A stretch of 64,000 nt of DNA, taken from the NCBI GenBank assembly GCA_965248355.1, contig OZ252098.1, positions 736,001 through 800,000 on the forward strand, in the 5' to 3' direction. Every line of letters begins with the position of its first letter. The stretch's first letter is position 1. The DNA comes from Candidatus Latescibacterota bacterium. GTDB lineage: Bacteria; Latescibacterota; UBA2968; UBA8231. The notes below the pieces were generated by a model. That model saw only the letters and a list, made by a program, of their open reading frames with translations, had not been told where the DNA came from and searched no databases. The position numbers and the translations under genes were made by a program. Positions 1-64,000 of this stretch are shown here, piece after piece.

Positions 1-2
1 CG

Positions 3-734
3 GCTCTGGGCATCGCCCTCGACCATGGCCGGGAAGAGCTGATCGATCTTCTCCGCGAGCACGGGGTCGACGACCCCGCCGCCGAGCGCCGCATTCTGGC
101 CCTCGCCGCCCTGACCGGGGCCGGGGGTCTGACCGAGGCCATGAGGGCCGGCGACGCGGCCGAAGTGCGGAGCCGGATCGGGGAAGGCGACTGGCTGACC
201 GTAGGGTCCGGCGGGGCCGAGCTGTTCGACGGGGTGACCCTGCGGGGATGGTGGCCGCTCACCGGCGGCTGGCGCGTCGATGAGGGACGACTCCTGGCGG
301 CCACTTCTTCGCGCATCCACTTCCTGCTGTCCCAGTGGATCGCGCCCGGCCCCTTCGAGTTGCGCGCCGAGGTGCAACTGCTGGAGCGCGGCCCCAACGA
401 CGGCAAGATGCTGGGGTTCCTGGACGCCGCCGGCCGCTTCGTGCAGATCACCCTCGACGACGAGCCGGACCGGCTCATTCTCCTGAGCGGGCGCAAATAC
501 TTCGACGTCGAGGGCATGCACGGCAGGTCGACCGTGGAGAGCGGCGCCGGCCTGCCCATGGAGGCGGGCGCCTGGTACGAGGTGGTCTGCCGGATCGACG
601 GTTCCACGTTCACGGCCTCGGCCGGAGAGGCGCGGCTGAGCCACCCCTTCGAGGTGGAGTTCCCCGTCTTCCCCTGGCTGGAGGTGCAGCGCACCGGCGG
701 GGCTTTTCGGGGGCTGAGAATCCAGAAGCTGTGA
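3..734 (+). CDS. 5'-truncated protein: end of an ankyrin repeat followed by a DUF1080/3-keto-disaccharide-hydrolase-like beta-sandwich domain
   Basis: Frame is open from the window start (ALGIALDHGREELIDLLREHG, ankyrin-like) into ORF 141-734 with LFDGVTLRGW...GGWRVDEG and a C-terminal FRGLRIQKL, typical of DUF1080. Confidence 0.6.
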   Translation, partial: ALGIALDHGREELIDLLREHGVDDPAAERRILALAALTGAGGLTEAMRAGDAAEVRSRIGEGDWLTVGSGGAELFDGVTLRGWWPLTGGWRVDEGRLLAATSSRIHFLLSQWIAPGPFELRAEVQLLERGPNDGKMLGFLDAAGRFVQITLDDEPDRLILLSGRKYFDVEGMHGRSTVESGAGLPMEAGAWYEVVCRIDGSTFTASAGEARLSHPFEVEFPVFPWLEVQRTGGAFRGLRIQKL

Positions 735-764
735 ACCGCAGTCGTGCGGGCCGGAGCAGCGAGT

Positions 765-1070
765 CTAGTCCGGACGGCTCTCAGCGGTGTGACGATCGAG
801 GTCCATGGAGACATGCAGGATCCGGATGATCTGCAGGCAGCCGTCGGCTTCCCGGAAGAGGATGACGTGGCTCTTCTGGGGGTAGGAGCAGACGCCGGGA
901 CCGAGTTCGGGCCGCTCGTGCCAGAGTCCGGCGTTCCTCGTCAGCCAGGCGATCCGAACCAGGATCGCGTCGATGTAGCAATCGGCCTGCGCCTCGTCCC
1001 ACCGGTCGGCCGAGTATGCCCAGATCGAGAGCAGGTCGTCCTCCGTCGCGGACGACAGGACATACTTCAC
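765..1070 (-). CDS. parE: ParE/RelE-family type II toxin
   Basis: MKYVLSSATEDDLLSIWAYSADRWDEAQADCY...ERPELGPG...IIRILHVSMD, ParE pattern; overlaps the antitoxin stop by 4 nt. Confidence 0.85.
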   Translation of the reverse strand: MKYVLSSATEDDLLSIWAYSADRWDEAQADCYIDAILVRIAWLTRNAGLWHERPELGPGVCSYPQKSHVILFREADGCLQIIRILHVSMDLDRHTAESRPD

Positions 1071-1357
1071 GACGACGCTTGGCGCTCGCGGGCCTTCGCC
1101 TTGACTTTCCCGGCCAGGTGTTTGAGATCGGCCTCTTCGTACTCGGATAAGCCCCCGCGCTCGATGGCGTCAATGCCTCGCTGCACCTCCGCACGGAGCA
1201 TCTCGAGCTTCCTCGCCTGGCTCTCGTCGAACTCTTCCTTCGAAACGAGCACGGCCACGGGACGGCCATGCTTCTCGATCGTCACCGCTTCCATGCGGGC
1301 CGTATCCAGGAGCCGGCCAAAGCGGGCCTTCGCTTCATGGGCTGAGATCACTTGCAT
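1067..1357 (-). CDS. Antitoxin with Phd/YefM N-terminal domain and ParD-like C-terminal helix
   Basis: ISAHEAKARFGRLLDTARMEAVTIEKHGRPVAVLVS (Phd/YefM) followed by KLEMLRAEVQRGIDAIERG (ParD-like). Confidence 0.85.
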   Translation of the reverse strand: MQVISAHEAKARFGRLLDTARMEAVTIEKHGRPVAVLVSKEEFDESQARKLEMLRAEVQRGIDAIERGGLSEYEEADLKHLAGKVKAKARERQASS

Positions 1358-1384
1358 TGCGTACCTTTCGCTCGATAGGCTCTA

Positions 1385-1420
1385 ATTGATCAATATAGCC
1401 AAATTGGACCATTCGTTCAA
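1385..1420 (-). promoter_or_regulatory. Sigma70-type promoter of the TA operon with palindromic operator
   Basis: Minus strand reads TTGAAC-N17-TATATT (1420-1415, 1397-1392); perfect palindrome ATTGATCAAT at 1385-1394 overlaps the -10; AT-rich patch in GC-rich DNA. Confidence 0.6.
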
Positions 1421-1532
1421 TGTCGGCAGCATCTTCTGCGAGTACCCAGTCCTGGCCGCCGCGGCCCTCGCGCTGAATGGGCCCGCAGCATCGGAAGGGA
1501 CGAGCGCGGATTCCACCTCTGGAGCAAGGCGC

Positions 1533-2507
1533 GTGCAGCTCGATCTACAGACCCGGACGACCGGCAGCTTCGCCGGCTGCCTCAGGCCGGCCCTCCGCGC
1601 CGCCGGTGTGGACTGGTCCCTGGATCACCTGCGCGGCTACCTCGGCCCGGCCTTCGCCTTCAGCATGAAGCCCGACGGCGGGCACCTGAACCAGGCCGAC
1701 AACTACGAGTGGTTCTACTTCTACGACATGCTCGACTTCCTCGAGCACGAGAGCATCAGCGTCGCCCTCAAGGGGGTCCTCGAGGTCCCGCCGGAGGAGC
1801 ATGCCGCCGCCAAGGCCCGGGCCTTGGAGATGGTCCGCCGCGCCCTCGACGACGGTTTCCCCGCCATCGTCTGGCAGGCCATGACCGTGGAGACGAGGCA
1901 CTCCGGCCGGCGTCCCATCCCCTTCCTGTGGAGCCTGATCACGGGCTGCGACGAGGAGGCCGAGACCTACAGCGTGCATCACGGGGCCGCCGGGGACTTC
2001 ACCATCGGCTGGGACGCCTTCGGCCACTCCGACCCGGTGAACTGGTTCTGCGTCATGGTCTTCCGTCCCCTCACCGGGCCCTTCGACGGCGCCGCCGCCA
2101 GCCGCAAGGCGGTCGAGCATGCCATCGAGGCCTCCCGTGGGGAGCATCCCGGGGTCAGGGCGCCGGCCCACGGCCTGGCCGCCTGGGAGATGTGGCTCGA
2201 GGCCTTCCGCGAGGGGACCGTCGACGTACATGCCGTCGGAGGCCATGCCGGCTTCCTGGTGCCGGCGCGCCAGGCCGCGGCCGCCTACCTGCGCGACATC
2301 GAGCCCCACTTCCCGCCGGGCGCCGGCGCCCCGCTGCGCTCCGCGGCCGCCAGCTACGATCAGGTGGCGGCCCGGATCTCGGAGCTGCGGGCCCTGTGCG
2401 CGGCCGACGATCCGGACCTGCAGCGGGCGGCCGAAGTCCTGGGCGCCGCAGTCGAGGCGGAACGCGCCGCCCTGGCAGCGCTGCAGCAGGCCCTGGAGGC
2501 CCGCTGA
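1533..2507 (+). CDS. Hypothetical protein (possibly BtrH N-terminal-like fold)
   Basis: ORF 1386-2507 with host-like codon use; GTG at 1533 preceded by GGAG is the likely start. Confidence 0.55.
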   Translation: MQLDLQTRTTGSFAGCLRPALRAAGVDWSLDHLRGYLGPAFAFSMKPDGGHLNQADNYEWFYFYDMLDFLEHESISVALKGVLEVPPEEHAAAKARALEMVRRALDDGFPAIVWQAMTVETRHSGRRPIPFLWSLITGCDEEAETYSVHHGAAGDFTIGWDAFGHSDPVNWFCVMVFRPLTGPFDGAAASRKAVEHAIEASRGEHPGVRAPAHGLAAWEMWLEAFREGTVDVHAVGGHAGFLVPARQAAAAYLRDIEPHFPPGAGAPLRSAAASYDQVAARISELRALCAADDPDLQRAAEVLGAAVEAERAALAALQQALEAR

Positions 2508-2512
2508 CGACC

Positions 2513-2713
2513 ATGGAGACCAACGCCCACCTGCGCATCGCCCAGCTGCTCATCGACCACGGCGCCGACGTGAGCGCCGGCGGCACCGGGTACACCGCCC
2601 TGCGCAGGGCCGCCGAGGCCACCCGCAGCCGCCACCGGTCCGTGGTGGAGAAGGGGCACACCCTGGTGCGGTTCCTGCTCGACCGGGGCGCGGCGCAGGA
2701 CGGCGAAGGATGA
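2513..2713 (+). CDS. Short ankyrin-repeat protein or fragment
   Basis: METNAHLRIAQLLIDHGADVSAGGTGYTALRRAA...LVRFLLDRGA; ATGA-coupled to the next gene. Confidence 0.55.
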   Translation: METNAHLRIAQLLIDHGADVSAGGTGYTALRRAAEATRSRHRSVVEKGHTLVRFLLDRGAAQDGEG

Positions 2714-5307
2714 AGCTGAAGGACTCCATGGAGCTGGGGGGCCGGCACCTGCTCGGATGGCTCGACCCGGAGAGGGACCACCTGCCAACCGGAAGCTGGG
2801 CGATCACCCACGACCTGGGACGGTGGTGGGACGCCATGCTGCGCCTGGAGGCGGCCACCGGGTTCGTCATCCCCGGCGACCTGGAGGGGGCCAGCCTGCG
2901 GAACCTGCACTGGCTCACCGACAATCCGGACGGGCTGCTGTGGGTGCCCCGCGGGCTGGACTGGCAGAAGATGAAGTTCGAGTTCCACAGCTTCCGCGAG
3001 GGCATCCTGACCTTCGCCGCCCTGGCCCACTTCCGCGGCAGCGCCTGGGCGCGGCAGGCCGGCCGCCGCTACCTCGAGTCGATCGACCGGGCCCTTCGGC
3101 CCGACGGCTCGTGGGACGTGAACGCCTTCGCCTACATCGACGAGTACCGGCGAGGCGACAACCTGGAGCCCGGTCACACGCCGGAGAACGAGACCCGGTT
3201 CCAACTGACCGTCTCCCACGGGCGCTGCATCGAGGCGCTGATCTGGTATCACCGGTGGACGGGGGACCCGCTGGCCATGGATCTGGCCCACCGCCTGGCC
3301 GCGTTCCACCTGTCGTACGCCACCAACGAAGAGGGCACCATCCCGGACCAGCTCGCGGCGGCGGACAGCCCGCAGGGCGACCGGCAGTCCTACCTCTACA
3401 CCTTGTGCGGCCTGCTGCTCTACGGCGTGACCACGGGCCAAGCGGAGTACGTCGACGCCGTGGTGCGCACCTATGGCACCGGGGTGCCGCGGATCGTCAA
3501 CGAGTGCGGCTGGGTGGCTCACGACCTCGGGCGCCTGGTCTTTCCCGACCAGACGGGGAATCCGCTGGCCAACACCGAGTCGACGGGGGCGGCGGCGCGG
3601 CTGGCCTTGTGGATGGCCATCCACCACGACGCCGCCTGCTACGACGACGTGGAGCGCCTGGTGCGGGCCCGGCTCCTTCCCGGACAGACCACCGAAGCGG
3701 ATCAGCGCGACCTGCCCGAGGAGGCCCGCGACACAAAGGCGATCGGAGGGTGGGGGGGCAACGACTACCCGCACGCCGGCAAGGGCTGCAACCCCAGCGG
3801 CACCGCCGAGATCGTGCACACCATGAGCGCCATCTACCAGAACGTGGCGACCTGCGACGAGAGGGGTTTATCCGTCAACCTGCATTTCGACTACGAGGAC
3901 GAGAGCGTGCGAGTCGCCGTTGAGCGCGACGATGCGGCCCGGGTCACGGTCGTGGCCAGGGTCCGCGATGACGTCCGGCTGCGCCTGCCGGGTTGGGCGC
4001 CGGCCGGCAGCGTGCGGATCAGCGTCGACGGCGAGCCCGTGGCCGTGCGCCGGGTCGGTGCCTACGCCTGCCTGACGCGAGAGCAGGTCCGCGCGGGCGG
4101 TGAGATCGTCCTGACCCACGACCTGCCGGTGAGCCGGACGCGGGAGACGATGCCGGCGGGGCAGACCTACGAGTTCGCCTGGAAGGGCGACGAGATCACG
4201 GGGGTGCATCCGAACGAGCACCCCCTGCCGTTCTATCCCACGCTGGACGATCCGCGGGGGACGGAGGAGGGGACCCGCGGGCATGTCGAGACCCCCGGGG
4301 TCGAAGCCTGGTTCGAGGCGGTCCGCTCCAGGGACCTCGACCGGGTGCGGGCGGTCCTCGACGCGGATCCCTCCCTGGTGGACCGGCGCATCGCCGACGT
4401 GTTCGCCGAGACCTGGGAGGCGGCCGCTCCCGGGGACCGGCAGAGCAACACGGCCCTCCACTGGGTGGCCGTGCGCGGCTGGCAGAAGGCGTGCCTCGCC
4501 GGCCTGGCGCAAACCCTCATCGACTACGGGGCCGATGTCGACGCCATGGGCTACAACGGCAACAAGGGGGTGGCGCCAGCCGTGGTCCTGGCCGCCTGGG
4601 AGGGCGACCTCGAGGTGCTGCGCGTGCTGCTGGAGAGCGGCGCCGATCCGAACCGCCCGGCCTCGGCCGAATCGGCCCTCTACTGCGCCATCGAGCACAC
4701 GGAGCCGGATGCGCCCGAGCCCAACAAGGTGAGCCTGCTCCTCGAGCACGGCGCCGAGCACGACATCTTCACCGCGGCCATGACCGGCCGGACCGACCTG
4801 GTGGAGTCGCTGCTGGACGAGTACGAACCCCTGCTCGAGCGCCGCAGCCTCAAGCGCAACCGCACGCCGCTGGAGGAGGCGGTCCACTTCGGGCGCTGGG
4901 AGACGGCGGAGCGGCTTGTCGAGAGGGGGGCGGCCGTCTCCGTACATGCGGCCGCGGCCATGGGCCGCGCCGATCTCCTGGCGCGGATCCTCGATGCCGA
5001 CGGGAAGCTGCTCGAAGCGCGCGACGACAGCCAGGAGACGCCCCTGCTCATGGCCGCCCGCCACGGCCGCGGCGAGGCCGTCGAGTTGCTGCTGCGCCGG
5101 GGAGCGGAGGCCAACACGGAGAACCGCTGGCAGATCAGCGCCCTGCGCGAGGCGGTGACAGGCGGACATGCGCGGACGGCGGAGCTGCTGCTGGCAGCCG
5201 GCGCCGATCCGACGAGAGTCGACCGCGGCGGAAGGACCGCCCGCGACCTGGCCGATCCCGGGGATCGGGCGCTGCTCGACGTGCTGGACCGGAAGGAGAG
5301 GGGATGA
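2710..5307 (+). CDS. GH127-like (alpha/alpha)6 glycosidase-fold domain fused to ankyrin repeats
   Basis: Start MKLKDSM at 2710 (ATGA overlap); VRLRLPGWAP...ISVDGEPV beta domain typical of GH127-like proteins; C-terminal ankyrin repeats (NTALHW, RTPLEEA, ETPLLMAA). Confidence 0.65.
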   Translation: MKLKDSMELGGRHLLGWLDPERDHLPTGSWAITHDLGRWWDAMLRLEAATGFVIPGDLEGASLRNLHWLTDNPDGLLWVPRGLDWQKMKFEFHSFREGILTFAALAHFRGSAWARQAGRRYLESIDRALRPDGSWDVNAFAYIDEYRRGDNLEPGHTPENETRFQLTVSHGRCIEALIWYHRWTGDPLAMDLAHRLAAFHLSYATNEEGTIPDQLAAADSPQGDRQSYLYTLCGLLLYGVTTGQAEYVDAVVRTYGTGVPRIVNECGWVAHDLGRLVFPDQTGNPLANTESTGAAARLALWMAIHHDAACYDDVERLVRARLLPGQTTEADQRDLPEEARDTKAIGGWGGNDYPHAGKGCNPSGTAEIVHTMSAIYQNVATCDERGLSVNLHFDYEDESVRVAVERDDAARVTVVARVRDDVRLRLPGWAPAGSVRISVDGEPVAVRRVGAYACLTREQVRAGGEIVLTHDLPVSRTRETMPAGQTYEFAWKGDEITGVHPNEHPLPFYPTLDDPRGTEEGTRGHVETPGVEAWFEAVRSRDLDRVRAVLDADPSLVDRRIADVFAETWEAAAPGDRQSNTALHWVAVRGWQKACLAGLAQTLIDYGADVDAMGYNGNKGVAPAVVLAAWEGDLEVLRVLLESGADPNRPASAESALYCAIEHTEPDAPEPNKVSLLLEHGAEHDIFTAAMTGRTDLVESLLDEYEPLLERRSLKRNRTPLEEAVHFGRWETAERLVERGAAVSVHAAAAMGRADLLARILDADGKLLEARDDSQETPLLMAARHGRGEAVELLLRRGAEANTENRWQISALREAVTGGHARTAELLLAAGADPTRVDRGGRTARDLADPGDRALLDVLDRKERG

Positions 5308-6404
5308 CACCGGAGCAGACCAAGGGATTCTGGCAGCGGGCCTTCCTCTCCGAGGAGCATCGCCCGCTGACGCCCGCAGAGTCGGAGCTGGTCATCGCCG
5401 CCACCTATGGCGCGGCGTACTCCGCGGAGAAGAGCCTGCACACCTACACGCTGAGGGCCGATCACCTCTCTCCGGACGTCGACCGGATGAAGGAGCTGAT
5501 CGAGGCGGAGCCCGGCCTCCTCGAGTCGATCGGCCCGGCCCTCGCCTGCCTGACCACGACGCTGCCCGGATGCGCGGCGAGCCTGAGAGTGGTGCTGCAA
5601 CGGGGAGTGCCCCTGCGCATCGATCCGGGGAAGTACAACGTCCTCCACGAGGCCAGCGCCGAGACGGCGCGGGTCGTCTTTGAGGCGGGCGCCGCGGATG
5701 CGACCGCCGTGGCGCCCACGGTCCACACCGGTTGGCCGAACAACGTCTCCCTGCTCTACTGGCCCGCCGTCTTCGGCGGCAGCGAGGATGCGGTGGAGCA
5801 CATCGAGGTCCTCCTCGACCACGGCGCCGATCCCGAGGTGAAGATTCAGGGCAACGGCGAGCGCGGGAACACGGTCCTGCAGGAGGCGGTCTCCCCCTAC
5901 GGTCCCGGGCAGAAGGGAAAGCGCCGCGTGGCCCGCAAGCTGGTCGAGCGCGGCGCCTTCTACGACGTGTTCTCCGCATGCGGCCTGGACGACCTGGCCC
6001 GGGTGCGGGAGTGCGCGCGCTCGGCGGACGTCAACGCCTGCCGGGGCGAGGCGGACATGACGCCCCTGCACTGGGCGGCCCGAGCCGGTGCCATGGCCTG
6101 CTCGAGGTGGCTGCTGGACCGGGCCGCCGAGGTCGATGCCGTCACCCGGGCCGGCAACACCCCGCTGCACCTGGCGGCGGACCGGGGCTGGCCCGAGGCC
6201 GTGTGGCTGCTGGTCGGCCGCGGCGCCGACATGAGCGCCCAGGACCGGAAGGGCCGCACCCCCCTGCACCGGGCCGCGTACAACGGCCACGTCGACGTCG
6301 CCGAGGTGCTGATCGTCTGCGGCGCCGACACGAGGATCGAGACGAGGACGGGCAAGACGCCGCTGCAGGTGGCCCGGCTGGACTGCAAGTTCCTGCGGGC
6401 CTGA
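5304..6404 (+). CDS. Ankyrin-repeat protein
   Basis: MTPEQTKG start with ATGA overlap; repeats MTPLHWAA, NTPLHLAA, RTPLHRAA, KTPLQVA. Confidence 0.85.
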   Translation: MTPEQTKGFWQRAFLSEEHRPLTPAESELVIAATYGAAYSAEKSLHTYTLRADHLSPDVDRMKELIEAEPGLLESIGPALACLTTTLPGCAASLRVVLQRGVPLRIDPGKYNVLHEASAETARVVFEAGAADATAVAPTVHTGWPNNVSLLYWPAVFGGSEDAVEHIEVLLDHGADPEVKIQGNGERGNTVLQEAVSPYGPGQKGKRRVARKLVERGAFYDVFSACGLDDLARVRECARSADVNACRGEADMTPLHWAARAGAMACSRWLLDRAAEVDAVTRAGNTPLHLAADRGWPEAVWLLVGRGADMSAQDRKGRTPLHRAAYNGHVDVAEVLIVCGADTRIETRTGKTPLQVARLDCKFLRA

Positions 6405-6441
6405 TGACGGAATCCCGGGTGCCCCCAGGCGCAAAGGGGAA

Positions 6442-7968
6442 TCACCCCCGCGCCGGCGCCAGGGTCCATGACTGCAGCGACCTCACCCTCGCCTGACCCC
6501 CGCGCGCGAACAGGCTGACGCCGGTGCTGTCGGTCCGCGTCGGATAGATACGCTGGGTCACGCACTGCCGGCGGTTGGCGAAGACCTCGAGGATCGAGCG
6601 GTCGAGAAAGATGCGCAGGGTCAGCAACTCCCCCGGCGTCAGCTCCAACGGCCCTTCCTGGGCGGTGACGTGCTGTTCGCTGTCGGCCAGATGCGGCTGC
6701 GGCGTGCGGTAGCGGGTGTAGCGGATCTCCCGGTCGAGCGACGAGCGGCTGACCTCCACCCGCAACGCGGCGGCCACGGCATCCCAGGAGACGGCCGTCT
6801 CTTCCTCGCCTCCAGGAGAGCGCCGCACCTTCAGTCCCACCTCCCTCGCTTCGAGCGGATCGATCTCGACGGCCAGCTCCAGGCAGTCGCCGCGAATTCG
6901 CTCGACCGTCAACTCGGAATCAGCGGCCAGGTCGATGGATCCCATCCGGACGTGATCCACCCGCAGCACCTCCAGCTCGGGCACGGGATCGATCCGCAGG
7001 TGACCGTCGGAGTCCAGCGACAACAAGCGTGGAGCGCTCATGACGCCCGACCAACCGGACGCCCGCTCCCGCTCGACCCCGCGCAGCTCGCGGATCCAGT
7101 CGAAGAAGATGCGCCGGCCTCCTGCGTCCAGCAGGGTTCTCGGGCCGCCGAGATGCCCCCCTTCCCAGCTCATGCGGCCGTGAACGTCCGGGTAGAACCG
7201 TTCCTGGCGGAACTGGCCGATGTAGTACTGGGTCCCCTGCAGGTGGCTGCAGAAGAGCAGCATGTGGCGGTCGCCGAGAGGGAAGAAGTCGGGCACGGCG
7301 CAGTCTTCACCCCCTTCCGTCCACTCCCGCCGCGACTGGTAGAACAGGCCGGCGAACTCCCAGCTCTTCAGGTCCGCGGATCGGAACAGGTAGGCCCCAT
7401 CCCCCTGGTCTTGAGGGTCGCGTTTGTTGACCGCGGCGTAGTAGAGGTCGTCCTCCAACCATCCGCAGGGGTCGTGGATGGTGTAGCGGCCATGGTCGGG
7501 GCTCCCTTCTTCCGGCTGGGGGATCACCGGATTGTCCGGGTCCTTCGTCCACTCGAGCAGCAGATCGTCGCTGCTGCGGGCGAGGCAGAGGCCGTCGGGG
7601 TTGCCGTAGTAGATCAGCGTCGGGACCCCTTCCTTGTCGACCAGGGCCCCGCCGCTGTAGCAGCCGATGCGGTCCGGTCCGTCCGCTTCCGGCGTCAGCG
7701 CCACCGGATGGTGGACCCAGTGCACGAGGTCGGCGCTGGAGGCGTGACCCCACTGGATGCGGTTCCAGTAGGCGCCCTCGGGGTTGAGCTGGTAGAAGAT
7801 GTGGCAGCGCCCCTTCCAGTAGAGGGCGCCGTTGATGTCGTTCATCCAGGCGGCTGGAGGGGTGAAGTGCCAGGCCGGCCGGTGCGGATCACGGGCGAAG
7901 GCGGAAGCGAGCTCGCCCGCCTCCCGGATCCGCGCTTCCATTCGTTCTATCGGGTCGTCAGCGGTCAT
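6442..7968 (-). CDS. GH32 family glycoside hydrolase (non-canonical active-site motifs)
   Basis: HRPAWHFTPPAAWMNDING, QWGHASSADLVHW, CYSGGA and C-terminal LRIFLDRSILEVFAN. Confidence 0.85.
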   Translation of the reverse strand: MTADDPIERMEARIREAGELASAFARDPHRPAWHFTPPAAWMNDINGALYWKGRCHIFYQLNPEGAYWNRIQWGHASSADLVHWVHHPVALTPEADGPDRIGCYSGGALVDKEGVPTLIYYGNPDGLCLARSSDDLLLEWTKDPDNPVIPQPEEGSPDHGRYTIHDPCGWLEDDLYYAAVNKRDPQDQGDGAYLFRSADLKSWEFAGLFYQSRREWTEGGEDCAVPDFFPLGDRHMLLFCSHLQGTQYYIGQFRQERFYPDVHGRMSWEGGHLGGPRTLLDAGGRRIFFDWIRELRGVERERASGWSGVMSAPRLLSLDSDGHLRIDPVPELEVLRVDHVRMGSIDLAADSELTVERIRGDCLELAVEIDPLEAREVGLKVRRSPGGEEETAVSWDAVAAALRVEVSRSSLDREIRYTRYRTPQPHLADSEQHVTAQEGPLELTPGELLTLRIFLDRSILEVFANRRQCVTQRIYPTRTDSTGVSLFARGGQARVRSLQSWTLAPARG

Positions 7969-8120
7969 GGGTGTGCTCCCGGGTTGCCCGCCCGCTCTCG
8001 GGCGGCGCCATACTTCATTCCTGTTCCGGGACGATAGGTACTGGCGGGCCTCGGTGCGTCCGGGGGAACGTTCCCCCGGCATCCTCCGTCAAACTCCGAC
8101 ATATGAAGGGTTGCCGATCC

Positions 8121-9476
8121 ATGACGAGAGGGAACACCAGCAACTGTACGGAAGCCCGGATCGCGGAGTGGCGCGCCCATGTGGGCCGCGGCCTTTCCGC
8201 CTCCGAGCTGGAAGAGCAGGAGCGCCGCCTGCGGGACGAAGTGTCCTCCCTCGAGCGCGCCGGCCTCGACTCGGAGGAAGCCTTCCTGGTGGCGGTCGGA
8301 CGGATCGGCCGCCCGGACTCCGCGTCGGGCCGGTTCGCGCCGGCGGACGCGGGCGGCCTGTGGAAGCAGCTCGTCGCCGGCCCCGGGGCGGCGGCCCGGA
8401 CCACGCGGCGGGAGCTTCTGGTCGTCCTCGGGCTCGCCGCGGCGTCGGCGGCCGCGGTGAAGGTCCCCGAGCTGTTCGGCTGCCGGATGTTCGAGGGCTG
8501 CGGAAGCTTCTACGCCCGCAACCTCAGCCTGTTCTCCCTGCCCCTGCTGACCGGTTACTTCGCCTGGAAACGCGGGCTGGGTGCGGGCGGCTGCCTGTGG
8601 CTCGCCCTGCCATTCCTGGCGGCGGCCCTCTTCGCCAACATCTACCCCTTCTCGCCGGGCGGCTCCACCGAGGGGCTCACGGCGCTGCACCTGCCGATCG
8701 TCCTGTGGCTGGCCGTCGGGGTCGCCCACGCCGGAGGCCGATGGGGGTCTCCGGGCCGGCGCATGGAGTTCGTGCGCTTCTCCGGAGAGCTGTTCATCCT
8801 CTACGTGCTCATCGCCCTTGGCGGCGGCGTGCTGACCGGGGTCACGGGGATGATGTTCGCCGGCATCGGTCTCGACGTCGAGTGGCTGGGGCCCTGGCTG
8901 CTGCCGTGCGGGGCCCTGGGGGCGGCCGTCGTCGCCGCCTGGCTGGCCGAGGCGAGGCAGGGGGTCGCCGGGAACATCGCCCCCCTGCTGACGCGCCTGT
9001 TCACGCCCCTTTTCGCCCTGGTGCTGCTCGCTTTCCTGGGAGCCATGGCCTGGACCGGCAGCGGCATCGAGGTGAGGCGGGAAGTCCTCATCGGCTTCGA
9101 CCTGCTGCTGGCGCTGGTCCTCGGCCTGCTGTTGTACGGGGTCTCGGCCCGGGAGCCCGGGGCGCCTCCCGGCCTCTTCGATCTGCTTCAACTGCTGCTG
9201 CTGGTGGCCGCCCTCGCGGCCGACGCCGCGGCCCTGGCGGCGATCGCGGCGCGCATCTCCGAGTTCGGCTTCAGCGCCAACAAGGCGGCCGCCCTCGGGG
9301 AGAACCTCGTCCTGCTCGTCAACCTGGGCTGGTCCGCCTGGCTGTACGTCCGGTTCCTGCGAGGCCGCGGCCCCTTCGCCGCCCTGGAGCGCTGGCAGAC
9401 CGCCTACCTGCCCGTCTACGCTGTCTGGGCGGGGATCGTCGCCATCCTCTTCCCGCCGCTGTTCGGCTACGGCTGA
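8121..9476 (+). CDS. Multi-pass membrane protein with permease-prefix-type N-terminal domain
   Basis: ELEEQERRLRDEVSSLERAGLDSEEAFLVAVGRIG followed by about 10 hydrophobic segments. Confidence 0.7.
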   Translation: MTRGNTSNCTEARIAEWRAHVGRGLSASELEEQERRLRDEVSSLERAGLDSEEAFLVAVGRIGRPDSASGRFAPADAGGLWKQLVAGPGAAARTTRRELLVVLGLAAASAAAVKVPELFGCRMFEGCGSFYARNLSLFSLPLLTGYFAWKRGLGAGGCLWLALPFLAAALFANIYPFSPGGSTEGLTALHLPIVLWLAVGVAHAGGRWGSPGRRMEFVRFSGELFILYVLIALGGGVLTGVTGMMFAGIGLDVEWLGPWLLPCGALGAAVVAAWLAEARQGVAGNIAPLLTRLFTPLFALVLLAFLGAMAWTGSGIEVRREVLIGFDLLLALVLGLLLYGVSAREPGAPPGLFDLLQLLLLVAALAADAAALAAIAARISEFGFSANKAAALGENLVLLVNLGWSAWLYVRFLRGRGPFAALERWQTAYLPVYAVWAGIVAILFPPLFGYG

Positions 9477-9502
9477 GACAAGGGCCCCGCCGGCGGGAGC
9501 CG

Positions 9503-10279
9503 TCAATCCGGCTGCACGATGAAGCGGGCCAGTTCCCTGCCGCGGAGGGACAGGGTCTCGTAGAGCTTGCGGGGCAGCGAGGGACTCAGGCCGGGCAGGC
9601 GAAACCAGGGCGCCAGGTACCCCACACTGGTCATCGGCCGGATCTCATCGGAGTCGTTGGCCGTGCCGCCGTGCCAGCATCGCACATCCCGGATCAGCGC
9701 CGTTCCGGCGGGGGCGCAGACGATCGACTCCTTCATGCGCCCGGGTTCCTCCTCCATCGTCGGGACCCGCTGGCGGGTCCGATGGGTACCGGGCACGAAC
9801 CGGATGGCGCCGTTGACCTTCCTGAATTCGACCATCAGGAAGTTCACGACGATGTACGGGGTCGGCACATCGTGGATCGTCACCTGACCCAGCGGATCCT
9901 TGAAGAGATCCCCGATATCAGCGTGCAGGTGTTGCTCCTTTGCACCGGGAACGGAGTAATCGCCGCCGCCGCCGGAACAGATGAAATCCGGGCTTCCCCA
10001 GATCGCCTCCACTATGGGAAGGATGGTCGACAGGTCGATGAGCTGGACCCATTCCGGGTGATGGAGCTGCGGCCCGAAGGAGTAGCGGGCATGGCCCCGG
10101 TTGGCCCGCTCGAGTGGAATGTCCGCCATCTGCTGCGCCATGACGCGGGCAGCACCCGATTGGGCTGATGCAAGCTGTTCGGGATCGAGCGCATCGCCGA
10201 TGGGAACGAACCCGTCCCGATGGAAGATCGCTGCTGCTCTTTCGACTTCAGAAGGATCGAGGATTTCGACATCGAGCAT
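9503..10279 (-). CDS. Phytanoyl-CoA dioxygenase (PhyH) family Fe(II)/2OG oxygenase
   Basis: FHRDGFV, QHLHAD (HxD), VPGTH, WHGG. Confidence 0.85.
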   Translation of the reverse strand: MLDVEILDPSEVERAAAIFHRDGFVPIGDALDPEQLASAQSGAARVMAQQMADIPLERANRGHARYSFGPQLHHPEWVQLIDLSTILPIVEAIWGSPDFICSGGGGDYSVPGAKEQHLHADIGDLFKDPLGQVTIHDVPTPYIVVNFLMVEFRKVNGAIRFVPGTHRTRQRVPTMEEEPGRMKESIVCAPAGTALIRDVRCWHGGTANDSDEIRPMTSVGYLAPWFRLPGLSPSLPRKLYETLSLRGRELARFIVQPD

Positions 10280-10423
10280 GGCGGATCGCGGCTTCGTGGC
10301 AGGCCTGGTCCGAGGACTCAGTCCTCGTCGAGGATCCCCTGGATCATCGCGTCCAGTAGTATAGCTTGATCACGGATTCCTCGGCGCCGACCCGCGCCTC
10401 TCGAACCTTTACCGGAGGACCAC

Positions 10424-11689
10424 ATGGCCAACGACGACCGGGTGGGCGATGACGTCACCCGCGAGACCCACATCGCCCACGATGGGCGCCACGCCTTCTA
10501 CGCGGGGGGGCAGACCTACGCCGGCGCAGAGGGGACGGCGATCCTGGAGATGGTCACCACCGAGATGCTCCACTGGGTGACCCACGACGACGGCCGCACC
10601 ACCCTCGACGCCTGCTACGACGGCACCTGGCTGCGGCGGTCGGAGGACAACGGCTCCACCTGGAGGGACGTGGAGGCCAGGGCGGCCTTCGACACCGCCC
10701 TGGAGGGGGAGCAGCTCATCCCCTCGGGCCTGACCCTCGACGAGGGCACCGACACCCTGGTGCGCTTCCACCAGGGCCAGAAGGCCGACAAGAGCTGCTA
10801 CGGGTACATCAACCAGGGCGCCTACCGGGTGTTCTGCTCGATCTCCAGGGACCGGGGCGCCACCTGGAGCGAGCCGGTGCCGATCGTCGACCGCCGGGCA
10901 GGATACGACGAGCGGCGGTGGGGCCCGGAGCTCGACTACGGGACCCGCGGCGCCATCCTCAACGGGGCCGCCTGCCGCTGGATGGACGACGGCTCCCTCA
11001 TGGCGCCCTTCACCGGGTACGAGCGCCTCGACGGGACCCGGCCCTGGTACTTCCGCGTCATCTGCGCCCGCGGCGAGTGGAACGCCGACCGCACCGCCCT
11101 CGAGTGGGAGTTCGGCAGCTACTTCGAGGTCGGCCCCGAAAAGGCCGCCGGGGGCTGCTGCGAGCCCTCCATCGCCTCCCTCGGCGGCGACCGGCTGTTC
11201 ATGACCACCCGCTGCCAGGGGGACGAGGCCGAGGGCCTCCATTCCACCCGCTACACCGCCCTCTCCGAGGACGCGGGCATGACCTGGTCGGGTCCGGAGC
11301 CCCTGCTCTACGACGACGGCACCCCCGTGCACACGCCGGCCTCCTCCTCCGACTTCGTCACCACCTCGACGGGCCGGACCTGGTGGCTGGGCAACATCCT
11401 CGAGGCGCCGGTCTTCGCGCAGACGCCCCGGTACCCGCTCAAGCTGGCCGCCTTCGACAGCGGCCGCGCCTGCCTGATCAGGGACTCGGTGCGCCTTGTG
11501 CAGGACCGCCCGCGCGGGGCCCACGAGCTGGTGAGGTACACCAACTTCGGCAGCTACGAGGAGCGCGGCACCGGCCACCTCGTCATCACCCTGCCCGAGC
11601 AGTACCGCTACAAGGGCTGGGACGAGATGGAGCAGCCGGAGGACTTCGCCGCCGACTGCATCAAGTACACCGTCGAGCTGGAGGGGTAG
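10424..11689 (+). CDS. Sialidase/BNR (Asp-box) beta-propeller protein
   Basis: Asp boxes SEDNGSTW, SRDRGATW, SEDAGMTW; CEPS motif. Confidence 0.75.
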   Translation: MANDDRVGDDVTRETHIAHDGRHAFYAGGQTYAGAEGTAILEMVTTEMLHWVTHDDGRTTLDACYDGTWLRRSEDNGSTWRDVEARAAFDTALEGEQLIPSGLTLDEGTDTLVRFHQGQKADKSCYGYINQGAYRVFCSISRDRGATWSEPVPIVDRRAGYDERRWGPELDYGTRGAILNGAACRWMDDGSLMAPFTGYERLDGTRPWYFRVICARGEWNADRTALEWEFGSYFEVGPEKAAGGCCEPSIASLGGDRLFMTTRCQGDEAEGLHSTRYTALSEDAGMTWSGPEPLLYDDGTPVHTPASSSDFVTTSTGRTWWLGNILEAPVFAQTPRYPLKLAAFDSGRACLIRDSVRLVQDRPRGAHELVRYTNFGSYEERGTGHLVITLPEQYRYKGWDEMEQPEDFAADCIKYTVELEG

Positions 11690-11693
11690 AGGC

Positions 11694-12704
11694 TCAGCCC
11701 GACCGGTAGTGGGCGACGGCGTCCTCGTCGAGCGCCACCCCCAGGCCGGGTCCCTCGGGCACGACGAACTCTCCCGAGTCGAAGGTCAGGGAGCCGCCGA
11801 GCAGGTCGTTCTCCCGGACGAAGGGCAGCTCGTCGCAGGGTCTCAGATCGTTGGTCAGGGTCGCCTGCAGGTGGATGGAGAAGGCGGTCTGGATCCCCAG
11901 GCAGAGGCCGCCCATCTGCAGCCAGACCGGGCAACCGGCGACCTCGGCGATGGCGGCGCTGCGCTTCACGGCGGCCACGTTGCCGCTGAGGTTGAACCGG
12001 TCGACGGCCTCGGCCTTGACCGCCCGCAGAACGTCGTACGGCTCGATGAGGTGCAGGGCCTGGGGGATGTCGGTCTTGTAGCGCAGCAGGCAGTACCAGG
12101 CGTGGTTGACGTTGACCTTCTCCACCGGATCCTCGAAGCAGTCGATGTCGTAGGGGCCCAGCTCCCTGGCGAGACGGACCGATGTGGGCACGTCCCGGAA
12201 CCCGCAGTTGGGATCGACGCGGATGGCGTACTCCACCCCCGCCGTGGCCGCCGTCATGCACTCCGCCTGCCGCACGATGTCGTCGGACCGCGCCTTGAGC
12301 TTGTGCACCCTGAACCCGAGGGCCGCGGCCTTCTCCGCCTCTCTCGCCGTCTCCTCCGGCTCCAGGTGGCAGGACCAGTAGGCCGCCGGCACCCGCTGGC
12401 GGACCCGGTCGCCCATGAGCCTCCACACGGGCACCCCCCGGGCCTGGGCGGCGATGTCGTAGAGGGCGCACTGCCACGGCTCGGCGGCGCTCTCCAGGTC
12501 CATGGCCAGCGGGTCCGAGCCGACGAGGGCCTCCACGCCGGGGCGCACGGCCTCGCACGGCTGCCAGATCTCCCCCAGACCGGTCAGGCCTTCGTCGGTG
12601 TGGACCTTGACGATGGTGTGCTCCCAGTCGGAGTGGCCGACGTTGCGGATGGGGGCGATGTAGGGGACGTCCACCTCGATGAGCTCGATGCGGGTGATCT
12701 TCAT
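11694..12704 (-). CDS. Mandelate racemase/muconate-lactonizing (enolase superfamily) enzyme
   Basis: MKITRIELIEV, HTDEGLTGLGE, HKLK (KxK), RVDPN, FEDP, VPEGPGLGV. Confidence 0.85.
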   Translation of the reverse strand: MKITRIELIEVDVPYIAPIRNVGHSDWEHTIVKVHTDEGLTGLGEIWQPCEAVRPGVEALVGSDPLAMDLESAAEPWQCALYDIAAQARGVPVWRLMGDRVRQRVPAAYWSCHLEPEETAREAEKAAALGFRVHKLKARSDDIVRQAECMTAATAGVEYAIRVDPNCGFRDVPTSVRLARELGPYDIDCFEDPVEKVNVNHAWYCLLRYKTDIPQALHLIEPYDVLRAVKAEAVDRFNLSGNVAAVKRSAAIAEVAGCPVWLQMGGLCLGIQTAFSIHLQATLTNDLRPCDELPFVRENDLLGGSLTFDSGEFVVPEGPGLGVALDEDAVAHYRSG

Positions 12705-12718
12705 TTGCGGCTCTCGAT

Positions 12719-14725
12719 CTACACCCAGTAGAGGCCGTGCCCCTGGGCGCCGGTTATGACGTCGATGACCAGCCAGAAGGCGATGACGGCGAACTGGCCG
12801 AGGATGAAGCCGAGGAAGAAGGGGCGCACCCGCCGCAGCAGGTTCGGCCCCCCGTAGCGGATCAGGGCCGCCTTGACCAGCCACACGAGGAAGACGCTGA
12901 ACCACATGTGACGGGTCAGCATCATCTGCGACACCGCCAGCCCCATGGGATGGACGGGGAAGGAGAGCAGGTGGGCGCGCACCCAGTAGAGGGCGAGCAT
13001 GACCGCCCCGCCGGCGCCGATCAGGGCCAGGCCGGGCAGGTCGGGGCCGACGGGCTCGCGCAAATACCTGGCGGCGAAGTCGATGGTGTAGCGGGGCCCG
13101 CCGAGGAAGAACCAGGCGTTGGCGTTGTTGGCGCCCGACTGGTAGGCGTAGTAGAGGGTCGTCCACACCGACACCCCCACCCCCAGGATCACGGCCAGGA
13201 TCATGCTCCACAGCAGGACGCCCTTGCGGGTCACCGACTCGGCCACCTTGAGGCCGTTGGCCGCCGAGGCCATGACGAAGGTGCGCACGTCGCTCATCCA
13301 GACCTGGCCCAGGGCCAGCACGCTCACCGCCCCGGGACCGCCCAGCAAGGCGGTGCCGTAGACGGTGCGCACCACGGTGGGCGTGATCAGCTGGGCCCGC
13401 GTCGCCGCCAGGCCCGACTCGCACAGGATGCGGGTGATGCCCAGGAAGGTGGCCGCCGCCACCAGCACGAAGGTCACCGAGGCCCACCAGGGCACCCCCG
13501 CGGCGATGAACCACCCCGTCATCAGCACCAGCCCCAGGATCAGCTGCGCGTAGACGCTGCGCATGGAGAACTCGCCGGGGTCGCCTCCGCCGCGCCGGAA
13601 GGCCCCCCGCCAGGTCCGCTTCAGGTATCCCCGCGCCGTCCACAGGGTGTAGCCGGTCAGCGCCATGAGGGCGCCGAACTGCACGTACGAGAGGATCGGA
13701 CCGCCGTCGCTCTGGGCGTAGATGTCCAGGTTCAGGGTGCGGGTCAGGCCGATGTAGGTGAGGTAGCCCTTGAGGGCGTAGCCGAGCAGGTAGAACAGCC
13801 AGATGCTCAGGGTCACCTCCTGGTGGGTCAGGTAGGCGAAGCCCATCATGGGAAAGCTGACGACCACCGAGAGGGACTCGAGGTTGGGCAGGATGGGGAT
13901 GCCCGTCGACAGGCTGATGCCGGGGATGAAGTGGTGGTAGGCGTGCAGCCCGTTCATGGAGGTGACGATGAAGGGCACGGCGAACCCGGCCCACATGACG
14001 GGGTTGCGGAAGAAGGCGTTGAGGGCCCGGCCCCGCTCCTGGGAGCACATGACCAGGGGCAGCTGGGCCAGGGGATAGGCCAGGCGCTCGTGCTCCATCC
14101 ACTGGCGGCGGAAGAGCACGGCCAGGGAGATCATCACCAGGTAGAGGCCGAGGAGGACGGGGATCCAGGCCAGCAGCGGCTTGATCCACACCATCCACGG
14201 AATCGCCTCGCCCCGCGCCACCCCCTCGTAGAAGCCCTGGATGGCGTCCTCCCCCTGCGGCACCAGCCAGTGCGGCACGTACGGCTGGATGTCCTGGGCC
14301 CACTCGTTCTCCGGGGTGGCCAGGTAGTAGATGGCGGGCAGGATGGGGATCAGGTAGAGGGTCAGCCCCATGGTGCAGATCGAGCAGGCGATCGCCGCCA
14401 TCAGGTAGGTGACGGCCATCTCCCCCGTGGTCAGGGAGAGGGAGGGCAGCAGGCGCCGCAGGGAGGTGTTGACGACCAGGGCCAGCATGAAGAGCAGGAG
14501 GATGGCGGCGGCGGTGGTGAAGTCGATGGTCAGGTACGAGCCGCGCACCATCAGGCTGTTGTAGGGCCCCCAGAAGGCGACGGCGGCGCTCAGGAGCGAG
14601 CCCGCCAGCAGGGCCCGCGCCGGGCGCACGTGGCCCGGGTCCGTGTCAGGACCCGCGTCTCGCGCCCGTCCGGTGCGCCGGCGAAAGGCGGCGATGGCGC
14701 CGGCGGCGGTGGTCTGCGTGGTCAC
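12719..14725 (-). CDS. Large polytopic membrane protein (DUF6785-like putative transporter)
   Basis: About 670 aa with many TM segments; RRQWMEHERLAYPLAQLP and PVHPMG motifs; start uncertain (ORF open to 14773). Confidence 0.6.
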   Translation of the reverse strand: MTTQTTAAGAIAAFRRRTGRARDAGPDTDPGHVRPARALLAGSLLSAAVAFWGPYNSLMVRGSYLTIDFTTAAAILLLFMLALVVNTSLRRLLPSLSLTTGEMAVTYLMAAIACSICTMGLTLYLIPILPAIYYLATPENEWAQDIQPYVPHWLVPQGEDAIQGFYEGVARGEAIPWMVWIKPLLAWIPVLLGLYLVMISLAVLFRRQWMEHERLAYPLAQLPLVMCSQERGRALNAFFRNPVMWAGFAVPFIVTSMNGLHAYHHFIPGISLSTGIPILPNLESLSVVVSFPMMGFAYLTHQEVTLSIWLFYLLGYALKGYLTYIGLTRTLNLDIYAQSDGGPILSYVQFGALMALTGYTLWTARGYLKRTWRGAFRRGGGDPGEFSMRSVYAQLILGLVLMTGWFIAAGVPWWASVTFVLVAAATFLGITRILCESGLAATRAQLITPTVVRTVYGTALLGGPGAVSVLALGQVWMSDVRTFVMASAANGLKVAESVTRKGVLLWSMILAVILGVGVSVWTTLYYAYQSGANNANAWFFLGGPRYTIDFAARYLREPVGPDLPGLALIGAGGAVMLALYWVRAHLLSFPVHPMGLAVSQMMLTRHMWFSVFLVWLVKAALIRYGGPNLLRRVRPFFLGFILGQFAVIAFWLVIDVITGAQGHGLYWV

Positions 14726-14812
14726 CGCTGGCCTCGTGAGAGGCGAACCGCCGGGTGCGGCCCGGGTCCGCAAGGACGGCCGGGTGGCTTTCCTCCGAGG
14801 TCCTCAGGCCGT

Positions 14813-14841
14813 AATTTGGATACAGGACCTCCAAATTTGGA
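14813..14841. promoter_or_regulatory. AT-rich inverted repeats upstream of the AAA ATPase gene
   Basis: AATTTGGA-N9-TCCAAATT overlapping the perfect palindrome TCCAAATTTGGA (14830-14841). Confidence 0.4.
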
Positions 14842-14847
14842 CCGAAA

Positions 14848-15999
14848 ATGGAGATCATACAGCGATTCTTCCGTCCGCCGGAGCGCAGCTTCTTTCTCTT
14901 CGGCCCCCGCGGCACCGGCAAGTCGACATGGCTCCGCCAGCGATTCCCGGAAGCGCTCTGGGTGGACCTGCTCCAGCCCGAGGTCCATCGAGACCTGCTG
15001 GCCCGCCCCGAGCGCCTGCGGGACCTCGTCCTGGCCGCCGAGGGAAGGCCCGTCGTCATCGACGAGGTGCAGAAGGCGCCGGAGCTGCTCGACGTCGTCC
15101 ACGCCCTCATCGACGCCAGGAGCACCGTCTTCGCCCTCACCGGCTCCAGCGCCCGCAAGATCCGCAGGGCCGGGGTCGACCTGCTCGGCGGCCGGGCGGC
15201 GCGGCGGATCATGCCGCCCTTCATGGCGGCCGAGCTGGGCGGCCGTTTCGACCTCCAGCGCGCTCTGCGCGAGGGCATGCTGCCCCTGGTATGGGGCTCC
15301 CCCGAGGGCCCGGACGCGCTGCGGGCGTATGCCTCCCTCTACCTTCGGGAGGAGGTCCAGGCGGAAGGACTGGTGCGCAACATCGGCCAGTTCTCGCGTT
15401 TCCTCGAAGCGATCTCCTTCGCCCACGGCGCTCTGCTGAACGTCACCAACCTGTCCCGCGATTGCGCCGTGGGACGCAAGAGCGCCGAGGGCTACGTCGA
15501 GATCCTCGAGGACCTGCTCCTCGCCTTCCGCCTGCCCGTCTTCCGCCGCCGCGCCGGCCGCCGGGTCACGGCCCGGCCGAAGCTCTACCTCTTCGACGCC
15601 GGCGTCTTCCGCTCCCTGCGGCCCACGGGCCCCCTCGACCGTCCGGAGGAGATCGAAGGCGGCGCCCTCGAAGGGCTGGTGGCCCAACATCTGCGGGCCT
15701 GGGTCGACCTGACTCCGGAGGAGCACAGCCTCTCCTTCTGGCGCACGTCCTCCGGGACCGAGGTCGACTTCGTGGTCTACGGCGAGCAGGGGCTGTGGGC
15801 CTTCGAGGTCAAGAATTCGGCCGCCGTCCGGGGCTCGGATCTGCGGGGCCTGCGGGCCTTTTGCCAGGACTACCCCGAGGCCCGGCCCGTCCACCTGTAC
15901 CGCGGCGCCGACCGCCTGCGCGTGGACGGCGTCCTGTGCCTGCCCGTGGACGACTTCCTCCGGCAACTGAGACCGGAGCGGCCGCCCTGGCCGGACTAG
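14848..15999 (+). CDS. AAA_14 ATPase with C-terminal DUF4143 (PD-(D/E)XK-like) domain
   Basis: GPRGTGKS, VIDEVQ, LTGSS, PKLYLFDAG, EVDFV...FEVK. Confidence 0.85.
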   Translation: MEIIQRFFRPPERSFFLFGPRGTGKSTWLRQRFPEALWVDLLQPEVHRDLLARPERLRDLVLAAEGRPVVIDEVQKAPELLDVVHALIDARSTVFALTGSSARKIRRAGVDLLGGRAARRIMPPFMAAELGGRFDLQRALREGMLPLVWGSPEGPDALRAYASLYLREEVQAEGLVRNIGQFSRFLEAISFAHGALLNVTNLSRDCAVGRKSAEGYVEILEDLLLAFRLPVFRRRAGRRVTARPKLYLFDAGVFRSLRPTGPLDRPEEIEGGALEGLVAQHLRAWVDLTPEEHSLSFWRTSSGTEVDFVVYGEQGLWAFEVKNSAAVRGSDLRGLRAFCQDYPEARPVHLYRGADRLRVDGVLCLPVDDFLRQLRPERPPWPD

Positions 16000-16086
16000 C
16001 CGCCGGACCGGGTCTTCCCCCTGACGGCCGCGGCCCTCAGGGGACCACCCGCCACCCTCCGCAGTTCTCTTCAAGGGGTCCTGCCC

Positions 16087-17109
16087 TCAGAACCCGAGGA
16101 CCATGACCCAGAAGGGGGCCTCGCCCACCTCGCGCTCGTCGAACTGCGTCAGGCCGCCGGTGGCCGGATCGACGCGGAAGGAGCGCATGCGGCCGGCGAC
16201 CTCGCCGGCGCAGTAGCAGAACCGCCCCGTGGGATCGATGTTGAACGAGCGCGGGCTGGAGGGCACGGGGAAGTGGCCGAAGGGGCTCAGGCCGCCGTCG
16301 GCGGCGATCTCGAAGCCGGCGATGCTGTCCCCGGGACCGCGGTTGGAGGCGTAAGCCCAGCGGCCGTTGGGGTGGACCTCCACATGGGCGGTGTGGCTCA
16401 CCTCCGCGTAGCCCTCGGGCAGGGTGGAGACCTCCTGCACCGGCTCGAGGGTGCCGGCCTCGCCGTCGTAGCGGTGCACGGTGACCGTGTTGCCCTGCTC
16501 GTTGACGGTGTAGACGATCCCGGCGACCGGGCCGAAGCACATGTGCCGGGGGCCGGTGTACTCCCCGGCGGGGACCACCTCGGAGGGGTCGTTGGGGGTC
16601 AGCCGGCCCGTGGCGGCGTCGTAGCGGAACTGGGAGGTCTTGTTGTTGGGGCAGACGTGGGGGATGAAGACGAAGCGGTCGTCGTCGATGAGCACGGCGT
16701 GGGCCTTGGGCCCCGTGTCGACGTACTCCACCTGCTCGCCGATGGAGCCGTCTCCGGCGATGCGGTGCACGGTGACGCCGCCGCCGGTGTAGTAGCTGGC
16801 GATCAGGTGGCGCCCGGCCCCGTCGGTGACCGCCAGGGCCGGCGTGGCCAGGCCCGTGTCGACGGAGTTGACGTGGTCCAGGGCGCCGGTGGCGGTGTCG
16901 AGGCGGTAGCTGGACAACTCCGTGGACTGCACGTGGGCGCCGTAGACCATGTTCGTGGGCCGGTGCAGGTGCAGGGAGCCGATGGGGCCGTGGGCGTCGC
17001 TGACGGTTTGCAGCTCCAGGGCGCCGGTGGCCGGGTCCATCGACCAGGCCTGGATCTGCCGGTCGCCGGTGAGGGCGACGAAGACGAAGTAGCGGGATGC
17101 GTCCGCCAT
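16087..17109 (-). CDS. 6-phosphogluconolactonase/lactonase family beta-propeller
   Basis: ASYYTGG, KAHAV, GPRHMCF, VNEQGNTV, YASNRG, PRSFNIDPTG. Confidence 0.85.
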   Translation of the reverse strand: MADASRYFVFVALTGDRQIQAWSMDPATGALELQTVSDAHGPIGSLHLHRPTNMVYGAHVQSTELSSYRLDTATGALDHVNSVDTGLATPALAVTDGAGRHLIASYYTGGGVTVHRIAGDGSIGEQVEYVDTGPKAHAVLIDDDRFVFIPHVCPNNKTSQFRYDAATGRLTPNDPSEVVPAGEYTGPRHMCFGPVAGIVYTVNEQGNTVTVHRYDGEAGTLEPVQEVSTLPEGYAEVSHTAHVEVHPNGRWAYASNRGPGDSIAGFEIAADGGLSPFGHFPVPSSPRSFNIDPTGRFCYCAGEVAGRMRSFRVDPATGGLTQFDEREVGEAPFWVMVLGF

Positions 17110-17248
17110 GGGCTGGCCTTTCCGTGTTGGGTTTGCAGGTCGGGCACCAAACTACGACGACCCCGGAGGCGTCCGCCACGCGGGCCGGCGCCTCCGCCGG
17201 AATCCCCGAGCGAGCATGACGGACAGTGCCGCCCCGCTTCGCCCGGCG

Positions 17249-17441
17249 GGGATCTCATCGTCCTGCTCATCGAGGCGGGGGCCGACGTCGACGCCCAGGA
17301 CGCCAAGGGCCGCACGTCCCTGTTCCTCGCCTCCTCGGCGCCCGGACCTCGATCCGCAACCGCAAGGGGAAGACGCCCCTGGACGTGGCCGCCAAGGGAT
17401 GTCTCTATCTGAAGGGGACACGGCGCATCAAGGCGACATAG
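17249..17441 (+). pseudogene. Ankyrin-repeat gene remnant with internal deletion/frameshift
   Basis: DLIVLLIEAGADVDAQDAKGRTSLFLA then, in another frame, LLGARTSIRNRKGKTPLDVAAKGCLYLK; parallels the C-terminus of 5304-6404. Confidence 0.65.
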
Positions 17442-17516
17442 CACATGCTATAAGATGATTGACAATTCACGCCACCATGGGGTACACTATGATGTAATCA
17501 AATCTACCGCAGGAGG
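17438..17516 (+). promoter_or_regulatory. Promoter of the defence operon with upstream palindromic operator and RBS
   Basis: ATAGCA-CA-TGCTAT (17438-17451), TTGACA (17459-17464), N18, TACACT (17483-17488), AGGAGG (17511-17516). Confidence 0.7.
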
Positions 17517-17528
17517 ATAGCAGGCAGA

Positions 17529-20500
17529 ATGTCATCCGTTCTCTCGGACATGCTTCCCGGAGATTACCCCCGTAGGATCAAGAGCATCCGGGGCCTCCGC
17601 GGTCTGACGCAGGCGCAGTTCGCCGAACTCGTCGGCGTCTCCTTTGCCTCCGTCAACCGCTGGGAGAACGGACAGTCCCGCCCCAACAACCTGGCCTGGC
17701 GGCGCGTCGTCGAGTTGGAGAACCTGCCGGCAGACGGGGCGGACAAGCCCTCGGCCGACGAAGTACCCCAGTCCCCGAGCATGGACTTCTCAGCCGATCC
17801 CGAGGCGGTCTCCGCCGTCGCCGAGGCCCATCGCCTCGCCAGCGGCCACCTCTTCAACCCCGCCTTCGCCACCGAGACATCGCTGATCGACCCGCTCCCG
17901 CATCAGCGCATCGCCGTGTATCAGCGAATGCTCCAGCAGTCCCCCCTGCGATTCCTGCTGGCCGACGACGCCGGCGCCGGCAAGACCATCATGACCGGTC
18001 TGTACGTGCGCGAGATGCTGTCCCGCCGACTTCTGCGCCGCGTGCTCGTCGTGCCCCCGGCGGGCCTGGTCGGCAACTGGGAGCGGGAGATGCGCACCCT
18101 CTTCCGCCTGGCCTTCCGCATCGTGGGCGGGGCCGACGCGCGCGCCGGCAACCCCTTCCTCGGCCCCGAGAGCGACCTCGTCATCGTCAGCGTCGACACC
18201 CTGGCCGGGGAGCGCATGTTCGGCCACCTCAAGGATCCGCAGACCAACCCTTACGACCTCGTCGTCTTCGATGAGGCCCACAAGCTGTCCGCGGACCGCC
18301 AGCCCGACTTCCGGGTGCGCAAGACAGGCCGATACCGGCTGGCCGAGGCCCTGGCCTGCGCCCCGTCCGACGACAAGGACCGGTGGGAGCTGCCCTGGAC
18401 CGCGCAGCACCTGCTGCTGCTGACGGCCACTCCGCACATGGGCAAGGACCACCCCTACTACTACCTGTGGCGCCTGCTGCTGCCGGACGCCCTCTCCACC
18501 TTCGACGCCTTCGAGGAGTTCCCCCCGGACTCCCGGCAGCGGCACTTCATCCGCCGCACCAAGGAGGAGATGGTCCACTTCGACCGTCGGCCCCTCTACC
18601 CGCAGCGCAACTGCGACACCCTGAGCTACGAGTTGTCCCAGGGACCGGACGGCGAGCAGGAGCTGTACGACGAGACCACCGAGTACATGCGCTATCACTA
18701 CAACTGGGCCAAGGCGCTGAACCGTTCCGCCGCCCGCCTGGCCATGAGCGTCTTCCAGCGCCGCCTGGCCAGCTCCACCTATGCCCTCCTGCGCTCCTTC
18801 GAGCGCCGCCTCGAGAAGCTGGAGAGGCTCATCGACGACATCCGCAGCGGGCGCCTCACCGAGGAGCAGCTCGCGAGGCAGCAGCGACATCTGGGAAGGC
18901 TCGACGACTTCTTCGAGACGCGCACTCCCGACGAGGAGGCGGCCAGCGAGGACGGGGAACAGCACGAGGAGTTCGAATCCCGGGCCCTCGAAGGCACGGT
19001 GGCGGTCAACCTCGCGGAGCTGGAGGCGGAGCGTGTCAAGGTCGCCGGGTTGCTCGAGAAGGCCAAGAAGCTCTTTGACGCCGGCGAGGAGTCCAAGTTC
19101 GAGAAGCTGCGTGAGGTGCTCGCGGCGCCGCACTACCGCGACGAGAAGCTCATCATCTTCACCGAGCACCGGGATACGGCGGCATTCCTGGTCCGTCGCC
19201 TCGAAGGCCTCGGCTACACCGGCCGCGTCGCCCTGATCCACGGCGGCCTGGCCTACCCCGAGCGGGAGCGCCAGGTCGAGCTGTTCCGCCGGCCCGCCGA
19301 TCAGGGCGGGGCCAGCTATTTGGTGGCCACCGACGCCGCCGGCGAGGGGATCAACCTCCAGTTCTGCTGGCTCATGGTGAACTACGACATCCCCTGGAAC
19401 CCGGCCCGGCTGGAACAGCGCATGGGCCGCATCCACCGCTACGGCCAGAAGCACGATCCGGTGGTCATCGTCAACCTCGTGTCCGCCGGCACGCGCGAGG
19501 GCCGGGTGCTCAAGACGCTGCTCGACAAGCTCGAGGCGATCCGCCAACAGCTCAGCTCGGACAAGGTCTTCGACGTGGTGGGCCGTCTCTTCGAGGGGCT
19601 GTCCGTGCGGGACTACCTGGAGCAGGCGGTGACCGGTGAGGACGGCGGCCAGGCCGCAGCCAGTCAGATGGAAGGCCACCTCACCGAAGAGCAGGTCCTG
19701 GCCCTCGCGGCGAAAGAGCGCTCCCTCTACGGGGACGGCGGCGAGGTCCGCGGCCGGCTGGACGAACTCAACGAGGAGATGGAGCAGGAGAACTACCGCC
19801 GCCTGCTGCCCGGGTACGTGCGCCGTTTCGTCGAGAGATCAGCGCCGCTCCTCGACCTGCGCCTCGAAGGGGATCCGGGGGGCGCCTTCACCCTGGTCCC
19901 GGACCGGCCCCGCGCGGCCGATCCCCTGTTTCCGGCCCTCGAAGCCTACCCGGACGAGGCGAGGGAGCGGCTGACCGTGTACAAACCCGAGAGCCGCGAA
20001 GAAGCGATCTGGCTGCACCCCGGCGAGCCGGTCTTCGACAGCCTCTCGGCCTCGGTCCGGGAGCGTCTCGGGGCCGAAGGGCTTCGCGGCGCCGTGTTCA
20101 GCGACCCTTATGCCAGCGACGCGTACCTCTTCCACATCGCCCGGGTCAGCGTCCAGCAGCATCCTCCCGGGGATGGTCGCGCAGGGGATGGGCGCGGGGA
20201 GCCTGAAGGGGCCCCGCAACTGGTGGAGTCGCGCCTCGTCGGGCTGCGCCAGACCAGCGACGGCGCCGTGCAGGAGTGCCCCGTCGAGCACCTGCTCCTG
20301 CTGCGCGGAGCCGGCGGCATCGCCCCCGGCGGGGTGCCCCTGGCCACCCTGGCCCGCGGCATGGCCGGAGAGGCGGAAGATTTCCTCGAGGAGGAGGTGA
20401 ACGAGCAGATCGTGCAGACGCACCGCCAGCGCCGCTTGGACGATCTGCCCAGGCGCCTGGAGTTCGTCAACCGAGGCTTCGACTATCAGGCCGCGGAGCT

Positions 20501-21125
20501 GGCCGCCGCCCGGTCCAGTCTCAGGGAGAAGGCAGGTGCCGGGGACCGCCAGGCCGCCGAAGAGCTGGCCAAGGTCAGGGAACGGCAGCGAAGCCTCAAC
20601 GCCCAGCGCGCCCGCAGGCTCGCCGAGCTACGGGCCGAGGCGGACCTCATCCGGGCCGGGGAGGCCGAGTTCCTCGTGCACGCCCTGGTGGTGCCGGCCC
20701 AGGACGCCGGGGAGGTGGAGCGCTACGACGCCGATGTCGAGGCCATCGCCATGGCCGTGGCCGCCGGCTTCGAGGAAAGCCGGGGTGCCGAGGTGCGGGA
20801 CGTTTCCAAGCCCGAGCTGGCGAGGCGAGCCGGACTGCCTGACTGGCCGGGCTTCGACCTCCTGTCCCGGCGCGAGGGCATGGAACCGAGAGCCATAGAA
20901 GTCAAGGGACGGGCGGACACCGGCGGCGTAGAGTTGAGGGAGAACGAATGGGCCAAGGCCTGCAACCTGAGAGAGAGGTACTGGCTCTACGTCGTTTTCG
21001 ACTGCGCCACGCCCCGCCCCCGACTGGTGCGGGTGCGGGACCCCTTCGCCAAGCTGCTCGTTGGGGAACGAGAGTCCCGTGTCTTCGCCATCACGGCGGG
21101 GGCGGTAATGGCGGCGTCGGAATAG
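17529..21125 (+). CDS. XRE HTH + SNF2-family helicase + C-terminal DUF3883 (PD-(D/E)XK) nuclease
   Basis: LTQAQFAELVGVSFASVNRWENG; LLADDAGAGKT; DEAH; LLTATPH; QRMGRIHRYGQ; GFDLLS...IEVKG...NEW...YWLYVVFDC. Confidence 0.92.
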   Translation: MSSVLSDMLPGDYPRRIKSIRGLRGLTQAQFAELVGVSFASVNRWENGQSRPNNLAWRRVVELENLPADGADKPSADEVPQSPSMDFSADPEAVSAVAEAHRLASGHLFNPAFATETSLIDPLPHQRIAVYQRMLQQSPLRFLLADDAGAGKTIMTGLYVREMLSRRLLRRVLVVPPAGLVGNWEREMRTLFRLAFRIVGGADARAGNPFLGPESDLVIVSVDTLAGERMFGHLKDPQTNPYDLVVFDEAHKLSADRQPDFRVRKTGRYRLAEALACAPSDDKDRWELPWTAQHLLLLTATPHMGKDHPYYYLWRLLLPDALSTFDAFEEFPPDSRQRHFIRRTKEEMVHFDRRPLYPQRNCDTLSYELSQGPDGEQELYDETTEYMRYHYNWAKALNRSAARLAMSVFQRRLASSTYALLRSFERRLEKLERLIDDIRSGRLTEEQLARQQRHLGRLDDFFETRTPDEEAASEDGEQHEEFESRALEGTVAVNLAELEAERVKVAGLLEKAKKLFDAGEESKFEKLREVLAAPHYRDEKLIIFTEHRDTAAFLVRRLEGLGYTGRVALIHGGLAYPERERQVELFRRPADQGGASYLVATDAAGEGINLQFCWLMVNYDIPWNPARLEQRMGRIHRYGQKHDPVVIVNLVSAGTREGRVLKTLLDKLEAIRQQLSSDKVFDVVGRLFEGLSVRDYLEQAVTGEDGGQAAASQMEGHLTEEQVLALAAKERSLYGDGGEVRGRLDELNEEMEQENYRRLLPGYVRRFVERSAPLLDLRLEGDPGGAFTLVPDRPRAADPLFPALEAYPDEARERLTVYKPESREEAIWLHPGEPVFDSLSASVRERLGAEGLRGAVFSDPYASDAYLFHIARVSVQQHPPGDGRAGDGRGEPEGAPQLVESRLVGLRQTSDGAVQECPVEHLLLLRGAGGIAPGGVPLATLARGMAGEAEDFLEEEVNEQIVQTHRQRRLDDLPRRLEFVNRGFDYQAAELAAARSSLREKAGAGDRQAAEELAKVRERQRSLNAQRARRLAELRAEADLIRAGEAEFLVHALVVPAQDAGEVERYDADVEAIAMAVAAGFEESRGAEVRDVSKPELARRAGLPDWPGFDLLSRREGMEPRAIEVKGRADTGGVELRENEWAKACNLRERYWLYVVFDCATPRPRLVRVRDPFAKLLVGERESRVFAITAGAVMAASE

Positions 21126-21165
21126 CGCAGGCCAACCTCCTGGACCACTCGATGGAGAGCCCACC

Positions 21166-22476
21166 ATGCTGAAACGAATCCATATCCAAGGATACAAGTC
21201 TCTCGAGGACGTCGAAGTAAGCCTGTGCCCGCTCGTGGTTCTGTTCGGGCCAAACGCCGCCGGCAAGAGCAATTTGCTCGATGCCCTGCAACTGCTGTCG
21301 AAGCTGGGGACGAGCCGTACCCTGAAGGAAGCTTTCGATCCACCCTATCGCGGCAAGCCCCTCGAATCCTTCACCATCGGGAGCAAGGGAATCAAGGGCC
21401 TGCTCGAGCAGGACAGGCTTTCTTTTTCGATCGAGGCCGACTTGAGCCTCTCGGATGCGGTCGTCGAGGCTGTCAACCGACAAATACGAGAGATGCGCCG
21501 TCCACACGGGGAGGTCGGGTCTGAAGGGGAAGTCAAGGCTCCTACTCGAGTCCGCGAGCGGGAACTCCGCTATCGGATCGAAGTGGAGATGCTGCCCAGA
21601 TCCGGCATTCTGCGGGTAGCGGATGAATACCTGGCCGCCTTGAACAGCAAGGGTGAACCCACGGGAAAACGCAAACCCTTCTTTGAGCGGCAGGGAGAGA
21701 GGATCCATCTTCGGCATGAGGGCCAGGCGCATCCGACCTATTTCGACCGTTCCCTCGACCACAGCATCCTCTCCATGCCGCACTATCCGCCGCACTATCC
21801 GCATCTGGTGGCGGCTCGTCACGAGCTGGAGAGTTGGCTGTTCTTCTACTTCGAGCCCCGCGAACGCATGCGCGCCTCGAACCCGGTCAAGGAGGTTCGC
21901 CATATCGGCATGATGGGCGAAGAATTGGCGGCCTTCCTCAATACCATGAAGGCAACCGATGCCCGGAGGTTCAGGGGAGTCGAGAAGGCTCTGCATACCC
22001 TGATGCCGAACATCGATGGAATCGAGGTCGAGGTAAGTGATCTCGGCGAGGTTGAGATCCGTCTCAAGGAGGGTGGGGTGGCCATTCCCGCCCGTGTGCT
22101 CTCCGAAGGCACTCTGAGGATGCTTGGCCTCCTCGCTCTTACAGGGGTAGACGAAGGTCCGGCCCTGCTGGGGTTCGAGGAGCCGGAGAACGGAGTCCAC
22201 CCGCGGCGAATTGAGTTGATCGCCGAGTTGCTGAGGACCCAGGAGAGCCTGAACCAGATCCAGCATATCATCACCACACACTCCCCGATCCTGCCTGATC
22301 TGCTGGACGACGAGTCGCTGTTCGCCGTTCGCCGGCTGAACGGCCAGACTCACATAGATCCGTTTTCGACCTGGGGCCCGCTGAAGCGAAAGCAGGACAT
22401 CCGCCAAGCCTTCGCCGATGAGGAAGAGCGCCTGCCGGTTTCGGCGCGCATAATGAGAGGCGACTTCGATGCGTGA
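21166..22476 (+). CDS. ABC-type (AAA_21/AAA_15) ATPase no. 1
   Basis: Walker A GPNAAGKS, signature LSEGTLR, Walker B/D-loop FEEPENGVHP, H-loop TTHSP. Confidence 0.9.
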   Translation: MLKRIHIQGYKSLEDVEVSLCPLVVLFGPNAAGKSNLLDALQLLSKLGTSRTLKEAFDPPYRGKPLESFTIGSKGIKGLLEQDRLSFSIEADLSLSDAVVEAVNRQIREMRRPHGEVGSEGEVKAPTRVRERELRYRIEVEMLPRSGILRVADEYLAALNSKGEPTGKRKPFFERQGERIHLRHEGQAHPTYFDRSLDHSILSMPHYPPHYPHLVAARHELESWLFFYFEPRERMRASNPVKEVRHIGMMGEELAAFLNTMKATDARRFRGVEKALHTLMPNIDGIEVEVSDLGEVEIRLKEGGVAIPARVLSEGTLRMLGLLALTGVDEGPALLGFEEPENGVHPRRIELIAELLRTQESLNQIQHIITTHSPILPDLLDDESLFAVRRLNGQTHIDPFSTWGPLKRKQDIRQAFADEEERLPVSARIMRGDFDA

Positions 22477-23050
22477 GGTCGCCCTCTTCGTCGAGGACTA
22501 CGCACATCGGCAGGTCATCGGCGCTTTGGTTGAAAGGATAGCGGGGGACTGCTGTATCGGTGTACGACTCGATTGGAGGAATGCGGTAGGAGGCCACGGC
22601 AAAGTCGTCACGGAGCTTGAAGATTACATGCGAAACCTGTTGGCACAAGGCGGCCCCTTTCCCGATCTGGTAGTCGTTGCTACCGACGCGAACTGCAGGG
22701 GGTTGAACGATCGGCTTCAAGAGATCGGAGCGTGGGATATCCCAGCGCCCGTGATCCTGGCCGTACCCGATCCGCACATCGAACGCTGGCTGCTGCTCGA
22801 TGGAGCAGCCTTCAAGGCAGTCTTCGGCAAGGGGTGTGACGCCCCCGACCAGAAGTGCGACCGGAGGCGGTACAAGGAGCAGCTGATCAAGGCCATCCAT
22901 GCCACCGGAACCGTACCCCGGCTCGGAGGCATGGAATACGCCGAGGACATTGTGCAGGAGATGGATATCGAGCGCGTCGCCCAGCTGGACAGGTCCTTCA
23001 GGCGTTTCGTCACGGCTTTGCGAAACAGGTTCGGAGGCTGGCAATCATGA
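22469..23050 (+). CDS. TOPRIM-like partner protein no. 1 (DUF4276-like)
   Basis: LFVED at the N-terminus, ATDAN, IERWLLLD; overlaps the ATPase 1 stop. Confidence 0.7.
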   Translation: MREVALFVEDYAHRQVIGALVERIAGDCCIGVRLDWRNAVGGHGKVVTELEDYMRNLLAQGGPFPDLVVVATDANCRGLNDRLQEIGAWDIPAPVILAVPDPHIERWLLLDGAAFKAVFGKGCDAPDQKCDRRRYKEQLIKAIHATGTVPRLGGMEYAEDIVQEMDIERVAQLDRSFRRFVTALRNRFGGWQS

Positions 23051-26000
23051 TTTCCGAGGACAAACGCCTCATCGAAGTCGCCTTCCCTCTGAAGCAGGTC
23101 TCCCTCGACTCCGTGCACGAGAAGAACGTGCGCCATGGCCACATCTCCACGCTGCATATCTGGCCCGCGCGCAGGCCGCTGGCGGCCTGCCGGGCGGCCC
23201 TGATCGCCACGCTGCTGCCCGACCCGGGCAATCCCGAGGAGCGCAAGGCGATTCTTGAACGCATGGCCGGGCGGATCATCGGGAGGCCCGAGCGCAAGCG
23301 CGTGAACGGCCGCGTGGTCGAGCGGGTCAAGGAGGAGACGGAGGGCGGTATCCTCCACTGGGGCCGGGAGAGAGAGCCGGATCTGGAATGGTTCCGTGCC
23401 GAGATCCGCAAAGCCTACGGCGGCAGGGCGCCCAAGGTGCTCGACCCCTTTGCGGGCGGCGGCGCGATTCCCCTCGAAGCGATGCGCCTGGGGTGCGAGG
23501 TGACGGCCATGGACATCAACCCGGTGTCCTGGTTCATCCTCAAGTGCACCCTGGAGTACCCCCAGAGGCTGGCCGGCCAGACCCGGCCGCTGCCCGGGTT
23601 CGCGCTGCAGGACCGGGAATTCATGCAGGCCTTCCTGAAGGCCAAGGGCTTCAAGGGCACCCGGCTGCGGAGTCTGCTGGATCGCCTTGGACACGGCGAC
23701 GGCAGCGACGTGCAGCTCGACGCTCTTCCCAGTGGGGACCGAATTGCCGATGCGGATCTCGCCTGGCACGTGCGCGCCTGGGGCCGGTGGGTGCTGGCGA
23801 GGGCGCGCAAGGAGCTGGCCTCCTGCTACCCGACCTATGCCGAGTTCGAGGCGCTGAAGCCGGGCGGGGACTTCGAGCCCCGGCGCATGCGGCTGCTGGA
23901 GGTCGACGACGCGGGCGCGCCCCAGGTCGATCCCCTCAACGCCGAATTCGACGAGGACTATCTGAAGAACCAGCACAACCCGCGCTGGGTCGCCAAGCTG
24001 GCGGTGGCCTATCTCTGGGCGCGGACCGTGGCCTGCAAGCAGTGCCGGGCCGAACTGCCCCTGTTGAAGACCCGCTGGCTGTGCAGGAAGGACCGCAAGC
24101 GGGTGCTGCTGACCATGGAGCCGAAGGCCGACCGGAGCGGCGTGGTCTTCGGCGTGCAGAGCGATGTGCCGCAGAACGGAGGCAACGGGGCGCAACGGCG
24201 GGAGCACGACCGGAGCCTTGGCGCGGGTACCATGTCGCGTACGGGTGCGGCCTGCCCTTGCTGCGCCGCCATCGCGACCATGGAGGACATCCGCTTGGAG
24301 GGTCGGGCGGGACGGTTGGGTGCGGTGATGACGGCCGTGGTCGTGGACGGACAGAATGGGAAGGAATACCGCCTGCCTAGGGACCATGAGCGGGCGGTGG
24401 CGGAGGTGACCGAGGAACGGCTGCAGGCGCTCTATGCGGAGATACCGTTCGGGTTGCCGGAGGAGCCTTTGCCACGCAGAGGAGCTCTGGGGTTCCGTGT
24501 TCCGTTGTATGGCTTCGACACGTGGCGGAAGCTGTTTACGAACCGGCAGCTGCTGGCCCTTGGGGAATTCGTTCGGAGCCTTCGAAGCCTGATGAAGGAA
24601 CTCGACGACTGGCCTGAGGATTGGCGCGAGGCCGTGATCGCGAATCTCGCGCTCGTCAACGACCGGCTAGCTGACTACTCCAGTTCGATCTGTTCCTGGA
24701 TCAATGGCGGCGAGATTCTTGGACACACCTTTGCACGCTTTGCACTTCCGATCATCTGGGACTACGCCGAGGTAAATCCGCTATCCAATTCATCTGGCAA
24801 CTTCATCGGGGCAGTTGAATGGGTTTCACGTTTCGGCGTACATGTTCAGGGAGCCGTTCAATCAGCGGAGGCGGCACGGGTACGGGGCCTCAGTGCAACA
24901 GAGGTGTCGGGCAAGTACGATGTGATCCTCACGGATCCGCCGTACTACGACGCCATCCCCTACTCCGATCTGATGGACTTCTTCCATGTGTGGATACGAA
25001 GGGCCACACAAGGCCTTCGCCACGAGTTGGACGTTGCCTTTCGCGACCCTCTGGGCCCCAAGTGGGACCACGCGAGCGGCGACGGGGAGCTCATAGACGA
25101 CGCTGGCAGATTCGGCGGCGACAAGGAGCGCTCCAAGCAGAACTACGAAGACGGCATGGCTCGCTCGTTCCGCTCGTGTAATGCTGCCTTGCGGCCGGAC
25201 GGGCGGCTCGTGGTCGTGTTTGCGAACAAGAATCCCGACGCTTGGGAGACTCTGGTCGCAGCGCTGATTCGGGCTGGCTTCGTCGTCAACGGCTCCTGGC
25301 CTATCCAGACAGAGAGAACTGCCAGGACTCGATCGATGGCTTCGGCTGCTCTCGCCTCTTCCGTATGGATCGTCTGCAAGAAGCGGTCCGCCTCCCGCCC
25401 CGGCTGGGACAACAAGGTCCTCGACGAAATGCGCGAGAACATCACCCGGCAGCTCCACGACTTCTGGGACGCCGGCATCCGCGGCCCCGACTTCGTGTGG
25501 GCCGCTACCGGACCGGCCCTCGAAGCCTTCAGCAAGTATCCCGTGGTCAAGAAGGCGAATTCCCCGGGCGAGCAGATGTCCGTTTCCGAGTTCCTGCGTC
25601 ACGTGCGCCGCATGGTCGTCGATTTCGTGGTCGGGCGAGTTCTGATCCCGGACGACGCCGCACCGACGGCGGATGGGCAGGAGGCTGAGACCGGCCTCGA
25701 CGACGTCACCACCTACTACCTGCTCCACCGCAATGACTTCGGCATGGGGGAGGCACCGGTCGGCGGCTGCATCCTCTACGCCCTGTCCTGCAACCTCTCC
25801 GACTCCGCCCTGGTCAACCAGCACGACCTCCTGACCCAGGCGGGCAAGCGGGGAGCCGTGGACGAAGACGATGAGGAGGAGGACGCGCCCGAAGAGGCCG
25901 AGGAGACGGGCGGCGGCGCCAAGGTGAAGTTGAAGCCTTGGCAGCGGAGGAAGGGCCGCAACCTCGGCTTGGAGGGGCAGGGGGGACGGCCAGCGCCCCT

Positions 26001-26271
26001 CATCGACCAGGTGCACAAGCTCATGCATCTCTGGCGCGCCGGGGACCAGGTGAAGGTGAACGAATACCTCGACACCCGCGGCCTGCCCCGCAGTGCCCTG
26101 TTCAACCAGATCCTCCAGGCGCTCATCGAGCTGGCCGCCGAAGGCTCGGAGGAGCGCTCGCTCCTGGAGTCGGTGAGCAACCACGCGGCCGGCCGCGGGG
26201 GAGTGCAGGCACGGAGGCAGAGGCAGTTTCAGTTCGAAAGAGCTGAGCCCGGACCGGAGGAAATCCGATGA
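23047..26271 (+). CDS. DUF1156 adenine-specific DNA methyltransferase with Zn ribbon
   Basis: LHIWPARRPLAACRA (DUF1156), VLDPFAGGGAIPLEA (motif I), CKQC/CPCC, ILTDPPYYDAIPYSDL (motif IV). Confidence 0.92.
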   Translation: MISEDKRLIEVAFPLKQVSLDSVHEKNVRHGHISTLHIWPARRPLAACRAALIATLLPDPGNPEERKAILERMAGRIIGRPERKRVNGRVVERVKEETEGGILHWGREREPDLEWFRAEIRKAYGGRAPKVLDPFAGGGAIPLEAMRLGCEVTAMDINPVSWFILKCTLEYPQRLAGQTRPLPGFALQDREFMQAFLKAKGFKGTRLRSLLDRLGHGDGSDVQLDALPSGDRIADADLAWHVRAWGRWVLARARKELASCYPTYAEFEALKPGGDFEPRRMRLLEVDDAGAPQVDPLNAEFDEDYLKNQHNPRWVAKLAVAYLWARTVACKQCRAELPLLKTRWLCRKDRKRVLLTMEPKADRSGVVFGVQSDVPQNGGNGAQRREHDRSLGAGTMSRTGAACPCCAAIATMEDIRLEGRAGRLGAVMTAVVVDGQNGKEYRLPRDHERAVAEVTEERLQALYAEIPFGLPEEPLPRRGALGFRVPLYGFDTWRKLFTNRQLLALGEFVRSLRSLMKELDDWPEDWREAVIANLALVNDRLADYSSSICSWINGGEILGHTFARFALPIIWDYAEVNPLSNSSGNFIGAVEWVSRFGVHVQGAVQSAEAARVRGLSATEVSGKYDVILTDPPYYDAIPYSDLMDFFHVWIRRATQGLRHELDVAFRDPLGPKWDHASGDGELIDDAGRFGGDKERSKQNYEDGMARSFRSCNAALRPDGRLVVVFANKNPDAWETLVAALIRAGFVVNGSWPIQTERTARTRSMASAALASSVWIVCKKRSASRPGWDNKVLDEMRENITRQLHDFWDAGIRGPDFVWAATGPALEAFSKYPVVKKANSPGEQMSVSEFLRHVRRMVVDFVVGRVLIPDDAAPTADGQEAETGLDDVTTYYLLHRNDFGMGEAPVGGCILYALSCNLSDSALVNQHDLLTQAGKRGAVDEDDEEEDAPEEAEETGGGAKVKLKPWQRRKGRNLGLEGQGGRPAPLIDQVHKLMHLWRAGDQVKVNEYLDTRGLPRSALFNQILQALIELAAEGSEERSLLESVSNHAAGRGGVQARRQRQFQFERAEPGPEEIR

Positions 26272-27566
26272 TTACGTCGATTCGACTCGTGAACTTCAAG
26301 AACTTCGCCGACGAGACCCTGCGCGTCGGCCCGTTTACAGTAATCGTGGGCGCGAACGCCAGCGGCAAGAGCAATATCCGCGACGCCTTCCGCTTCCTGC
26401 ACGGCATCGGCCGGGGCTATACGCTGGCGGAGATCATCGGAGGTAAGTTCGGCCCTGGCGGACAGCGGGAATGGGAGCCGATCCGGGGTGCCCCGAACGA
26501 GATCGTAAGGCTTGAGCAAGCTGCCTCTGCGGTGTCCAATTCGGCGAAGGTGCCCTTCCACCGATCCTACCAGACATCTGAGTTCGCCATTCATCTCGAA
26601 TTCAAGTGGGAGGAGGGGGTTAGGATATGCTATTTGATCAGGGTGGGATCTGATCCACAGAGTCCTGAGGGGTTTAAGGTTCTAGAAGAAACGTTGACGA
26701 AGAGACCAGATACTGGGACCGAAGTGCCTCATCTCCCGGAGAAAAGTTGCGATCTGGGCCTATGTCTATTAAAGGGAACAGATTCCGGTGTGGAGATCGC
26801 AAGCCCGTCCATACCGAGCCTGACCCGAGTGCAGGAAAGTGATGTAGGAGAAGAGATGTGGCATGTGGCTGACGAGTTGCATTATACTCTTTCCCAGATG
26901 GGATTCTCGGAACTGTCTCCCGAGCGGATGCGGGAGCCTTCCTTTCCTGGTGCCAACATTCTGGGGCCATCGGGAGAGAATCTTCCGACGGTAATGGAGG
27001 GGATTTGCGCATCACCTGGGAAGAGAAGGGTTCTGGCGGAGTGGCTCGGAGAACTGACTCCAATGGATGTCCAGGATTTCGTTTTCCCTCGTGATCCCAG
27101 CGGGCGGGTCCATCTCATGATCCGCGAGACAAGTGGAAGAACTGTTTCCGCCTACAGTGCTTCGGATGGCACGCTCCGGTTCCTTGCCCTGCTGGCAATG
27201 TTGCTCCGGGACAGTTCCAAGGGCTTGTATTTCTTCGAGGAGATCGACACGGGCATCCACCCAGCGCGTCAATCGCTCTTGCTGGAACTGATCGAGAAGC
27301 AGGCTACAAAAGGGGGAGTTCAGATGATCACCACCACCCATGCGCCGGATCTGCTGACCCTTGTCAACGACACCACCTTCGAGGACATGTCCATCGTTTG
27401 CCGGTTGGAAGACTCGGACGACGCCATCATTCGTCAGGTGGCTGAACTGCCCAACGCGAGGAGATTGCGTAAGTCCGGAAGCGGGCTGGGAGGGCTGCTC
27501 ATCGAAGGCTGGATGGAAACCGCACTGGCTTTCACTGAGAAGAACGACAAGGGGGATGGAGGGTGA
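26268..27566 (+). CDS. ABC-type (AAA_21) ATPase no. 2
   Basis: GANASGKS, ASDGTLRF, FFEEIDTGIHP, TTHAP. Confidence 0.9.
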   Translation: MITSIRLVNFKNFADETLRVGPFTVIVGANASGKSNIRDAFRFLHGIGRGYTLAEIIGGKFGPGGQREWEPIRGAPNEIVRLEQAASAVSNSAKVPFHRSYQTSEFAIHLEFKWEEGVRICYLIRVGSDPQSPEGFKVLEETLTKRPDTGTEVPHLPEKSCDLGLCLLKGTDSGVEIASPSIPSLTRVQESDVGEEMWHVADELHYTLSQMGFSELSPERMREPSFPGANILGPSGENLPTVMEGICASPGKRRVLAEWLGELTPMDVQDFVFPRDPSGRVHLMIRETSGRTVSAYSASDGTLRFLALLAMLLRDSSKGLYFFEEIDTGIHPARQSLLLELIEKQATKGGVQMITTTHAPDLLTLVNDTTFEDMSIVCRLEDSDDAIIRQVAELPNARRLRKSGSGLGGLLIEGWMETALAFTEKNDKGDGG

Positions 27567-28135
27567 ACGTCCTTATCATCCCCGAAGATTTCCGCAATGA
27601 TCAGTACATCCTGAAGCCTCTCTTCTCGCGGTTCTTTCGATCTATTGGGAAGTCTCGTGTGCGTGTCAGAGTCTGCCGTGATCCTCTGCTTGGCGGCTAC
27701 GTGGAAGCGTTAAGGTCAGAGCGTATCGCGGAGGTCGTCAGAAGGCATTGGGGAATGACGGATGTCTTCGTCCTTATCATAGATCGTGACGGGGACAGGA
27801 ATCGGCGCCAGAGTCTCGATCGCCTCGAAGAGCAATTTGGCTGCGAGCAGATCTTCCTGGGGGAGAATGCCTGGGAGGAGATCGAAACCTGGGTCCTCGC
27901 GGGCCTGGACTTGCCGGGTGATTGGAGCTGGGCGGAGGTCCGCTCGGAGATCCACGTGAAGGAAGAGTACTTCGACCGGCTTGTCGTCGAACGCGGCTTG
28001 TCAGACGCGCCCGGCGGTGGCCGTAAGCCTCTGGGAGAAGAGGCATCGCGCCGGATCGATGCGATCCGACAGAAGTGCCCCGAGGACTTCGATGCACTTG
28101 CCAAGCGTCTGGGGACCGCTGCCGGCGTCACATGA
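27563..28135 (+). CDS. TOPRIM-like partner protein no. 2
   Basis: IIPED, IIDRDGD (DxD), EIETWVLA; GTGA overlap with ATPase 2. Confidence 0.7.
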   Translation: MNVLIIPEDFRNDQYILKPLFSRFFRSIGKSRVRVRVCRDPLLGGYVEALRSERIAEVVRRHWGMTDVFVLIIDRDGDRNRRQSLDRLEEQFGCEQIFLGENAWEEIETWVLAGLDLPGDWSWAEVRSEIHVKEEYFDRLVVERGLSDAPGGGRKPLGEEASRRIDAIRQKCPEDFDALAKRLGTAAGVT

Positions 28136-28147
28136 GGAGAGCATCAA

Positions 28148-28458
28148 GTGCTTGATCAGAACACCCTGGATGACATCATCCGGCGCATCGTGGAGGTCGC
28201 GCAGCCGGAGCGCATCGTCCTCTTCGGGTCCGCCACCGGGGCGTCATGACACGGAACAGCGATGTGGATCTTCTCATCATCAAGGAGGGGGGGGACGCGA
28301 ATCTCAGGACCCGGATCTACGAGAAGCTGTACGGCGTTCCCGTCGCGGTCGATGCGATCCTGGTTTCGCCGGCGGACGTAGAGCGCTACAAGGACAGCCA
28401 TGCGTTGGTCATCAAGCCGGCGCTGGAGGAGGGAAGGGTGGTCTATGAGTCCACCTGA
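28148..28458 (+). pseudogene. Minimal nucleotidyltransferase (MNT) antitoxin, frameshifted
   Basis: VLDQNTLDDIIRRIVEVAQPERIVLFGSA, frame break near 28236, then MTRNSDVDLLII...ALEEGRVVYE (the GS...DxD motif is split). Confidence 0.8.
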
Positions 28459-28585
28459 GCGGTTTCCGCGGGATGATCCGCGCTGTCCAGGCCTTGACCG
28501 GCCGGTGTCCGAAGAGGCGCACCAGGATGCGACAGAGATCGCTCAGGCTGTAATCCAGTGGGCGGAGGAGCGGCTGCCAAGATGA
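28445..28585 (+). pseudogene. HEPN toxin remnant with large in-frame internal deletion
   Basis: MSPPERFPRDDPR joined directly to CPGLDRPVSEEAHQDATEIAQAVIQWAEERL, i.e. the N- and C-termini of a HEPN protein. Confidence 0.65.
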
Positions 28586-29865
28586 TCACATTGGTCGAAG
28601 CCTTGAATTATCGATGCCTCCGGTACGTCTCGAGGCCGCTCGGTCCGTTCCACGTCCTCGTTGGGCCGAACGCTTCCGGCAAGACGACCTTTCTCGATGT
28701 CGTCGGCTTTTTTCGGGACCTGATGTCGGAAGGGCTGGATGAGGCGGTCTCGAGCCGGACCAGGAATCCGAAGGACCTCCTCTTCTTGCGTTTGGGCGAC
28801 AGGTTTGAGTTGGCCCTCGAGGCACGTATCCCCGATGAATTGCGTGAGCGGACGGCGAGACCGGAGCTGGACACGGCTCGGTATGAGGTCGCGGTCGGTT
28901 TCGACGAAACGCAGCGCCAGTTCGAGCTGAAGGCCGAGAAGTTCCTGCTCAAGGGAAGGCAGGAGGTGGAACTACCACCGCGCTCCCTGTTTCCCATGTC
29001 TTCCCGCCCACCCGATTCCCTGCTGCGGCCTGAGGGACTTGGGGATAGAATGGTCGTTTCCAATAGAGCACCGCATGAGGGACTGCAGAATGATATGGTG
29101 CTTTACGGGGAGACCGAGGATACCGAGGGGCAGGGTTTCAACCTCTGGTTCAAACTCGGAGCGAGGAACTCGGGGCTCGGCAATCTCCCGGAGGACACGA
29201 ACTCCTTTCCTGTTGGAGTGTGGTTCCGCGAACTACTGGGCACGGGTGTGCAGCAGTTCGTCCTCAACAGCTTGGCCATCAGAAAACCGAGCCCGCCGAT
29301 CCGGGTCACGGGGTTTTCCCCCGACGGATCGAATCTGCCCTGGGTCGTGGACCGTCTGAGGCAGGAGAATGGGGCCAGGTTCCAGGACTGGATGAACCAC
29401 CTGCGAACGGTGCTCCCGGATCTGGAGGAGATCTCGACGGTTGAACGCCCGGAGGACAGGCATTGCTACATGGTCTACGAGTACCATGGCGGGCTGAAAG
29501 TCCCTTCCTGGCTGGTATCCGACGGCACCCTCCGGCTGACAGCGCTGACCCTTCCCGCCTACCTGGAGGATCTCCAAGGGATCTTCCTGGTCGAGGAGCC
29601 CGAGAACGGGATCCATCCAGGCGCCGTAGCCGCCGTGCATGACTCCCTTTCCTCCATCTATGGTGCTCAGGTTCTGCTGGCGACTCATTCTCCGCTGCTA
29701 TTGAACGCCGCTGGATCGGGTGACGTGCTGTGCTTTGCCAAGGCTGACAGGGGAGCGACCGACATCGTGCTGGGTACCGAACATCCCATGCTCCAACAGT
29801 GGCGTGGAGACGTCAATCTCGGCACGCTGCTCGCGTCGGGGATTCTGGGGGGACTGAAGAAATGA
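28582..29865 (+). CDS. ABC-type (AAA_21) ATPase no. 3 (resembles MADS MAD3-type ATPases), no adjacent partner gene
   Basis: MITLVEALNYRCLRY, GPNASGKTT, VSDGTLRL, LVEEPENGIHP, ATHSP. Confidence 0.88.
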   Translation: MITLVEALNYRCLRYVSRPLGPFHVLVGPNASGKTTFLDVVGFFRDLMSEGLDEAVSSRTRNPKDLLFLRLGDRFELALEARIPDELRERTARPELDTARYEVAVGFDETQRQFELKAEKFLLKGRQEVELPPRSLFPMSSRPPDSLLRPEGLGDRMVVSNRAPHEGLQNDMVLYGETEDTEGQGFNLWFKLGARNSGLGNLPEDTNSFPVGVWFRELLGTGVQQFVLNSLAIRKPSPPIRVTGFSPDGSNLPWVVDRLRQENGARFQDWMNHLRTVLPDLEEISTVERPEDRHCYMVYEYHGGLKVPSWLVSDGTLRLTALTLPAYLEDLQGIFLVEEPENGIHPGAVAAVHDSLSSIYGAQVLLATHSPLLLNAAGSGDVLCFAKADRGATDIVLGTEHPMLQQWRGDVNLGTLLASGILGGLKK

Positions 29866-31184
29866 CCAAGATAGAGGGGTTTCGAGTAAGAAACTTTAAG
29901 CTGCTCAAGGATGTGACATTGGGCCGCTTGTGGAACCAGCGGGAGGAGCGGCCTCTCACTCCCATGACGGCGGTAATCGGCAGGAACGGAGTAGGGAAGA
30001 GTGTTCTCTTCGATGCATTCGGATTCCTCGCCGACGCCTTGAGACTCGGTGTCGAAGAGGCTTGCGACGCCCGCGGTCGCGGCGGCTTCGAGAAGCTGCG
30101 GACCCAGGGAGAGACGGGGCCTATCGAGTTCGAGGTGTACTATCGGGAACATGGCAACGCCCGGCCGATAACCTATGAGATCGCCATTGAAGCAGACGAG
30201 TCGGGGCGTCCCTGCGTGTCGCGGGAGCGTCTCAGGCAGAGAAGGAGAAACCAGAGCTATGGTCGACCGTTCTCGTTCCTGTGGCTGAATGACGGCCGGG
30301 GTGTGGCATGGAAGGGAGAGGAGGGGTACGAAGCGAAGGACATCCACATGAGGGGCTTGGTGGACGAAGCAATCGCGGAAGAGGATATCGAGAAGAAGCG
30401 ATCGAAGGTGGAAGAGCTGATAAGGCTGATCAGGGAGGAGGAGCCCAACGAGACCGAACAGATCGAGTTGGAGGACCCCCACAGGCTTGGCATTGCTACG
30501 GTTGGCGCCTTGAAGCAACATCCGAGAATCTCCGCATTCCGCCGCTTTATCGAAGGATGGTACCTGAGTTACTTCACTCCGGCCGCGGCTCGCAGCTTGC
30601 CCTTGGCCGGCCCTCAGAAGCATCTGAATATCCAGGGTGACAATCTCGGCAACGTCGTGCAATTCCTGGAGCGCGAACATCCGCAACGTTTCAAGGCCGT
30701 CCTGAAGGAGATTGCCGGAAGGATTCCGGGCATAAACGAAATCGACACGGAACCAACCAGTGACGGCAGGCTGCTCCTGCGGTTCAACGACAGGAGCTTT
30801 CAGGATCCCTTCTATGCCCAGGAAGTATCCGATGGAACGCTGAAAGTATTCGCCTACCTGCTGCTGCTCGAAGATCCGGATCCGGCCCCGTTTCTCTGCA
30901 TCGAGGAGCCGGAGAACGGCCTCTATCACAAGCTCCTGGAGACCTTGGCCAACGAATTCCGGGAACATGCGAGCGGAAGCAAAGGCTCGCAGGTCTTCGT
31001 TACGACCCACCAGCCGTATTTCGTGGACGCACTCTCCCCGGAGGAGGTCTGGATCCTGGAGAAGGGTGAGGATGGTTTTTCAAAGATTCGACGAGCCAGC
31101 GACGATCCAACTGTGAACAACATGGTCGAGGAAGGATTGCCGTTGGGCGGTCTTTGGTTCAGCGAGTACCTCGACGCGAGGTGA
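29862..31184 (+). CDS. ABC-type (AAA_21) ATPase no. 4
   Basis: GRNGVGKS, VSDGTLKV, CIEEPENGLYH, TTHQP; ATGA overlap with ATPase 3. Confidence 0.9.
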   Translation: MTKIEGFRVRNFKLLKDVTLGRLWNQREERPLTPMTAVIGRNGVGKSVLFDAFGFLADALRLGVEEACDARGRGGFEKLRTQGETGPIEFEVYYREHGNARPITYEIAIEADESGRPCVSRERLRQRRRNQSYGRPFSFLWLNDGRGVAWKGEEGYEAKDIHMRGLVDEAIAEEDIEKKRSKVEELIRLIREEEPNETEQIELEDPHRLGIATVGALKQHPRISAFRRFIEGWYLSYFTPAAARSLPLAGPQKHLNIQGDNLGNVVQFLEREHPQRFKAVLKEIAGRIPGINEIDTEPTSDGRLLLRFNDRSFQDPFYAQEVSDGTLKVFAYLLLLEDPDPAPFLCIEEPENGLYHKLLETLANEFREHASGSKGSQVFVTTHQPYFVDALSPEEVWILEKGEDGFSKIRRASDDPTVNNMVEEGLPLGGLWFSEYLDAR

Positions 31185-31189
31185 TCAGA

Positions 31190-31855
31190 GTGCACTTCGA
31201 GATCCTTGTCGAAGATATTTCGGGCAAGCGAGCGCTGGAGATCCTGGTTCCGAAGATCGTGGACGACCAGCACACCTTCCGGGTTCATGCGTACAGAGGA
31301 GTCGGGCGCATTCCAAGGGGGTTGACGCGTGGAACTGAGGCAAAGTGGCGCTTCCTGCTCGACCAGCTTCCGAGGTTGCTCGGGGGATATGGGAGGACAT
31401 TTGCCGGGTATCCCGCCAACTACCGCGCCGTGGTGATCGTGGTCTGCGACCTGGATGACAGGTGCCGGAGAGCCTTCCGTCGCGAGCTCCTGGAAGTCCT
31501 GGAGGACTGTAGCCCGAGACCGGAGACCCGCTTCTGCATCGCCATAGAAGAGGGGGAGGCCTGGCTGCTGGGCGACCTTCCCGCGATCAAGGCAGCCTAT
31601 CCGCAGGCCAGGGAGGACGTCCTCAAGCGTTACAGGAACGACTCGATTTGCGGAACCTGGGAATGTCTCGCGGACGCCGTCTTCAGGGGCGGATCGAGTG
31701 TGCTGAAAGGGAAGGGGTGGTGGGCAGTGGGCGGGCAAAAGTCAGCATGGGCGGAGAGAATCGTCCCGGAGATGGACGTCGAAAACAACGCGTCGCCCAG
31801 TTTTCGGTACTTCAAGGAGAAGATCATGGAGCTTGCCAAGGAGCGGACGACATGA
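31190..31855 (+). CDS. DUF4276-family TOPRIM-like partner protein no. 3
   Basis: HFEILVEDISG, VCDLDD, IEEGEAWLLGD, NASPSF; alternative GTG start at 31181 overlaps the ATPase 4 stop. Confidence 0.8.
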   Translation: MHFEILVEDISGKRALEILVPKIVDDQHTFRVHAYRGVGRIPRGLTRGTEAKWRFLLDQLPRLLGGYGRTFAGYPANYRAVVIVVCDLDDRCRRAFRRELLEVLEDCSPRPETRFCIAIEEGEAWLLGDLPAIKAAYPQAREDVLKRYRNDSICGTWECLADAVFRGGSSVLKGKGWWAVGGQKSAWAERIVPEMDVENNASPSFRYFKEKIMELAKERTT

Positions 31856-34800
31856 CAACCAAGACATCCCGGAAGCCCTGGCACGAGGTGGTGCAACTGC
31901 GCGACGACCTGAAGACGGGGGAGCTGTCCCTGGCTGTCTTCGCCGCTGACCTCTACGACGTGGTCATGCAGAGGGGGCAGCGGCCGGTGTACGAGCAGCC
32001 CGCCGAGTTCTTCGCCCTCACCTTTCCCACCCTGAACCTTCGGGAGCTGGTCAAGGATGTCTGCCACCGCCTCGCCGGCCGCAGCGACAAGGCGTACCGG
32101 AAGCTCTCCGTCAACTACGGCGGCGGCAAGACCCACACGCTCATCGCCCTCCGGCACCTGGTTCACGACCCGGCGGCCCTGCCCGCCCTGCCGGCGGTGC
32201 AGGAGTTCGAGGCCCACATCGGGTTCAAGCCGCCGAAGGCCCGCGTCGTGGCCCTCTGCTTCGACAAGATCGATCTGGAGAGGGGCGTCGAGACACCGGG
32301 GCCGGATGGCGAGGTCAGGATGCTCAAGCACCCGTGGAGCATCCTCGCCTTCCAGCTGGCGGGATCCGATGGCCTGCGGCTTATCCACGCCAGCGGCGAG
32401 GACGCTGAGCGCGACACCCCGCCGGCGGAGCCGCTGGTGGCTGAGCTGCTATCCAGGCCGCAGAGGGACGGTCTCTCGACGCTCGTGCTCCTCGACGAGG
32501 TACTGATGTATCTGCGGGTCCTGGCCGAGACCTCCGGGGAGTCACGGGGACGCTTGGTCAGCTTTTTCCAATACCTCACCCAGGCCGTGGTCAAGGTGGA
32601 CCGCTGCGCCATGGTGGCCTCGCTCCTCGCCTCCGACCCGAGGAGGGACGACGACCTCGGCACCGCGCTGCGCGACGTATCCGACATCTTCGGCCGCCAG
32701 ATGGAGGAGGACGCCAGCCCGGTGAGCAAGGAGGACGTGGCCGAGGTCCTGCGGCGCCGCTTCTTCACGCCCGAGTCGATTCGCGATCAGAGCGTCTTCC
32801 GCCCGCATGTGGCTTCGGCGGTGGGCAGTATCGCCGCCCTCGACGACCAGACCGGGAAGGAGCGGGCCATCGCCGAGGAGCGGTACCTGAACAGCTATCC
32901 CTTCCACCCGGATCTCACGGAGGTCTTCTACACCCGCTGGACCCAGCTCGACGGCTTCCAGCGCACCCGTGGCATCCTGCGCACCTTCGCCATCGCCTTG
33001 CGCGATGCCGCCGGATGGGACACCAGTCCGCTCGTGGGACCCAACGTCTTCCTGCGCGAGCCGGGAAAGGATGGCCTGGCCGAAGCGGCGTCCGAGCTCG
33101 CTTCCATTGCCAGCGTCGACACGGATACCGGCCGGCCCCAGGAGTGGCGGCCCATTCTGGAAGGAGAGCTGGAAAAGGCGCGTATGATCCAGGACGAGGC
33201 GGCCGGTCTGGCACACCGGGAAACGGAGCAGGCCGTGGTCTCGGTCTTCCTTAGTTCGCAGCCCATCGGCCAGAAGGCGCAGACCCGGGAGCTGATGGTG
33301 CTGCTCGGAGCAGGGCATCCGGACAGGATCGAGTTGGAGAAGGCCCTGCGCCGCTGGACGGAGCAGTCCTGGTTCCTGGACGAGGCGGAGATCGCCACCG
33401 GTGAAACCGGCTCGGAGGGGGAACTGCCGAGGGCGTGGCGGCTGGGCAACCGCCCCAACCTGCGCCAGATGCACCACGAGGCCTGCAGCAACCGGGTGCC
33501 GTCCACACTCGTGGAATCGCAGCTCATCGACGCCATCGACAAGGAGAAGGCCCTCACCTCGGGCGCCTCCGCGGCCGGCGCCAAGGTGCACAACCTGCCG
33601 GAGAGGCCGAGCGATATCGGCGACGACGGCGACTTCCACTACGCCGTTCTCGGGCCGCAGTCGGCCTCCGAGTCCGGGAAGCCGAGCGCTCTGGCCAAGC
33701 GCTTCATCGAGGAGAGGACCTCCCGGGACCATCCCCGGGTCTTCCGCAACGCCGTCGTACTGGCCGTTCCGGCCCGGGACGGTCTCGACGCGCTGCGCAC
33801 GCGTGTCCGGGAGTACCTCGGCTGGGTCGAGGTCCGCGAGCAGCTCAAGGATCAGCCCATCGATCCGCTCCGCGAGCAGATGCTCGCCACCGAGACGGAG
33901 GCCGCGAGGAGGCGCATCCCGGAGGCCGTGCGCCAGGCGTACTCCGTGGTCGTCACCGTCGACGAGAACAACATCGTTCACGCCTTCAAGGTCGTAGTCA
34001 CCGGAGAGCCTCTGTTCACGATCATCAAGGCGGACCAGCGGGCGCGTATCCAGGAGACCGCCGTCAGCTCGGAGGCGATGGTGCCGGGCGGCCCCTACGA
34101 CTTGTGGCGCGAGGGGGAAGATTCCCGCCGCGTCAAGGATCTGGTGGGCGCCTTCGCGCAGTTCCCGAAGCTGCCCAAGATGCTGCGGCCGAAAGAGGTT
34201 CTGGACACGGTCGTTCACGGAGTTCGGCAAGGGACCTGGGTTGCTCGGCTCGTGCGGCCGGATCGCACCGCCCGGACCTTCTGGCGCACGGAGGTGGACG
34301 AGACGGCCCTGCAGGACCCGGCCCTGGAGGTGCTGCTTCCCGAAGCGGCCGAGTTGAGTGGGATCGCCCCGGACCTCCTCGTGCACGAGAAGCTCCCCGG
34401 GCTGTGGCCGTCTGAGGAGATCGGTGTGCAGGACGTGTTCGACTACTTCGCGGGCGGACACACCGTGAGCCTGCCGCGGGAGGGGTATGAGGAGACTCTG
34501 CAAATCCCGAAATGCGACCCGGCCCACGTGGAGGCCGCCATCTCCCAGGCCGTCGAGCAGGGGTTGGTGTGGCTGACGAGCGGACCGGCCTCGATCCTCG
34601 ACGAGCCCGTGCCGGCGGGAGTCTTGAGCGGCGCGGGGAAACTCAGGCCGCCGCCGGAACGGATCGAGGTTGCCGAGTTGGCGGCCGACTCGATCCCCGA
34701 CGCCTGGAAGGACGGCAAGGCCAACGCCCTCGCCCTTGCCACCGCCCTCTCTGCCAAACGGGACGTCAGTCTGCCCTGGACAACGGTGCGGTCGGCCATC

Positions 34801-35166
34801 GGATCGGCCATCCGGGCGCGCTGGATCGCGCTGACCCCGGACAGCGCGGAATGGCCGTGTGACCTGGCCGGCGCCCAACATGTGATCTTCGAGGTCCCAG
34901 CCGGCGAGGCTCGGGACAAGGACGAACCCCTCTACAGGCCTGGAAGCGGGTCCCGAAGCGTGCCCAGCGCCGAAGCGGTCCTGGAAGCCGACCGGATCCA
35001 GGACCTGGCCGAGCAACTCCCGGAGCTGCTGAAGGCGGCCGTCGGCAACGATGTCAGGTTCACGGTCCGCATCGAAGTGGGGGGAGAGAGCGCGCCCAGC
35101 CCGGAGGCGGTGGCCAAGATCAACGATCTGCTTGCCGAGGTGTCCGAGGAGTTGCGGCTGGAGTAG
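31852..35166 (+). CDS. DUF499 AAA+ ATPase
   Basis: KPWHEVVQLRDD, FAADL, NYGGGKTHTL (Walker A), LLDEVLMY (Walker B), SYPFHP, FQRTRGILR. Confidence 0.92.
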   Translation: MTTKTSRKPWHEVVQLRDDLKTGELSLAVFAADLYDVVMQRGQRPVYEQPAEFFALTFPTLNLRELVKDVCHRLAGRSDKAYRKLSVNYGGGKTHTLIALRHLVHDPAALPALPAVQEFEAHIGFKPPKARVVALCFDKIDLERGVETPGPDGEVRMLKHPWSILAFQLAGSDGLRLIHASGEDAERDTPPAEPLVAELLSRPQRDGLSTLVLLDEVLMYLRVLAETSGESRGRLVSFFQYLTQAVVKVDRCAMVASLLASDPRRDDDLGTALRDVSDIFGRQMEEDASPVSKEDVAEVLRRRFFTPESIRDQSVFRPHVASAVGSIAALDDQTGKERAIAEERYLNSYPFHPDLTEVFYTRWTQLDGFQRTRGILRTFAIALRDAAGWDTSPLVGPNVFLREPGKDGLAEAASELASIASVDTDTGRPQEWRPILEGELEKARMIQDEAAGLAHRETEQAVVSVFLSSQPIGQKAQTRELMVLLGAGHPDRIELEKALRRWTEQSWFLDEAEIATGETGSEGELPRAWRLGNRPNLRQMHHEACSNRVPSTLVESQLIDAIDKEKALTSGASAAGAKVHNLPERPSDIGDDGDFHYAVLGPQSASESGKPSALAKRFIEERTSRDHPRVFRNAVVLAVPARDGLDALRTRVREYLGWVEVREQLKDQPIDPLREQMLATETEAARRRIPEAVRQAYSVVVTVDENNIVHAFKVVVTGEPLFTIIKADQRARIQETAVSSEAMVPGGPYDLWREGEDSRRVKDLVGAFAQFPKLPKMLRPKEVLDTVVHGVRQGTWVARLVRPDRTARTFWRTEVDETALQDPALEVLLPEAAELSGIAPDLLVHEKLPGLWPSEEIGVQDVFDYFAGGHTVSLPREGYEETLQIPKCDPAHVEAAISQAVEQGLVWLTSGPASILDEPVPAGVLSGAGKLRPPPERIEVAELAADSIPDAWKDGKANALALATALSAKRDVSLPWTTVRSAIGSAIRARWIALTPDSAEWPCDLAGAQHVIFEVPAGEARDKDEPLYRPGSGSRSVPSAEAVLEADRIQDLAEQLPELLKAAVGNDVRFTVRIEVGGESAPSPEAVAKINDLLAEVSEELRLE

Positions 35167-35277
35167 GCAGCCGGCGCGTCGCCACGCAGCCGGCTCGACC
35201 AGTGAGCCAACCGGCGGGTCACGGACGCCGGGATTGCCTCCCTCTCCGGGAGTCCACGCCCCAAGCAAGCCTCCCCC

Positions 35278-36135
35278 TCAGCCCTTCAGCGCCCCCACAG
35301 TGATCCCCTTCGTGAGGTATTGCTGCAGGAAGGCGTAGACCAGCATGGTCGGCGCCATGATCAGCACGAGGCCGGCGAAGGCCATGCCCCAGTCGCTGCG
35401 GTACTGGCTGACGATGGTGATGTTGGCCAGGCCCAGGGGCAGGGTGCGCAGCTCCTGCGAGCCCTCTCCCGAGAGGAACATGAAGGCCATGAAGAACTCG
35501 TTCCATGTTCCCAGGAAGGAGAAGATACCCACCGTGATCAGGCCCGGGCGGGCCAGGGGCAGCATGATCGACCAGAAGGCGCGGAACTCGCCGGCGCCGT
35601 CCATCAGGGCCGACTCGTGCAGGCTCGAGGGCAGGGACTTGAAGAAGCCGGTGAGGATGAAGATGGCGAAGGGCATGCCGAAGGCGACGTACACGATGAG
35701 CAGGCCCAGGCGCGAGTTGAGCAGGCCGAAGTCCTTCATCTGGAAGAACAGGGGCACGATGGAGAGCTGCAGCGGGATCATGAGTCCGGCGAGGAAGTAG
35801 AAGAACAGGGGGCGCACGCCGGGGAAGGTGAAGCGCGCCAGGGCGTAGGCGGCCATGGCGGCCAGCAGCATCGACGCGGCCACCGTGGTCACCGTGAGCA
35901 GGACGCTGTTGAGGAAGTAGTCGCCGAAGAACCCCTTGGTCCAGGCGTTGGTGAAGTTGATCCACTGCAGGTCGCCGAGGTCGGGCAGGCTGAAGGGATC
36001 GAGGAAGATCTCGCGGTCCGTCTTCAGCGAGGTGTAGAGCAGCCAGACCATGGGATAGACCACGATCGCCAGGTAGCCGAAGAGGGCGGAGTAGAGGAAG
36101 GGCTTGATCAGGGTGTTGGTACGCCGTTCGGCCAC
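35278..36135 (-). CDS. Carbohydrate ABC transporter permease (MalG-like)
   Basis: EAA loop LPSSLHESALMDGAGEFRAF, WNEF, QQYLTKGITVGALKG. Confidence 0.9.
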   Translation of the reverse strand: MAERRTNTLIKPFLYSALFGYLAIVVYPMVWLLYTSLKTDREIFLDPFSLPDLGDLQWINFTNAWTKGFFGDYFLNSVLLTVTTVAASMLLAAMAAYALARFTFPGVRPLFFYFLAGLMIPLQLSIVPLFFQMKDFGLLNSRLGLLIVYVAFGMPFAIFILTGFFKSLPSSLHESALMDGAGEFRAFWSIMLPLARPGLITVGIFSFLGTWNEFFMAFMFLSGEGSQELRTLPLGLANITIVSQYRSDWGMAFAGLVLIMAPTMLVYAFLQQYLTKGITVGALKG

Positions 36136-36137
36136 GG

Positions 36138-38429
36138 TCAGAACTCCACGGCTTCGCGCTTCATGGCCCGCAGGGTCGCGGTGGTGCCGAAGAACACGAT
36201 CAGGAAGAGGACCACGGCGATGGCCGTGGCCTCTCCCACCTTGAACTCGGTGAACATGGCCTGCACCATCCTCGTGCCGATGACGTGGTTGTCGGTGGTG
36301 GGGCGCTGGTTGGTCAGCAGCCAGATCACCTCGAAGGCCTTCATGCCGCCGATGATCATGAAGACGATGGAGATCGACAGCACCTCCCAGATCAGGGGGA
36401 TGGTGATCGACCAGAACTGGCGCCACGCCGAGGCGCCGTCGAGGTCGGCCGCCTCGTACATGCTCCCGGGGATGCTCTCCATGGCCGCCAGGAAGAGGAT
36501 CATGTTGAAGCCGGCGGCGGCCCAGATCGACATGGGGATCAGGGCCCAGTAGAGGTTGTCCTGGGCCAGCCAGGCGAAGCCGGTGAACCCGTCGAAGCCG
36601 AGGGCCGTGAGCACCGTGTTCACGGGGCCGCCCTGGGGGTTGTAGAGGTGCATCCACAACAGCGTGGCGGCCACCCCGCCGAGGATGTTGGGGAAGAAGA
36701 AGGCGATGCGGAAGAGCCGGGCGCCCACCACCTCGCGGCTGATGCAGACCGCCAGGAACAGGGACAGGGGCAGCACGCAGGCGGGGATGACGAACATGAT
36801 GAAGAGGTTGTTCGAGAGGGCGACCCAGAACTCGTCGCTCTCGAAGAGCAGCCGCCGGAAGTGCAGCAGCCCCACGAAGGCCATCTCCGTCAGCCCGTCC
36901 CAGCGCATGGTGCTCCAGAGAAAGGACTTGAGGCTGGGGACGATGACGAAGAGGGTGTAGAACACGGCCGCGGGTCCCACGAAGAAGGCCACGCCGCGCC
37001 AGCCCATGCGCACCGCGCCCTCGGGCCGGGGGGCCTCGCCGGAGCGCCTCTCCCGCCACTTGCGCACCGTGGTGTAGAGCCAGTAGCCCATGGCCAGCCC
37101 CAGCAGCCCTATCAGCAGGGCCGGCTTCCACAGATGCCGCACGGTGACGTCGTCGGGTCGCGTGGCGCGGTTGCGCACCGCCACGGCCGCCGATTCCAGC
37201 TCCCGCGCCCCCTCCCCGGGGGTGATCTCGCCGTTGACGATCTTGAAGCGGGTGTCGTTGAGGAACTGGTCCATCTCCGGGAAGCCCTCGCCGGGGGCCG
37301 TGCCGTAGGTGGTGGTCGCCCGACGGGCCATCTCCACCAGGTCCTCCAGATCGGCGGTGGTGCGGCCCTCCATGGCTCCGTCGACGGCCACCAGGATGTC
37401 GCGCATCTCGGCGAAGGTGCCGGCCATCTCCCGCGAGGTCATGAAGCGCAGGAAGTCGATGCCCAGCTCCGGGCGGGCGCTGTCCCGGAAGACGAAGTAG
37501 TAGCCGGCGCCGGTGTACACGGCGTTCGGGTCGCCCACGCCGTCCTCCACGGCGGGGAAGTTGAAGGCCCCCAGGCGGAAGCCCTCCGGGATCTTGCCGA
37601 GCATCTCGCTCTTGAGCCACGAGCCGCAGAACACCATGGCCGTGTGGCCGAGGAAGAACTCGAGCTGCGCCTCGGTGTGGCTCATGCCGAGGGCGCCGGG
37701 CTGGAAGTAGTCCACGGCGGTGCGCTGCACCAGCCCGAGGGCGGTGACGAACTCGGGGTTGTCGAAGCTGCCCGGCACCAGGTCCTTCTGCTCGTAGTAG
37801 CGGTCGCGGCCGGCCAGGTGGTAGTAGGCGTTGTCGGTGACCCCGCCGATGTAGCCGGGGTACCTCCCCTGGAAGGCGAGGGGCGCGATCCCGGCCTTCT
37901 TGATCGTCTCGCAGAGGGCGAAGAACTCGGTCCAGGTGCGCGGCGGGGTCCAGCCGCGCTCCTCGAACAGGCCCTTGTTGTACCAGATGGCGTAGATCGA
38001 ATAGAGGAAGGGGATGCCGTAGGTCCTGCCCTCGTGCTGGTAGCGCTCCAGGCTGCCGGGCAGGAAGGAGTCGCGCCAGCTGCGGTCGCCCTCCCAGCTC
38101 GGCCGGTCCAGGTACTCGTCGAGGGGCAGGATCTCGCCGTTGCGGATCAGGGACCAGTAGTTGAGGCCGGCGTTGCTGACCTCGGGGAAGGTCCCTTCGA
38201 GGATGCGCACCCGGATCTTGTCGGCGATGCGGGGGTCGCCGTAGAGATCGACCTCGATGTCGGGGCGGACCTTCTCGTACTCGCGGGCGGCGTGGAAGAA
38301 GAAGCTCAGGCCCTCGCCGCCTTCGAAGACGGGCACCTCGATGCGGGTCCGCTCCTCGGCGGCGGCCGGGGCCAGCAGGGCCGCCATGGGCAGCAGCCCC
38401 CTCAGCATTTGTCGATAGAGGCCGCCCAT
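36138..38429 (-). CDS. Fused extracellular solute-binding protein + carbohydrate ABC permease (MalF-like)
   Basis: Signal peptide, SBP motifs (YGIPF...WYNKGLF...PRTW, GSWL), then a TM domain with IPGSMYEAADLDGAS. Confidence 0.85.
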   Translation of the reverse strand: MGGLYRQMLRGLLPMAALLAPAAAEERTRIEVPVFEGGEGLSFFFHAAREYEKVRPDIEVDLYGDPRIADKIRVRILEGTFPEVSNAGLNYWSLIRNGEILPLDEYLDRPSWEGDRSWRDSFLPGSLERYQHEGRTYGIPFLYSIYAIWYNKGLFEERGWTPPRTWTEFFALCETIKKAGIAPLAFQGRYPGYIGGVTDNAYYHLAGRDRYYEQKDLVPGSFDNPEFVTALGLVQRTAVDYFQPGALGMSHTEAQLEFFLGHTAMVFCGSWLKSEMLGKIPEGFRLGAFNFPAVEDGVGDPNAVYTGAGYYFVFRDSARPELGIDFLRFMTSREMAGTFAEMRDILVAVDGAMEGRTTADLEDLVEMARRATTTYGTAPGEGFPEMDQFLNDTRFKIVNGEITPGEGARELESAAVAVRNRATRPDDVTVRHLWKPALLIGLLGLAMGYWLYTTVRKWRERRSGEAPRPEGAVRMGWRGVAFFVGPAAVFYTLFVIVPSLKSFLWSTMRWDGLTEMAFVGLLHFRRLLFESDEFWVALSNNLFIMFVIPACVLPLSLFLAVCISREVVGARLFRIAFFFPNILGGVAATLLWMHLYNPQGGPVNTVLTALGFDGFTGFAWLAQDNLYWALIPMSIWAAAGFNMILFLAAMESIPGSMYEAADLDGASAWRQFWSITIPLIWEVLSISIVFMIIGGMKAFEVIWLLTNQRPTTDNHVIGTRMVQAMFTEFKVGEATAIAVVLFLIVFFGTTATLRAMKREAVEF

Positions 38430-38436
38430 CAAGGTC

Positions 38437-38877
38437 TCAGGGAAGCTCCACGACCACGTACTTCTCCTCCACCGAGACCGGGTAGGTCTCGACCACGTAC
38501 GGCCCTTTGCGCGGACCGGCCATCTCCTCTCCCGCCACCTCCTGCCCCGTCACCACCTCCACCTCGTAGCGCCGGGCGCGGGTCCGGCCCGGGTCCCACC
38601 AGGACTGTCCGGTCCGCACGTCGAACTCCCAGCCGTGCCAGGGGCAGCGCAGGATCTCCCCCTGGCGGGTGAGGGTGTAGTCCCCCGGCGCCCGCGACTG
38701 CAGGAAGCCGGTGAGCCGTCCCTGGCACAGGGGGCCTCCCTGATGGGCGCAGCGGTTGCGCAGCGCGAAGAACTCCCCTTCGAGGTTGAAGACGCCGATG
38801 GAGCGGCCCTCGATCTGCACCAGCTTGCGCCCGCCGGGCGGGATCTCCGCCACCGTACCCACCACGTGCCGGGCCAC
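38437..38877 (-). CDS. Rieske [2Fe-2S] ferredoxin
   Basis: NRCAHQGGPL and RCPWHGWEFD. Confidence 0.9.
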   Translation of the reverse strand: MARHVVGTVAEIPPGGRKLVQIEGRSIGVFNLEGEFFALRNRCAHQGGPLCQGRLTGFLQSRAPGDYTLTRQGEILRCPWHGWEFDVRTGQSWWDPGRTRARRYEVEVVTGQEVAGEEMAGPRKGPYVVETYPVSVEEKYVVVELP

Positions 38878-38889
38878 GCCTTGCGCCTC

Positions 38890-39993
38890 TCAGTCCAGCC
38901 CGTAGAGGCGGCGGGCGTTGCCGGAGAGGATGGCCCGGCGCAACTCGCGATCCAGGCGCGGCGGCAAAGCCTGCGCCGGGGAGTCGAAGTCCCAGTGGGG
39001 GTAGTCGGTGGCGAACATGAGGCGGCCGTCCATGTCCATCCACTCCAGCATCTGCTCGAAGTACGCCGGATCGGGGGGCTCCTCCATGGGCTGCGTGGTC
39101 AGCCAGAAGTGCTCGCGCACGTACTCCGAAGGCGGCCGGCGCAGGCGGGGGACCTCGCCGCCCATGCGCTTCCAGCAGTGGTCGAGGCGCCACATGAGGG
39201 GCGCCAGCCACGCGAACCCACCCTCGATGAGGACCACCTTCAGGGTGGGGAAGCGCTCGAAGACGCCCTCGTACACGAAGCTGGCCACCTGGGGCTGGAA
39301 GGCCTGGGGCATGCCGCCGTGGTCCTCCACGTAGTGGGAGGGCCAGCCGGCGCCGGTGATCGGCCCGCCGCCGGCGCCGCCGAAGTGGATGGCCACCGGC
39401 AGGTCGTGGCGCGCGGCGGCTTCGTACATCTTCCAGTACTTGCGGTGGCCCAGGGGCTCGCGGGTGCGCACCAGCACCAGCAGCTGCAAGAAGCCGGGAT
39501 GGCCGCCCATGCGGTCGACCTCGGCCGCGGCCAGCTCGCCGTCCTCGTAGGGCACCACGATCGACCCGCGCATCCGCGGCTCGGGCTCGATCCAGTCGGC
39601 CAGCTGCCAGTCGTTCACCGCCCGGCAGAGGGCGGCGCTGTACTCCAGGTTGACCTGCCCGCCGGCGCCGGTGAGGGGGGTCATGATGCCGTAGTCGATC
39701 TCCCACTCGTCCAGCAGCTGCCGGCGCAGGAAGTCCAGGTCCGACCCCGGGGGCCCGCCGGTGGGCGGCCAGGCGTCGTGGCGCGCCGCGTTCGGCACGA
39801 TGCGGGGGTACGCCGAGCCGATGTGCCCGCGCAGGCCGATGGTGCGGTGGTGCTCGCGCCAGGCCGGCGGCAGAAAGCGCTCCATGGTGCGGTCCTCGGG
39901 CATGGAGACGTGGATGTCCGCGTCGATCACGGCCAGCTTCTGCGGCCGTTCCCTGGCCTCGGGGGCCGATTCCACCAGCAGGCTGCCGTCCAT
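38890..39993 (-). CDS. Amidohydrolase_2-fold protein A (putative dinuclear oxygenase catalytic subunit)
   Basis: IDADIH, IHFGG, VEDH, IEGG, TTQPMEEP, FATDYPHWDFD. Confidence 0.8.
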   Translation of the reverse strand: MDGSLLVESAPEARERPQKLAVIDADIHVSMPEDRTMERFLPPAWREHHRTIGLRGHIGSAYPRIVPNAARHDAWPPTGGPPGSDLDFLRRQLLDEWEIDYGIMTPLTGAGGQVNLEYSAALCRAVNDWQLADWIEPEPRMRGSIVVPYEDGELAAAEVDRMGGHPGFLQLLVLVRTREPLGHRKYWKMYEAAARHDLPVAIHFGGAGGGPITGAGWPSHYVEDHGGMPQAFQPQVASFVYEGVFERFPTLKVVLIEGGFAWLAPLMWRLDHCWKRMGGEVPRLRRPPSEYVREHFWLTTQPMEEPPDPAYFEQMLEWMDMDGRLMFATDYPHWDFDSPAQALPPRLDRELRRAILSGNARRLYGLD

Positions 39994-40007
39994 CTCGATT
40001 TCCTCCT

Positions 40008-41075
40008 TCACAACCGGTAGAAGGCGCGGGCGTTCTTCGACCAGATCCTCTCGGTCAGGGCCTCGTCCAGCCTGGCCGGAAAGGCCTCCTCGGGCGAGTC
40101 GAACCACCAGTGGGGGTAGTCGGTGGCGAACATGAGCATCTCCTCCGAGTCCATCTGCCCGATGATCTGCCCCAGAGGCGCCGGATCCTCGGGCGCGTCC
40201 CAGGGCTGCACGGTGAGGCGGATGTGCTCGCGCATGTACTCCGAGGGCCGGCGCCTCACCCACGGCGTATCGCTGCGCAGCCCCTTCCACTCCTTGTCGA
40301 GGCGCCACATGAGCGACGGCATCCAGGTGAACCCGCCCTCGACGAGGGCCACCCGCAGGTCGGGAAAGCGGTCGAAGGCGCCCTCCATGATCAGGCTGTT
40401 CACCTGGGACTGGAAGAGGGCGGCCATGCCCGCGTACTCCTCGACGAAGGTGGTGGGCCACCCCGAGGGCGTGGAGGGATGCCCGGAGGCGCCGCCGTAG
40501 TGGATGGCCACGGCCAGGCCGCGGCGCACCGCCGCCTCGAAGATGGGGTCGTAGCGCCGGTTGCCGTAGGGGACCAGGGAGCGCACGGGCAGGATCGCCT
40601 GCACGAACCCGGGGTGGCCGCCGACGCGGTCGATCTCGGCGGCCGCCAGGGGCGGGTTCTGGGACGCCACCACCACCGAGGTCCGCAGCCTCGGCTCCGG
40701 CTCCAGCCACTGCTCGATCTGCCAGGTGTTGACGGCCGCGGCCAGGGCCGCCCCGAGGTCGGCGTTGTGCACCGAGGAGGCCTGGTAGTTGCAGGTCAGG
40801 ATCCCGTGCTCCAGCTCCCAGGCGTCGAGGACATGCTCCTGCACCTGCTGCAGGGTCGACCCCGGCGGCTCGCCGCCCTCGCCCCGGAAGTCGGGCCGCG
40901 CCGCCAGCGGCAACCCCGGCGGATAGTCGGAGGCGTCGGGTCCGCGGAAGGCGGAGTGGGTCGTGTAGTCGACCCAGTGGTCGGGCAGGTGCGCCTGCAG
41001 GCTCTCGAGGGAGGGCTCGTTGTGGATGTCGCAGTCGATGAGCGGGCGGCCGCCTCGGTCCTGCCGGGTCTGCAT
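40008..41075 (-). CDS. Amidohydrolase_2-fold protein B (paralogue/partner subunit)
   Basis: IDCDIH, IHYGG, VEGG, TVQPWDAP, FATDYPHWWFD. Confidence 0.8.
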   Translation of the reverse strand: MQTRQDRGGRPLIDCDIHNEPSLESLQAHLPDHWVDYTTHSAFRGPDASDYPPGLPLAARPDFRGEGGEPPGSTLQQVQEHVLDAWELEHGILTCNYQASSVHNADLGAALAAAVNTWQIEQWLEPEPRLRTSVVVASQNPPLAAAEIDRVGGHPGFVQAILPVRSLVPYGNRRYDPIFEAAVRRGLAVAIHYGGASGHPSTPSGWPTTFVEEYAGMAALFQSQVNSLIMEGAFDRFPDLRVALVEGGFTWMPSLMWRLDKEWKGLRSDTPWVRRRPSEYMREHIRLTVQPWDAPEDPAPLGQIIGQMDSEEMLMFATDYPHWWFDSPEEAFPARLDEALTERIWSKNARAFYRL

Positions 41076-41079
41076 GGCC

Positions 41080-41832
41080 TCAGAACCGCTCCAGCAGCAG
41101 TCCGGTGATGGCGTTGGGGCGCTGGTAGTAGCGGCGGACGGCCTCGTCCTCGTTCTCCCAGAGCCGCCGCGGAAAGATCGTGTAGTTGCTGATGGGCGGC
41201 GCCGAGCGGCGGCCGCAGTAGATGTGGATGGTGCGCCGTTCGAGTTCGCTGCGGCGCACGTTGCCGGCGTGGAACATGGCGGCGTTGAAGAGGACCGCCG
41301 TGCCCTTCTCTCCCTCGACGTGATGGGCCGTGGCCAGGTCGTAGCGGTCCAGGGGAGGCAGTTGCTCGCCCCGGGCCGAGCCGGGGATGAGGCTGAAGGT
41401 GTGGGTGGTGGCGTCCACGTCGGTGAGGTAGTAGGCGACGGAGACGTAGTGGGTGGAATAGGGGGGCCGAGTTCCGAGCTGGGGCCAACCGCCGCCGTCG
41501 CGGTGCCAGTGGCAGTAGGGCTCGCCATCGTACGGCCGGCGGATGCGCACCGAGTGCTCCTCGGCGCACAGCTCGGGGCCGAGGATGGCCTCCAGGAGCG
41601 GCAGCAGGGCCGGGGGCCGCATGGTGACGTCCATCTCCTCGTGGGCCAGGAGCATGTGAACGTTGAGCGTGACGTGGCCCTCCTCGCGCTCGCTCCAGAA
41701 CGGCGTGCCGGCGGCCAGGTCGCGGTCGATGGCGGCGTTGGCGGCCTCCACCTGGCCGGCGTCGAGGGCGCCGGGCACCACGAGGTACCCCGTGCGGCGG
41801 TAGCGCTCGAGCTGTTCCTCCAGGGTTGTCAT
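41080..41832 (-). CDS. PhyH-family dioxygenase
   Basis: YRRTGYLVV, WHRD, IPGS, FHAG. Confidence 0.85.
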   Translation of the reverse strand: MTTLEEQLERYRRTGYLVVPGALDAGQVEAANAAIDRDLAAGTPFWSEREEGHVTLNVHMLLAHEEMDVTMRPPALLPLLEAILGPELCAEEHSVRIRRPYDGEPYCHWHRDGGGWPQLGTRPPYSTHYVSVAYYLTDVDATTHTFSLIPGSARGEQLPPLDRYDLATAHHVEGEKGTAVLFNAAMFHAGNVRRSELERRTIHIYCGRRSAPPISNYTIFPRRLWENEDEAVRRYYQRPNAITGLLLERF

Positions 41833-41890
41833 GATCGTCGGGGACGATAGTCCCGCGGGACCGCCGCCGTCCACGCCGGGGGAGGCCGGC

Positions 41891-42646
41891 TCACGCGGTC
41901 CAGGGCTCCGGGTCGGCGAAGAGCCGGCGGGCCTCCGGGCTCAGCCGGGCGGCCGCTTCCCGGCTCAGGGCGCTGGAGAACACCATGTGCGGGTCGTCGC
42001 GCCGGCAGAAGAAGCTGGTGAGGCTGTGGCGCGCCCGGTCGCTGTCGTTGCGCGTGGTGCCGTGCCACATGTGGCTGTTGATGACGACCACGGTGCCGGC
42101 CTCGCCGGTGACCAGCCTCTCCTCCGGGTGGGGCACGGCCGGGTCCTCCAGGACCTCGGGGGCGCGGCCGCCGAGATGGGTGCCGGGGACCACCCGCGTG
42201 GCGCCGTTGGATTCGGTGAAGTCGGAGAGCATCCAGATCGAGTTGCAGACCGCGTAGCGCCCGGGGCGCGGCGGCGGGCCGTTGTAGTCGACGTGGAACT
42301 TCTGGCGCTCGCCGCCGGGGGGATGGGGCCGGCCGTGGACGCCGAAGGACTTGATCGGCCCGTCGAGGACGTGGCAGACGGCGGCGAGGACCCGGGGGTG
42401 GGTGAAGCAGATGTCGAAGCCGGCGGCCTTGTTCTGCATGTAGCTGGACTCGGCGGGCCCGCCCTCCCGGCCGGTCCCCTCGTCGGCGTAGACCGCCTCC
42501 GCCGCGGCGATGAGCCCGGCGACCTGCTGACCGTCCAGGATGCCGGGCAGCGGCAGGTAGCCATCCTGGTCGAGGTGCGCCTTCTCGTCCGGAGAGAGGG
42601 TGCCGGGCCGCACCCCCAGGGCCTCCAGGGCTTCGGGGAGCGTCAC
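41891..42646 (-). CDS. PhyH-family dioxygenase
   Basis: LDQDGYL, FHVD, NGATRVVPGTH, WHG. Confidence 0.85.
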   Translation of the reverse strand: MTLPEALEALGVRPGTLSPDEKAHLDQDGYLPLPGILDGQQVAGLIAAAEAVYADEGTGREGGPAESSYMQNKAAGFDICFTHPRVLAAVCHVLDGPIKSFGVHGRPHPPGGERQKFHVDYNGPPPRPGRYAVCNSIWMLSDFTESNGATRVVPGTHLGGRAPEVLEDPAVPHPEERLVTGEAGTVVVINSHMWHGTTRNDSDRARHSLTSFFCRRDDPHMVFSSALSREAAARLSPEARRLFADPEPWTA

Positions 42647-42836
42647 CGGTGCTCGGTCCCGTCTTCGGTCGGGTCCGCCCTGGCGACCCGGAGCGCTTCC
42701 AGAGCCTGAGGCAGGGTCACCTCCGCGGCTTGCCCGCCGCCCCGGGCTTGATCCGCGGCGTCCAGCCCCAGCCCTTCCAGGCTTTCGCGCTCCGTCATTG
42801 CTCAGCCAACCCGCCGCCCTCGGCTTGATCCGCGGC
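42610..42836 (-). repeat. Degenerate ~75-bp tandem triplication of the E2-end/PhyH-start junction
   Basis: Minus strand has three successive units, each containing (A/G)TGA, translating as AADQAEGGG..MTERESLEGLG / AADQARGGG..VTLPQALEALRV / ..VTLPEALEALGV; this creates small ORF 42643-42798. Confidence 0.6.
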
Positions 42837-43454
42837 CCCGGCGCGCACGTCGTCCTCGGTGATGCGGCCGGTCCGGCCGGTTCCGCGGACCCGCCGCCAG
42901 TCGATGCCCAGCTGCTGCGCCAGACGGCGGGCCCGGGGGCTGATGGCCGGGGCTTCAGGTGTTGGCGGGCTGGTGGCCCCCGGGGACGCGATCCCGAGGG
43001 GGGTCGGCGCGGCTCCCGAGGTCGGCGGCGTGCTCGCGTTCGGTGGCGGCGCCCTTCCGGCCGGGGTCGGCGCGGGTGGGGCGGCTTCCGATGCCGGCGG
43101 GCTGGCGGCCCCTGGGGGCACGCCCCCCGAGGACGCCGCCGCGGCTGGCGCCCCGGCCTCCGACCCTGCCGCCGGCGAAGCGGGAGCCGAAGGGGCCGGC
43201 GGTTCCTCCCCCACGGCCAGCAGATACCCGAGCACGGTCCCCACGGGCACCGTGGCTCCGGGGGCGGGGGCGTCCTCGGGGATGTGCAGCCGTCCCGTGT
43301 CGAAGGACTCGACCTCGTTGAGGGCCTTGTCCGTCTCCACCGTAAACAGCACTTCGCCCGCCTCCACCGCCTCGCCCGGCTTCTTGAGCCACTCCACGAG
43401 GGTGCCCTCCTCCATGGTCCAGCCCAGCCGGGGCATGACGATCTCGATGGCCAC
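42795..43454 (-). CDS. Lipoyl domain + E1/E3-binding domain protein (E2 lacking the acyltransferase domain)
   Basis: MPRLGWTMEEG...ETDKA (lipoyl Lys), Pro/Ala linker, ISPRARRLA...GTGRTGRITEDDV, then stop. Confidence 0.8.
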   Translation of the reverse strand: MAIEIVMPRLGWTMEEGTLVEWLKKPGEAVEAGEVLFTVETDKALNEVESFDTGRLHIPEDAPAPGATVPVGTVLGYLLAVGEEPPAPSAPASPAAGSEAGAPAAAASSGGVPPGAASPPASEAAPPAPTPAGRAPPPNASTPPTSGAAPTPLGIASPGATSPPTPEAPAISPRARRLAQQLGIDWRRVRGTGRTGRITEDDVRAGAADQAEGGGLAEQ

Positions 43455-43456
43455 GG

Positions 43457-44440
43457 CTACTCCTCGGCCAGGCCTCGTACGGCGTCGGCCACGTGGCCGG
43501 CGGTCGGCGCTACCGCCGCCTCCAGGGGGGCGCTGTAAGGCGTGGGCGCGTGGGCGCCGTTGAGGCGGCGCACCGGGGCGCCCAGGTCGTCGAAGCCGTG
43601 CTCCATCACCTGGGCGGCGATCTCGGCGCCGACGCCGCAGGGGCCGAAGGACTCGTCGGCCACCAGCAGCTTCCCGGTCTTGCGCAGCGAGGCCAGGATC
43701 GTCTCCAGATCCAAGGGGGCGAGGGTGCGCGGGTCGATGACCTCCACCGAGATCCCCTCGGCGGCGAGGGTGTCGCCGGCCTGCAGGCTCCGGGGCACCA
43801 TGGGGCCGATGGCGACGACGGTGATGTCCGTGCCCTCGCGGCAGATGCGGGCGCTCCCAAAGGGCACCTCGAAGTCGTCCTCCGGGACCTCGCCGCGCAG
43901 GCCGAGCAGCGACTTGTGCTCCAGGTAGATCACGGGGTCGTCGCCGCGCAGCGCGGCGGCCATCAGTCCCTTGGCGTCGTAGGGCGAGGCCGGCACGGCC
44001 ACGCGCAGGCCGGGGACGTTGACGAACAGCGGGTAGTAGCTGCCCGAGTGGTGGGTGGCGTGGCCGCCGCCGATGCCGACGCAGCCGCGCAGGAGCACGG
44101 GCATCCTCAGGCGGCCGCCGGACATGTACTGGATCTTGGCGATCTGGTTGGTCAGCTCGCCGGCGGCGTCGAGGAGGAAGTCGACGAACATGAAGTCGAC
44201 CACGGGGCGCGTGCCGGTCATGGCGGCGCCGGCGCACAGCCCGACGAAACCGCGCTCGCAGATCGGCGTGTCCCGCAGGCGCCGGGGGCCGAAGCGGTCG
44301 TAGAGGCCGGTGGTGGTGTTGAAGTTGCCGCCGCGCTGGCCGATGCCCTCGCCGAGGACGAAGATCGCCGGGTCCCGCTCCATGGCCGCGGCCAGGGCCT
44401 CGCGGGCGGCCTCGGTGTAGGTGATCTCGCGGCCGGCCAT
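43457..44440 (-). CDS. 2-oxoacid/acetoin dehydrogenase E1 beta subunit
   Basis: DTPICE, MFVDF, THHS, DDPVIYLEHK, IDPRTLAPLD. Confidence 0.9.
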   Translation of the reverse strand: MAGREITYTEAAREALAAAMERDPAIFVLGEGIGQRGGNFNTTTGLYDRFGPRRLRDTPICERGFVGLCAGAAMTGTRPVVDFMFVDFLLDAAGELTNQIAKIQYMSGGRLRMPVLLRGCVGIGGGHATHHSGSYYPLFVNVPGLRVAVPASPYDAKGLMAAALRGDDPVIYLEHKSLLGLRGEVPEDDFEVPFGSARICREGTDITVVAIGPMVPRSLQAGDTLAAEGISVEVIDPRTLAPLDLETILASLRKTGKLLVADESFGPCGVGAEIAAQVMEHGFDDLGAPVRRLNGAHAPTPYSAPLEAAVAPTAGHVADAVRGLAEE

Positions 44441-45417
44441 CAGCGGCTCCCTCCGTACACGTGGTCGCCGACCGTCGCCGGGTCCGGCCAGGGGCTGGCC
44501 TCGGCGAAGGCGGCGGCCTCCTCGATCTCGGCGGCGATCTCGGCGGCGATCGCCTCCAGGTCGGCGGCCGCGGCCGGGGACTCCTCCACGAGGGCCTGCG
44601 CCAGGGAGGGGATGGGGTCCCGCTGCCTCCAGCGGTCGATCTCCTCCCGGGAACGGTAGCCGCCGTCGCCCATGCCCTCGGCGTGGGGCCGCGTGCGGTA
44701 GGTGCGGCACTCCATCAGGGAGGGGCCGCCCCCGGCCCGGGCCCGCTCCACGGCCGCCCCCGCCGCCGCGTACACGGCGAGGGCGTCGTTGCCGTCCACG
44801 CACTCGGACCGCAGTCCGTACCCCGCGGCGCGGCCGGCCACGTCGGTGTTGCGCGCCGCGTAGTCGAAGGGCACCTCGGTGGCGTACATATTGTTCTCGC
44901 AGACGAAGAGCACGGGCAGGTCCCAGATAGCGGCCAGGTTCAGCCCCTCGTGGAAGGCGCCGTTGCCCACGGCGCCGTCGCCGAAGAAGGCCACGCCCAC
45001 CTGGTCGGTCTCCAGCAGCTGGAAGGAGTAGCCGGCGCCGGCGGCCTGCAGGATGCAGGGTCCGACGATGCCGCTGGTGCCCATCATCCCCAGTTCGGGA
45101 GCGAAGAGGTGCATGCTGCCGCCGCGGCCCCCGGAGCAGCCGGTGGCGCGCCCGAAGAGCTCGGCCATCAGCGCCCGGGGCGGCACGCCCTTGGCCAGGG
45201 CGTGGCCGTGGCCGCGGTGGGTGCTGAAGACGGCGTCGCCGTCGCGCAGGTGGGCGCAGACCCCGGCGGCCACCGCCTCCTGGCCCACGTAGGTGTGGCA
45301 GGCGCCGGTGATCTTGCCGGCGGCGTACGACCGCGCCAGCTGCTCCTCGCAGCGACGGATCCGCAGCATCGTGCGGTACAGCTCCAGTTGGGTGGAAGCC
45401 GGAGGGGTCATGCTCAT
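44440..45417 (-). CDS. 2-oxoacid/acetoin dehydrogenase E1 alpha subunit
   Basis: HTYVGQEA, STHRGHGH, GRGGSMH, TPP motif GDGA...ENN, TYRTRPH. Confidence 0.9.
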   Translation of the reverse strand: MSMTPPASTQLELYRTMLRIRRCEEQLARSYAAGKITGACHTYVGQEAVAAGVCAHLRDGDAVFSTHRGHGHALAKGVPPRALMAELFGRATGCSGGRGGSMHLFAPELGMMGTSGIVGPCILQAAGAGYSFQLLETDQVGVAFFGDGAVGNGAFHEGLNLAAIWDLPVLFVCENNMYATEVPFDYAARNTDVAGRAAGYGLRSECVDGNDALAVYAAAGAAVERARAGGGPSLMECRTYRTRPHAEGMGDGGYRSREEIDRWRQRDPIPSLAQALVEESPAAAADLEAIAAEIAAEIEEAAAFAEASPWPDPATVGDHVYGGSR

Positions 45418-46229
45418 CCCGTGATCCCCGGCCCGCCCGGGTAGGAGGCGCCGGCGTTCATGGCGAGGTTGCCGCCGTCCACGGGCAGCAGGACGCCGGT
45501 GACCCAGCGCGCCGCGTCCGAGGCCAGGAAGACGGCCGCCCCCTTCACGTCGTCGGGCTCGCCCAGGCGGCCCCGGGCGAGGCCCCGCAGCCACTGCTCC
45601 TCCATGCGCGGGTCCCGCTCGATGCGCTCGCGCAGGTTGGGGTTCAGGATCTGGGCCAGGAGGATGGCGTTGACGCGCACCCCGCGGCTGGCCCACTCCG
45701 TGCTCAGCTCGCGGGTCATCTGGGCGACGCCGCCCATGGCGGTGCTGTAGGCCGTGTGGCCCCGCCCCATGGCCGTCAGGCTGGCCAGGGAGCCGATGTT
45801 GATGATGCTGCCCCGGCCGGCGGCGAGCATGCGGCGGCCGCCCTCCTGGCAGCAGCAGAACCGCCCCACCACCAGCCCCTCCAGCGAGTGCCGCACGTCG
45901 TCGAGGACCAGGTCCTCCGGCGGCCCGAGGACGATCTCGCCGCCGGCGACGTTGACGAGCACGTCGATGCGGCCGAACTCGCGGTCCAGGCGCTCGAACA
46001 TGGGCCGGATCTGCTCCGGGTCGGAGACGTCGCAGCGCACCGGCACGGCGCGCCGGCCCAAGGCCCCGACGTCGGCGGCGGTGGCCTGGGCACCGGCCTC
46101 GTCGAGGTCGGCCAGCATCAGGTCGGCTCCGGCCTCGGCCAGGGCCAGGCTGATGGCGCGGCCGACGCCCCGGGCGGCGCCCGAGACCAGGGCGGCGCGA
46201 CCGCTCAGATCGAACAGGGAGTGGGTCAT
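45414..46229 (-). CDS. SDR family oxidoreductase
   Basis: SGAARGVG, LVNVAG, INIGS, YSTAM (YxxxK Lys replaced), LPVDGG. Confidence 0.85.
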   Translation of the reverse strand: MTHSLFDLSGRAALVSGAARGVGRAISLALAEAGADLMLADLDEAGAQATAADVGALGRRAVPVRCDVSDPEQIRPMFERLDREFGRIDVLVNVAGGEIVLGPPEDLVLDDVRHSLEGLVVGRFCCCQEGGRRMLAAGRGSIINIGSLASLTAMGRGHTAYSTAMGGVAQMTRELSTEWASRGVRVNAILLAQILNPNLRERIERDPRMEEQWLRGLARGRLGEPDDVKGAAVFLASDAARWVTGVLLPVDGGNLAMNAGASYPGGPGITG

Positions 46230-47293
46230 TCATCCTCCAGCAAGGCGGGGTCGTGGGGTTTCAGCGGCACCCGCGGCACGACCTCTGGGTTGACGACATG
46301 ATCGGGGCGGGGCATGTGGCCGCGGAGCACGCAGGCCAGGTTCTCGACGCTGCCGGCGGCCACGTCCCGCGTCGAGTCCACGGACAGGGCCGAGACGTGG
46401 GGTGTGGCGATGACGTTGGCGGCGGTCACCAGCGGGTGGGTCGGGACCTCCTCGGTCTCGCCGAAGATCTCGATGATGCCGAACGTGTCGAGGCCGGCGC
46501 CGCCGAGCCGCCCGGCGCGCAGCAGCTCGGCCAGGGCGTCCTCGTCGACGATGTCGCCGCGCGAGGCGTTGATCAGGAAGGCGCCGGGCTTCATGCGCTC
46601 AAGGCGTTCGCGGTCGAGGAGTCGGCGGGTCTGCCCGGTCAGGGGCAGGTGCAGGGAGACGAAGTCCGAGCGCTGCAGCAGCTCGTCGAGATCGACCATG
46701 TCGACGCCCAGCTCCTCGGCCTCGGGCGAGGGCCGGTCCATGTCGCGGCGGGTGGCGATCACCGTGAGGCCGCAGGGCCGGGCGCGGCGGGTGACGGCGA
46801 TGGCCGAGGCGCCCCAGCCGACGAGGCCCAGGGTCAGGTTCGACAGGCGGCGCAGGGCCAGGGACTCGGCCCGGGCCTGGCGATAGGCGCCGGCGAGCAT
46901 GTGCCGGGCCATGCGCGGGATCTGCCGGCCGAGAGAGAGGATCATGGCCATCACGTGGTCGGCCATCTCCTCGGTGCTGAAGTCGGGCACGTTGGAGACG
47001 ACGATGCCGCGCTCGGTGGCGCGGGCCACGTCGATGCGGTCGGTGCCGTTGCCGATGCGGGAGATGAGCACGCAGCGCTCCAGGCCGTCGACCACGGCGG
47101 CGGGCAGCTTGGCCGAGACCACGCAGACCGCGTGGGCGGTGCGGACGTGGGGCAGGATCCGCTCCGGCTCGGCGGCCTCCACCTCCACCGGGCGCACGCC
47201 GTGGCGCTGCAGCAGCCCGCGTTCGGTCTCGGACATGGGGAACAGCTCGGCGTTGAGGCGGACCACCCGGGCCTCGGCAGGTGATGGAACCAA
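46226..47293 (-). CDS. D-isomer-specific 2-hydroxyacid dehydrogenase
   Basis: GNGTDRID, SNVPD, LHLPLT, INASRG, TPHVS; TTG start at 47293 with upstream GGAGG. Confidence 0.85.
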   Translation of the reverse strand: MVPSPAEARVVRLNAELFPMSETERGLLQRHGVRPVEVEAAEPERILPHVRTAHAVCVVSAKLPAAVVDGLERCVLISRIGNGTDRIDVARATERGIVVSNVPDFSTEEMADHVMAMILSLGRQIPRMARHMLAGAYRQARAESLALRRLSNLTLGLVGWGASAIAVTRRARPCGLTVIATRRDMDRPSPEAEELGVDMVDLDELLQRSDFVSLHLPLTGQTRRLLDRERLERMKPGAFLINASRGDIVDEDALAELLRAGRLGGAGLDTFGIIEIFGETEEVPTHPLVTAANVIATPHVSALSVDSTRDVAAGSVENLACVLRGHMPRPDHVVNPEVVPRVPLKPHDPALLEDE

Positions 47294-47448
47294 TGGCGAA
47301 TCGTCCTCCGGGGGAGTCGCGCCCGCCGTCCGGCGGCTGGCGGAAAGGGACGCTGAGCGTACAAGGTAGTGCGCCCGCCGGGCGGCGGCGGCGGGCGACA
47401 AAGTAGTGCTCCGGCCAGGCGCCGAGAACGCACCGGCCGGTCCCGGCC

Positions 47449-48660
47449 TCAGGCCCACCCGGCGATGAAGCCGTCCACGGTGAGGGACTCGGGGACCTCG
47501 TCAAAGAAGTAGCGCGTCGCCTGCCCCTGGAAGCCGGGAACGATCTGCTCCTCCTCGGCCTGCATGCAGAGGTCGACGGGCTCGAAGCGCGACCACAGGG
47601 CCTGCGCCTCGGCCTCCGAGAACCGGTCGCCCAGCCGCCGGCCCCACTGCAAGGTCATGGGGTGGATCATGGTGGCGAACTTGCGTTCCGCCTCGGGCAG
47701 GCTCTCGAAGTCGGGTCGCTTCAGGTTGCGGATGTCCCGGGCCGACTTGCTCAGGAAGATGGTGCTCTGGCGCTTGGCCATGGGACCCGAGCCGGGGTGC
47801 AGCTCCTCCAGGGCGCGGTGGTAGCCCGGGCCGTCGCCTTCGAGGGCAGCGCGCAGGGCGGACTCCACATGGTCGAGGGAGAGGTCGCTGCGCCGCCGCC
47901 AGCGCTCGAAGGTGGCCTGCGCCGTGGGCGAGAGATGTTCGAGGTAGTGCGTATCCGGGTAGTGGATGAAGGTGGAGAAGCCGCCGTGGAGGACGCGCCG
48001 CAGGCGGGTGCTGTAGTTGCTGGCCCAGTGCAGGATGGGCAGGATGTAGGCGACCCCGTCGCCGGCGGCCAGGTGGGTCTGCACGCCGCTGTCGAGAGGG
48101 GCGCGGTCGTTCCGGCGCAGCTGCTCCACCTCCTCCGGCGTGTTCGGGCGCAGGTGGCTGCCGGGCACCACCCAGAGGACATCGTCGTCGTAGAGGGTGA
48201 GGTTCCACTGCACGTAGCGGGGGCCGTTCTCGCGGATGTCCTCGGCATAGCCCATGACCGAGGAGCTGTGGCCCGGGGAGAAGTCCCGGTGCCAGCGCGC
48301 CGGCCCGTGATCGCGCACCGGGCTGCACATGAGCATCATCTCCGTCACCGCGGCGTCCTCGACCCCGAGGAGCCGGCTGCTGGCGCCCTGCACGCTCTCG
48401 TGGAGCCAGATCTCGATGGCGCCGGCGGTGGAGGCATCGAGATCGCCTGCGAGGCTGGTGAGGATGAGGCGCGGCTGGGCGCCGGTCTCCCAGTGGCCGC
48501 CCGGCGGGTCCCCGGGCGCGCGGTCCCGGGCCCAGATGGCGCGCTGGCGGTCGACGAGGATCTCGTAGACGCGGCGCAGCTCCTCGAGCTGGCCGGGAGG
48601 CACGACCTGGCGCACGATGACGTAGCCCTCCTCCAGAAAGCGCTGGCGGTCCACCTCCAT
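47449..48660 (-). CDS. PhyH-family dioxygenase with C-terminal extension
   Basis: FLEEGYVIV, WHRD, VVPGSH, LHWAS. Confidence 0.75.
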   Translation of the reverse strand: MEVDRQRFLEEGYVIVRQVVPPGQLEELRRVYEILVDRQRAIWARDRAPGDPPGGHWETGAQPRLILTSLAGDLDASTAGAIEIWLHESVQGASSRLLGVEDAAVTEMMLMCSPVRDHGPARWHRDFSPGHSSSVMGYAEDIRENGPRYVQWNLTLYDDDVLWVVPGSHLRPNTPEEVEQLRRNDRAPLDSGVQTHLAAGDGVAYILPILHWASNYSTRLRRVLHGGFSTFIHYPDTHYLEHLSPTAQATFERWRRRSDLSLDHVESALRAALEGDGPGYHRALEELHPGSGPMAKRQSTIFLSKSARDIRNLKRPDFESLPEAERKFATMIHPMTLQWGRRLGDRFSEAEAQALWSRFEPVDLCMQAEEEQIVPGFQGQATRYFFDEVPESLTVDGFIAGWA

Positions 48661-48764
48661 GATCTCGAATCCCTCCGTCCGCGGTGCCGTGCAATCGTCC
48701 TTGCGGCACCATAGGTTGTCGAGCGGCCCGAGGTCAACCTGCCGGGAGAGCAACCGTGACCGAG

Positions 48765-49124
48765 ATGCCCATCGCCAAGGAGCCCTTCTACAGCACCACC
48801 CGCCGCGCCGGGGACACACTCTACCTGTCCGGCTTCGGTCCCGTGGACCCAGGGATGAACGTCGTCGGCAAGGACATCACCGAGCAGACGCGGTATACGA
48901 TGCAGCTCATGGTGCAGGCTCTCGAGAAGGAGGGGGCGACTACCGCGGACCTGGTAAGGGTGAACGTGTTTCTGCTGGACATGGCCGATCGCGACGGCTT
49001 CAACCAGGCCTACATGGAATTCTTCGACGGGCCGCCCATGCCGACGCGGCGACTGATCGGCGCCGGAGACCTGTTCAAGGGTATCCTGGTCGAGATCGAC
49101 GGCATCGCCTGGCTGGGGGACTGA
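48765..49124 (+). CDS. RidA/YjgF family protein
   Basis: FYS...TLYLSG, VNVFLLDMAD...FNQAY, PTR, LVEIDGIA. Confidence 0.85.
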   Translation: MPIAKEPFYSTTRRAGDTLYLSGFGPVDPGMNVVGKDITEQTRYTMQLMVQALEKEGATTADLVRVNVFLLDMADRDGFNQAYMEFFDGPPMPTRRLIGAGDLFKGILVEIDGIAWLGD

Positions 49125-50072
49125 CAGATGACCACCACAGTCGGTGCGGGCGACAGCCGCTACGAGGAGCGCCACGACTGGCCGCGGCTGCCGGAGGGCT
49201 GGAGCTTCCGCGAGGTCGTGGACGTGGCCGTGGACGGCCAGGACCGCGTCTGCGTCTTCAACCGCGGCCAGCAGCCGGTCATGGTCTTCGAGGCCGACGG
49301 CACCCTCGCCGGGGCCTGGGGAGAGGGGATGTTCACCCGCCCCCACGGCCTCACCGCCGGCCCCGACGGCGCCCTCTGGGCCGCCGATGACGACGGCCAC
49401 TGCGTGCGCCGCTTCACCTGGGACGGCGAGCTGCAACTGACCATCGGCATCCCCGGCCAGGGGGCGGAACCCCACAGCGGCGAGCCCTTCAACCGCCCCA
49501 CCAAGGTGGCCGTGGCCCCCCGCTCCGGCGAGATCTACATCGCCGACGGCTACGGCAACGCCAGGGTCCACAAGTACTCCCCGGAGGGCGAGCACTTGCT
49601 CTCCTGGGGCGAGTTCGGCACCGGCCCAGGGCAGTTCAACCTGGTCCACAGCGTCTGCACCGACGACGCCGGCCGCGTCTTCGTGGCCGACCGCGAGAAC
49701 CACCGCGTCCAGATCTTCGACGACCAGGGCGCCTACCTCGACCAGTGGAACGACATGCACCGGCCCTGCGGCCTCCTGGTCTCCGGCGACCGGGTCTACA
49801 TCGGACAGTTGCCCAGCCACCTCGACGTCAACGCCGCCTACCCCAACATCGGTGCCTGCGTCACCATCCACGACCTCGAAGGCAACCAGCTCGCCCGCCT
49901 CGGCGGCGCCCACCCCGGCGAGGGGCCGGGGGAGTACACGGCGCCCCACGGTTTGGCCGTCGACTCGCGGGGAGACCTGTACGTGGGCGAGGTCTCCTGG
50001 AGCGCCTGGGGCCGGCGCCTGGATCCGCCGCGGCTGGTGCGCTGCTTCCGCAAGCTGGTCCGGGTGTGAAGG
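49103..50072 (+). repeat. Direct repeat A, copy 1 (RidA 3' end + NHL gene)
   Basis: Closely similar to 54541-55374, including the TCGCCTGGCTGGGGGA junction. Confidence 0.85.
49128..50069 (+). CDS. NHL-repeat protein (peptidyl-alpha-hydroxyglycine lyase-like)
   Basis: FTRPHGL, FNRPTKVA, IADGYGNARV, VADRENHRVQIF, APHGLAVDSRGDLYVGEV. Confidence 0.88.
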   Translation: MTTTVGAGDSRYEERHDWPRLPEGWSFREVVDVAVDGQDRVCVFNRGQQPVMVFEADGTLAGAWGEGMFTRPHGLTAGPDGALWAADDDGHCVRRFTWDGELQLTIGIPGQGAEPHSGEPFNRPTKVAVAPRSGEIYIADGYGNARVHKYSPEGEHLLSWGEFGTGPGQFNLVHSVCTDDAGRVFVADRENHRVQIFDDQGAYLDQWNDMHRPCGLLVSGDRVYIGQLPSHLDVNAAYPNIGACVTIHDLEGNQLARLGGAHPGEGPGEYTAPHGLAVDSRGDLYVGEVSWSAWGRRLDPPRLVRCFRKLVRV

Positions 50073-50145
50073 GGAGCGCAGGAATGGGCCGGAGACGGAC
50101 GGCCAGCCGTGATCGAGAGATCAGCTACACTCATGGTTGGCGACC

Positions 50146-50274
50146 ATGAACTGGCCTACTTGGTGGGGGTGGGAGTTGGAGTTGTCATCCCATCTGGAAA
50201 AACGTATGCTCCAGCGTGGTTTTGGCGAGATTGACTTGCGCACCATGTTGGAACAAGCCATCGCGTATCGTCCT
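50146..50274 (+). pseudogene. DUF4258/RelE-like toxin N-terminal remnant, fused in frame to the downstream antitoxin
   Basis: MNWPTWWGWELELSSHLEKRMLQRGFGEIDLRTMLEQA reads directly into the DUF2283 start. Confidence 0.6.
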
Positions 50275-50544
50275 ATGCGAGAGCACTATTTGGAGATCAC
50301 CTATCGCAAGGGGAAGCCCTTGGCCGCATATCTGTACTTGTCGGCTGCTTCGGGTGTGAAGAGTGTACGAACTGAGTCGAAAGATGCAGGTTTGATGGTG
50401 GACTTTGGCCCTGGTGATCAACCCATTGGCTTGGAAATCACGGCACCGGAACAGATGACCGCGGCCCAGATCAACGCCGTTTTGCGCAGCCTTGATCTTT
50501 CTCCATTGAAGGAGGAGGACTTGTCGCCACTCGAGGCCGTGTGA
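50275..50544 (+). CDS. DUF2283 family putative antitoxin
   Basis: MREHYLEITYRKGKPLAAYLYL...GLMVDFGPGDQPIGLEITAP. Confidence 0.75.
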   Translation: MREHYLEITYRKGKPLAAYLYLSAASGVKSVRTESKDAGLMVDFGPGDQPIGLEITAPEQMTAAQINAVLRSLDLSPLKEEDLSPLEAV

Positions 50545-50566
50545 CTTTGGCAACGCGCGTGCAGCA
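50419..50566 (+). repeat. Direct repeat B, copy 1 (DUF2283 3' half + 22-nt tail)
   Basis: Near-identical to 56435-56580, ending GTGTGACTTTGGCAACGCGCGTGCAGCA. Confidence 0.85.
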
Positions 50567-50581
50567 TCCAAGGAGTTTGCA

Positions 50582-51919
50582 ATGCGGTGGAACGCTCGAT
50601 GGATGGTGTTGGTCATGATATCCGTGATGACTTTCCAACTCGGCTCCGCGCACGGGCAAGCAGCGGAGCTGAGTCGTGGCAAGCGCTGGGTGCGCAGCCA
50701 CCCATTTACCACGATGGCGCTGACGATCACACCGAACACGTTCAACGCCGATCATTACGCCCAGGCCAACCTGACGAACGTGATGGCGTGGAAGACCAAG
50801 TCCAGGCTGTTGGAAAGGGTGGCGGCCAAGGGGCTGAACTGGCACTTGCACGTGCGCCCGCATCAGGACGGTCTGACCGACGAGCTCAAGGCCACGCTGC
50901 AACGGCTCCATGCCGACTACTCGGGGCAGACGGGGTGGCTGGTCTGGGACGAGCCCAACCGGTCGCAGATGTTCATCGCCGCCAGGACGATCAAATGGCT
51001 CAAGGAGACGCATCCCGATGCACTGGTGTATTCCTGCGCCTTTCCGATGGGCGCGACGGCTGAAAGGTACTACGGAGGGCCGGTGCCCGAGGGTGGCTAC
51101 AGCTACGAAGAGTATCTGCGCGACTTCGCCACGATCATGGACCCGGACGTGGTGCTGTTCAACGCTTATCCCTTTCGAGAGGACGGAGGGACGAAGAACC
51201 TCTTTCCCACGTTGATGACCGCACGCAAAGTCGGCCAGGAAAGAGACGCGCCGTACTGGGCCTTCGTGCAGTCATACGCCGACGAGAGGCGCGGCTATCG
51301 CATGCCCAGTGAATCGGACGTGCGCATGCAGGTGTTCATGCACCTGACCAGCGGGTACACGGGGATCGCGTATTTCACCTACGAGGACCAACAGGGTCCG
51401 GCCATGATCGAGGCTCACACCGGCCGGCGGCGGGCGATCTACTACCACGTGGCCAGGCTGAACATCGAAGTGGCCAACCTCGGCGAGACGCTGCGCTTCT
51501 TGGAGAGCACGGCAGTGCGCTACGTTCCGCAAGGCGGCAATAATGTCCCCGGCGGGGTTACCGCCTGGAAGCCGGGCGATGCGGGTGACATGATCATCAA
51601 GGCGATCGCCATCGAAGGCGACGAAACCGCCGCGTGGAGAGACCTGCTGATCGGGTTCTTCAAAGACGACGATGGCCGGGACTATTTCATGCTGACAAAC
51701 CTGTGGCACGGCATGGGCGCGTCGTCGGCCGAGCGGGCTGTGACGGTGACGTTGACGCTGGACCCGAAGGTTAGAGTGATCGGCCGGCTGTCACGCGAAA
51801 CGGGGCAGCCTGAAGCGTTTGCCGTCGAAGGGGGCAAGTTTCTCATCACCTTGCCCGGCGGCACGGGTGAGCTGCTGCGCTTCGGCGACGCCAAGTTCCC
51901 CGGGCTGGATCAGACTTGA
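50582..51919 (+). CDS. Secreted protein, possible glycoside hydrolase (TIM-barrel) fold
   Basis: Signal peptide ending SAHG; LVWDEP, FNAYPF, GIAYFTY. Confidence 0.6.
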   Translation: MRWNARWMVLVMISVMTFQLGSAHGQAAELSRGKRWVRSHPFTTMALTITPNTFNADHYAQANLTNVMAWKTKSRLLERVAAKGLNWHLHVRPHQDGLTDELKATLQRLHADYSGQTGWLVWDEPNRSQMFIAARTIKWLKETHPDALVYSCAFPMGATAERYYGGPVPEGGYSYEEYLRDFATIMDPDVVLFNAYPFREDGGTKNLFPTLMTARKVGQERDAPYWAFVQSYADERRGYRMPSESDVRMQVFMHLTSGYTGIAYFTYEDQQGPAMIEAHTGRRRAIYYHVARLNIEVANLGETLRFLESTAVRYVPQGGNNVPGGVTAWKPGDAGDMIIKAIAIEGDETAAWRDLLIGFFKDDDGRDYFMLTNLWHGMGASSAERAVTVTLTLDPKVRVIGRLSRETGQPEAFAVEGGKFLITLPGGTGELLRFGDAKFPGLDQT

Positions 51920-51989
51920 CGTCAACCCCGCTGACTCTCATGCCTTCCGCTCATCGATATTCACCGATCTCCTTCCGAGGGAGCTTCCT

Positions 51990-54536
51990 ATGCCCAGGTC
52001 CAACAAAGGCGTGTACGTTGGCTTTTTCGAGGGGTTGCTGGTCCTGATGGCCTCCATCCATCCGGCTGCGCACGCACAGGTCGAACTGGCCCATGGGGGA
52101 AAGGCCAGGGCAGTCATCGTGGCCGACGAGTGGGTGCCCGAAACGACCGCAGCATTTGGGCAGTTGTCCGTTTCTACCCCGAAGGAGGAAGACCTTCTTC
52201 GTGAAACTTTCGAAGGAACGGTTGGTCAGTCCATCGGGACCCGGGGATGGACGAATGTTGAAGGTGCGTATGTTGTTTCCCATGACGGTAAGGAGTTGGG
52301 ATATTCGGCCAGAGCCCGCTCCACAAGCTCTCCGCAGTATGAGGCGGTCTCGGAAAAAAAGCTGTCCCGCCCACACACGATCACCGAGGACGCGCCGTTG
52401 ACGCTGGAGTATGTGCTCGCGCGGCCAGCCGACACCAGCCACGAGTCGTGGGCTTACGCTGGCGTTCATACGGAGAATGGAAAGCGATGGGCCCATGGAA
52501 TCCACATCGCGCGGGGTGGCGCCGTCTTTTTCGAGTTTGCGGCCGAAGCGGCCGATCCTGATCGCGTACCGATGCCCGGCGAGGCGAGCCGGGTTTTGGA
52601 TATGAAAATGGAAGTGCGGCCAACCACCGTGCGGTGGTACTGGCGCAATCATGGGGCCGGCGAGCCATACAAGAGATGCCAGGAGGGGACGATTTCCGGC
52701 CCTGTAACGATTACCGGGGTTCGCATCAGCACGATGAATCATCTCGGAGACAGCAAGGGAGATCTGGCAGGCCTTCGGCAAATGGCGGCAACGGGCGACC
52801 TGAAGAAGTATCTGGACGCCGTGACCGGGGCAGAATTCGAGATTGTGCGTCAAATGGAGGTCGCCGATGGCATGGCGAGGATCCTCGTGGGCGATTCGCA
52901 TCACGCGAGAGCGCTTGCGCCCGACGTGGATTGGGACTCGCTGGGACCAGATAACATCGTGATCAAAACCATCGGAAATGATCTGGTGCTGGCCGGAGGC
53001 CAGCCACGCGGAACCGTGTACGCCATCTACACGTTTCTCCAAGACCCGCTCGGTTGCCGCTGGTGGGCACCTGGCGCCGTGAGCATCCCCAGCCAGCCGA
53101 ACTTGACCGTGCCGGCAATGGATATTGTGTACCATCCGCCTTTCAACATGCGCGTCCATGCCGGCACGTACGGTGCAACCCACGAGGCACGGGTTTGGCA
53201 TCGGTTGAGCTTCGACGTGAACTATGATTGGACCACCCACAGTTTCCCCAAACTGTTGCCCCCCAAGGAGCATTTCCTCGAGCATCCGGATTGGTTCATG
53301 TATTGCAAAGAGGATGGTGGCGAGGATGAGAGGTACAGCTATCTTCACACACTCAGTTACTTGGAGAGGGAGAGCAAGACGGATCGACCAGAGGCAGCGT
53401 TGATCGGCCAGTATCTGGAGGTCGCCAGGCGAACCCGGCGCTTGCCCGGGCAGCCGTGCCCGAACAGCGAGGGGGGAGAGCGGACGATTACCGCCAACGT
53501 GTTGGCCGAATTGGAGCGCGACTACCCAGGCTGGAATTATCCACAGAAGATTGCCTGGGTGCTTCAGGGGGATGGGCGGAACATGTGCACGTGTGATCGC
53601 TGTGACGCGGTGCGCCGGGAGGAAGGATCCGACTCGGCGAACTGGATGCGATTGGTCAATGCCATTGCAGAAAGAGTCGAGCGGAAATATCCCGATGTCC
53701 TGGTCGGCATGTTTGCCTATCTGCATACCGAGGCACCGCCCAGCACGATGCGTCCGCGGAAGAACGTGTTGGTCTATCAGGCGCTGCTCGACATGAACCG
53801 ACTGGACCCGGTACCGAACTACGCCTTTCACCGGGAGGCGATGAAGAAGTGGGCCAACATGAGCTCGCAGCTGTTCGTCTGGGACTACGATGGCAATTTT
53901 CGCCATCACTTCCAGCCGCATCCGAATTATTTCAACATGGGTGTCAACGCCAGATTCTTCCAGGAGATCGGGGTGGACGGCATCATGCTCCAGGCCAGCT
54001 ACGGAACCGCGGCGGACATGGGACCTATGCGCACCTGGGTGGCCGGGCAGATGATGTGGGATCCACGACGGGACCAGCGAGAGCTGATGGAAGAGTTTCT
54101 CAGTGGCTATTACGGGGCGGCTGGACCGTATTTGATGGAGTACATCGATGCGATGGTAGCCGCCGCGCACCGCCACGGTGACGATTTTTGGCTGTCATGC
54201 TTTGAGACCGATACCGCCAACTGGGCGACGCTGGAGGATCTTAATGAAGCGACGCGTCTGTTCGATGAAGCGGCGGCTGCAGTAGCCGGGCAGGATGTCT
54301 TGTCAGAGCGAGTGTGGCTGGCTCGTTCGTCCGTCGACATGGCCTGGTTGGACCGGTACGACGAGTTGCGTCAGGATGCGGAGCGCAGAGGCGTGCGGTT
54401 TGGAGGGCCAAAGAATCCAGAGAAGGTGGTGGATGGACTGGCACCCTATCGGCACGCATGGGGACAATTCAAGTTGCCGGGGGATTTCTCGGAGTATTTC
54501 GACGGCTTGCGAGAGAGATTTCCTTCGCGGAATTGA
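51990..54536 (+). CDS. Secreted DUF4838-domain protein with GH67/GH20-like N-terminal domain
   Basis: Signal peptide; LVLAGGQPRGTVYAIYTFLQDPLGCRWW, CTCDRC, FAYLHT, WDPRRD...FLSGYYGAA. Confidence 0.7.
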   Translation: MPRSNKGVYVGFFEGLLVLMASIHPAAHAQVELAHGGKARAVIVADEWVPETTAAFGQLSVSTPKEEDLLRETFEGTVGQSIGTRGWTNVEGAYVVSHDGKELGYSARARSTSSPQYEAVSEKKLSRPHTITEDAPLTLEYVLARPADTSHESWAYAGVHTENGKRWAHGIHIARGGAVFFEFAAEAADPDRVPMPGEASRVLDMKMEVRPTTVRWYWRNHGAGEPYKRCQEGTISGPVTITGVRISTMNHLGDSKGDLAGLRQMAATGDLKKYLDAVTGAEFEIVRQMEVADGMARILVGDSHHARALAPDVDWDSLGPDNIVIKTIGNDLVLAGGQPRGTVYAIYTFLQDPLGCRWWAPGAVSIPSQPNLTVPAMDIVYHPPFNMRVHAGTYGATHEARVWHRLSFDVNYDWTTHSFPKLLPPKEHFLEHPDWFMYCKEDGGEDERYSYLHTLSYLERESKTDRPEAALIGQYLEVARRTRRLPGQPCPNSEGGERTITANVLAELERDYPGWNYPQKIAWVLQGDGRNMCTCDRCDAVRREEGSDSANWMRLVNAIAERVERKYPDVLVGMFAYLHTEAPPSTMRPRKNVLVYQALLDMNRLDPVPNYAFHREAMKKWANMSSQLFVWDYDGNFRHHFQPHPNYFNMGVNARFFQEIGVDGIMLQASYGTAADMGPMRTWVAGQMMWDPRRDQRELMEEFLSGYYGAAGPYLMEYIDAMVAAAHRHGDDFWLSCFETDTANWATLEDLNEATRLFDEAAAAVAGQDVLSERVWLARSSVDMAWLDRYDELRQDAERRGVRFGGPKNPEKVVDGLAPYRHAWGQFKLPGDFSEYFDGLRERFPSRN

Positions 54537-54564
54537 GCGAGTCGCCTGGCTGGGGGATTGAGAG

Positions 54565-55371
54565 ATGACGAGAGTCGGATCGGAAAACTGTCGCTACGAG
54601 GAGCGGCACGACTGGCTGCGGCTGCCGAGGGCTGGAGCTTCTGCGAGGTCGTGGACGTGGCCGCGGACGCGCAGAACGGGTCTGCGTCTTCAACCGGGGC
54701 CACCAGCCGGGCATAGTCTTCGAGGCCGACGGCACCCTAACCGGGGCCTGGGGATGTTCACTCGGCCCCACGGCCTCACCGCGGGCCCGACGGCGCCCTT
54801 TGGGCCGCCGATGACGACGGCCACTGCGTGCGCCGCTTTCACCTGGGACGGCGAGCTGAGGCTGTCCCTCGGCACGCCCGGACAGGGATCAGCGCCGCAC
54901 AGCGGGCCCCCTTCAACCGCGCCAGCAGAGGGGCCGTCGCCATCCGCTCCGAGGCGATCTACATCCTACGCGGGGCGCGTCTACGTGGCCGACCGCGAGA
55001 ACCACCGCGTCCAGATCTTCGACCGCCAAGGCGGCCTACCTCGACCAGTGGAACGACATGCACCGGCCCTGCGGCCTCCTGGTCTCCGGCGACCGGGCCT
55101 ACATCGGCCGGCTGCCAGCCACCTCGACGTCAACTCCGGCTACCCCAACATCGGCGGCTGCGTCACCATCCACGACCTCGACGGCAACCAGCTCGGCCTC
55201 CTGGGCGGCGTCCACCCTGGCGAGGGGTCGGGGGAGTACTCGGCGCCCCACGGTTTGGCGGTGGACTCGCGGGGGGACCTGTACGTGGGCGAGGTCTCGT
55301 GGAGCGCCTATGGCCGGCGGGTGGATCCGCCGCGGCTGGCGCCCTGCTTTTGCAGGCTGGTCCGGGTGTGA
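54565..55371 (+). pseudogene. Degenerate second copy of the NHL-repeat gene (repeat A, copy 2)
   Basis: Matches 49128-50069 in patches, with several frameshifts and an internal deletion near 54965. Confidence 0.85.
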
Positions 55372-55432
55372 GGGGGCACGAGGGACTCCTGGCGGCCATG
55401 ACACGAACCGGTTGCTGGATGGAGGAAGTTCC

Positions 55433-56404
55433 GTGTTGAACCATCCGATTATCGTTCTGGGCGTAGAGCGCAGCGGGACGTCTGTCGTCGCTGAGATGAT
55501 ACACAGATGGGGTGCGTACGCTGGTGCTTCTGAAAAGCTGCACAAGGCCGACGCAAATGCGCCCAGAGGATATTGGGAATTCCTGCCGTTATGGGACTTG
55601 CTGGCCGAGTTGGCAGATTTCGCTTCCGGGGAGACCTGGTGGGACCGTGACTTCCAACAGCGCATGAGAGAGAAAGTTTCTGACCCGGCCTACCGAACGA
55701 AAGCCACTGAACTGATGCTCGAAATGGACACAGGTGGACCCTGGTTCTGGAAGGATCCTGCTCTTGCCCATTTCTTGCCGTTCTGGAAGAGGATATGGGG
55801 AGATGCGGTCTATGTCATCTCGCTCCGCAACCCTCGCGACATCGCAATATCCTGGCAGAAATTCATCATGCCGTGCAATGTGCAAGTCCGAATCTCCTTC
55901 CTGGCGATGAATCTGCTGCGATGGCAGCACATGATGACATTGATACTGAAGCACACGGAAGATGCGGCGCACCGGCTGTTTCTTGGATACGAAGACATCA
56001 TGCGTCAACCCCGTGAGCAGGCTGGGAGATTGTCCGACTTCCTGAACGTCAGTTTCGGAAAGCAAGTCTCAAGGACCGAGGTGATGGCCGAGGCGGTTGA
56101 TTCTCGACTGTGGCGAAACAACTGCAGGATCCCCTTTGAGGAAGTGACTGAAGCTACAGATCAACAGAAGGCCCTCTATGCCTTTGCAAGGCGGAAGATC
56201 AAGAGTCCCTTGGAGCGTTTCGACATTGCGAGGTATCCACTGCCGCCCGGTCACCTTGAATTCCTGAATATCCAAGAGGCTCTCCTGATGGCCTGCCGCG
56301 ACCTTGAAGCACAAACGAAGGTCTCTGAAGCCGTGCCCCGCCAGGAGACCTCTGCGAAACCGGCTGGAGGTTCGTGGGCTACTGAGAGGCGGACGTGCTG
56401 CTAA
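55433..56404 (+). CDS. Sulfotransferase-family protein
   Basis: VLGVERSGTS (5'-PSB loop), NAPRGYWE, WKDP, LRNPRDIAISW, YEDIM; lower-GC composition. Confidence 0.8.
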   Translation: MLNHPIIVLGVERSGTSVVAEMIHRWGAYAGASEKLHKADANAPRGYWEFLPLWDLLAELADFASGETWWDRDFQQRMREKVSDPAYRTKATELMLEMDTGGPWFWKDPALAHFLPFWKRIWGDAVYVISLRNPRDIAISWQKFIMPCNVQVRISFLAMNLLRWQHMMTLILKHTEDAAHRLFLGYEDIMRQPREQAGRLSDFLNVSFGKQVSRTEVMAEAVDSRLWRNNCRIPFEEVTEATDQQKALYAFARRKIKSPLERFDIARYPLPPGHLEFLNIQEALLMACRDLEAQTKVSEAVPRQETSAKPAGGSWATERRTCC

Positions 56405-56434
56405 GATGGGTCTTCACGATGTTCGAGGCATCGA

Positions 56435-56580
56435 CAACCCATTGGTTTGGAAATCACGGCACCGGAACAGATGACGGCTGCCCAGATCAACCCCGTTCTG
56501 TAGCCTTGATCTTTCTCCCATGAAGGAGGAGGACTTGTCGCCGCTCGAGGCCGTGTGACTTTGGCAACGCGCGTGCAGCA
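56435..56580 (+). repeat. Direct repeat B, copy 2 (DUF2283 fragment, pseudogenised)
   Basis: Copy of 50419-50566 with indels and a premature TAG. Confidence 0.8.
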
Positions 56581-56599
56581 AGCCAGGGAGACTCTTCCA

Positions 56600-56767
56600 A
56601 TGAAGTACAAGGTCGCACTGAAGGAGTCCGACGAGGGATACAGCGTTTCTGTGCCTGCACTACCTGGGTGTTGGTCACAGGGCGCAACACAGATGGAGGC
56701 GCTTGCGAACATCGAAGTGGCTATACGCGAGTACCTGGCAGCTGTCGACCAATTGCGGGAAGGCTGA
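56600..56767 (+). CDS. hicB: HicB-family antitoxin (short, orphan)
   Basis: GYSVSVPALPGCWSQGATQMEALANIEVAI; no hicA seen nearby. Confidence 0.75.
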   Translation: MKYKVALKESDEGYSVSVPALPGCWSQGATQMEALANIEVAIREYLAAVDQLREG

Positions 56768-56825
56768 AGTTCGGGAGGTTGTCGAAGAGGAGTTCTGCTT
56801 GTCCCCTGACAGCGTCCCACCTCGC

Positions 56826-57242
56826 ATGAGCTACCCGGGCGTGGTCCGAGGCATTCAGCGGCACGAGGGCCTCGATGATCCCGTTTTCCTCGGAGCCGGA
56901 GAGGATGCCTGGGCTTTCGCGCTCTCCGATACCGAGGCGATCCGCATCTTCCCGCACGCGTCGAAGAGCTTCGTGTCGGAGCTGGTGCATCTCTACGATC
57001 GGCTCCAGGGACACTCCTTCTCCTTCCAGTGTCCGCGCATCCATGACGTGCGGACCCACGAGGGGGTCGTCTACACCAAAGAGGTTAGGCTCCCCGGACG
57101 CCCGATGGGGGAGTTCTGCCGGGAGGCCGATGGGGAAGCCCGGCGGCGGGTCCTGCGGAACTACCTGAAGGCGGTGCGGGAGCTGGCAGGGGTCGAGATG
57201 AGCGACCGTGACTTCGAGGATTCTGTCTCGGCTGGTGCCTAA
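56826..57242 (+). pseudogene. N-terminal fragment of an aminoglycoside phosphotransferase/kinase-like protein
   Basis: FLGAGEDAWAF, CPRIHDV, EVRLPG; ends before any HGD motif. Confidence 0.45.
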
Positions 57243-57346
57243 CGCGCCTGTACGGCGATTGTGCTTGCGTCCCTGTATCGGGGAGACTCGCGGATCGTTC
57301 GGAAGTGTCTGAGAGCCCTGCACGAGACGGCTGGAGTGCTCTGACC

Positions 57347-59353
57347 ATGAAGAGTCGAATTGCCCATCCCTGTTCAACTGTGAGCCTTCATCTCTTCGGC
57401 GCCTGCGTAACCGCGGCGCTCGTCGGCACACTGCGCCCGGCTTCAGCCACGGAAGGCGGCCCCAACACCTACGGCCGCCACCCTGTGAAGATGACTCTCC
57501 CGGGAAGCCTGCGCGGCTTTCTGGAGAACGGGGAGGTGATTATCACGGCCCGGGACAGCAGCCTGCAGTACTGGGATGTGATCGGCGGGGAGCTACGAGA
57601 TTCGGTGAACATGGGAATCGGCGTGGAACAGAGCGTGCTCTCGCCGGACGGCGCCAACCTGGCCCTGGTAAAGACCTATGAGAAAAGCCCGGAGAACTGG
57701 CTCTTCAAAGTGCTCCTGGTGAACGTCGCCAGTGGGGACCTCGTGGAGACCGACGGGACGACGAATTGGCGGGGAACCCTCGCCTTCTCCCCGGACGGCA
57801 CTACCCTGGCCCACAGAACGCCTGATGAAATCCACCTGTTTGAAGTGGCCACGGGTCGGATCCAGGACGTTCTTCCCGACTCCACCTGGCAAGGTAGTTG
57901 GCCCTCCGACGGCATGGCCTTCTCCTCGGACGGATCGCTCCTGGCCAGCATCTACCGGAATGGAGATTCAGGAATCCATCTGTGGGACCTCGATAGCGGG
58001 AGACTGAGTGCGACGATCCCGATTGAGTATCCTCCCCATGACCTGGCCTTCTCGTCCGATGGGTCGACCTTGGGCACGGCCGATGGCCTGTGGGACGTCG
58101 CCAGTGGCCAACGGCTCTCCAGCTTCGCGTTCGGCTTCGGATACCGCGAGACCGTGGCCTATTCCCCGGACGGGGAGACCCTGGCCGCCTGCGACTGGTT
58201 CGAGGTCGCCCTATGGGACAAGGACGGCCGATGGAAGGCCCTTCTGACAAGCGGTGCCTCTGGATACCGGAATGTGACGTATTCGCCTGACGGATCGCTC
58301 CTGGCGAGCACGACAGACGGTTACCCTGGGCCGAGAGTCCTGATATGGGACTTGAGGGCCTATCCACCCCACAGTCCCGTGCGGGGGGAGGTCGTCCTGG
58401 TGGATTCTCTCGGGAACCCGATCCCGGACATGGAGCTGTCGTTGGCGCATGATGAGTTCTACTCCTGGATCACGGAGACGGACTCCGAGGGCCGGGCGCC
58501 GCTCTGGGTCTATCGTGACGGGTATCACGGGGTGCGAACCCACTACGAGTGGCCGGGCCTGGAGGAGTATCTGTACGCCTACTGGCCGCAGACTCGCTGG
58601 AGTTATATCCCCTTGCTCCGGGACCGTCGGTTCATCCTGACGCTGACGCTGGTGGGAGGAGTCGCCCCGGTGGGCGACTCCTCCCCGGGAAATTTCACCA
58701 CGCCGGACCGACTGCGACCCTGGGACATCGCAGGCCTCCCGGTCCATCGCATCGAAGTAGAGGTCCGGGTGCCCGACCATACGGATCATCGGGAAGGGGA
58801 CCATGTCCGGATGGCTCGCTCCATCTCCGGACAGCTCGATCGACATACCTGGATTGCGGAGCTCGATTCTACCGGGAGCGCCCAGTTGCCCATCGCCACG
58901 ACGTCCCGATCCACGGGATTCTATCAGGCGGAGTTCCGCGGGTACAGGGAAGGGTCCGGATCCGACCTGTTGGGTTCCTGGAACAGCATTCCTCTCAACG
59001 AGGGGCGGCGTTACATCCTCGAACTCCCGCCCGGCCGCCCGGCGCGACTCACGTCCCTGGGGGCGATGAAGACAGCCATTCCAGCCTCTTCCGAGAGGAG
59101 TCTCGGCCGGAACGTCCCGAACCCTTTCAACGAGACAACGCGGATCCCGTATCGCCTGGTCGAGCCTGGCCGCGTGCGGCTGGTGATCTACAACGCCATG
59201 GGCCAACCGGTGCGCACCCTGATCGACAGGTTCCAGAGGGCCGGGGACTACCAGGTTGTATGGGACGCTCGAGACCTCGCCTCCGGAGTCTACTTGGCGC
59301 GTCTGTCCGGGCCCCGCGGTGTGGAGACAGGCCGGTTGCTTCTTCTCAAGTAG
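57347..59353 (+). CDS. Secreted WD40-repeat protein with C-terminal FlgD-Ig/T9SS-type domain
   Basis: Repeated AFSPDG..LA..LWD units; C-terminal NVPNPFNETTRIPY...IYNAMGQPVRTL...LASGVYL. Confidence 0.85.
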   Translation: MKSRIAHPCSTVSLHLFGACVTAALVGTLRPASATEGGPNTYGRHPVKMTLPGSLRGFLENGEVIITARDSSLQYWDVIGGELRDSVNMGIGVEQSVLSPDGANLALVKTYEKSPENWLFKVLLVNVASGDLVETDGTTNWRGTLAFSPDGTTLAHRTPDEIHLFEVATGRIQDVLPDSTWQGSWPSDGMAFSSDGSLLASIYRNGDSGIHLWDLDSGRLSATIPIEYPPHDLAFSSDGSTLGTADGLWDVASGQRLSSFAFGFGYRETVAYSPDGETLAACDWFEVALWDKDGRWKALLTSGASGYRNVTYSPDGSLLASTTDGYPGPRVLIWDLRAYPPHSPVRGEVVLVDSLGNPIPDMELSLAHDEFYSWITETDSEGRAPLWVYRDGYHGVRTHYEWPGLEEYLYAYWPQTRWSYIPLLRDRRFILTLTLVGGVAPVGDSSPGNFTTPDRLRPWDIAGLPVHRIEVEVRVPDHTDHREGDHVRMARSISGQLDRHTWIAELDSTGSAQLPIATTSRSTGFYQAEFRGYREGSGSDLLGSWNSIPLNEGRRYILELPPGRPARLTSLGAMKTAIPASSERSLGRNVPNPFNETTRIPYRLVEPGRVRLVIYNAMGQPVRTLIDRFQRAGDYQVVWDARDLASGVYLARLSGPRGVETGRLLLLK

Positions 59354-59380
59354 AAGCCCCGACTCCTGCCAGCCCCCCGA

Positions 59381-59926
59381 ATGACCTTGATGTGGACGAC
59401 CAGGAACCCCCCCCTCCGGGTGCAGACAACCCGGTTGAGCACCTTCGAACGCGAAAGGGCCAGCTGGCCGGTCTCGCTCCGGCGAAGGCACTCGGCGGAT
59501 GCCGGCCGAACCTGGGTCTTCAGCGATGGGGGCGGGAGCGGCAGGTTCTCGGCGGTGGTCATCCGTCCGGGAATCGAGGAGCACCGGATGTCCGGACAGC
59601 GAGATTCCCCGTCCAACAGCGTGGTAGCCGAGCTGGACGGTGTCGTGCTGGGTCTGGAGAACTGCCGACCCCGTGAAAGGGTCACGATCGTCTCCGACTA
59701 CCTCTGGACGGCATACTACATCAACGGCTGGCGCCGGGTGCACCATCCTCATCTGCGCGAAGGGGTGATCCGGGCGAGGTCCTGCCTCGAGAAGTTGGGG
59801 AGTGCCGTGTTCGTCCATTACGTGCTGGAGACGGGGGGCGAGTGCGCCTTCAGGCGATGGAACGCGGTCGCTCATGACCTGTGTCAGGAAAGCTCGACAA
59901 CTTCGCGCGCTGCTACCAGTATTTGA
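59381..59926 (+). CDS. Divergent ribonuclease HI-fold protein
   Basis: VFSDG, SVVAELDG, IVSDY, WNAVAHDL match the RNase HI D-E-D-(D) layout. Confidence 0.6.
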   Translation: MTLMWTTRNPPLRVQTTRLSTFERERASWPVSLRRRHSADAGRTWVFSDGGGSGRFSAVVIRPGIEEHRMSGQRDSPSNSVVAELDGVVLGLENCRPRERVTIVSDYLWTAYYINGWRRVHHPHLREGVIRARSCLEKLGSAVFVHYVLETGGECAFRRWNAVAHDLCQESSTTSRAATSI

Positions 59927-59957
59927 CGTCGGTTCCTCTTCTCATGGCGAGGCCATC

Positions 59958-61142
59958 ATGACCAGCACCCTGACCGATCGACAGATCGCCGATTACCGTT
60001 CAGACGGCTACCTCATCATCCGCGATGTCGTCTCCTCTCAGGAGACCTCGGAACTGAGGCGCATCGTCCAGCGGATGGTCGGCGAAGAAGCGTACCCATC
60101 CTCTCGGAAATACCCCGCACCCGGCAAGTACACCATCGGCGGCAACCGTCTCGCCGAACCCGGATTGTCGCCCATTGCCGAGCATCCTGCCGTCGTCGAG
60201 GCCGTCGAAGCCATACTTGGGCCACCCGTTCATCTGACCGCCTACGTCGCCTATCTGCGCTCCCCGGGCGACAAAGGCGGCAGGGCTCACTGCGACTACA
60301 AGCGGTGGCGACCCGTGGGCTCTTCAATGCGCTGGCTCTTTGCCATCATCCCATTGAACGACTTCAACCGCGAGTACGGCCCGCTGCTGGTCTCGCCCGG
60401 CTCCCACAAACTCACGCAGGTCGTCGACCCGGAGGCGCACATCCTGGATGTCACGCTCCCAGATCGCGAGCAACTACCCGACCTTGTCGATCCCGAGCTT
60501 GGGGCCGGCGACCTGCTGCTGATGGACATGTATACCTGGCACGGCGCACCGGGAGGGACCACTTCCGATGACCGCGTCGGGATCTTCAACAAGTACTGTG
60601 CCGTCAACGCACCGCCCGCCGCGGGCTACTATCCATACGACGGCACCGCCTACGATGCGTTGAGCGACGCCGGCAAGCGGCTGATACCGCTGCACTTCGA
60701 CCAATCGATCACGGACACCCGGCTGCTCATCGAATCGACATCCGGTGCGGAGTCGCGGTATCTCCTGACCAGCGCGGACGGCAATGGGAGCTGGGAACTG
60801 CCCGGTGGCCCAAGTCGGGAAGAAGAAGGGGCCGGCTGGGACATCGGCTGTCGAATCGGCTCCCTGCAGTCGCTCGTCAAGAGTCGGTTGAACGTCGATC
60901 TCCCGTGGGCATCCTACATCGAGGATGTCCCAACCGATGGGGGCGTATCCCGCGTCTACGGGTATGACGGCGAAGTGGATCGCGGGTCACTCGGCGCCGA
61001 GAACTGGTTCACGCAGGACCAGCTCCTGAACATGCTCGGCGAGTCGCACGCCATCTGCCGCGCTGTCTCGACCTGGCACCGGGAGGACCTCATTCGGGGC
61101 AAAGGCAAGGCTGTCCGCCAGAAGCCAGTGCAGTTCGAATAG
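59958..61142 (+). CDS. PhyH-family dioxygenase with degenerate NUDIX-like C-terminal domain
   Basis: YRSDGYL, AHCD, SPGSH, WHG; then YLL...WELPGG. Confidence 0.7.
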   Translation: MTSTLTDRQIADYRSDGYLIIRDVVSSQETSELRRIVQRMVGEEAYPSSRKYPAPGKYTIGGNRLAEPGLSPIAEHPAVVEAVEAILGPPVHLTAYVAYLRSPGDKGGRAHCDYKRWRPVGSSMRWLFAIIPLNDFNREYGPLLVSPGSHKLTQVVDPEAHILDVTLPDREQLPDLVDPELGAGDLLLMDMYTWHGAPGGTTSDDRVGIFNKYCAVNAPPAAGYYPYDGTAYDALSDAGKRLIPLHFDQSITDTRLLIESTSGAESRYLLTSADGNGSWELPGGPSREEEGAGWDIGCRIGSLQSLVKSRLNVDLPWASYIEDVPTDGGVSRVYGYDGEVDRGSLGAENWFTQDQLLNMLGESHAICRAVSTWHREDLIRGKGKAVRQKPVQFE

Positions 61143-61151
61143 GAGCCGCCC

Positions 61152-62420
61152 ATGACATCCGATGCAGTGGCCCGTGATCAACCGCGCGAGCACGCCCGCT
61201 ACGGAGCCGCCTCCCAGCAGGAGGCCCGGGGACCGCTGCCGCAACCCTTCCCGCGGCAGATCGGACCTCGGGCCATGGAGTACCTGCAGGAGGTCGTCGA
61301 CTCCGGGCTCACCAGCGACATGGTGACCCGCTTCGAGCAGGCCTTCGCCGAGGCCCACGGCGCCGCCCACTGCATCGCCACGCCGGGGTGCACGCCGGCC
61401 CTGGCCGTGCTCGCCGCGGCCTTCGATTTCGAGCCGGGCGACGAGATCGTGGTCAGCTCGGTGAGCGACTACGGCACGGTGCAGGGCCTGATCAGCGGCG
61501 GCTACATCCCCGTCTTCGCGGATACCGCCCCGGGCACCGTCATCGTCAGCGCCGAGACGGTCGAGGCCTGCATCTCCGAGCGTACGCGGGCCATCCTCGT
61601 CGTGCACCTGACGGGGCTGATCTGCGACATGGACGGCATCAACGAAGTCGCCGCGCGTCACGGCCTGGTCGTGTACGAGGACGCCTGCCAGGCGGTCTTC
61701 GGGCGGTACAAGGGCCGCGGGGCCGGCACCCTGGCCACGGCGGGCGCCTTCTCCTTCGATTCGGAGAAGACCATGGGCTCCGACGTGGGGGGCTGCATCC
61801 TCACCGACGACGGGGAGCTGGCTGAGAGGGCCCGCTTCGTCGGTCAGAGCCGCGGCGGGGAGATGGTGGAGCACTTCGGGCGCGTGCACAGGGTGAACGG
61901 CTTCGCCCACCGCATGACCCAGTCCACGGCCGCCATCAGCCTGGCCCAGTTGGAGGTCATCCGTCCCCAGGTCGAGCACCGCGATCGCATGATCCGCCTG
62001 TTGAGCGGGCTTCTCGACGAGATCCCCGGCGTGTCGGCCCTGCCGATCCCGCCGGAGACCGAGGTCTACTCCTGCTGGATGGCGGGGTTCACCATCGACC
62101 CGGAGCCGTTCCGGTGCGGCACGGAGGAGTTCGGCGCCCAGGTGGCGGCCTCAGGCATCCCCGGGGCAGGCCAGGCGCGGTACTACCTGCTGCCGGCGGC
62201 GTTGCCGTATCTCGCAGAGGCGGCCGAGAAGCGCAGCTACCCGTACTCGCAACCGCCCGCCTCACGCACCTACCGCTACGATGCGGCCACCTGTCCGAAC
62301 GCGCAGGCGGTGCTGGAGCGCTTCATCCGCTGGAGCAGCTTCAGCGAGAAGTACGAGCCCCGCCACTGCGAGCAGGCGGCGCAGATCGTGCGCCGCGTCG
62401 CCGACGAGTACCGGCGATGA
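61152..62420 (+). CDS. DegT/DnrJ/EryC1/StrS PLP-dependent aminotransferase
   Basis: VHLTG...DMD, EDACQA, FSFDSEKTMGSDVGG. Confidence 0.88.
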   Translation: MTSDAVARDQPREHARYGAASQQEARGPLPQPFPRQIGPRAMEYLQEVVDSGLTSDMVTRFEQAFAEAHGAAHCIATPGCTPALAVLAAAFDFEPGDEIVVSSVSDYGTVQGLISGGYIPVFADTAPGTVIVSAETVEACISERTRAILVVHLTGLICDMDGINEVAARHGLVVYEDACQAVFGRYKGRGAGTLATAGAFSFDSEKTMGSDVGGCILTDDGELAERARFVGQSRGGEMVEHFGRVHRVNGFAHRMTQSTAAISLAQLEVIRPQVEHRDRMIRLLSGLLDEIPGVSALPIPPETEVYSCWMAGFTIDPEPFRCGTEEFGAQVAASGIPGAGQARYYLLPAALPYLAEAAEKRSYPYSQPPASRTYRYDAATCPNAQAVLERFIRWSSFSEKYEPRHCEQAAQIVRRVADEYRR

Positions 62421-63193
62421 CGGGTGCCACTCTGCAGCTCGCCGCCCGCTACTACCGGGCTCGGCCCATCGACCGCCCGGGGTACGAGGAGGTTACGTTG
62501 TCGCTGCCGGTGGAGCGGACGGCCCTCGTGGGCATGCACTGCTGGAACATCGGCTGCCCCGACGGTCCGCCCGTGGACGTGGACTACTGCGTCGGCATGG
62601 GCTGGCCCCAGTCGGCGCGGGAGGCCGGGCGCATCATGGCCGAGGTCATCCGCCCGGCCATGGACGAGGCCCGCTCCGTCGGCATGGCGGTCTGCCACGT
62701 GGAGAGCGACTGGATGGACCACCAGTACCCCCACATCGAGTCGCGCCGTCCGGCCGAGCCGTCCCGCTTGCATCCCCGCCAGCAGGAGATGCTCGATCGC
62801 GCTCACGGCGTCGACTACATGAAACGCCCGCCGCTGGCGCAGATGCGGCGGGCCGAGGTCGTCTCGCCGGTGGGGGACGAGCCTCTCGTGTTCTACACCG
62901 ACGTGCTGGACGAGTACCTGCGCAGCCGCGGCGTGGAAACCCTCATCTACATGGGGTTCGCCGCCGACATGTGCCTCCTCGGCGCCGAGGGGGGAGCGCG
63001 GGCCATGCTGGCCCGCGGCTATCGCTGCGTCGTCATGCGCGACGGCACGGTCGGCGTGGAGACCCCGGAGAGCTTCCCGCAACGGCTGTCCACCAACTAC
63101 GCCCTTCACATCTTCGAGTGGAGCATCGGCTTCGGCTGCACCTTCGCGGAGTTCCGGCAGGCCGTAGAACAGGTGAGAGGTGAGCAATCATGA
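62417..63193 (+). CDS. Isochorismatase-family cysteine hydrolase
   Basis: RTALVGMHCWN, YLRSRGVETLIYMGFAADMC, RGYRCVVMRD. Confidence 0.75.
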   Translation: MTGATLQLAARYYRARPIDRPGYEEVTLSLPVERTALVGMHCWNIGCPDGPPVDVDYCVGMGWPQSAREAGRIMAEVIRPAMDEARSVGMAVCHVESDWMDHQYPHIESRRPAEPSRLHPRQQEMLDRAHGVDYMKRPPLAQMRRAEVVSPVGDEPLVFYTDVLDEYLRSRGVETLIYMGFAADMCLLGAEGGARAMLARGYRCVVMRDGTVGVETPESFPQRLSTNYALHIFEWSIGFGCTFAEFRQAVEQVRGEQS

Positions 63194-64000
63194 GCCTGCG
63201 CATCTGCCCCTGGAAGCACGGCAAGCGCTGGGTCTACTCGATCACCTACGACGAGGCCCTGGCCGACCTGCACCGCTTCGCCGTCCCAATGCACGAGGAG
63301 TACGCAATCCCCGGCCACGTGGAGCTCCTCGTCGGCCAGATGGGGGAGATCCGCAAGGCCGGAAACTCCAGCTACAACGGCTACCGCCACATGAACGGGG
63401 ACGAGCTGCGCGACCTGCTCGCCCGCGGCTGGGGGGTCGGCAACCACTCCTGGAGCCACCAGATCATCACGCCGGAGATGGTGGACGAGGAGATCGGCCG
63501 CGCCAAGCAGGTCCTGGAGGAGGCCATCGGCGAGCCCGTGATCCTCTACTGCTCGCCCGGCGACAACACGAACATGGCCGATCACGTGCTCGAGGCCTGC
63601 CGGCGCTACGGCTATCTCGGCGCCATGAGCCTGACGGACGCCCTCAACCTGCCAGGGGACGAGCTGTTCTGGATCAACCGCACGGCCCTGCACGACCACT
63701 ACTACGCCCCGTTCTACAGCGCCTACGACCCGTACCGCAACATCCGCCAGGCCGAGGCCGTGCAAGGCTGGCTCATCGACTACTGCCACTGCCCCCTGGA
63801 GACGGCCGTGCATCCCAACAAGGACTGCTCCGAGGCCCAGCTGCGGCAGCGCCTGGAGACGGTGCTGTCAGAGGGCGGCGACGAGGTCTGGTGCGCGGTG
63901 CCCGAGGAGGCCCTCAGCTATCACCTGATGCGGCGCCACGCTCAGGTCGAGGCCGTGGAGGACAGCGCCGAAGGGCAGCGCTACCGCATCGATCTGCCGG
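63190..64000 (+). CDS. Polysaccharide deacetylase (NodB/CE4-like), 3'-truncated by the window
   Basis: SITYDE, GWGVGNHSWSH, YCSPG; ATGA-coupled to the previous gene. Confidence 0.75.
   Translation, partial: MSLRICPWKHGKRWVYSITYDEALADLHRFAVPMHEEYAIPGHVELLVGQMGEIRKAGNSSYNGYRHMNGDELRDLLARGWGVGNHSWSHQIITPEMVDEEIGRAKQVLEEAIGEPVILYCSPGDNTNMADHVLEACRRYGYLGAMSLTDALNLPGDELFWINRTALHDHYYAPFYSAYDPYRNIRQAEAVQGWLIDYCHCPLETAVHPNKDCSEAQLRQRLETVLSEGGDEVWCAVPEEALSYHLMRRHAQVEAVEDSAEGQRYRIDLP

Follow-up and report, generated by a model that had tools for sequence, protein, structure and literature searches.

A predicted Candidatus Latescibacterota anti-phage operon of the published Hma type with an unusually large load of guest ATPase/TOPRIM-like cassettes

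Organization of the operon and its Hma core

The window, a 64,000 nucleotide stretch of a Candidatus Latescibacterota genome, contains at 17529-35166 on the + strand a 17.6 kb run of genes that all point the same way, 10 of them intact and 2 surviving as relics, with one promoter-like site upstream. The features are as follows.

17459-17493, +, promoter-like site: TTGACA-18-TACACT (10/12), overlapping TTCACG-16-TATGAT; then a ribosome-binding site, AGGAGGA
17529-21125, +, hmaA, 1198 aa: Xre-type HTH, SNF2/DEAH helicase and C-terminal NOV_C (DUF3883) PD-(D/E)xK-like nuclease domain
21166-22476, +, ATPase1, 436 aa: OLD-type ABC ATPase (AAA_21), HEC-01A-like
22469-23050, +, TOPRIM1, 193 aa: small DUF4276-like partner of ATPase1
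23047-26271, +, hmaB, 1074 aa: DUF1156 N6-type DNA methyltransferase
26268-27566, +, ATPase2, 432 aa: OLD-type ABC ATPase, PDC-M07A-like
27563-28135, +, TOPRIM2, 190 aa: conserved partner unmatched by any family model, called TOPRIM-like from its motifs and context only
28148-28458, +, frameshifted MNT nucleotidyltransferase antitoxin-type gene: frames 28148-28249 and 28246-28458, break near 28235-28249
28445-28585, +, HEPN relic, 46-aa stub
28582-29865, +, ATPase3, 427 aa: MAD3-family ABC ATPase, orphan without MAD4
29862-31184, +, ATPase4, 440 aa: HEC-01A ABC ATPase
31181-31855, +, TOPRIM3, 224 aa: HEC-01B / DUF4276-like partner of ATPase4
31852-35166, +, hmaC, 1104 aa: DUF499 (BrxC-like AAA+) ATPase

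The twelve co-directional frames proposed in the initial annotation all exist, and the ten intact ones are free of internal stops. Each of the overlaps it listed is also real: neighbouring frames overlap by 4-14 bp at nine of 12 junctions, by 8 bp at 22469/22476 (ATPase1/TOPRIM1) and by 4 bp (ATGA/GTGA) at 23047, 26268, 27563, 28582, 29862, 31181 and 31852, while gaps of 40 and 12 bp separate hmaA from ATPase1 and TOPRIM2 from MNT. The single near-consensus promoter of that annotation was recovered as a pair of overlapping sigma-70-like sites at 17459-17493, the only two matches in 19 kb (both strands), where shuffled sequences gave a mean of 1.7 per region; the AGGAGGA box lies just 5' of the hmaA ATG at 17529. 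BLASTN homology upstream of hmaA begins at 17330 against the related genome G124 and at 17247 against another, G006, and the 200-280 bp 5' of hmaA evidently travel with the operon. Terminator-like matches numbered 7 against 10.9 expected from shuffles, none of them at a gene junction. From this layout we infer that the operon is co-transcribed. The flanks hold metabolic genes (Pfam, 21 ORFs).

By its three core genes the locus is assigned to the Hma system, for which Type-1 DUF499-centred BREX-related system is a second name. The Hma system (HmaA, HmaB and HmaC, as modelled in PADLOC) reportedly goes back to Payne et al. in 2021. HmaA matched the PADLOC HmaA model with 532.4 bits over residues 84-1157 and Pfam HTH_3, SNF2-rel_dom, Helicase_C and NOV_C, with DEAH at residue 248 and D...EVK at 1104-1126. 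HmaB scored 392.9 bits (PADLOC HmaB) and 67.7 bits (Pfam DUF1156), with an intact SAM-binding motif, DPFAGGG, at 133 and DPPY at 630, and HmaC scored 245.5 bits (PADLOC HmaC) and 58.8 bits (Pfam DUF499). The SNF2 plus NOV_C, DUF1156 and DUF499 proteins that define Hma are thus all encoded here, in the canonical A-B-C order, on one strand and behind one promoter-like site. Nothing essential differs from the known system, which shares the C-terminal REase-like nuclease on the helicase and likewise has no DUF3780 or PLD; the N-terminal Xre-type HTH of HmaA lies outside the PADLOC model match, which starts at residue 84.

Other identities for the core fitted less well. The 'restriction-like' DUF499/DUF1156/DUF3780/PLD-helicase system of Gao et al. 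corresponds to Type-2 BR (PMC12839542). Its DUF499 ATPase and DUF1156 methylase genes are homologous to those here, but its NCBIfam equivalogs scored far below their cut-offs (170/1000, 86/1200 and 141/1100), and neither DUF3780 nor a PLD/HKD domain was found in the operon proteins, in agreement with the initial annotation. For the helicase, the NCBIfam models of DISARM (DrmD, 323.8 bits, cut-off 610), Dpd (DpdE, 150.8, cut-off 500) and Zorya (ZorD, 45.5, cut-off 1500) all fell short, and BREX types 2-3 gave no equivalog-level match.

Guest genes in the two slots

The intervals between the hma genes form two slots. Slot 1 (hmaA-hmaB) holds ATPase1 and TOPRIM1; slot 2 (hmaB-hmaC) holds ATPase2 and TOPRIM2, a dead MNT-HEPN pair, the orphan ATPase3 and ATPase4 with TOPRIM3. 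The guests thus comprise three complete pairs of an OLD-type ABC ATPase and a small TOPRIM-like protein, one orphan MAD3 ATPase, and broken MNT and HEPN genes. AAA_21 matched all four ATPases at 102-154 bits, each with Walker A, signature, Walker B and H-loop, and the four are 23-28% identical to one another, so that they probably answer to different triggers. GC3 is 0.66-0.75 in the guests, against 0.81-0.90 for the hma genes; genes on either side of the operon reach 0.91-0.98. PADLOC models name nine of the ten intact genes, which counts against a new system by the initial annotation's own test, whether described models cover the locus as one system.

The arrangement of an HEC-01A ATPase followed by an HEC-01B TOPRIM-like protein was found in ATPase4 (PADLOC HEC-01A PDLC04182, 631.9 bits; AAA_21, 153.9 bits) and TOPRIM3 (HEC-01B PDLC04205, 303 bits; Pfam DUF4276, 26.7 bits, under the cut-off). 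ATPase1 (AAA_21, 103.5 bits; Walker A GPNAAGKS) scored 189 bits with HEC-01A, and TOPRIM1 only a weak 19 bits with HEC-01B and 26.7 bits with Pfam DUF4276, under the 30.2 cut-off; its family profile aligned with MAD4 at an hhalign probability of 84.7%. ATPase2 matched PDC-M07A at 185 bits and AAA_21 at 109 bits, and TOPRIM2 gave no PADLOC match to PDC-M07B at E<=0.001, so that the pair is not PDC-M07; for comparison, the two members of a genuine PDC-M07A/B pair, found in G006, reach 334 and 117 bits.

The domain calls of the initial annotation were right for each gene, save that TOPRIM2 is no more than a putative TOPRIM protein. It matched no family in Pfam, PADLOC or NCBIfam. Its homologues number 2,555, the best of them 68-85% identical and spread over distant phyla, which indicates strong constraint, and E8-D9 and D74-R75-D76 are invariant. 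Against a DUF4276-like profile it gave an hhalign probability of 32.7% (E 4.6e-4), and against MAD4 a non-significant 0.6%; its profile matched none of the PDB sequences. The AF2 model (pLDDT 86) had no Foldseek match in the PDB at E<=0.001, and in a structure search Argonaute MID domains came first at Z 8-10, ahead of the OLD C-terminal (Toprim) region 6nk8_B at Z 6.5, rmsd 4.6 and 158 aligned residues. A predicted complex of ATPase2 with TOPRIM2 scored 0.25 against a mark of 0.32. TOPRIM2 represents a widespread and highly conserved family of 190-aa partners that is unnamed in the three libraries.

The MNT-HEPN remnant was recognised as such in the initial annotation, and comparison with G156, where both genes are intact, bears this out. 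The second piece of the MNT gene has a weak Pfam Polbeta match, and the intact 131-aa orthologue matches NTP_transf_2/Polbeta; the 157-aa HEPN protein of G156 scores 93.8 bits with Pfam HEPN, and the stub here, from which about 95 internal residues are gone, has no Pfam HEPN match. With MNT in two frames and HEPN cut to 46 aa, no intact toxin-antitoxin pair is present.

ATPase3 exceeded the cut-off of the NCBIfam antiphage_MADS3 model (NF047739; 457.4 bits, cut-off 420). None of the three small proteins matched MAD4 in NCBIfam at E<=0.001, a model on which genuine MAD4 proteins from relatives reach 195-227 bits, and ATPase4 begins at the ATPase3 stop. Among the 11 proteins searched with NCBIfam, MAD3 was the only MADS family matched, MAD4, MAD6, MAD7 and MAD8 being among those that were not; the PADLOC mad2 model gave HmaB a weak 35 bits. 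As MAD6, MAD7 and MAD8 are mandatory in the MADS authors' model (bioRxiv 10.1101/2023.03.30.534895; PMC13662399), MADS was rejected as the identity of the locus. A MAD3 homologue at E<=1e-40 occurs in 61 of 168 genomes of the phylum. Nineteen MAD3 loci were examined, 11 of them in + orientation; eight of the latter have an ORF of 209-258 aa immediately downstream, and the four such ORFs tested were all MAD4 equivalogs.

Orthologous operons and the probable replacement of MAD4

Homologous loci were tabulated for what lies between the core genes, as the initial annotation had proposed, and inserts were found whose contents vary between relatives. HmaC orthologues are 74-87% identical in six relatives, with one more at 56%. 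The same two slots carry CBASS, SPARTA-like, SIR2-APAZ-like and PDC-S01 cassettes: those of G006 hold PDC-M07A/B, an ATPase1 orthologue, a CBASS cyclase with a 2TM effector and a SIR2-APAZ-like gene, those of G040 hold TIR-APAZ with a short pAgo and ATPase4/TOPRIM3, and those of G036 hold ATPase1/TOPRIM1 and ATPase2/TOPRIM2, while slot 2 is empty in G035 and G026. A wider sample comprised 37 complete Hma loci, and in 27 of them a slot was larger than 600 bp. The number of ATPases per operon reached at most two in these 37, three in one relative and four here. The lower GC3 of the guests and the different cassettes in orthologous operons indicate that the guest cassettes are later arrivals.

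The closest comparison is with G124, where the genes from hmaA to ATPase3, about 13 kb in all, follow in the same order with 77-92% DNA identity. The ATPase2-to-ATPase3 block is 77% identical, against 88-92% for the hma genes, which may reflect faster change or allele exchange. The stretch 29849-31845 has no DNA match in G124, which carries MAD4 at this place (NCBIfam, 195 bits), and open frames, coupling and ribosome-binding sites are kept at both junctions. On this alignment the ATPase4+TOPRIM3 cassette appears to have taken the place of MAD4, with both breakpoints exactly at the ends of genes. As a heterotetramer MAD3 and MAD4 hydrolyse ATP and cleave DNA, and MAD3 by itself is inactive (PMC13662399); having lost its nuclease in the swap, ATPase3 is most likely inert. 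No PDB match to MAD3 or MAD4 structures was found by sequence.

An assembly chimera could in principle have produced the four-ATPase stack, as the genome is apparently metagenome-assembled (a single contig, 95.7% complete with 4.18% contamination), and the MNT frameshift falls in a G/C run where contigs of four other runs have an extra C at 28235. We regard this as hardly credible, given the shared gene order in G124, the intact frames and coupling at both swap junctions, and the presence of 0.97-0.98 of the sampled words of 21100-31000 in the same four runs, which may be from the source sample. The contigs of these runs are all short and no piece spans 21100-31000. Two joints were seen in them, 28573->29847 (which would skip ATPase3; side lengths not given) and 23242->29611 (21-letter sides), and neither was counted as evidence in this question.

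It is also conceivable that the slots are a genomic sink, in which most guests are decaying, functionless passengers riding inside a selected operon. The frameshifted MNT, the deleted HEPN and the orphan MAD3 fit such decay, as do a frameshift of ATPase3 in G124, loss of the ATPase1 3' end in G124 and G006 (where TOPRIM1 was not found with the query used), a Caldilineaceae locus with two ATPases and no partner, and the faster divergence of the guest block. Seven guest genes are nevertheless full length, with all ATPase motifs and the conserved acidic motifs, TOPRIM2 is under the constraint described above, and ribosome-binding sites and stop/start overlaps are preserved at the junctions. We consider a sink unlikely.

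Relation to described systems and proposed function

The initial annotation knew of no description of such a composite. Hma systems with nested ATPase/TOPRIM guests are in fact already published (bioRxiv 10.1101/2024.01.29.577857; PMC11232893; PMC12839542). Embedded genes occur in 931 of 1,485 Hma systems, the commonest guest being an ABC ATPase with a TOPRIM protein, 'HEC-01' (Hma-embedded candidate), inserted among the hma genes and oriented with them, as here (bioRxiv 10.1101/2024.01.29.577857). In Halomonas an AAA_21 ATPase and an unannotated partner lie between hmaB and hmaC (PMC11232893), and OLD-ABC plus TOPRIM back-ups of BREX-related systems are known in at least 1,242 taxa (PMC12839542). 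In the HEC-01 survey the number of genes embedded in one interval between hma genes was capped at three, whereas slot 2 here has five intact genes and two relics. The layered logic of the initial annotation, a methylation-based first line with co-transcribed abortive-infection back-ups, was thus right as a hypothesis already in print, and its claim to novelty was not. We conclude from the gene content that the locus is a predicted anti-phage operon of a published type with an unusually large guest load, a richly furnished instance of a known arrangement rather than a new class of system. The sole feature for which no report was found in the literature is its count of four ATPases.

The locus is very probably a single Hma restriction-like operon, with guest defence cassettes that lack promoters of their own in the two slots between its core genes. 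By analogy with published family members, HmaB would mark host DNA by methylation, and HmaC with HmaA would recognise incoming DNA that lacks the mark and nick or cut it. The nickase activity of the HmaA nuclease domain is required against T4 (PMC11232893). Weighing against this scheme, Liu et al. report no HmaB-dependent effect on T4 and find 15-20% of hmaA homologues without hmaB and hmaC next to them (PMC11232893). Each ATPase/TOPRIM pair may form a complex like the MAD3-MAD4 2:2 heterotetramer, whose split ATPase and Toprim-like nuclease design (PMC13662399; bioRxiv 10.1101/2023.03.30.534895) is the likely model for all pairs here. The ATPase would act as sensor, perhaps detecting phage anti-restriction proteins in the manner of PARIS, and its TOPRIM-like partner as nuclease, giving abortive or second-line defence once Hma is evaded. 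PARIS (AriA/AriB) and PrrC, which is nested in EcoprrI, are together the precedents for two features: an OLD-type ABC ATPase sensor whose TOPRIM or other nuclease serves as a back-up set off by anti-restriction proteins, and a guest housed within a restriction operon (bioRxiv 10.1101/2024.01.29.577857; PMC12839542). The relation to PARIS is distant and one of sequence only, the AriA model scoring 100-140 bits over the generic ATPase core of the guests. Against a back-up role, the HEC-01 representative tested by Payne et al. gave no protection in E. coli against the phages tried (bioRxiv 10.1101/2024.01.29.577857).

Independence of the guests from the Hma core is assumed, because mad3 and mad4 are required parts of MADS and not independent back-ups, deletion of either abolishing defence (bioRxiv 10.1101/2023.03.30.534895; PMC13662399). 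The pairs could accordingly be working subunits of one enlarged methylation-dependent multi-nuclease restriction complex, as MAD3 and MAD4 are in MADS; ATPase3 is a MAD3 equivalog, and translational coupling through 4-bp overlaps joins the guests to the core genes. We consider this distinctly unlikely. Cassettes are present, absent or swapped among operons whose core genes are 74-92% identical, 10 of 37 complete Hma loci lack any slot larger than 600 bp, MAD3-MAD4 pairs also stand alone beside housekeeping genes (prenyltransferase, cytochrome oxidase subunit III), and no further MADS family was matched in this operon, where an HEC-01 pair occupies the place of MAD4.

No new principle follows from the locus. 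With guests of the Hma operon as the preferred reading, it offers a compact natural test bed for a question raised in the literature, whether Hma guests act independently, as anti-restriction-triggered back-ups, or instead as parts of the host system, having three divergent complete ATPase-nuclease pairs, an orphaned MAD3, and close relatives with cassette gains, losses and an exact swap. Its local additions are the clean exchange of MAD4 for ATPase4+TOPRIM3 and the unannotated TOPRIM2 family. A search for boundary repeats, integron-like or other, gave only repeats in the Walker A/B coding sequence that the paralogous ATPases share, and the conserved 5' end of ATPase2 has no second copy in the genome beyond a 35-nt match. 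A very doubtful extension is that the Hma operon of this clade serves as an integrase-less cassette platform, with promoterless [RBS-ATPase-nuclease] units swapped leader-to-stop and stacked in slot 2, and with the orphan ATPase3 kept by co-option, pairing with TOPRIM3 or signalling to Hma. If so, ATPase3-ATPase4-TOPRIM3 would be a three-gene unit of two sensors and one nuclease.

The Hma operon and its layout

The region from 17529 to 35166 is a genuine operon of the Hma (helicase-methylase-ATPase) type, intact and more crowded than usual, consisting of ten open genes and two relics and having no internal stops.

17529-35166, + strand: hmaA, ATPase1, TOPRIM1, hmaB, ATPase2, TOPRIM2, MNT and HEPN relics, ATPase3, ATPase4, TOPRIM3, hmaC

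The interval from hmaA to hmaB is referred to as slot 1, that from hmaB to hmaC as slot 2, and the non-hma genes within them as guests.

Table. Core proteins (protein; PADLOC score; Pfam domains; motifs)
HmaA; 532 bits; HTH_3, SNF2-rel_dom, Helicase_C, NOV_C; DEAH box, C-terminal D...EVK motif
HmaB; 393 bits; DUF1156; DPFAGGG and DPPY motifs
HmaC; 245 bits; DUF499

The 'restriction-like' system with DUF3780 and PLD was rejected, as were DISARM DrmD, DpdE and ZorD identities, the NCBIfam equivalog scores being far under the cut-offs.

All of the gene overlaps reported in the initial annotation were confirmed, one of 8 bp at 22469/22476 and the others of 4 bp (ATGA/GTGA) at 23047, 26268, 27563, 28582, 29862, 31181 and 31852. 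A scan of both strands from 16800 to 35800 found just two sigma-70-like sites, mutually overlapping, at 17459-17493 (TTGACA-18-TACACT, 10/12); since shuffled sequence gave a mean of 1.7 such sites per region, the promoter-like site is statistically unremarkable. It is well positioned, and an AGGAGGA box lies 5' of the ATG at 17529. Seven terminator-like matches were found in the operon region, versus 10.9 in shuffles, with none at a gene junction. From the gene layout alone, the operon genes would be expected to be co-transcribed. The final 200-280 bp upstream of hmaA are conserved along with the operon in related genomes G124 and G006. The interval 17108-17458 is non-coding or decayed; its translation resembles ankyrin-repeat fragments (DVDAQDAKGRTSLFLAS..., KGKTPLDVAAKG), and it has no Pfam match at E<=0.001.

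The window has approximately 70% G+C content, dropping to 0.58-0.66 over the 20-32 kb interval, and GC3 forms three classes: 0.91-0.98 in the flanks, 0.81-0.90 in the hma genes and 0.66-0.75 in the guests. By Pfam, the flanks of the operon are metabolic (lactonase, DUF6785, SBP/permease, Rieske, amidohydrolase). An AAA_14 + DUF4143 ATPase gene (14848-15999) is located 1.5 kb upstream of the operon, and the same domain pair is a slot 1 guest in an Acidobacteria Hma locus (L054:8450-9979).

Guest ATPases and their partners

ATPase1 to ATPase4 are all AAA_21 ABC ATPases (Pfam 102-154 bits) with Walker A, signature, Walker B and H-loop present in each, and pairwise identity among them is just 23-28%. 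PADLOC identified ATPase4 and TOPRIM3 as a clear HEC-01A/B pair (632 and 303 bits), ATPase1 as HEC-01A-like (189 bits) and ATPase2 as PDC-M07A-like (185 bits); TOPRIM1 matches HEC-01B/DUF4276 only weakly. ATPase3 scored above the NCBIfam equivalog cut-off for MAD3, the MADS ATPase (457 vs 420). Elsewhere in the source genome, near full-length AAA_21 matches occur at about nine further sites (e.g. near 1.89, 2.74, 2.95, 3.05, 3.98 and 4.32 Mb); the genome total for AAA_21 (PF13304) is 69, which includes many partial matches to ordinary ABC transporters.

Within the phylum, 61 of the 168 genomes have an ATPase3 homologue (E<=1e-40). Nineteen loci were examined, 11 in + and eight in - orientation, and the neighbour count covers the 11; in 8 of the 11 an ORF of 209-258 aa lies directly 3' of the MAD3 homologue. 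All four downstream ORFs tested are equivalogs of MAD4, the Toprim-like partner (NCBIfam, 195-227 bits), and some MAD3-MAD4 pairs adjoin housekeeping genes. MAD3 by itself is reported to be without ATPase activity and MAD4 by itself to be insoluble, the 2:2 complex having ATPase and DNA-cleavage activity (PMC13662399). ATPase3 in the window is intact in sequence and its MAD4 partner is absent.

A BLASTN comparison with G124 gave 88-92% identity across hmaA, ATPase1, hmaB and hmaC, 77% across the ATPase2-to-ATPase3 block, and no match for 29849-31845, which holds ATPase4 and TOPRIM3 in the window and MAD4 in G124. At the left junction the ATPase3 frame extends four codons into what related genome G040 has as the ATPase4 leader, and at the right junction common sequence restarts in the hmaC ribosome-binding region. 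The HEC-01 cassette has replaced MAD4 exactly and left the MAD3 gene, ATPase3, orphaned. ATPase2 has its own RBS and a 5' end nearly identical in the window, G124 and G036, and a repeat search of the operon found no boundary repeats at the cassettes. Taken together, these few junctions, the separate RBS and the lack of boundary repeats make the cassettes look like promoterless units traded by illegitimate events at gene boundaries.

The MNT/HEPN relics sit between TOPRIM2 and ATPase3. The nucleotidyltransferase gene is broken across two frames, and the HEPN stub of 46 aa is without some 95 internal residues of the intact gene in related genome G156, where the pair matches NTP_transf_2/Polbeta and HEPN (93.8 bits) in Pfam. 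Since an extra C at 28235, the MNT frameshift site, is present in contigs of four other sequencing runs, the break is either lineage-specific or an error of assembly, a question that does not bear on the HEPN deletion.

TOPRIM2 had no matches in Pfam, PADLOC or NCBIfam. It has 2,555 homologues at E<=0.001, the best 120 of which are all at least 67% identical and carry no precomputed Pfam domain; the few named records among these are from Gemmatimonadetes. Invariant residues include E8-D9 and D74-R75-D76. A confident AlphaFold2 model (pLDDT 86, pTM 0.83) gave no Foldseek match in the PDB at E<=0.001. With VIA-align the top matches were Argonaute MID domains (Z 8-10, approximately 116-142 aligned; 6t5t_A, Z 10.0, rmsd 2.9, 116 aligned), and the OLD C-terminal Toprim region 6nk8_B ranked lower (Z 6.5, rmsd 4.6, 158 aligned). 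Argonaute MID and Toprim are both Rossmann-like folds, and the likeness to MID may be merely this shared arrangement. When TOPRIM2 was compared by profile with a small DUF4276-like alignment, made up of TOPRIM1, TOPRIM3 and their orthologues, the probability was 32.7% (E 4.6e-4), with E-D, D-x-D and E-x-W motifs aligned. The DUF4276-like profile matched MAD4 with a probability of 84.7%, and the comparison of TOPRIM2 with MAD4 was below significance. By context and motifs, TOPRIM2 is putatively TOPRIM-like.

Slot contents in other Hma loci

HmaC orthologues were found in 6 of 40 related genomes at 74-87% identity, with one more at 56%, and the upstream sequence of each, to a maximum of 20 kb, was mapped with phmmer, PADLOC, NCBIfam and Pfam. 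Core genes are conserved, and the relatives carry differing inserts between them.

Table. Slot contents in orthologous operons
G006 (same genus); slot 1, 8.6 kb: two unnamed ATPase-like genes, PDC-M07A/B, ATPase1 orthologue, CBASS cyclase + 2TM effector; slot 2: SIR2-APAZ-like gene
G036; slot 1: 124-aa and 1215-aa unknowns, then ATPase1/TOPRIM1; slot 2: ATPase2/TOPRIM2
G040; slot 1: TIR-APAZ + short pAgo; slot 2: 699-aa gene, then ATPase4/TOPRIM3
G035; slot 1: 6.3 kb; slot 2: empty
G026; slot 1: PDC-S01; slot 2: empty
G124; slot 1: includes ATPase1; slot 2: ATPase2, TOPRIM2, ATPase3 (frameshifted), MAD4
G156; slot 1: neither hmaA nor hmaB found in the 10 kb upstream; slot 2: ATPase3, MAD4, MNT, HEPN, ATPase2, TOPRIM2
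G019, G034; upstream core genes not found within compared stretches

Two related Hma operons encode a 1215-1219-aa protein in slot 1 (L014:7534-11181 and L013:11602-15261); it has no PADLOC matches, and the L014 copy also has none in Pfam.

For a wider sample, 63 loci spanning many phyla were collected together with 10-kb flanks, using a profile built from 40 HmaB sequences. All three hma genes are present in 37 of these, a sample biased against large slots because loci with hmaA or hmaC beyond 10 kb drop out. At least one slot exceeds 600 bp in 27 of the 37 (slot 1 in 24, slot 2 in 17). The slots contain 101 ORFs of 100 aa or longer, of which 81 were compared with Pfam; the other 20 were mostly the shortest. 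Guests include TIR, SMODS/SAVED/Cap15, GmrSD_N, UvrD with a zeta-like kinase, AbiJ, PIN with RHH, YhcG nuclease, Schlafen with a ParA-like protein, and C5 methylase with GHKL. Among these 81 ORFs, two AAA_21 ATPases were found in five complete loci, one in six and none in 26; as the maximum was two, and G124 has three, four in one operon is the most seen. In a Caldilineaceae MAG (L085:13249-16364), slot 2 holds ATPase2-like and ATPase4-like genes, neither with a TOPRIM-like partner, and the ATPase4-like ORF, as called, runs over the start of the hmaC ORF.

Relation to published Hma systems

Embedded genes were reported in 931 of 1,485 Hma systems, 96.7% of such genes being co-oriented; ABC ATPases are embedded more often than any other family, HEC-01 comprises an ABC ATPase and a TOPRIM and gave no protection in the assay used, and back-up by systems that anti-defence proteins trigger is discussed (Payne et al. 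2024, bioRxiv 10.1101/2024.01.29.577857). That survey allowed at most three genes per gap, whereas slot 2 here has five intact genes and two relics. Liu et al. 2024 (PMC11232893) reported insertions in approximately 66.5% of hma systems, and found hmaB and hmaC separated by an AAA_21 gene and an unannotated gene in every Halomonas hma locus; the nickase activity of the HmaA nuclease domain was essential for defence against T4. Hma has been renamed the Type-1 DUF499-centred BREX-related system (PMC12839542).

The anatomy and layered-defence logic proposed in the initial annotation are right; its claim of novelty is not, as embedded Hma systems were already published. No description of a four-ATPase Hma operon was found in the literature searched, and the supplements of bioRxiv 10.1101/2024.01.29.577857, which lie outside that search, may list multi-cassette loci. 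What stands out locally is the number of ATPase modules, a record among the loci compared, together with the exact replacement of MAD4 by HEC-01 and a TOPRIM2 family that lacks annotation.

A second, divergent Hma-like operon is located in this genome approximately 1.93 Mb past the window end (G000:C1:2726000-2745999, L018), with an HmaC-like protein at 32% identity; it carries as guests a PDC-M38A ATPase, a 452-aa protein of no assigned family, a SIR2-APAZ-like gene and a HEC-01 A/B pair between its hmaB-like and hmaC-like genes. Within the window, a second low-GC stretch (0.59-0.64) at 50000-60000 contains DUF4838, NHL-repeat, sulfotransferase, WD40 beta-propeller and PhyH genes, with no defence families seen by Pfam. 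A 764-aa ORF at 36138-38432 on the - strand joins SBP_bac_1 and BPD_transp_1 domains; it is a gene fusion, or else two genes called as a single ORF.

Follow-up and report, generated by a model that had tools for sequence, protein, structure and literature searches.

A Hma defence operon with HEC-01-type ABC ATPase modules at both internal junctions

Introduction

The hma region is described as an insertion hotspot for defence genes, among them an 'AAA_21 ATPase-related system', in the available part of PMC11232893. The commonest Hma-embedded family, HEC-01, is comprised of an ABC ATPase together with a TOPRIM protein (Payne, Hughes, Fineran & Jackson; 10.1101/2024.01.29.577857). The same authors proposed that inserts in the ATPases determine specificity, and offered the idea that embedded modules act as guards as a speculation in their discussion; their HEC-01 representative gave no protection in E. 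coli against the phages used. The small DUF4276 proteins are placed in the Toprim superfamily, with Mad4 as a named member, in the accessible portion of PMC12065111. Mad4 belongs to MADS, for which the authors' detection model makes Mad6, Mad7 and Mad8 mandatory, according to the available text of 10.1101/2023.03.30.534895.

Here, we analysed a window, meaning the whole 64,000-nucleotide stretch of DNA, that contains four ABC ATPase genes (A1 to A4) and three partner genes (B1, B2 and B4). Since this architecture is already published, our analysis chiefly serves to explain the finding. To this we add the loss of the A3 partner, a decayed MNT-HEPN pair, the recurrence of each ATPase lineage by slot, the A2 insert, and the A3-less forms in other metagenome runs.

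Results

A Hma operon with both junctions occupied

Positions 17529-35166 form a single co-oriented Hma operon, which consists of a helicase-nuclease gene (hmaA), a methylase gene (hmaB) and an ATPase gene (hmaC). The three core genes lie on one strand in the order A-B-C, the arrangement that defines Hma, or DUF499-centred BREX-related type 1. The Pfam domains of HmaA are HTH_3, SNF2-rel_dom, Helicase_C and NOV_C (NOV_C at 1.7e-12; PD-(D/E)xK type). Both internal junctions are insertion slots: slot 1, between hmaA and hmaB, holds A1-B1, while slot 2, between hmaB and hmaC, holds A2-B2, a decayed MNT-HEPN pair, A3 without a partner, and A4-B4. Nine reading frames are embedded, of which seven are intact and retain every catalytic motif, and all ten intact genes were matched in PADLOC or Pfam searches, B2 without a Pfam match of its own. 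Seven 4-nt start/stop overlaps run through the operon, including that of B1 with hmaB; the start of B1 overlaps A1 by 8 nt. The starts of A3, A4, hmaB and hmaC in Table 1 were revised by using start codons and homologue alignments; the revised start of B4 is either the one listed or a GTG at 31190.

Table 1 Features of the Hma locus (positions in the window; numbers after model names are E values).
Feature	Position	Strand	Product and residues	Profile matches	GC3
Putative promoter	17459..17493	+	sigma-70-like consensus matches upstream of hmaA		
HmaA	17529..21125	+	HTH + SNF2 helicase + C-terminal NOV_C nuclease domain	PADLOC HmaA 5.8e-160	0.90
A1	21166..22476	+	ABC ATPase, 436 aa, HEC-01A type	AAA_21 3e-29; HEC-01A 3.6e-56	0.73
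B1	22469..23050	+	DUF4276-family partner, 193 aa; E9, D73-x-N75		
HmaB	23047..26271	+	DUF1156 N6-adenine methyltransferase	PADLOC HmaB 7.1e-118; DUF1156 9.7e-19	0.83
A2	26268..27566	+	ABC ATPase, 432 aa, PDC-M07A-like	AAA_21 5.5e-31; PDC-M07A 6.1e-55; HEC-01A 1.7e-39	
B2	27563..28135	+	divergent DUF4276-like partner, 190 aa; E8, D74-x-D76, E108		
MNT-type nucleotidyltransferase gene	28148..28458	+	two reading frames; frameshift near 28233-28249	Polbeta 2e-3 (C-terminal part)	
HEPN remnant	28445..28585	+	46 codons	no Pfam match	
A3	28582..29865	+	ABC ATPase, 427 aa, HEC-01A type; intact, without partner gene	AAA_21 8.5e-29; HEC-01A 4e-38	
A4	29862..31184	+	ABC ATPase, 440 aa, clear HEC-01A	PDLC04182 1.3e-190; AAA_21 1.6e-44	
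B4	31181..31855	+	HEC-01B/DUF4276 partner; E11-D12, D90-x-D92, E126-x-W128	HEC-01B PDLC04205 3.3e-91; DUF4276 9.1e-6	
HmaC	31852..35166	+	DUF499 AAA+ ATPase	PADLOC HmaC 3.6e-73; DUF499 3.8e-16	0.88

The sigma-70-like match upstream of hmaA could possibly serve as one promoter for the whole operon; it is listed as a consensus match only, since two such sites were observed against 1.9 expected by chance. Promoter and terminator scans gave no excess over chance, and the 64-kb window contains no tRNA genes. Searches for flanking direct repeats and att-like sites found none, the sole repeats being the stretches that encode the ATPases' Walker A and Walker B motifs. The same genome carries a second, divergent Hma locus elsewhere.

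The first-pass annotation had described the cassettes as more AT-rich in third codon positions than the core genes. With refined coordinates this is borne out, as cassette genes have a GC3 of 0.66-0.76 versus 0.83-0.90 in the core; the chromosomal flanks reach 0.95-0.98. The cassettes are compositionally more foreign than the Hma core. Within hmaB, the segment 24550-24915 is variable and has a low GC3 (0.62), and DNA homology with relatives is lost at about 24467-24576 and regained at 24914-24918.

Four separate ATPase lineages and their small partners

All four ATPases match AAA_21 (PF13304). The Walker A motif, S(D/E)GT signature, EE(P/I)(E/D)xG Walker B/D-loop and TH H-loop attributed to each of them in the first-pass annotation are all present in the translations and the alignment. 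It had also held that they are not recent duplicates, and rightly so, since their pairwise global identity is 20-28%. The ATPase tree resolves four clades with SH-aLRT support of 99-100 (100 for the A1 clade); PADLOC model scores stand in it for named outgroups, in place of AriA, GajA, PtuA and Mad3 references. Together, these comparisons indicate that A1 to A4 are four anciently separate lineages.

Several PADLOC models match these modules, namely HEC-01A/HEC-01B, mad3/mad4 and AriA, and HEC-01 is the best for the class. The AriA models match the ATPases at 2.3e-30 to 6.1e-41, with HEC-01A or PDC-M07A scoring better, and the mad3 model matches all four at 1.4e-21 to 2.7e-27; the mad4 model matches B1 (1e-3) and the homologues of B3, a gene that follows A3 elsewhere. 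Adjacent HEC-01A and HEC-01B matches are strong for A4-B4, while B1 and B2 match weakly and A3 is without a partner gene. We assign the A-B inserts, judged by these profiles, to the HEC-01-type ('Hma-embedded candidate') pairs, whose architecture is already published (Payne et al. 2024).

The partner proteins are more divergent. B1 matches DUF4276 at 7.5e-6, under the Pfam cut-off, and HEC-01B weakly at 2.2e-4, and a precomputed PF14103 match is attached to most of the 120 relatives listed for it. For B2, the match to HEC-01B is weak (3.3e-3), PF14103 is matched in 11 of 51 diverse family members, and DUF4276 clusters make up the greater part of its neighbours in the ESM Atlas. The three partners do share the motifs first reported for them, which are an N-terminal ED, a central DxD (B2, B4) or DxN (B1), and an ExW, as confirmed in translations and alignment. 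Specifically, the B2 family shows no or almost no variation at E8 and D74-x-D76, E11 and D90-x-D92 are invariant in an alignment of nine B4 homologues, and the second motif of B1, D73-x-N75 and not DxD, is invariant across 42 sequences. Compared with one another by BLASTP, B1 and B4 reach an E value of 0.004 and the remaining pairs are not significant; when the B2 and B1 families were compared profile against profile, no match was significant (E 0.067; E 0.2, the latter pairing the E and DxD/DxN regions).

The AF2 model of B1 (pLDDT 78.9) has a beta-alpha order repeated four times, and that of B2 has a pLDDT of 72.9; the strand positions of the Glu and DxD motifs were taken from these models. 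Foldseek searches of the PDB with both models gave no match at E <= 0.001, and PDB sequence searches with the B2 and B1 profiles gave no relatives. In VIA-align, the best rows for both are generic Rossmann-like folds, namely CheY-like ones and the MID domains of Argonaute proteins (Z 9.8-9.9). For B2, the OLD structures 6nk8_B (Z 6.3, 149 aligned, rmsd 3.8) and 6p74 (Z 6.1) stand below Argonaute MID, and for B1 no Toprim entry is among the best 50 rows; these searches do not confirm a Toprim fold for B1 or B2. The longest-aligned row for B1 (Z 8.9) and B2 (Z 7.1) is PDB 2p62, which we take to belong to DUF3226; a phmmer search with the genome's own DUF3226 protein did not recover 2p62.

A3 has lost its partner

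The 446-bp 'gap' at 28136-28581, overlooked in the first-pass annotation, contains two damaged genes, one for an MNT nucleotidyltransferase with a frameshift and one for a HEPN protein that is truncated. The MNT gene is uninterrupted, in one frame, in the relatives G035, G025 and L029, and at 28233-28235 the contigs of runs X5 and X10, not those of X1, carry one extra base. The HEPN remnant misses 254 bp found in G035, whose 150-aa ORF matches HEPN (PF05168) at 5.3e-25.

Elsewhere, A3 homologues are followed by a Mad4-like gene of 210-228 aa (B3). Relatives retain this partner, and the joint at which it went missing coincides with the A3 stop, which indicates that the partner was lost and not originally absent. 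A 1273-bp block (28574-29846) is missing from G035, G025 and the contigs of three runs. Among contigs of metagenome runs other than the window's own, both an A3-less joint and an A3-B3 continuation occur. With the G027 protein as query, a B3 homologue was not found elsewhere in the own genome (95.7% complete). Most probably, A3 is a remnant that no longer functions, unless B4 serves it.

Recurrence and variation of the modules

The A1-A4 lineages are met again in Hma loci across many phyla, and every lineage prefers its own slot. None of 12 related loci holds all four ATPases; in a census of 80 loci, one incomplete Binatia locus has all four lineages and three partners. The content of embedded pairs differs even between close relatives, and homology breakpoints against relatives fall within ~20 nt of start codons. 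The suggestion that the modules are independently acquired guards thus stands in one part: they are old lineages, separately gained and lost, whose presence varies among close relatives. They also recur in fixed slots, as long-term Hma residents, and in this respect the suggestion goes too far. Long co-inheritance with the core, the observation that had been named as contradicting it, is seen at least for A2-B2, where the identity values of A2 rise and fall with those of HmaB (Spearman 0.75 over 21 loci, which are non-independent).

A2 further contains an insert (~aa 61-211) that is hypervariable, with an identity to six relatives of 6-53% over aa 91-211. Its flank, aa 1-60, is near-invariant, being 90-100% identical to six relatives even where HmaB is only 72-76% identical. 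The insert has the lowest GC3 (0.58), and as a database query it matched only five protein clusters.

Discussion

We consider it reasonably probable that the HEC-01-type modules in this Hma operon, drawn from four old lineages, act as a sensor-nuclease second line of defence. Each pair consists of an ABC ATPase of ~430 aa translationally coupled to a DUF4276 (Toprim-superfamily) protein of ~200 aa. By analogy with PARIS and the OLD family, the ATPase would keep its nuclease partner inactive, and would monitor the cell via the variable insert that follows its Walker A helix. Once a phage-derived trigger is bound, and with ATP binding or hydrolysis, the Toprim nuclease would be freed or activated and would cut nucleic acid, so that the infected cell stops growing. 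The outcome would be a second defence line co-expressed with Hma, and the four lineages would represent a pool travelling with Hma loci, in which recombination at the edges of ORFs swaps, removes and erodes modules. The hypervariable A2 insert speaks for the sensor role, and the conserved acidic residues of the B2 and B4 families for the nuclease role. Against this reading stand the failure of the HEC-01 representative to protect E. coli, the structure searches with B1 and B2, the D-x-N motif of B1, and the partnerless A3.

The inserts might instead be cargo that hitch-hikes or decays within a recombination sink, functionally unlinked to Hma, with several of them, at least A3, non-functional. 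On this view, Hma junctions put up with insertions, and cassettes gather and wear away there. The 'genomic sink' idea has been published (Payne et al., 10.1101/2024.01.29.577857), and the frameshifted MNT gene, the truncated HEPN gene, the partnerless A3 and the GC3 of the cassettes below that of the core agree with it. Decay is common in relatives (A1 truncated, A3 frameshifted, B4 with an internal gap left by deletion), and therefore some modules may be dead weight; many unrelated systems also occupy the same slots there, including short pAgo with TIR-APAZ, CBASS, Avs2, PDC-M07 and a Schlafen-like protein. We regard this reading as unlikely overall, given the intact embedded frames with complete catalytic motifs, the slot preference of each lineage, and the strong conservation of the partner families, with full-length identities of 67-96% for B1 and B2 relatives. 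A1 is even more conserved across phyla (64-86% identity) than HmaB (65-76%).

A somewhat less likely reading is that the ATPase-Toprim pairs are integrated parts of Hma, acting as auxiliary restriction effectors or regulators and not as autonomous systems or guards, as Mad3/Mad4 appear in MADS. There, deletion of mad3 or mad4 lowered defence, and mad5 was deletable only together with mad2 or mad3, according to the available text of 10.1101/2023.03.30.534895; Rakesh & Krishnan likewise describe auxiliary or backup nuclease effectors inside BREX-related loci, in the part of their work at hand. The modules here are translationally coupled to core genes, A2-type pairs immediately follow hmaB across many phyla (of the 51 ATPase ORFs that were typed, 19 belong to A2), and the co-divergence of A2 with HmaB is also compatible with A2 as a working part of Hma. 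However, in the census of 80 loci, 30 of the 56 complete ones are without any ABC ATPase (18 have one and eight have two), pair content differs between close relatives, and homologues of A1B1, A3B3 and A4B4 also stand alone outside Hma, between housekeeping genes. HmaA by itself defended against T4, as the available part of PMC11232893 reports.

Similarly doubtful is a combinatorial sensor array re-dealt by segment swapping, in which the A2 insert would be an exchangeable trigger-recognition cassette with its flanks as recombination anchors, likened to the variable target-recognition segment of HmaB at 24550-24915, and A3, intact and overlapping A4-B4 by 4 nt, would act as another sensor on the effector B4, which would then serve two of them.

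The locus is useful as a natural experiment on HEC-01, with three diverged pairs and one ATPase minus its nuclease. Single cassettes set relatives and metagenome variants apart, and the sole fast-changing part of A2 is its presumed sensor insert; the locus and its variants supply ready-made cognate and non-cognate combinations and chimeras.

Comparison with known systems

The first-pass annotation compared the modules to PARIS, MAD3-4 and split OLD. The class, a split ABC ATPase with a small Toprim-like partner in a methylation-based defence operon, was correctly recognized, while the modules are neither PARIS nor MADS. PDC-M07, a PADLOC candidate, resembles A2-B2 in that PDC-M07A is the best match of A2. 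Since B2 has no PDC-M07B match at E <= 0.01, unlike the partners of the true pairs in slot 1 of the relatives G025 and G006 (4.1e-44 and 1.5e-34), PDC-M07 was rejected, and A2-B2 is an M07A-like ATPase with a DUF4276-like partner. The OLD family, including Gabija GajA, shares the ABC ATPase and Toprim chemistry, with 6nk8 and 6p74 among the weak structural matches of B2. In OLD and GajA, ATPase and Toprim are fused in one protein of ~570-600 aa, whereas the ATPases here (427-440 aa) extend no further than the ABC domain, the partners have ORFs of their own, and no GajB-like helicase is present at the locus.

PARIS AriA-AriB (PMC11464382) likewise has a split ABC ATPase sensor and a Toprim nuclease effector. 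The partners here are DUF4276-like and not DUF4435/AriB: B1, B2 and B4 have no AriB match (PADLOC, E <= 0.01) and no DUF4435 in Pfam. MADS Mad3-Mad4 (Maestri et al.; 10.1101/2023.03.30.534895) is also an ABC ATPase with a DUF4276 protein within a methylation-associated defence operon; however, the core here is Hma, a scan of the 18 ORFs between 10424 and 40020 gave no Mad6-8 match, and the Mad3-Mad4 pair is required for defence in MADS, as far as the available text of that source goes.

HEC-01 agrees in being a two-gene module of an ABC ATPase and a small TOPRIM-like (DUF4276) protein, on the same strand and between hma genes. It differs in that here three pairs and an orphan stand in one locus and A2 fits PDC-M07A better; the published census allowed three embedded genes per junction, while slot 2 here holds five intact genes and two remnants. 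To the Hma system itself (PMC11232893; PMC12839542), with its SNF2 helicase-NOV_C, DUF1156 and DUF499 proteins, the locus is equal in order and strand and differs in nothing essential, this copy being unusually full. The locus is a rich yet ordinary example of the known Hma-embedded architecture.

Architecture of the Hma operon

GC3 frame analysis and ORF listing delineated a single run of co-oriented genes at 17529-35166 of the window, whose GC content is about 70%. The three large genes of this run are assigned to a Hma system by their Pfam matches and PADLOC models, and the two inter-gene junctions, hmaA-hmaB (slot 1) and hmaB-hmaC (slot 2), hold embedded cassettes. Start and stop codons overlap by 4 nt at seven junctions (B1/hmaB, hmaB/A2, A2/B2, HEPN remnant/A3, A3/A4, A4/B4 and B4/hmaC), which argues for one translationally coupled operon; in a promoter scan, the promoter-like match at 17459-17493 was not above chance. 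The first-pass annotation had described 21166-31855 as four ABC ATPases (A1-A4) and three TOPRIM-like partners (B1, B2 and B4) lower in GC at third codon positions than the core. This description is confirmed: GC3 is 0.66-0.76 in cassette genes versus 0.83-0.90 in core genes, and 0.95-0.98 in the chromosomal flanks.

Features of the window and occurrence of the cassettes in 12 Hma inter-gene regions of relatives
Feature	Coordinates	Strand	Description	Relatives' regions
DUF4143 ATPase	14848-15999		AAA_14 + DUF4143; PADLOC PDC-S01 2.3e-53; 1.5 kb upstream of hmaA	
HmaA	17529-21125	+	HTH, SNF2 helicase, NOV_C nuclease; PADLOC 5.8e-160	
A1	21166-22476	+	ABC ATPase, between hmaA and hmaB	6/12; broken in 1 more
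B1	22469-23050	+	Partner of A1	2/12
HmaB	23047-26271	+	DUF1156 methyltransferase; PADLOC 7.1e-118	
hmaB segment	24550-24915		366 bp; GC3 0.62 vs 0.83-0.87 for remaining gene	
A2	26268-27566	+	ABC ATPase, after hmaB	5/12 (A2-B2)
A2 insert	26448-26900		aa 61-211, hypervariable	
B2	27563-28135	+	Partner of A2	5/12 (A2-B2)
MNT	28148-28249, 28246-28458	+	MNT-type nucleotidyltransferase gene, split over two frames; C-terminal part matches Polbeta 2e-3	3/12
HEPN remnant	28445-28585	+	46-codon ORF after MNT	
A3	28582-29865	+	ABC ATPase	1/12, frameshifted; remnant in 1 more
A4	29862-31184	+	ABC ATPase	4/12
B4	31181-31855	+	Partner of A4	4/12; internal gap in one
HmaC	31852-35166	+	DUF499 ATPase; PADLOC 3.6e-73	
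Second low-GC stretch	50000-61000		GC 0.58-0.65; DUF4838, NHL-repeat, sulfotransferase, WD40, PhyH and DegT-type aminotransferase genes	

Between the upstream DUF4143 ATPase and hmaA lies a lactonase gene encoded on the opposite strand; one related genome, G038, carries a DUF4143 ATPase embedded in its hmaA-hmaB junction. The second low-GC stretch resembles a glycan-modification island, not a defence island.

The four ATPases represent distinct Hma-dwelling lineages

All four ATPases match AAA_21 (Pfam, E 3e-29 to 1.6e-44), and their aligned translations carry the complete ABC motif set listed in the first-pass annotation, while only 20-28% of residues are identical among them. In a tree of 62 ATPases they fall into four clades (SH-aLRT 99-100), each spanning several phyla and separated from the others by long stems; as had been proposed, they are thus not recent duplicates. 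The only sizeable DNA repeat among them is a 19-nt Walker B stretch, identical in A1 (22175-22193) and A4 (30901-30919) and 95% identical in A3 (29591-29609), which is a possible recombination site between cassettes.

An HmaB alignment was searched against GTDB genomes, and the resulting 80 loci from many phyla were annotated with HMMs built for this analysis. HmaA, HmaB and HmaC all lay within the fetched flanks at 56 loci, of which 30 hold no ABC ATPase (>= 330 aa), 18 hold one and 8 hold two; these counts are biased against full loci, since loci with a slot >10 kb were scored incomplete. One incomplete locus, from Binatia (L034), contains all four lineages, as A1 (no adjacent partner detected), A2-B2, A4-B4 and A3-B3. 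Typing of 51 ATPase ORFs gave 19 A2, 8 A4, 6 A3, 5 A1 and 12 others. Where both slots could be distinguished, typed A1 occupies the hmaA-hmaB junction and typed A2, A3 and A4 follow hmaB, with one A3-type ORF placed beyond hmaC in locus L083. Additionally, A2 identity to the window correlates with HmaB identity (Spearman 0.75 over 21 loci, which are kin and not independent). From the clade tree, the slot census and this A2-HmaB tracking, we infer that A1-A4 are old, distinct lineages living with Hma, neither random independent arrivals nor recent duplicates. The earlier suggestion of independent acquisition therefore goes too far, as the same four lineages recur across phyla in Hma loci and A2 identity follows HmaB identity.

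The partner proteins are probably Toprim proteins

B1, B2 and B4 are barely connected with each other by BLASTP, and all three show the pattern noted earlier, namely an N-terminal ED, a central DxD (B2, B4) or DxN (B1) and an ExW; the D-x-N of B1 is invariant and departs from the canonical DxD. B4 is a clear match to HEC-01B (PADLOC, 3.3e-91), the partner protein of Hma-embedded candidate 01, for which a TOPRIM-like structure with an OLD-like metal site has been described (Payne et al., bioRxiv 10.1101/2024.01.29.577857). B1 on its own falls under the DUF4276 cut-off (7.5e-6), and its family search gave 2115 matches, with PF14103 precomputed on most of the 120 matches listed. B2 has no Pfam match and reaches HEC-01B at 3.3e-3 only; in a scan of 51 diverse family members, 11 matched DUF4276 and 3 matched RloB, domains both of which are assigned to the Toprim superfamily (PMC12065111). 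DUF4276 clusters predominate among its ESM Atlas neighbours, which also include one OLD-like_TOPRIM cluster; this is a lead only.

AF2 models of B1 and B2 (pLDDT 78.9 and 72.9) display a core of four beta-alpha units, with acidic residues ending strands 1 and 3. Foldseek searches with both models returned nothing at E <= 0.001, while VIA-align ranked Argonaute MID domains top for both (Z 9.8-9.9) and found OLD nucleases for B2 only (Z 6.1-6.3). The TOPRIM-like assignment thus stands on family links and motifs, which make Toprim proteins the probable identity, although the fold searches did not single out Toprim.

A decayed MNT-HEPN pair and the orphan A3

The 446-bp B2-A3 "gap", which the first-pass annotation had overlooked, is occupied by MNT and HEPN remnants. 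MNT is in one frame in two relatives (G035 and G025), and a full-length HEPN gene of 150 aa (PF05168, 5.3e-25), 254 bp of which are absent from the window, comes after it in G035. Contigs of metagenome runs X5 and X10 have one additional base at 28233-28235. Contigs of run X1 are identical to the window across 27500-28704; this agreement is not independent support, since X1 may be source data of the window assembly. The split MNT and the missing 254 bp indicate that 28148-28585 represents a decayed MNT-HEPN pair.

A3 has no partner in the window. In three genomes, stand-alone A3 homologues (64-67% identical) are flanked by a UbiA-family gene and ligA; in each case the next gene, which overlaps the homologue by 4 nt, encodes 210 aa and matches the mad4 model (4.9e-6 to 9.8e-5). 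In G027, an 84% identical A3 homologue, split over two frames, precedes a 228-aa Mad4/HEC-01B-like gene (6.2e-5 and 2.3e-4); searching the rest of the window's own genome with this protein gave no B3 homologue. Homology of the window to G027 stops at 29849, homology to G035, which is without A3, starts at 29847, and a short G-rich microhomology at ~29847-29849 is common to all three. Because the homologies switch there, the loss of the partner, B3, is attributed to recombination, with a joint that coincides precisely with the stop codon of A3 and the start of A4. A joint omitting 28574-29846, with the same 10 intervening letters as G035, occurs in contigs of X5, X8 and X10 (three studies), and the A3 end of an X5 contig continues into a B3-like start; these contigs, at 90% likeness, may derive from related organisms and not the same strain. 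Only the first 34 A3 codons are left in G056, upstream of A4.

Cassettes and protein segments vary among relatives

We searched the operon DNA against 61 related genomes and extracted 12 Hma inter-gene regions. The core is 72-91% identical at the DNA level, cassette contents vary genome by genome, and in none of the 12 regions do all four ATPases occur together. The same slots carry other cargo, including short pAgo with TIR-APAZ, a CBASS cyclase with a 2TM effector, PDC-M07 pairs, Avs2, a Schlafen-like protein, DUF6338 and an AbiJ-like protein, and homology breakpoints lie within ~20 nt of start codons. In G035, where A1 is 94% identical, the gene downstream of it encodes a DUF6338 protein (L011:4460-5080) instead of B1, leaving this A1 without a Toprim partner; another lies at L022:8771-9370 (G046). 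A1 is also without B1 in G027, G006 and G060. Between hmaA and A1/hmaB, three relatives embed an unexplained candidate of 1215-1219 aa (L016:784-4431, L017:1046-4705, L018:3031-6690), preceded by a small aspartyl-protease-like ORF; the two scanned against Pfam had no match, and the one scanned with PADLOC gave only a marginal Cas3b match (E 8.8e-4).

Variable segments also occur within genes. Compared with six relatives, A2 is 90-100% identical over aa 1-60, 6-53% over aa 91-211 and 47-97% over most of the C-terminal half, so that its insert is flanked by near-invariant sequence. The variable part has a GC3 of 0.58 versus 0.83 for the first 60 codons, matched only 5 clusters in a 5.8-billion-protein set (a word-seeded search, which distant relatives can escape), and follows the Walker A helix at the position of "Insert 1", where specificity has been suggested to reside (Payne et al.). 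Over its first 190 nt, A2 shares 88-90% DNA identity with G048 and G060, compared with 72-74% for the neighbouring genes there. The hmaB segment shows no DNA homology to most relatives; its variant is also in G035 and not in G025, G027 or G048. This non-homologous, low-GC3 segment fits the nested target-recognition domain known in these methylases (PMC12839542), and is probably such a swappable domain.

Other pairs in the genome and relation to known systems

The genome, one 5.50-Mb contig (G000:C1), has 10 DUF4276 matches including B1 and B4, and six of the other eight adjoin AAA_21 matches. Such neighbours lie near 320 kb, 1.89 Mb, 3.05 Mb, 3.49 Mb and 4.31 Mb, the last with an in-frame stop; the genome total is about nine ATPase-DUF4276 pairs. 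It also has a second Hma locus, which is divergent (L111, 2723800-2743700) and holds between hmaB' and hmaC' a PDC-M38 pair (ABC ATPase and DUF3226), a Schlafen/AlbA_2 gene, a PDC-M45 pair (DuOB and DUF488) and a HEC-01 pair.

The MANTIS preprint covers type-2 relatives only. The hma region is described as an insertion hotspot, with HmaA itself defending against T4 (PMC11232893), and Hma has been linked to BREX (PMC12839542). That the embedded pairs guard the core, as the first-pass annotation proposed, is plausible and unproven. A published version of this hypothesis holds that ABC-ATPase systems embedded in another system may serve as its backup when anti-defence proteins act on it (Payne et al.). 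The proposal is weakened in the case of A2-B2, which is co-inherited with the core, and in that of A3, which has no effector. The embedding of defence genes in Hma and the class of A4-B4, HEC-01 (ABC ATPase and TOPRIM), were likewise reported by Payne et al., and the present locus is an unusually full example of this published architecture.
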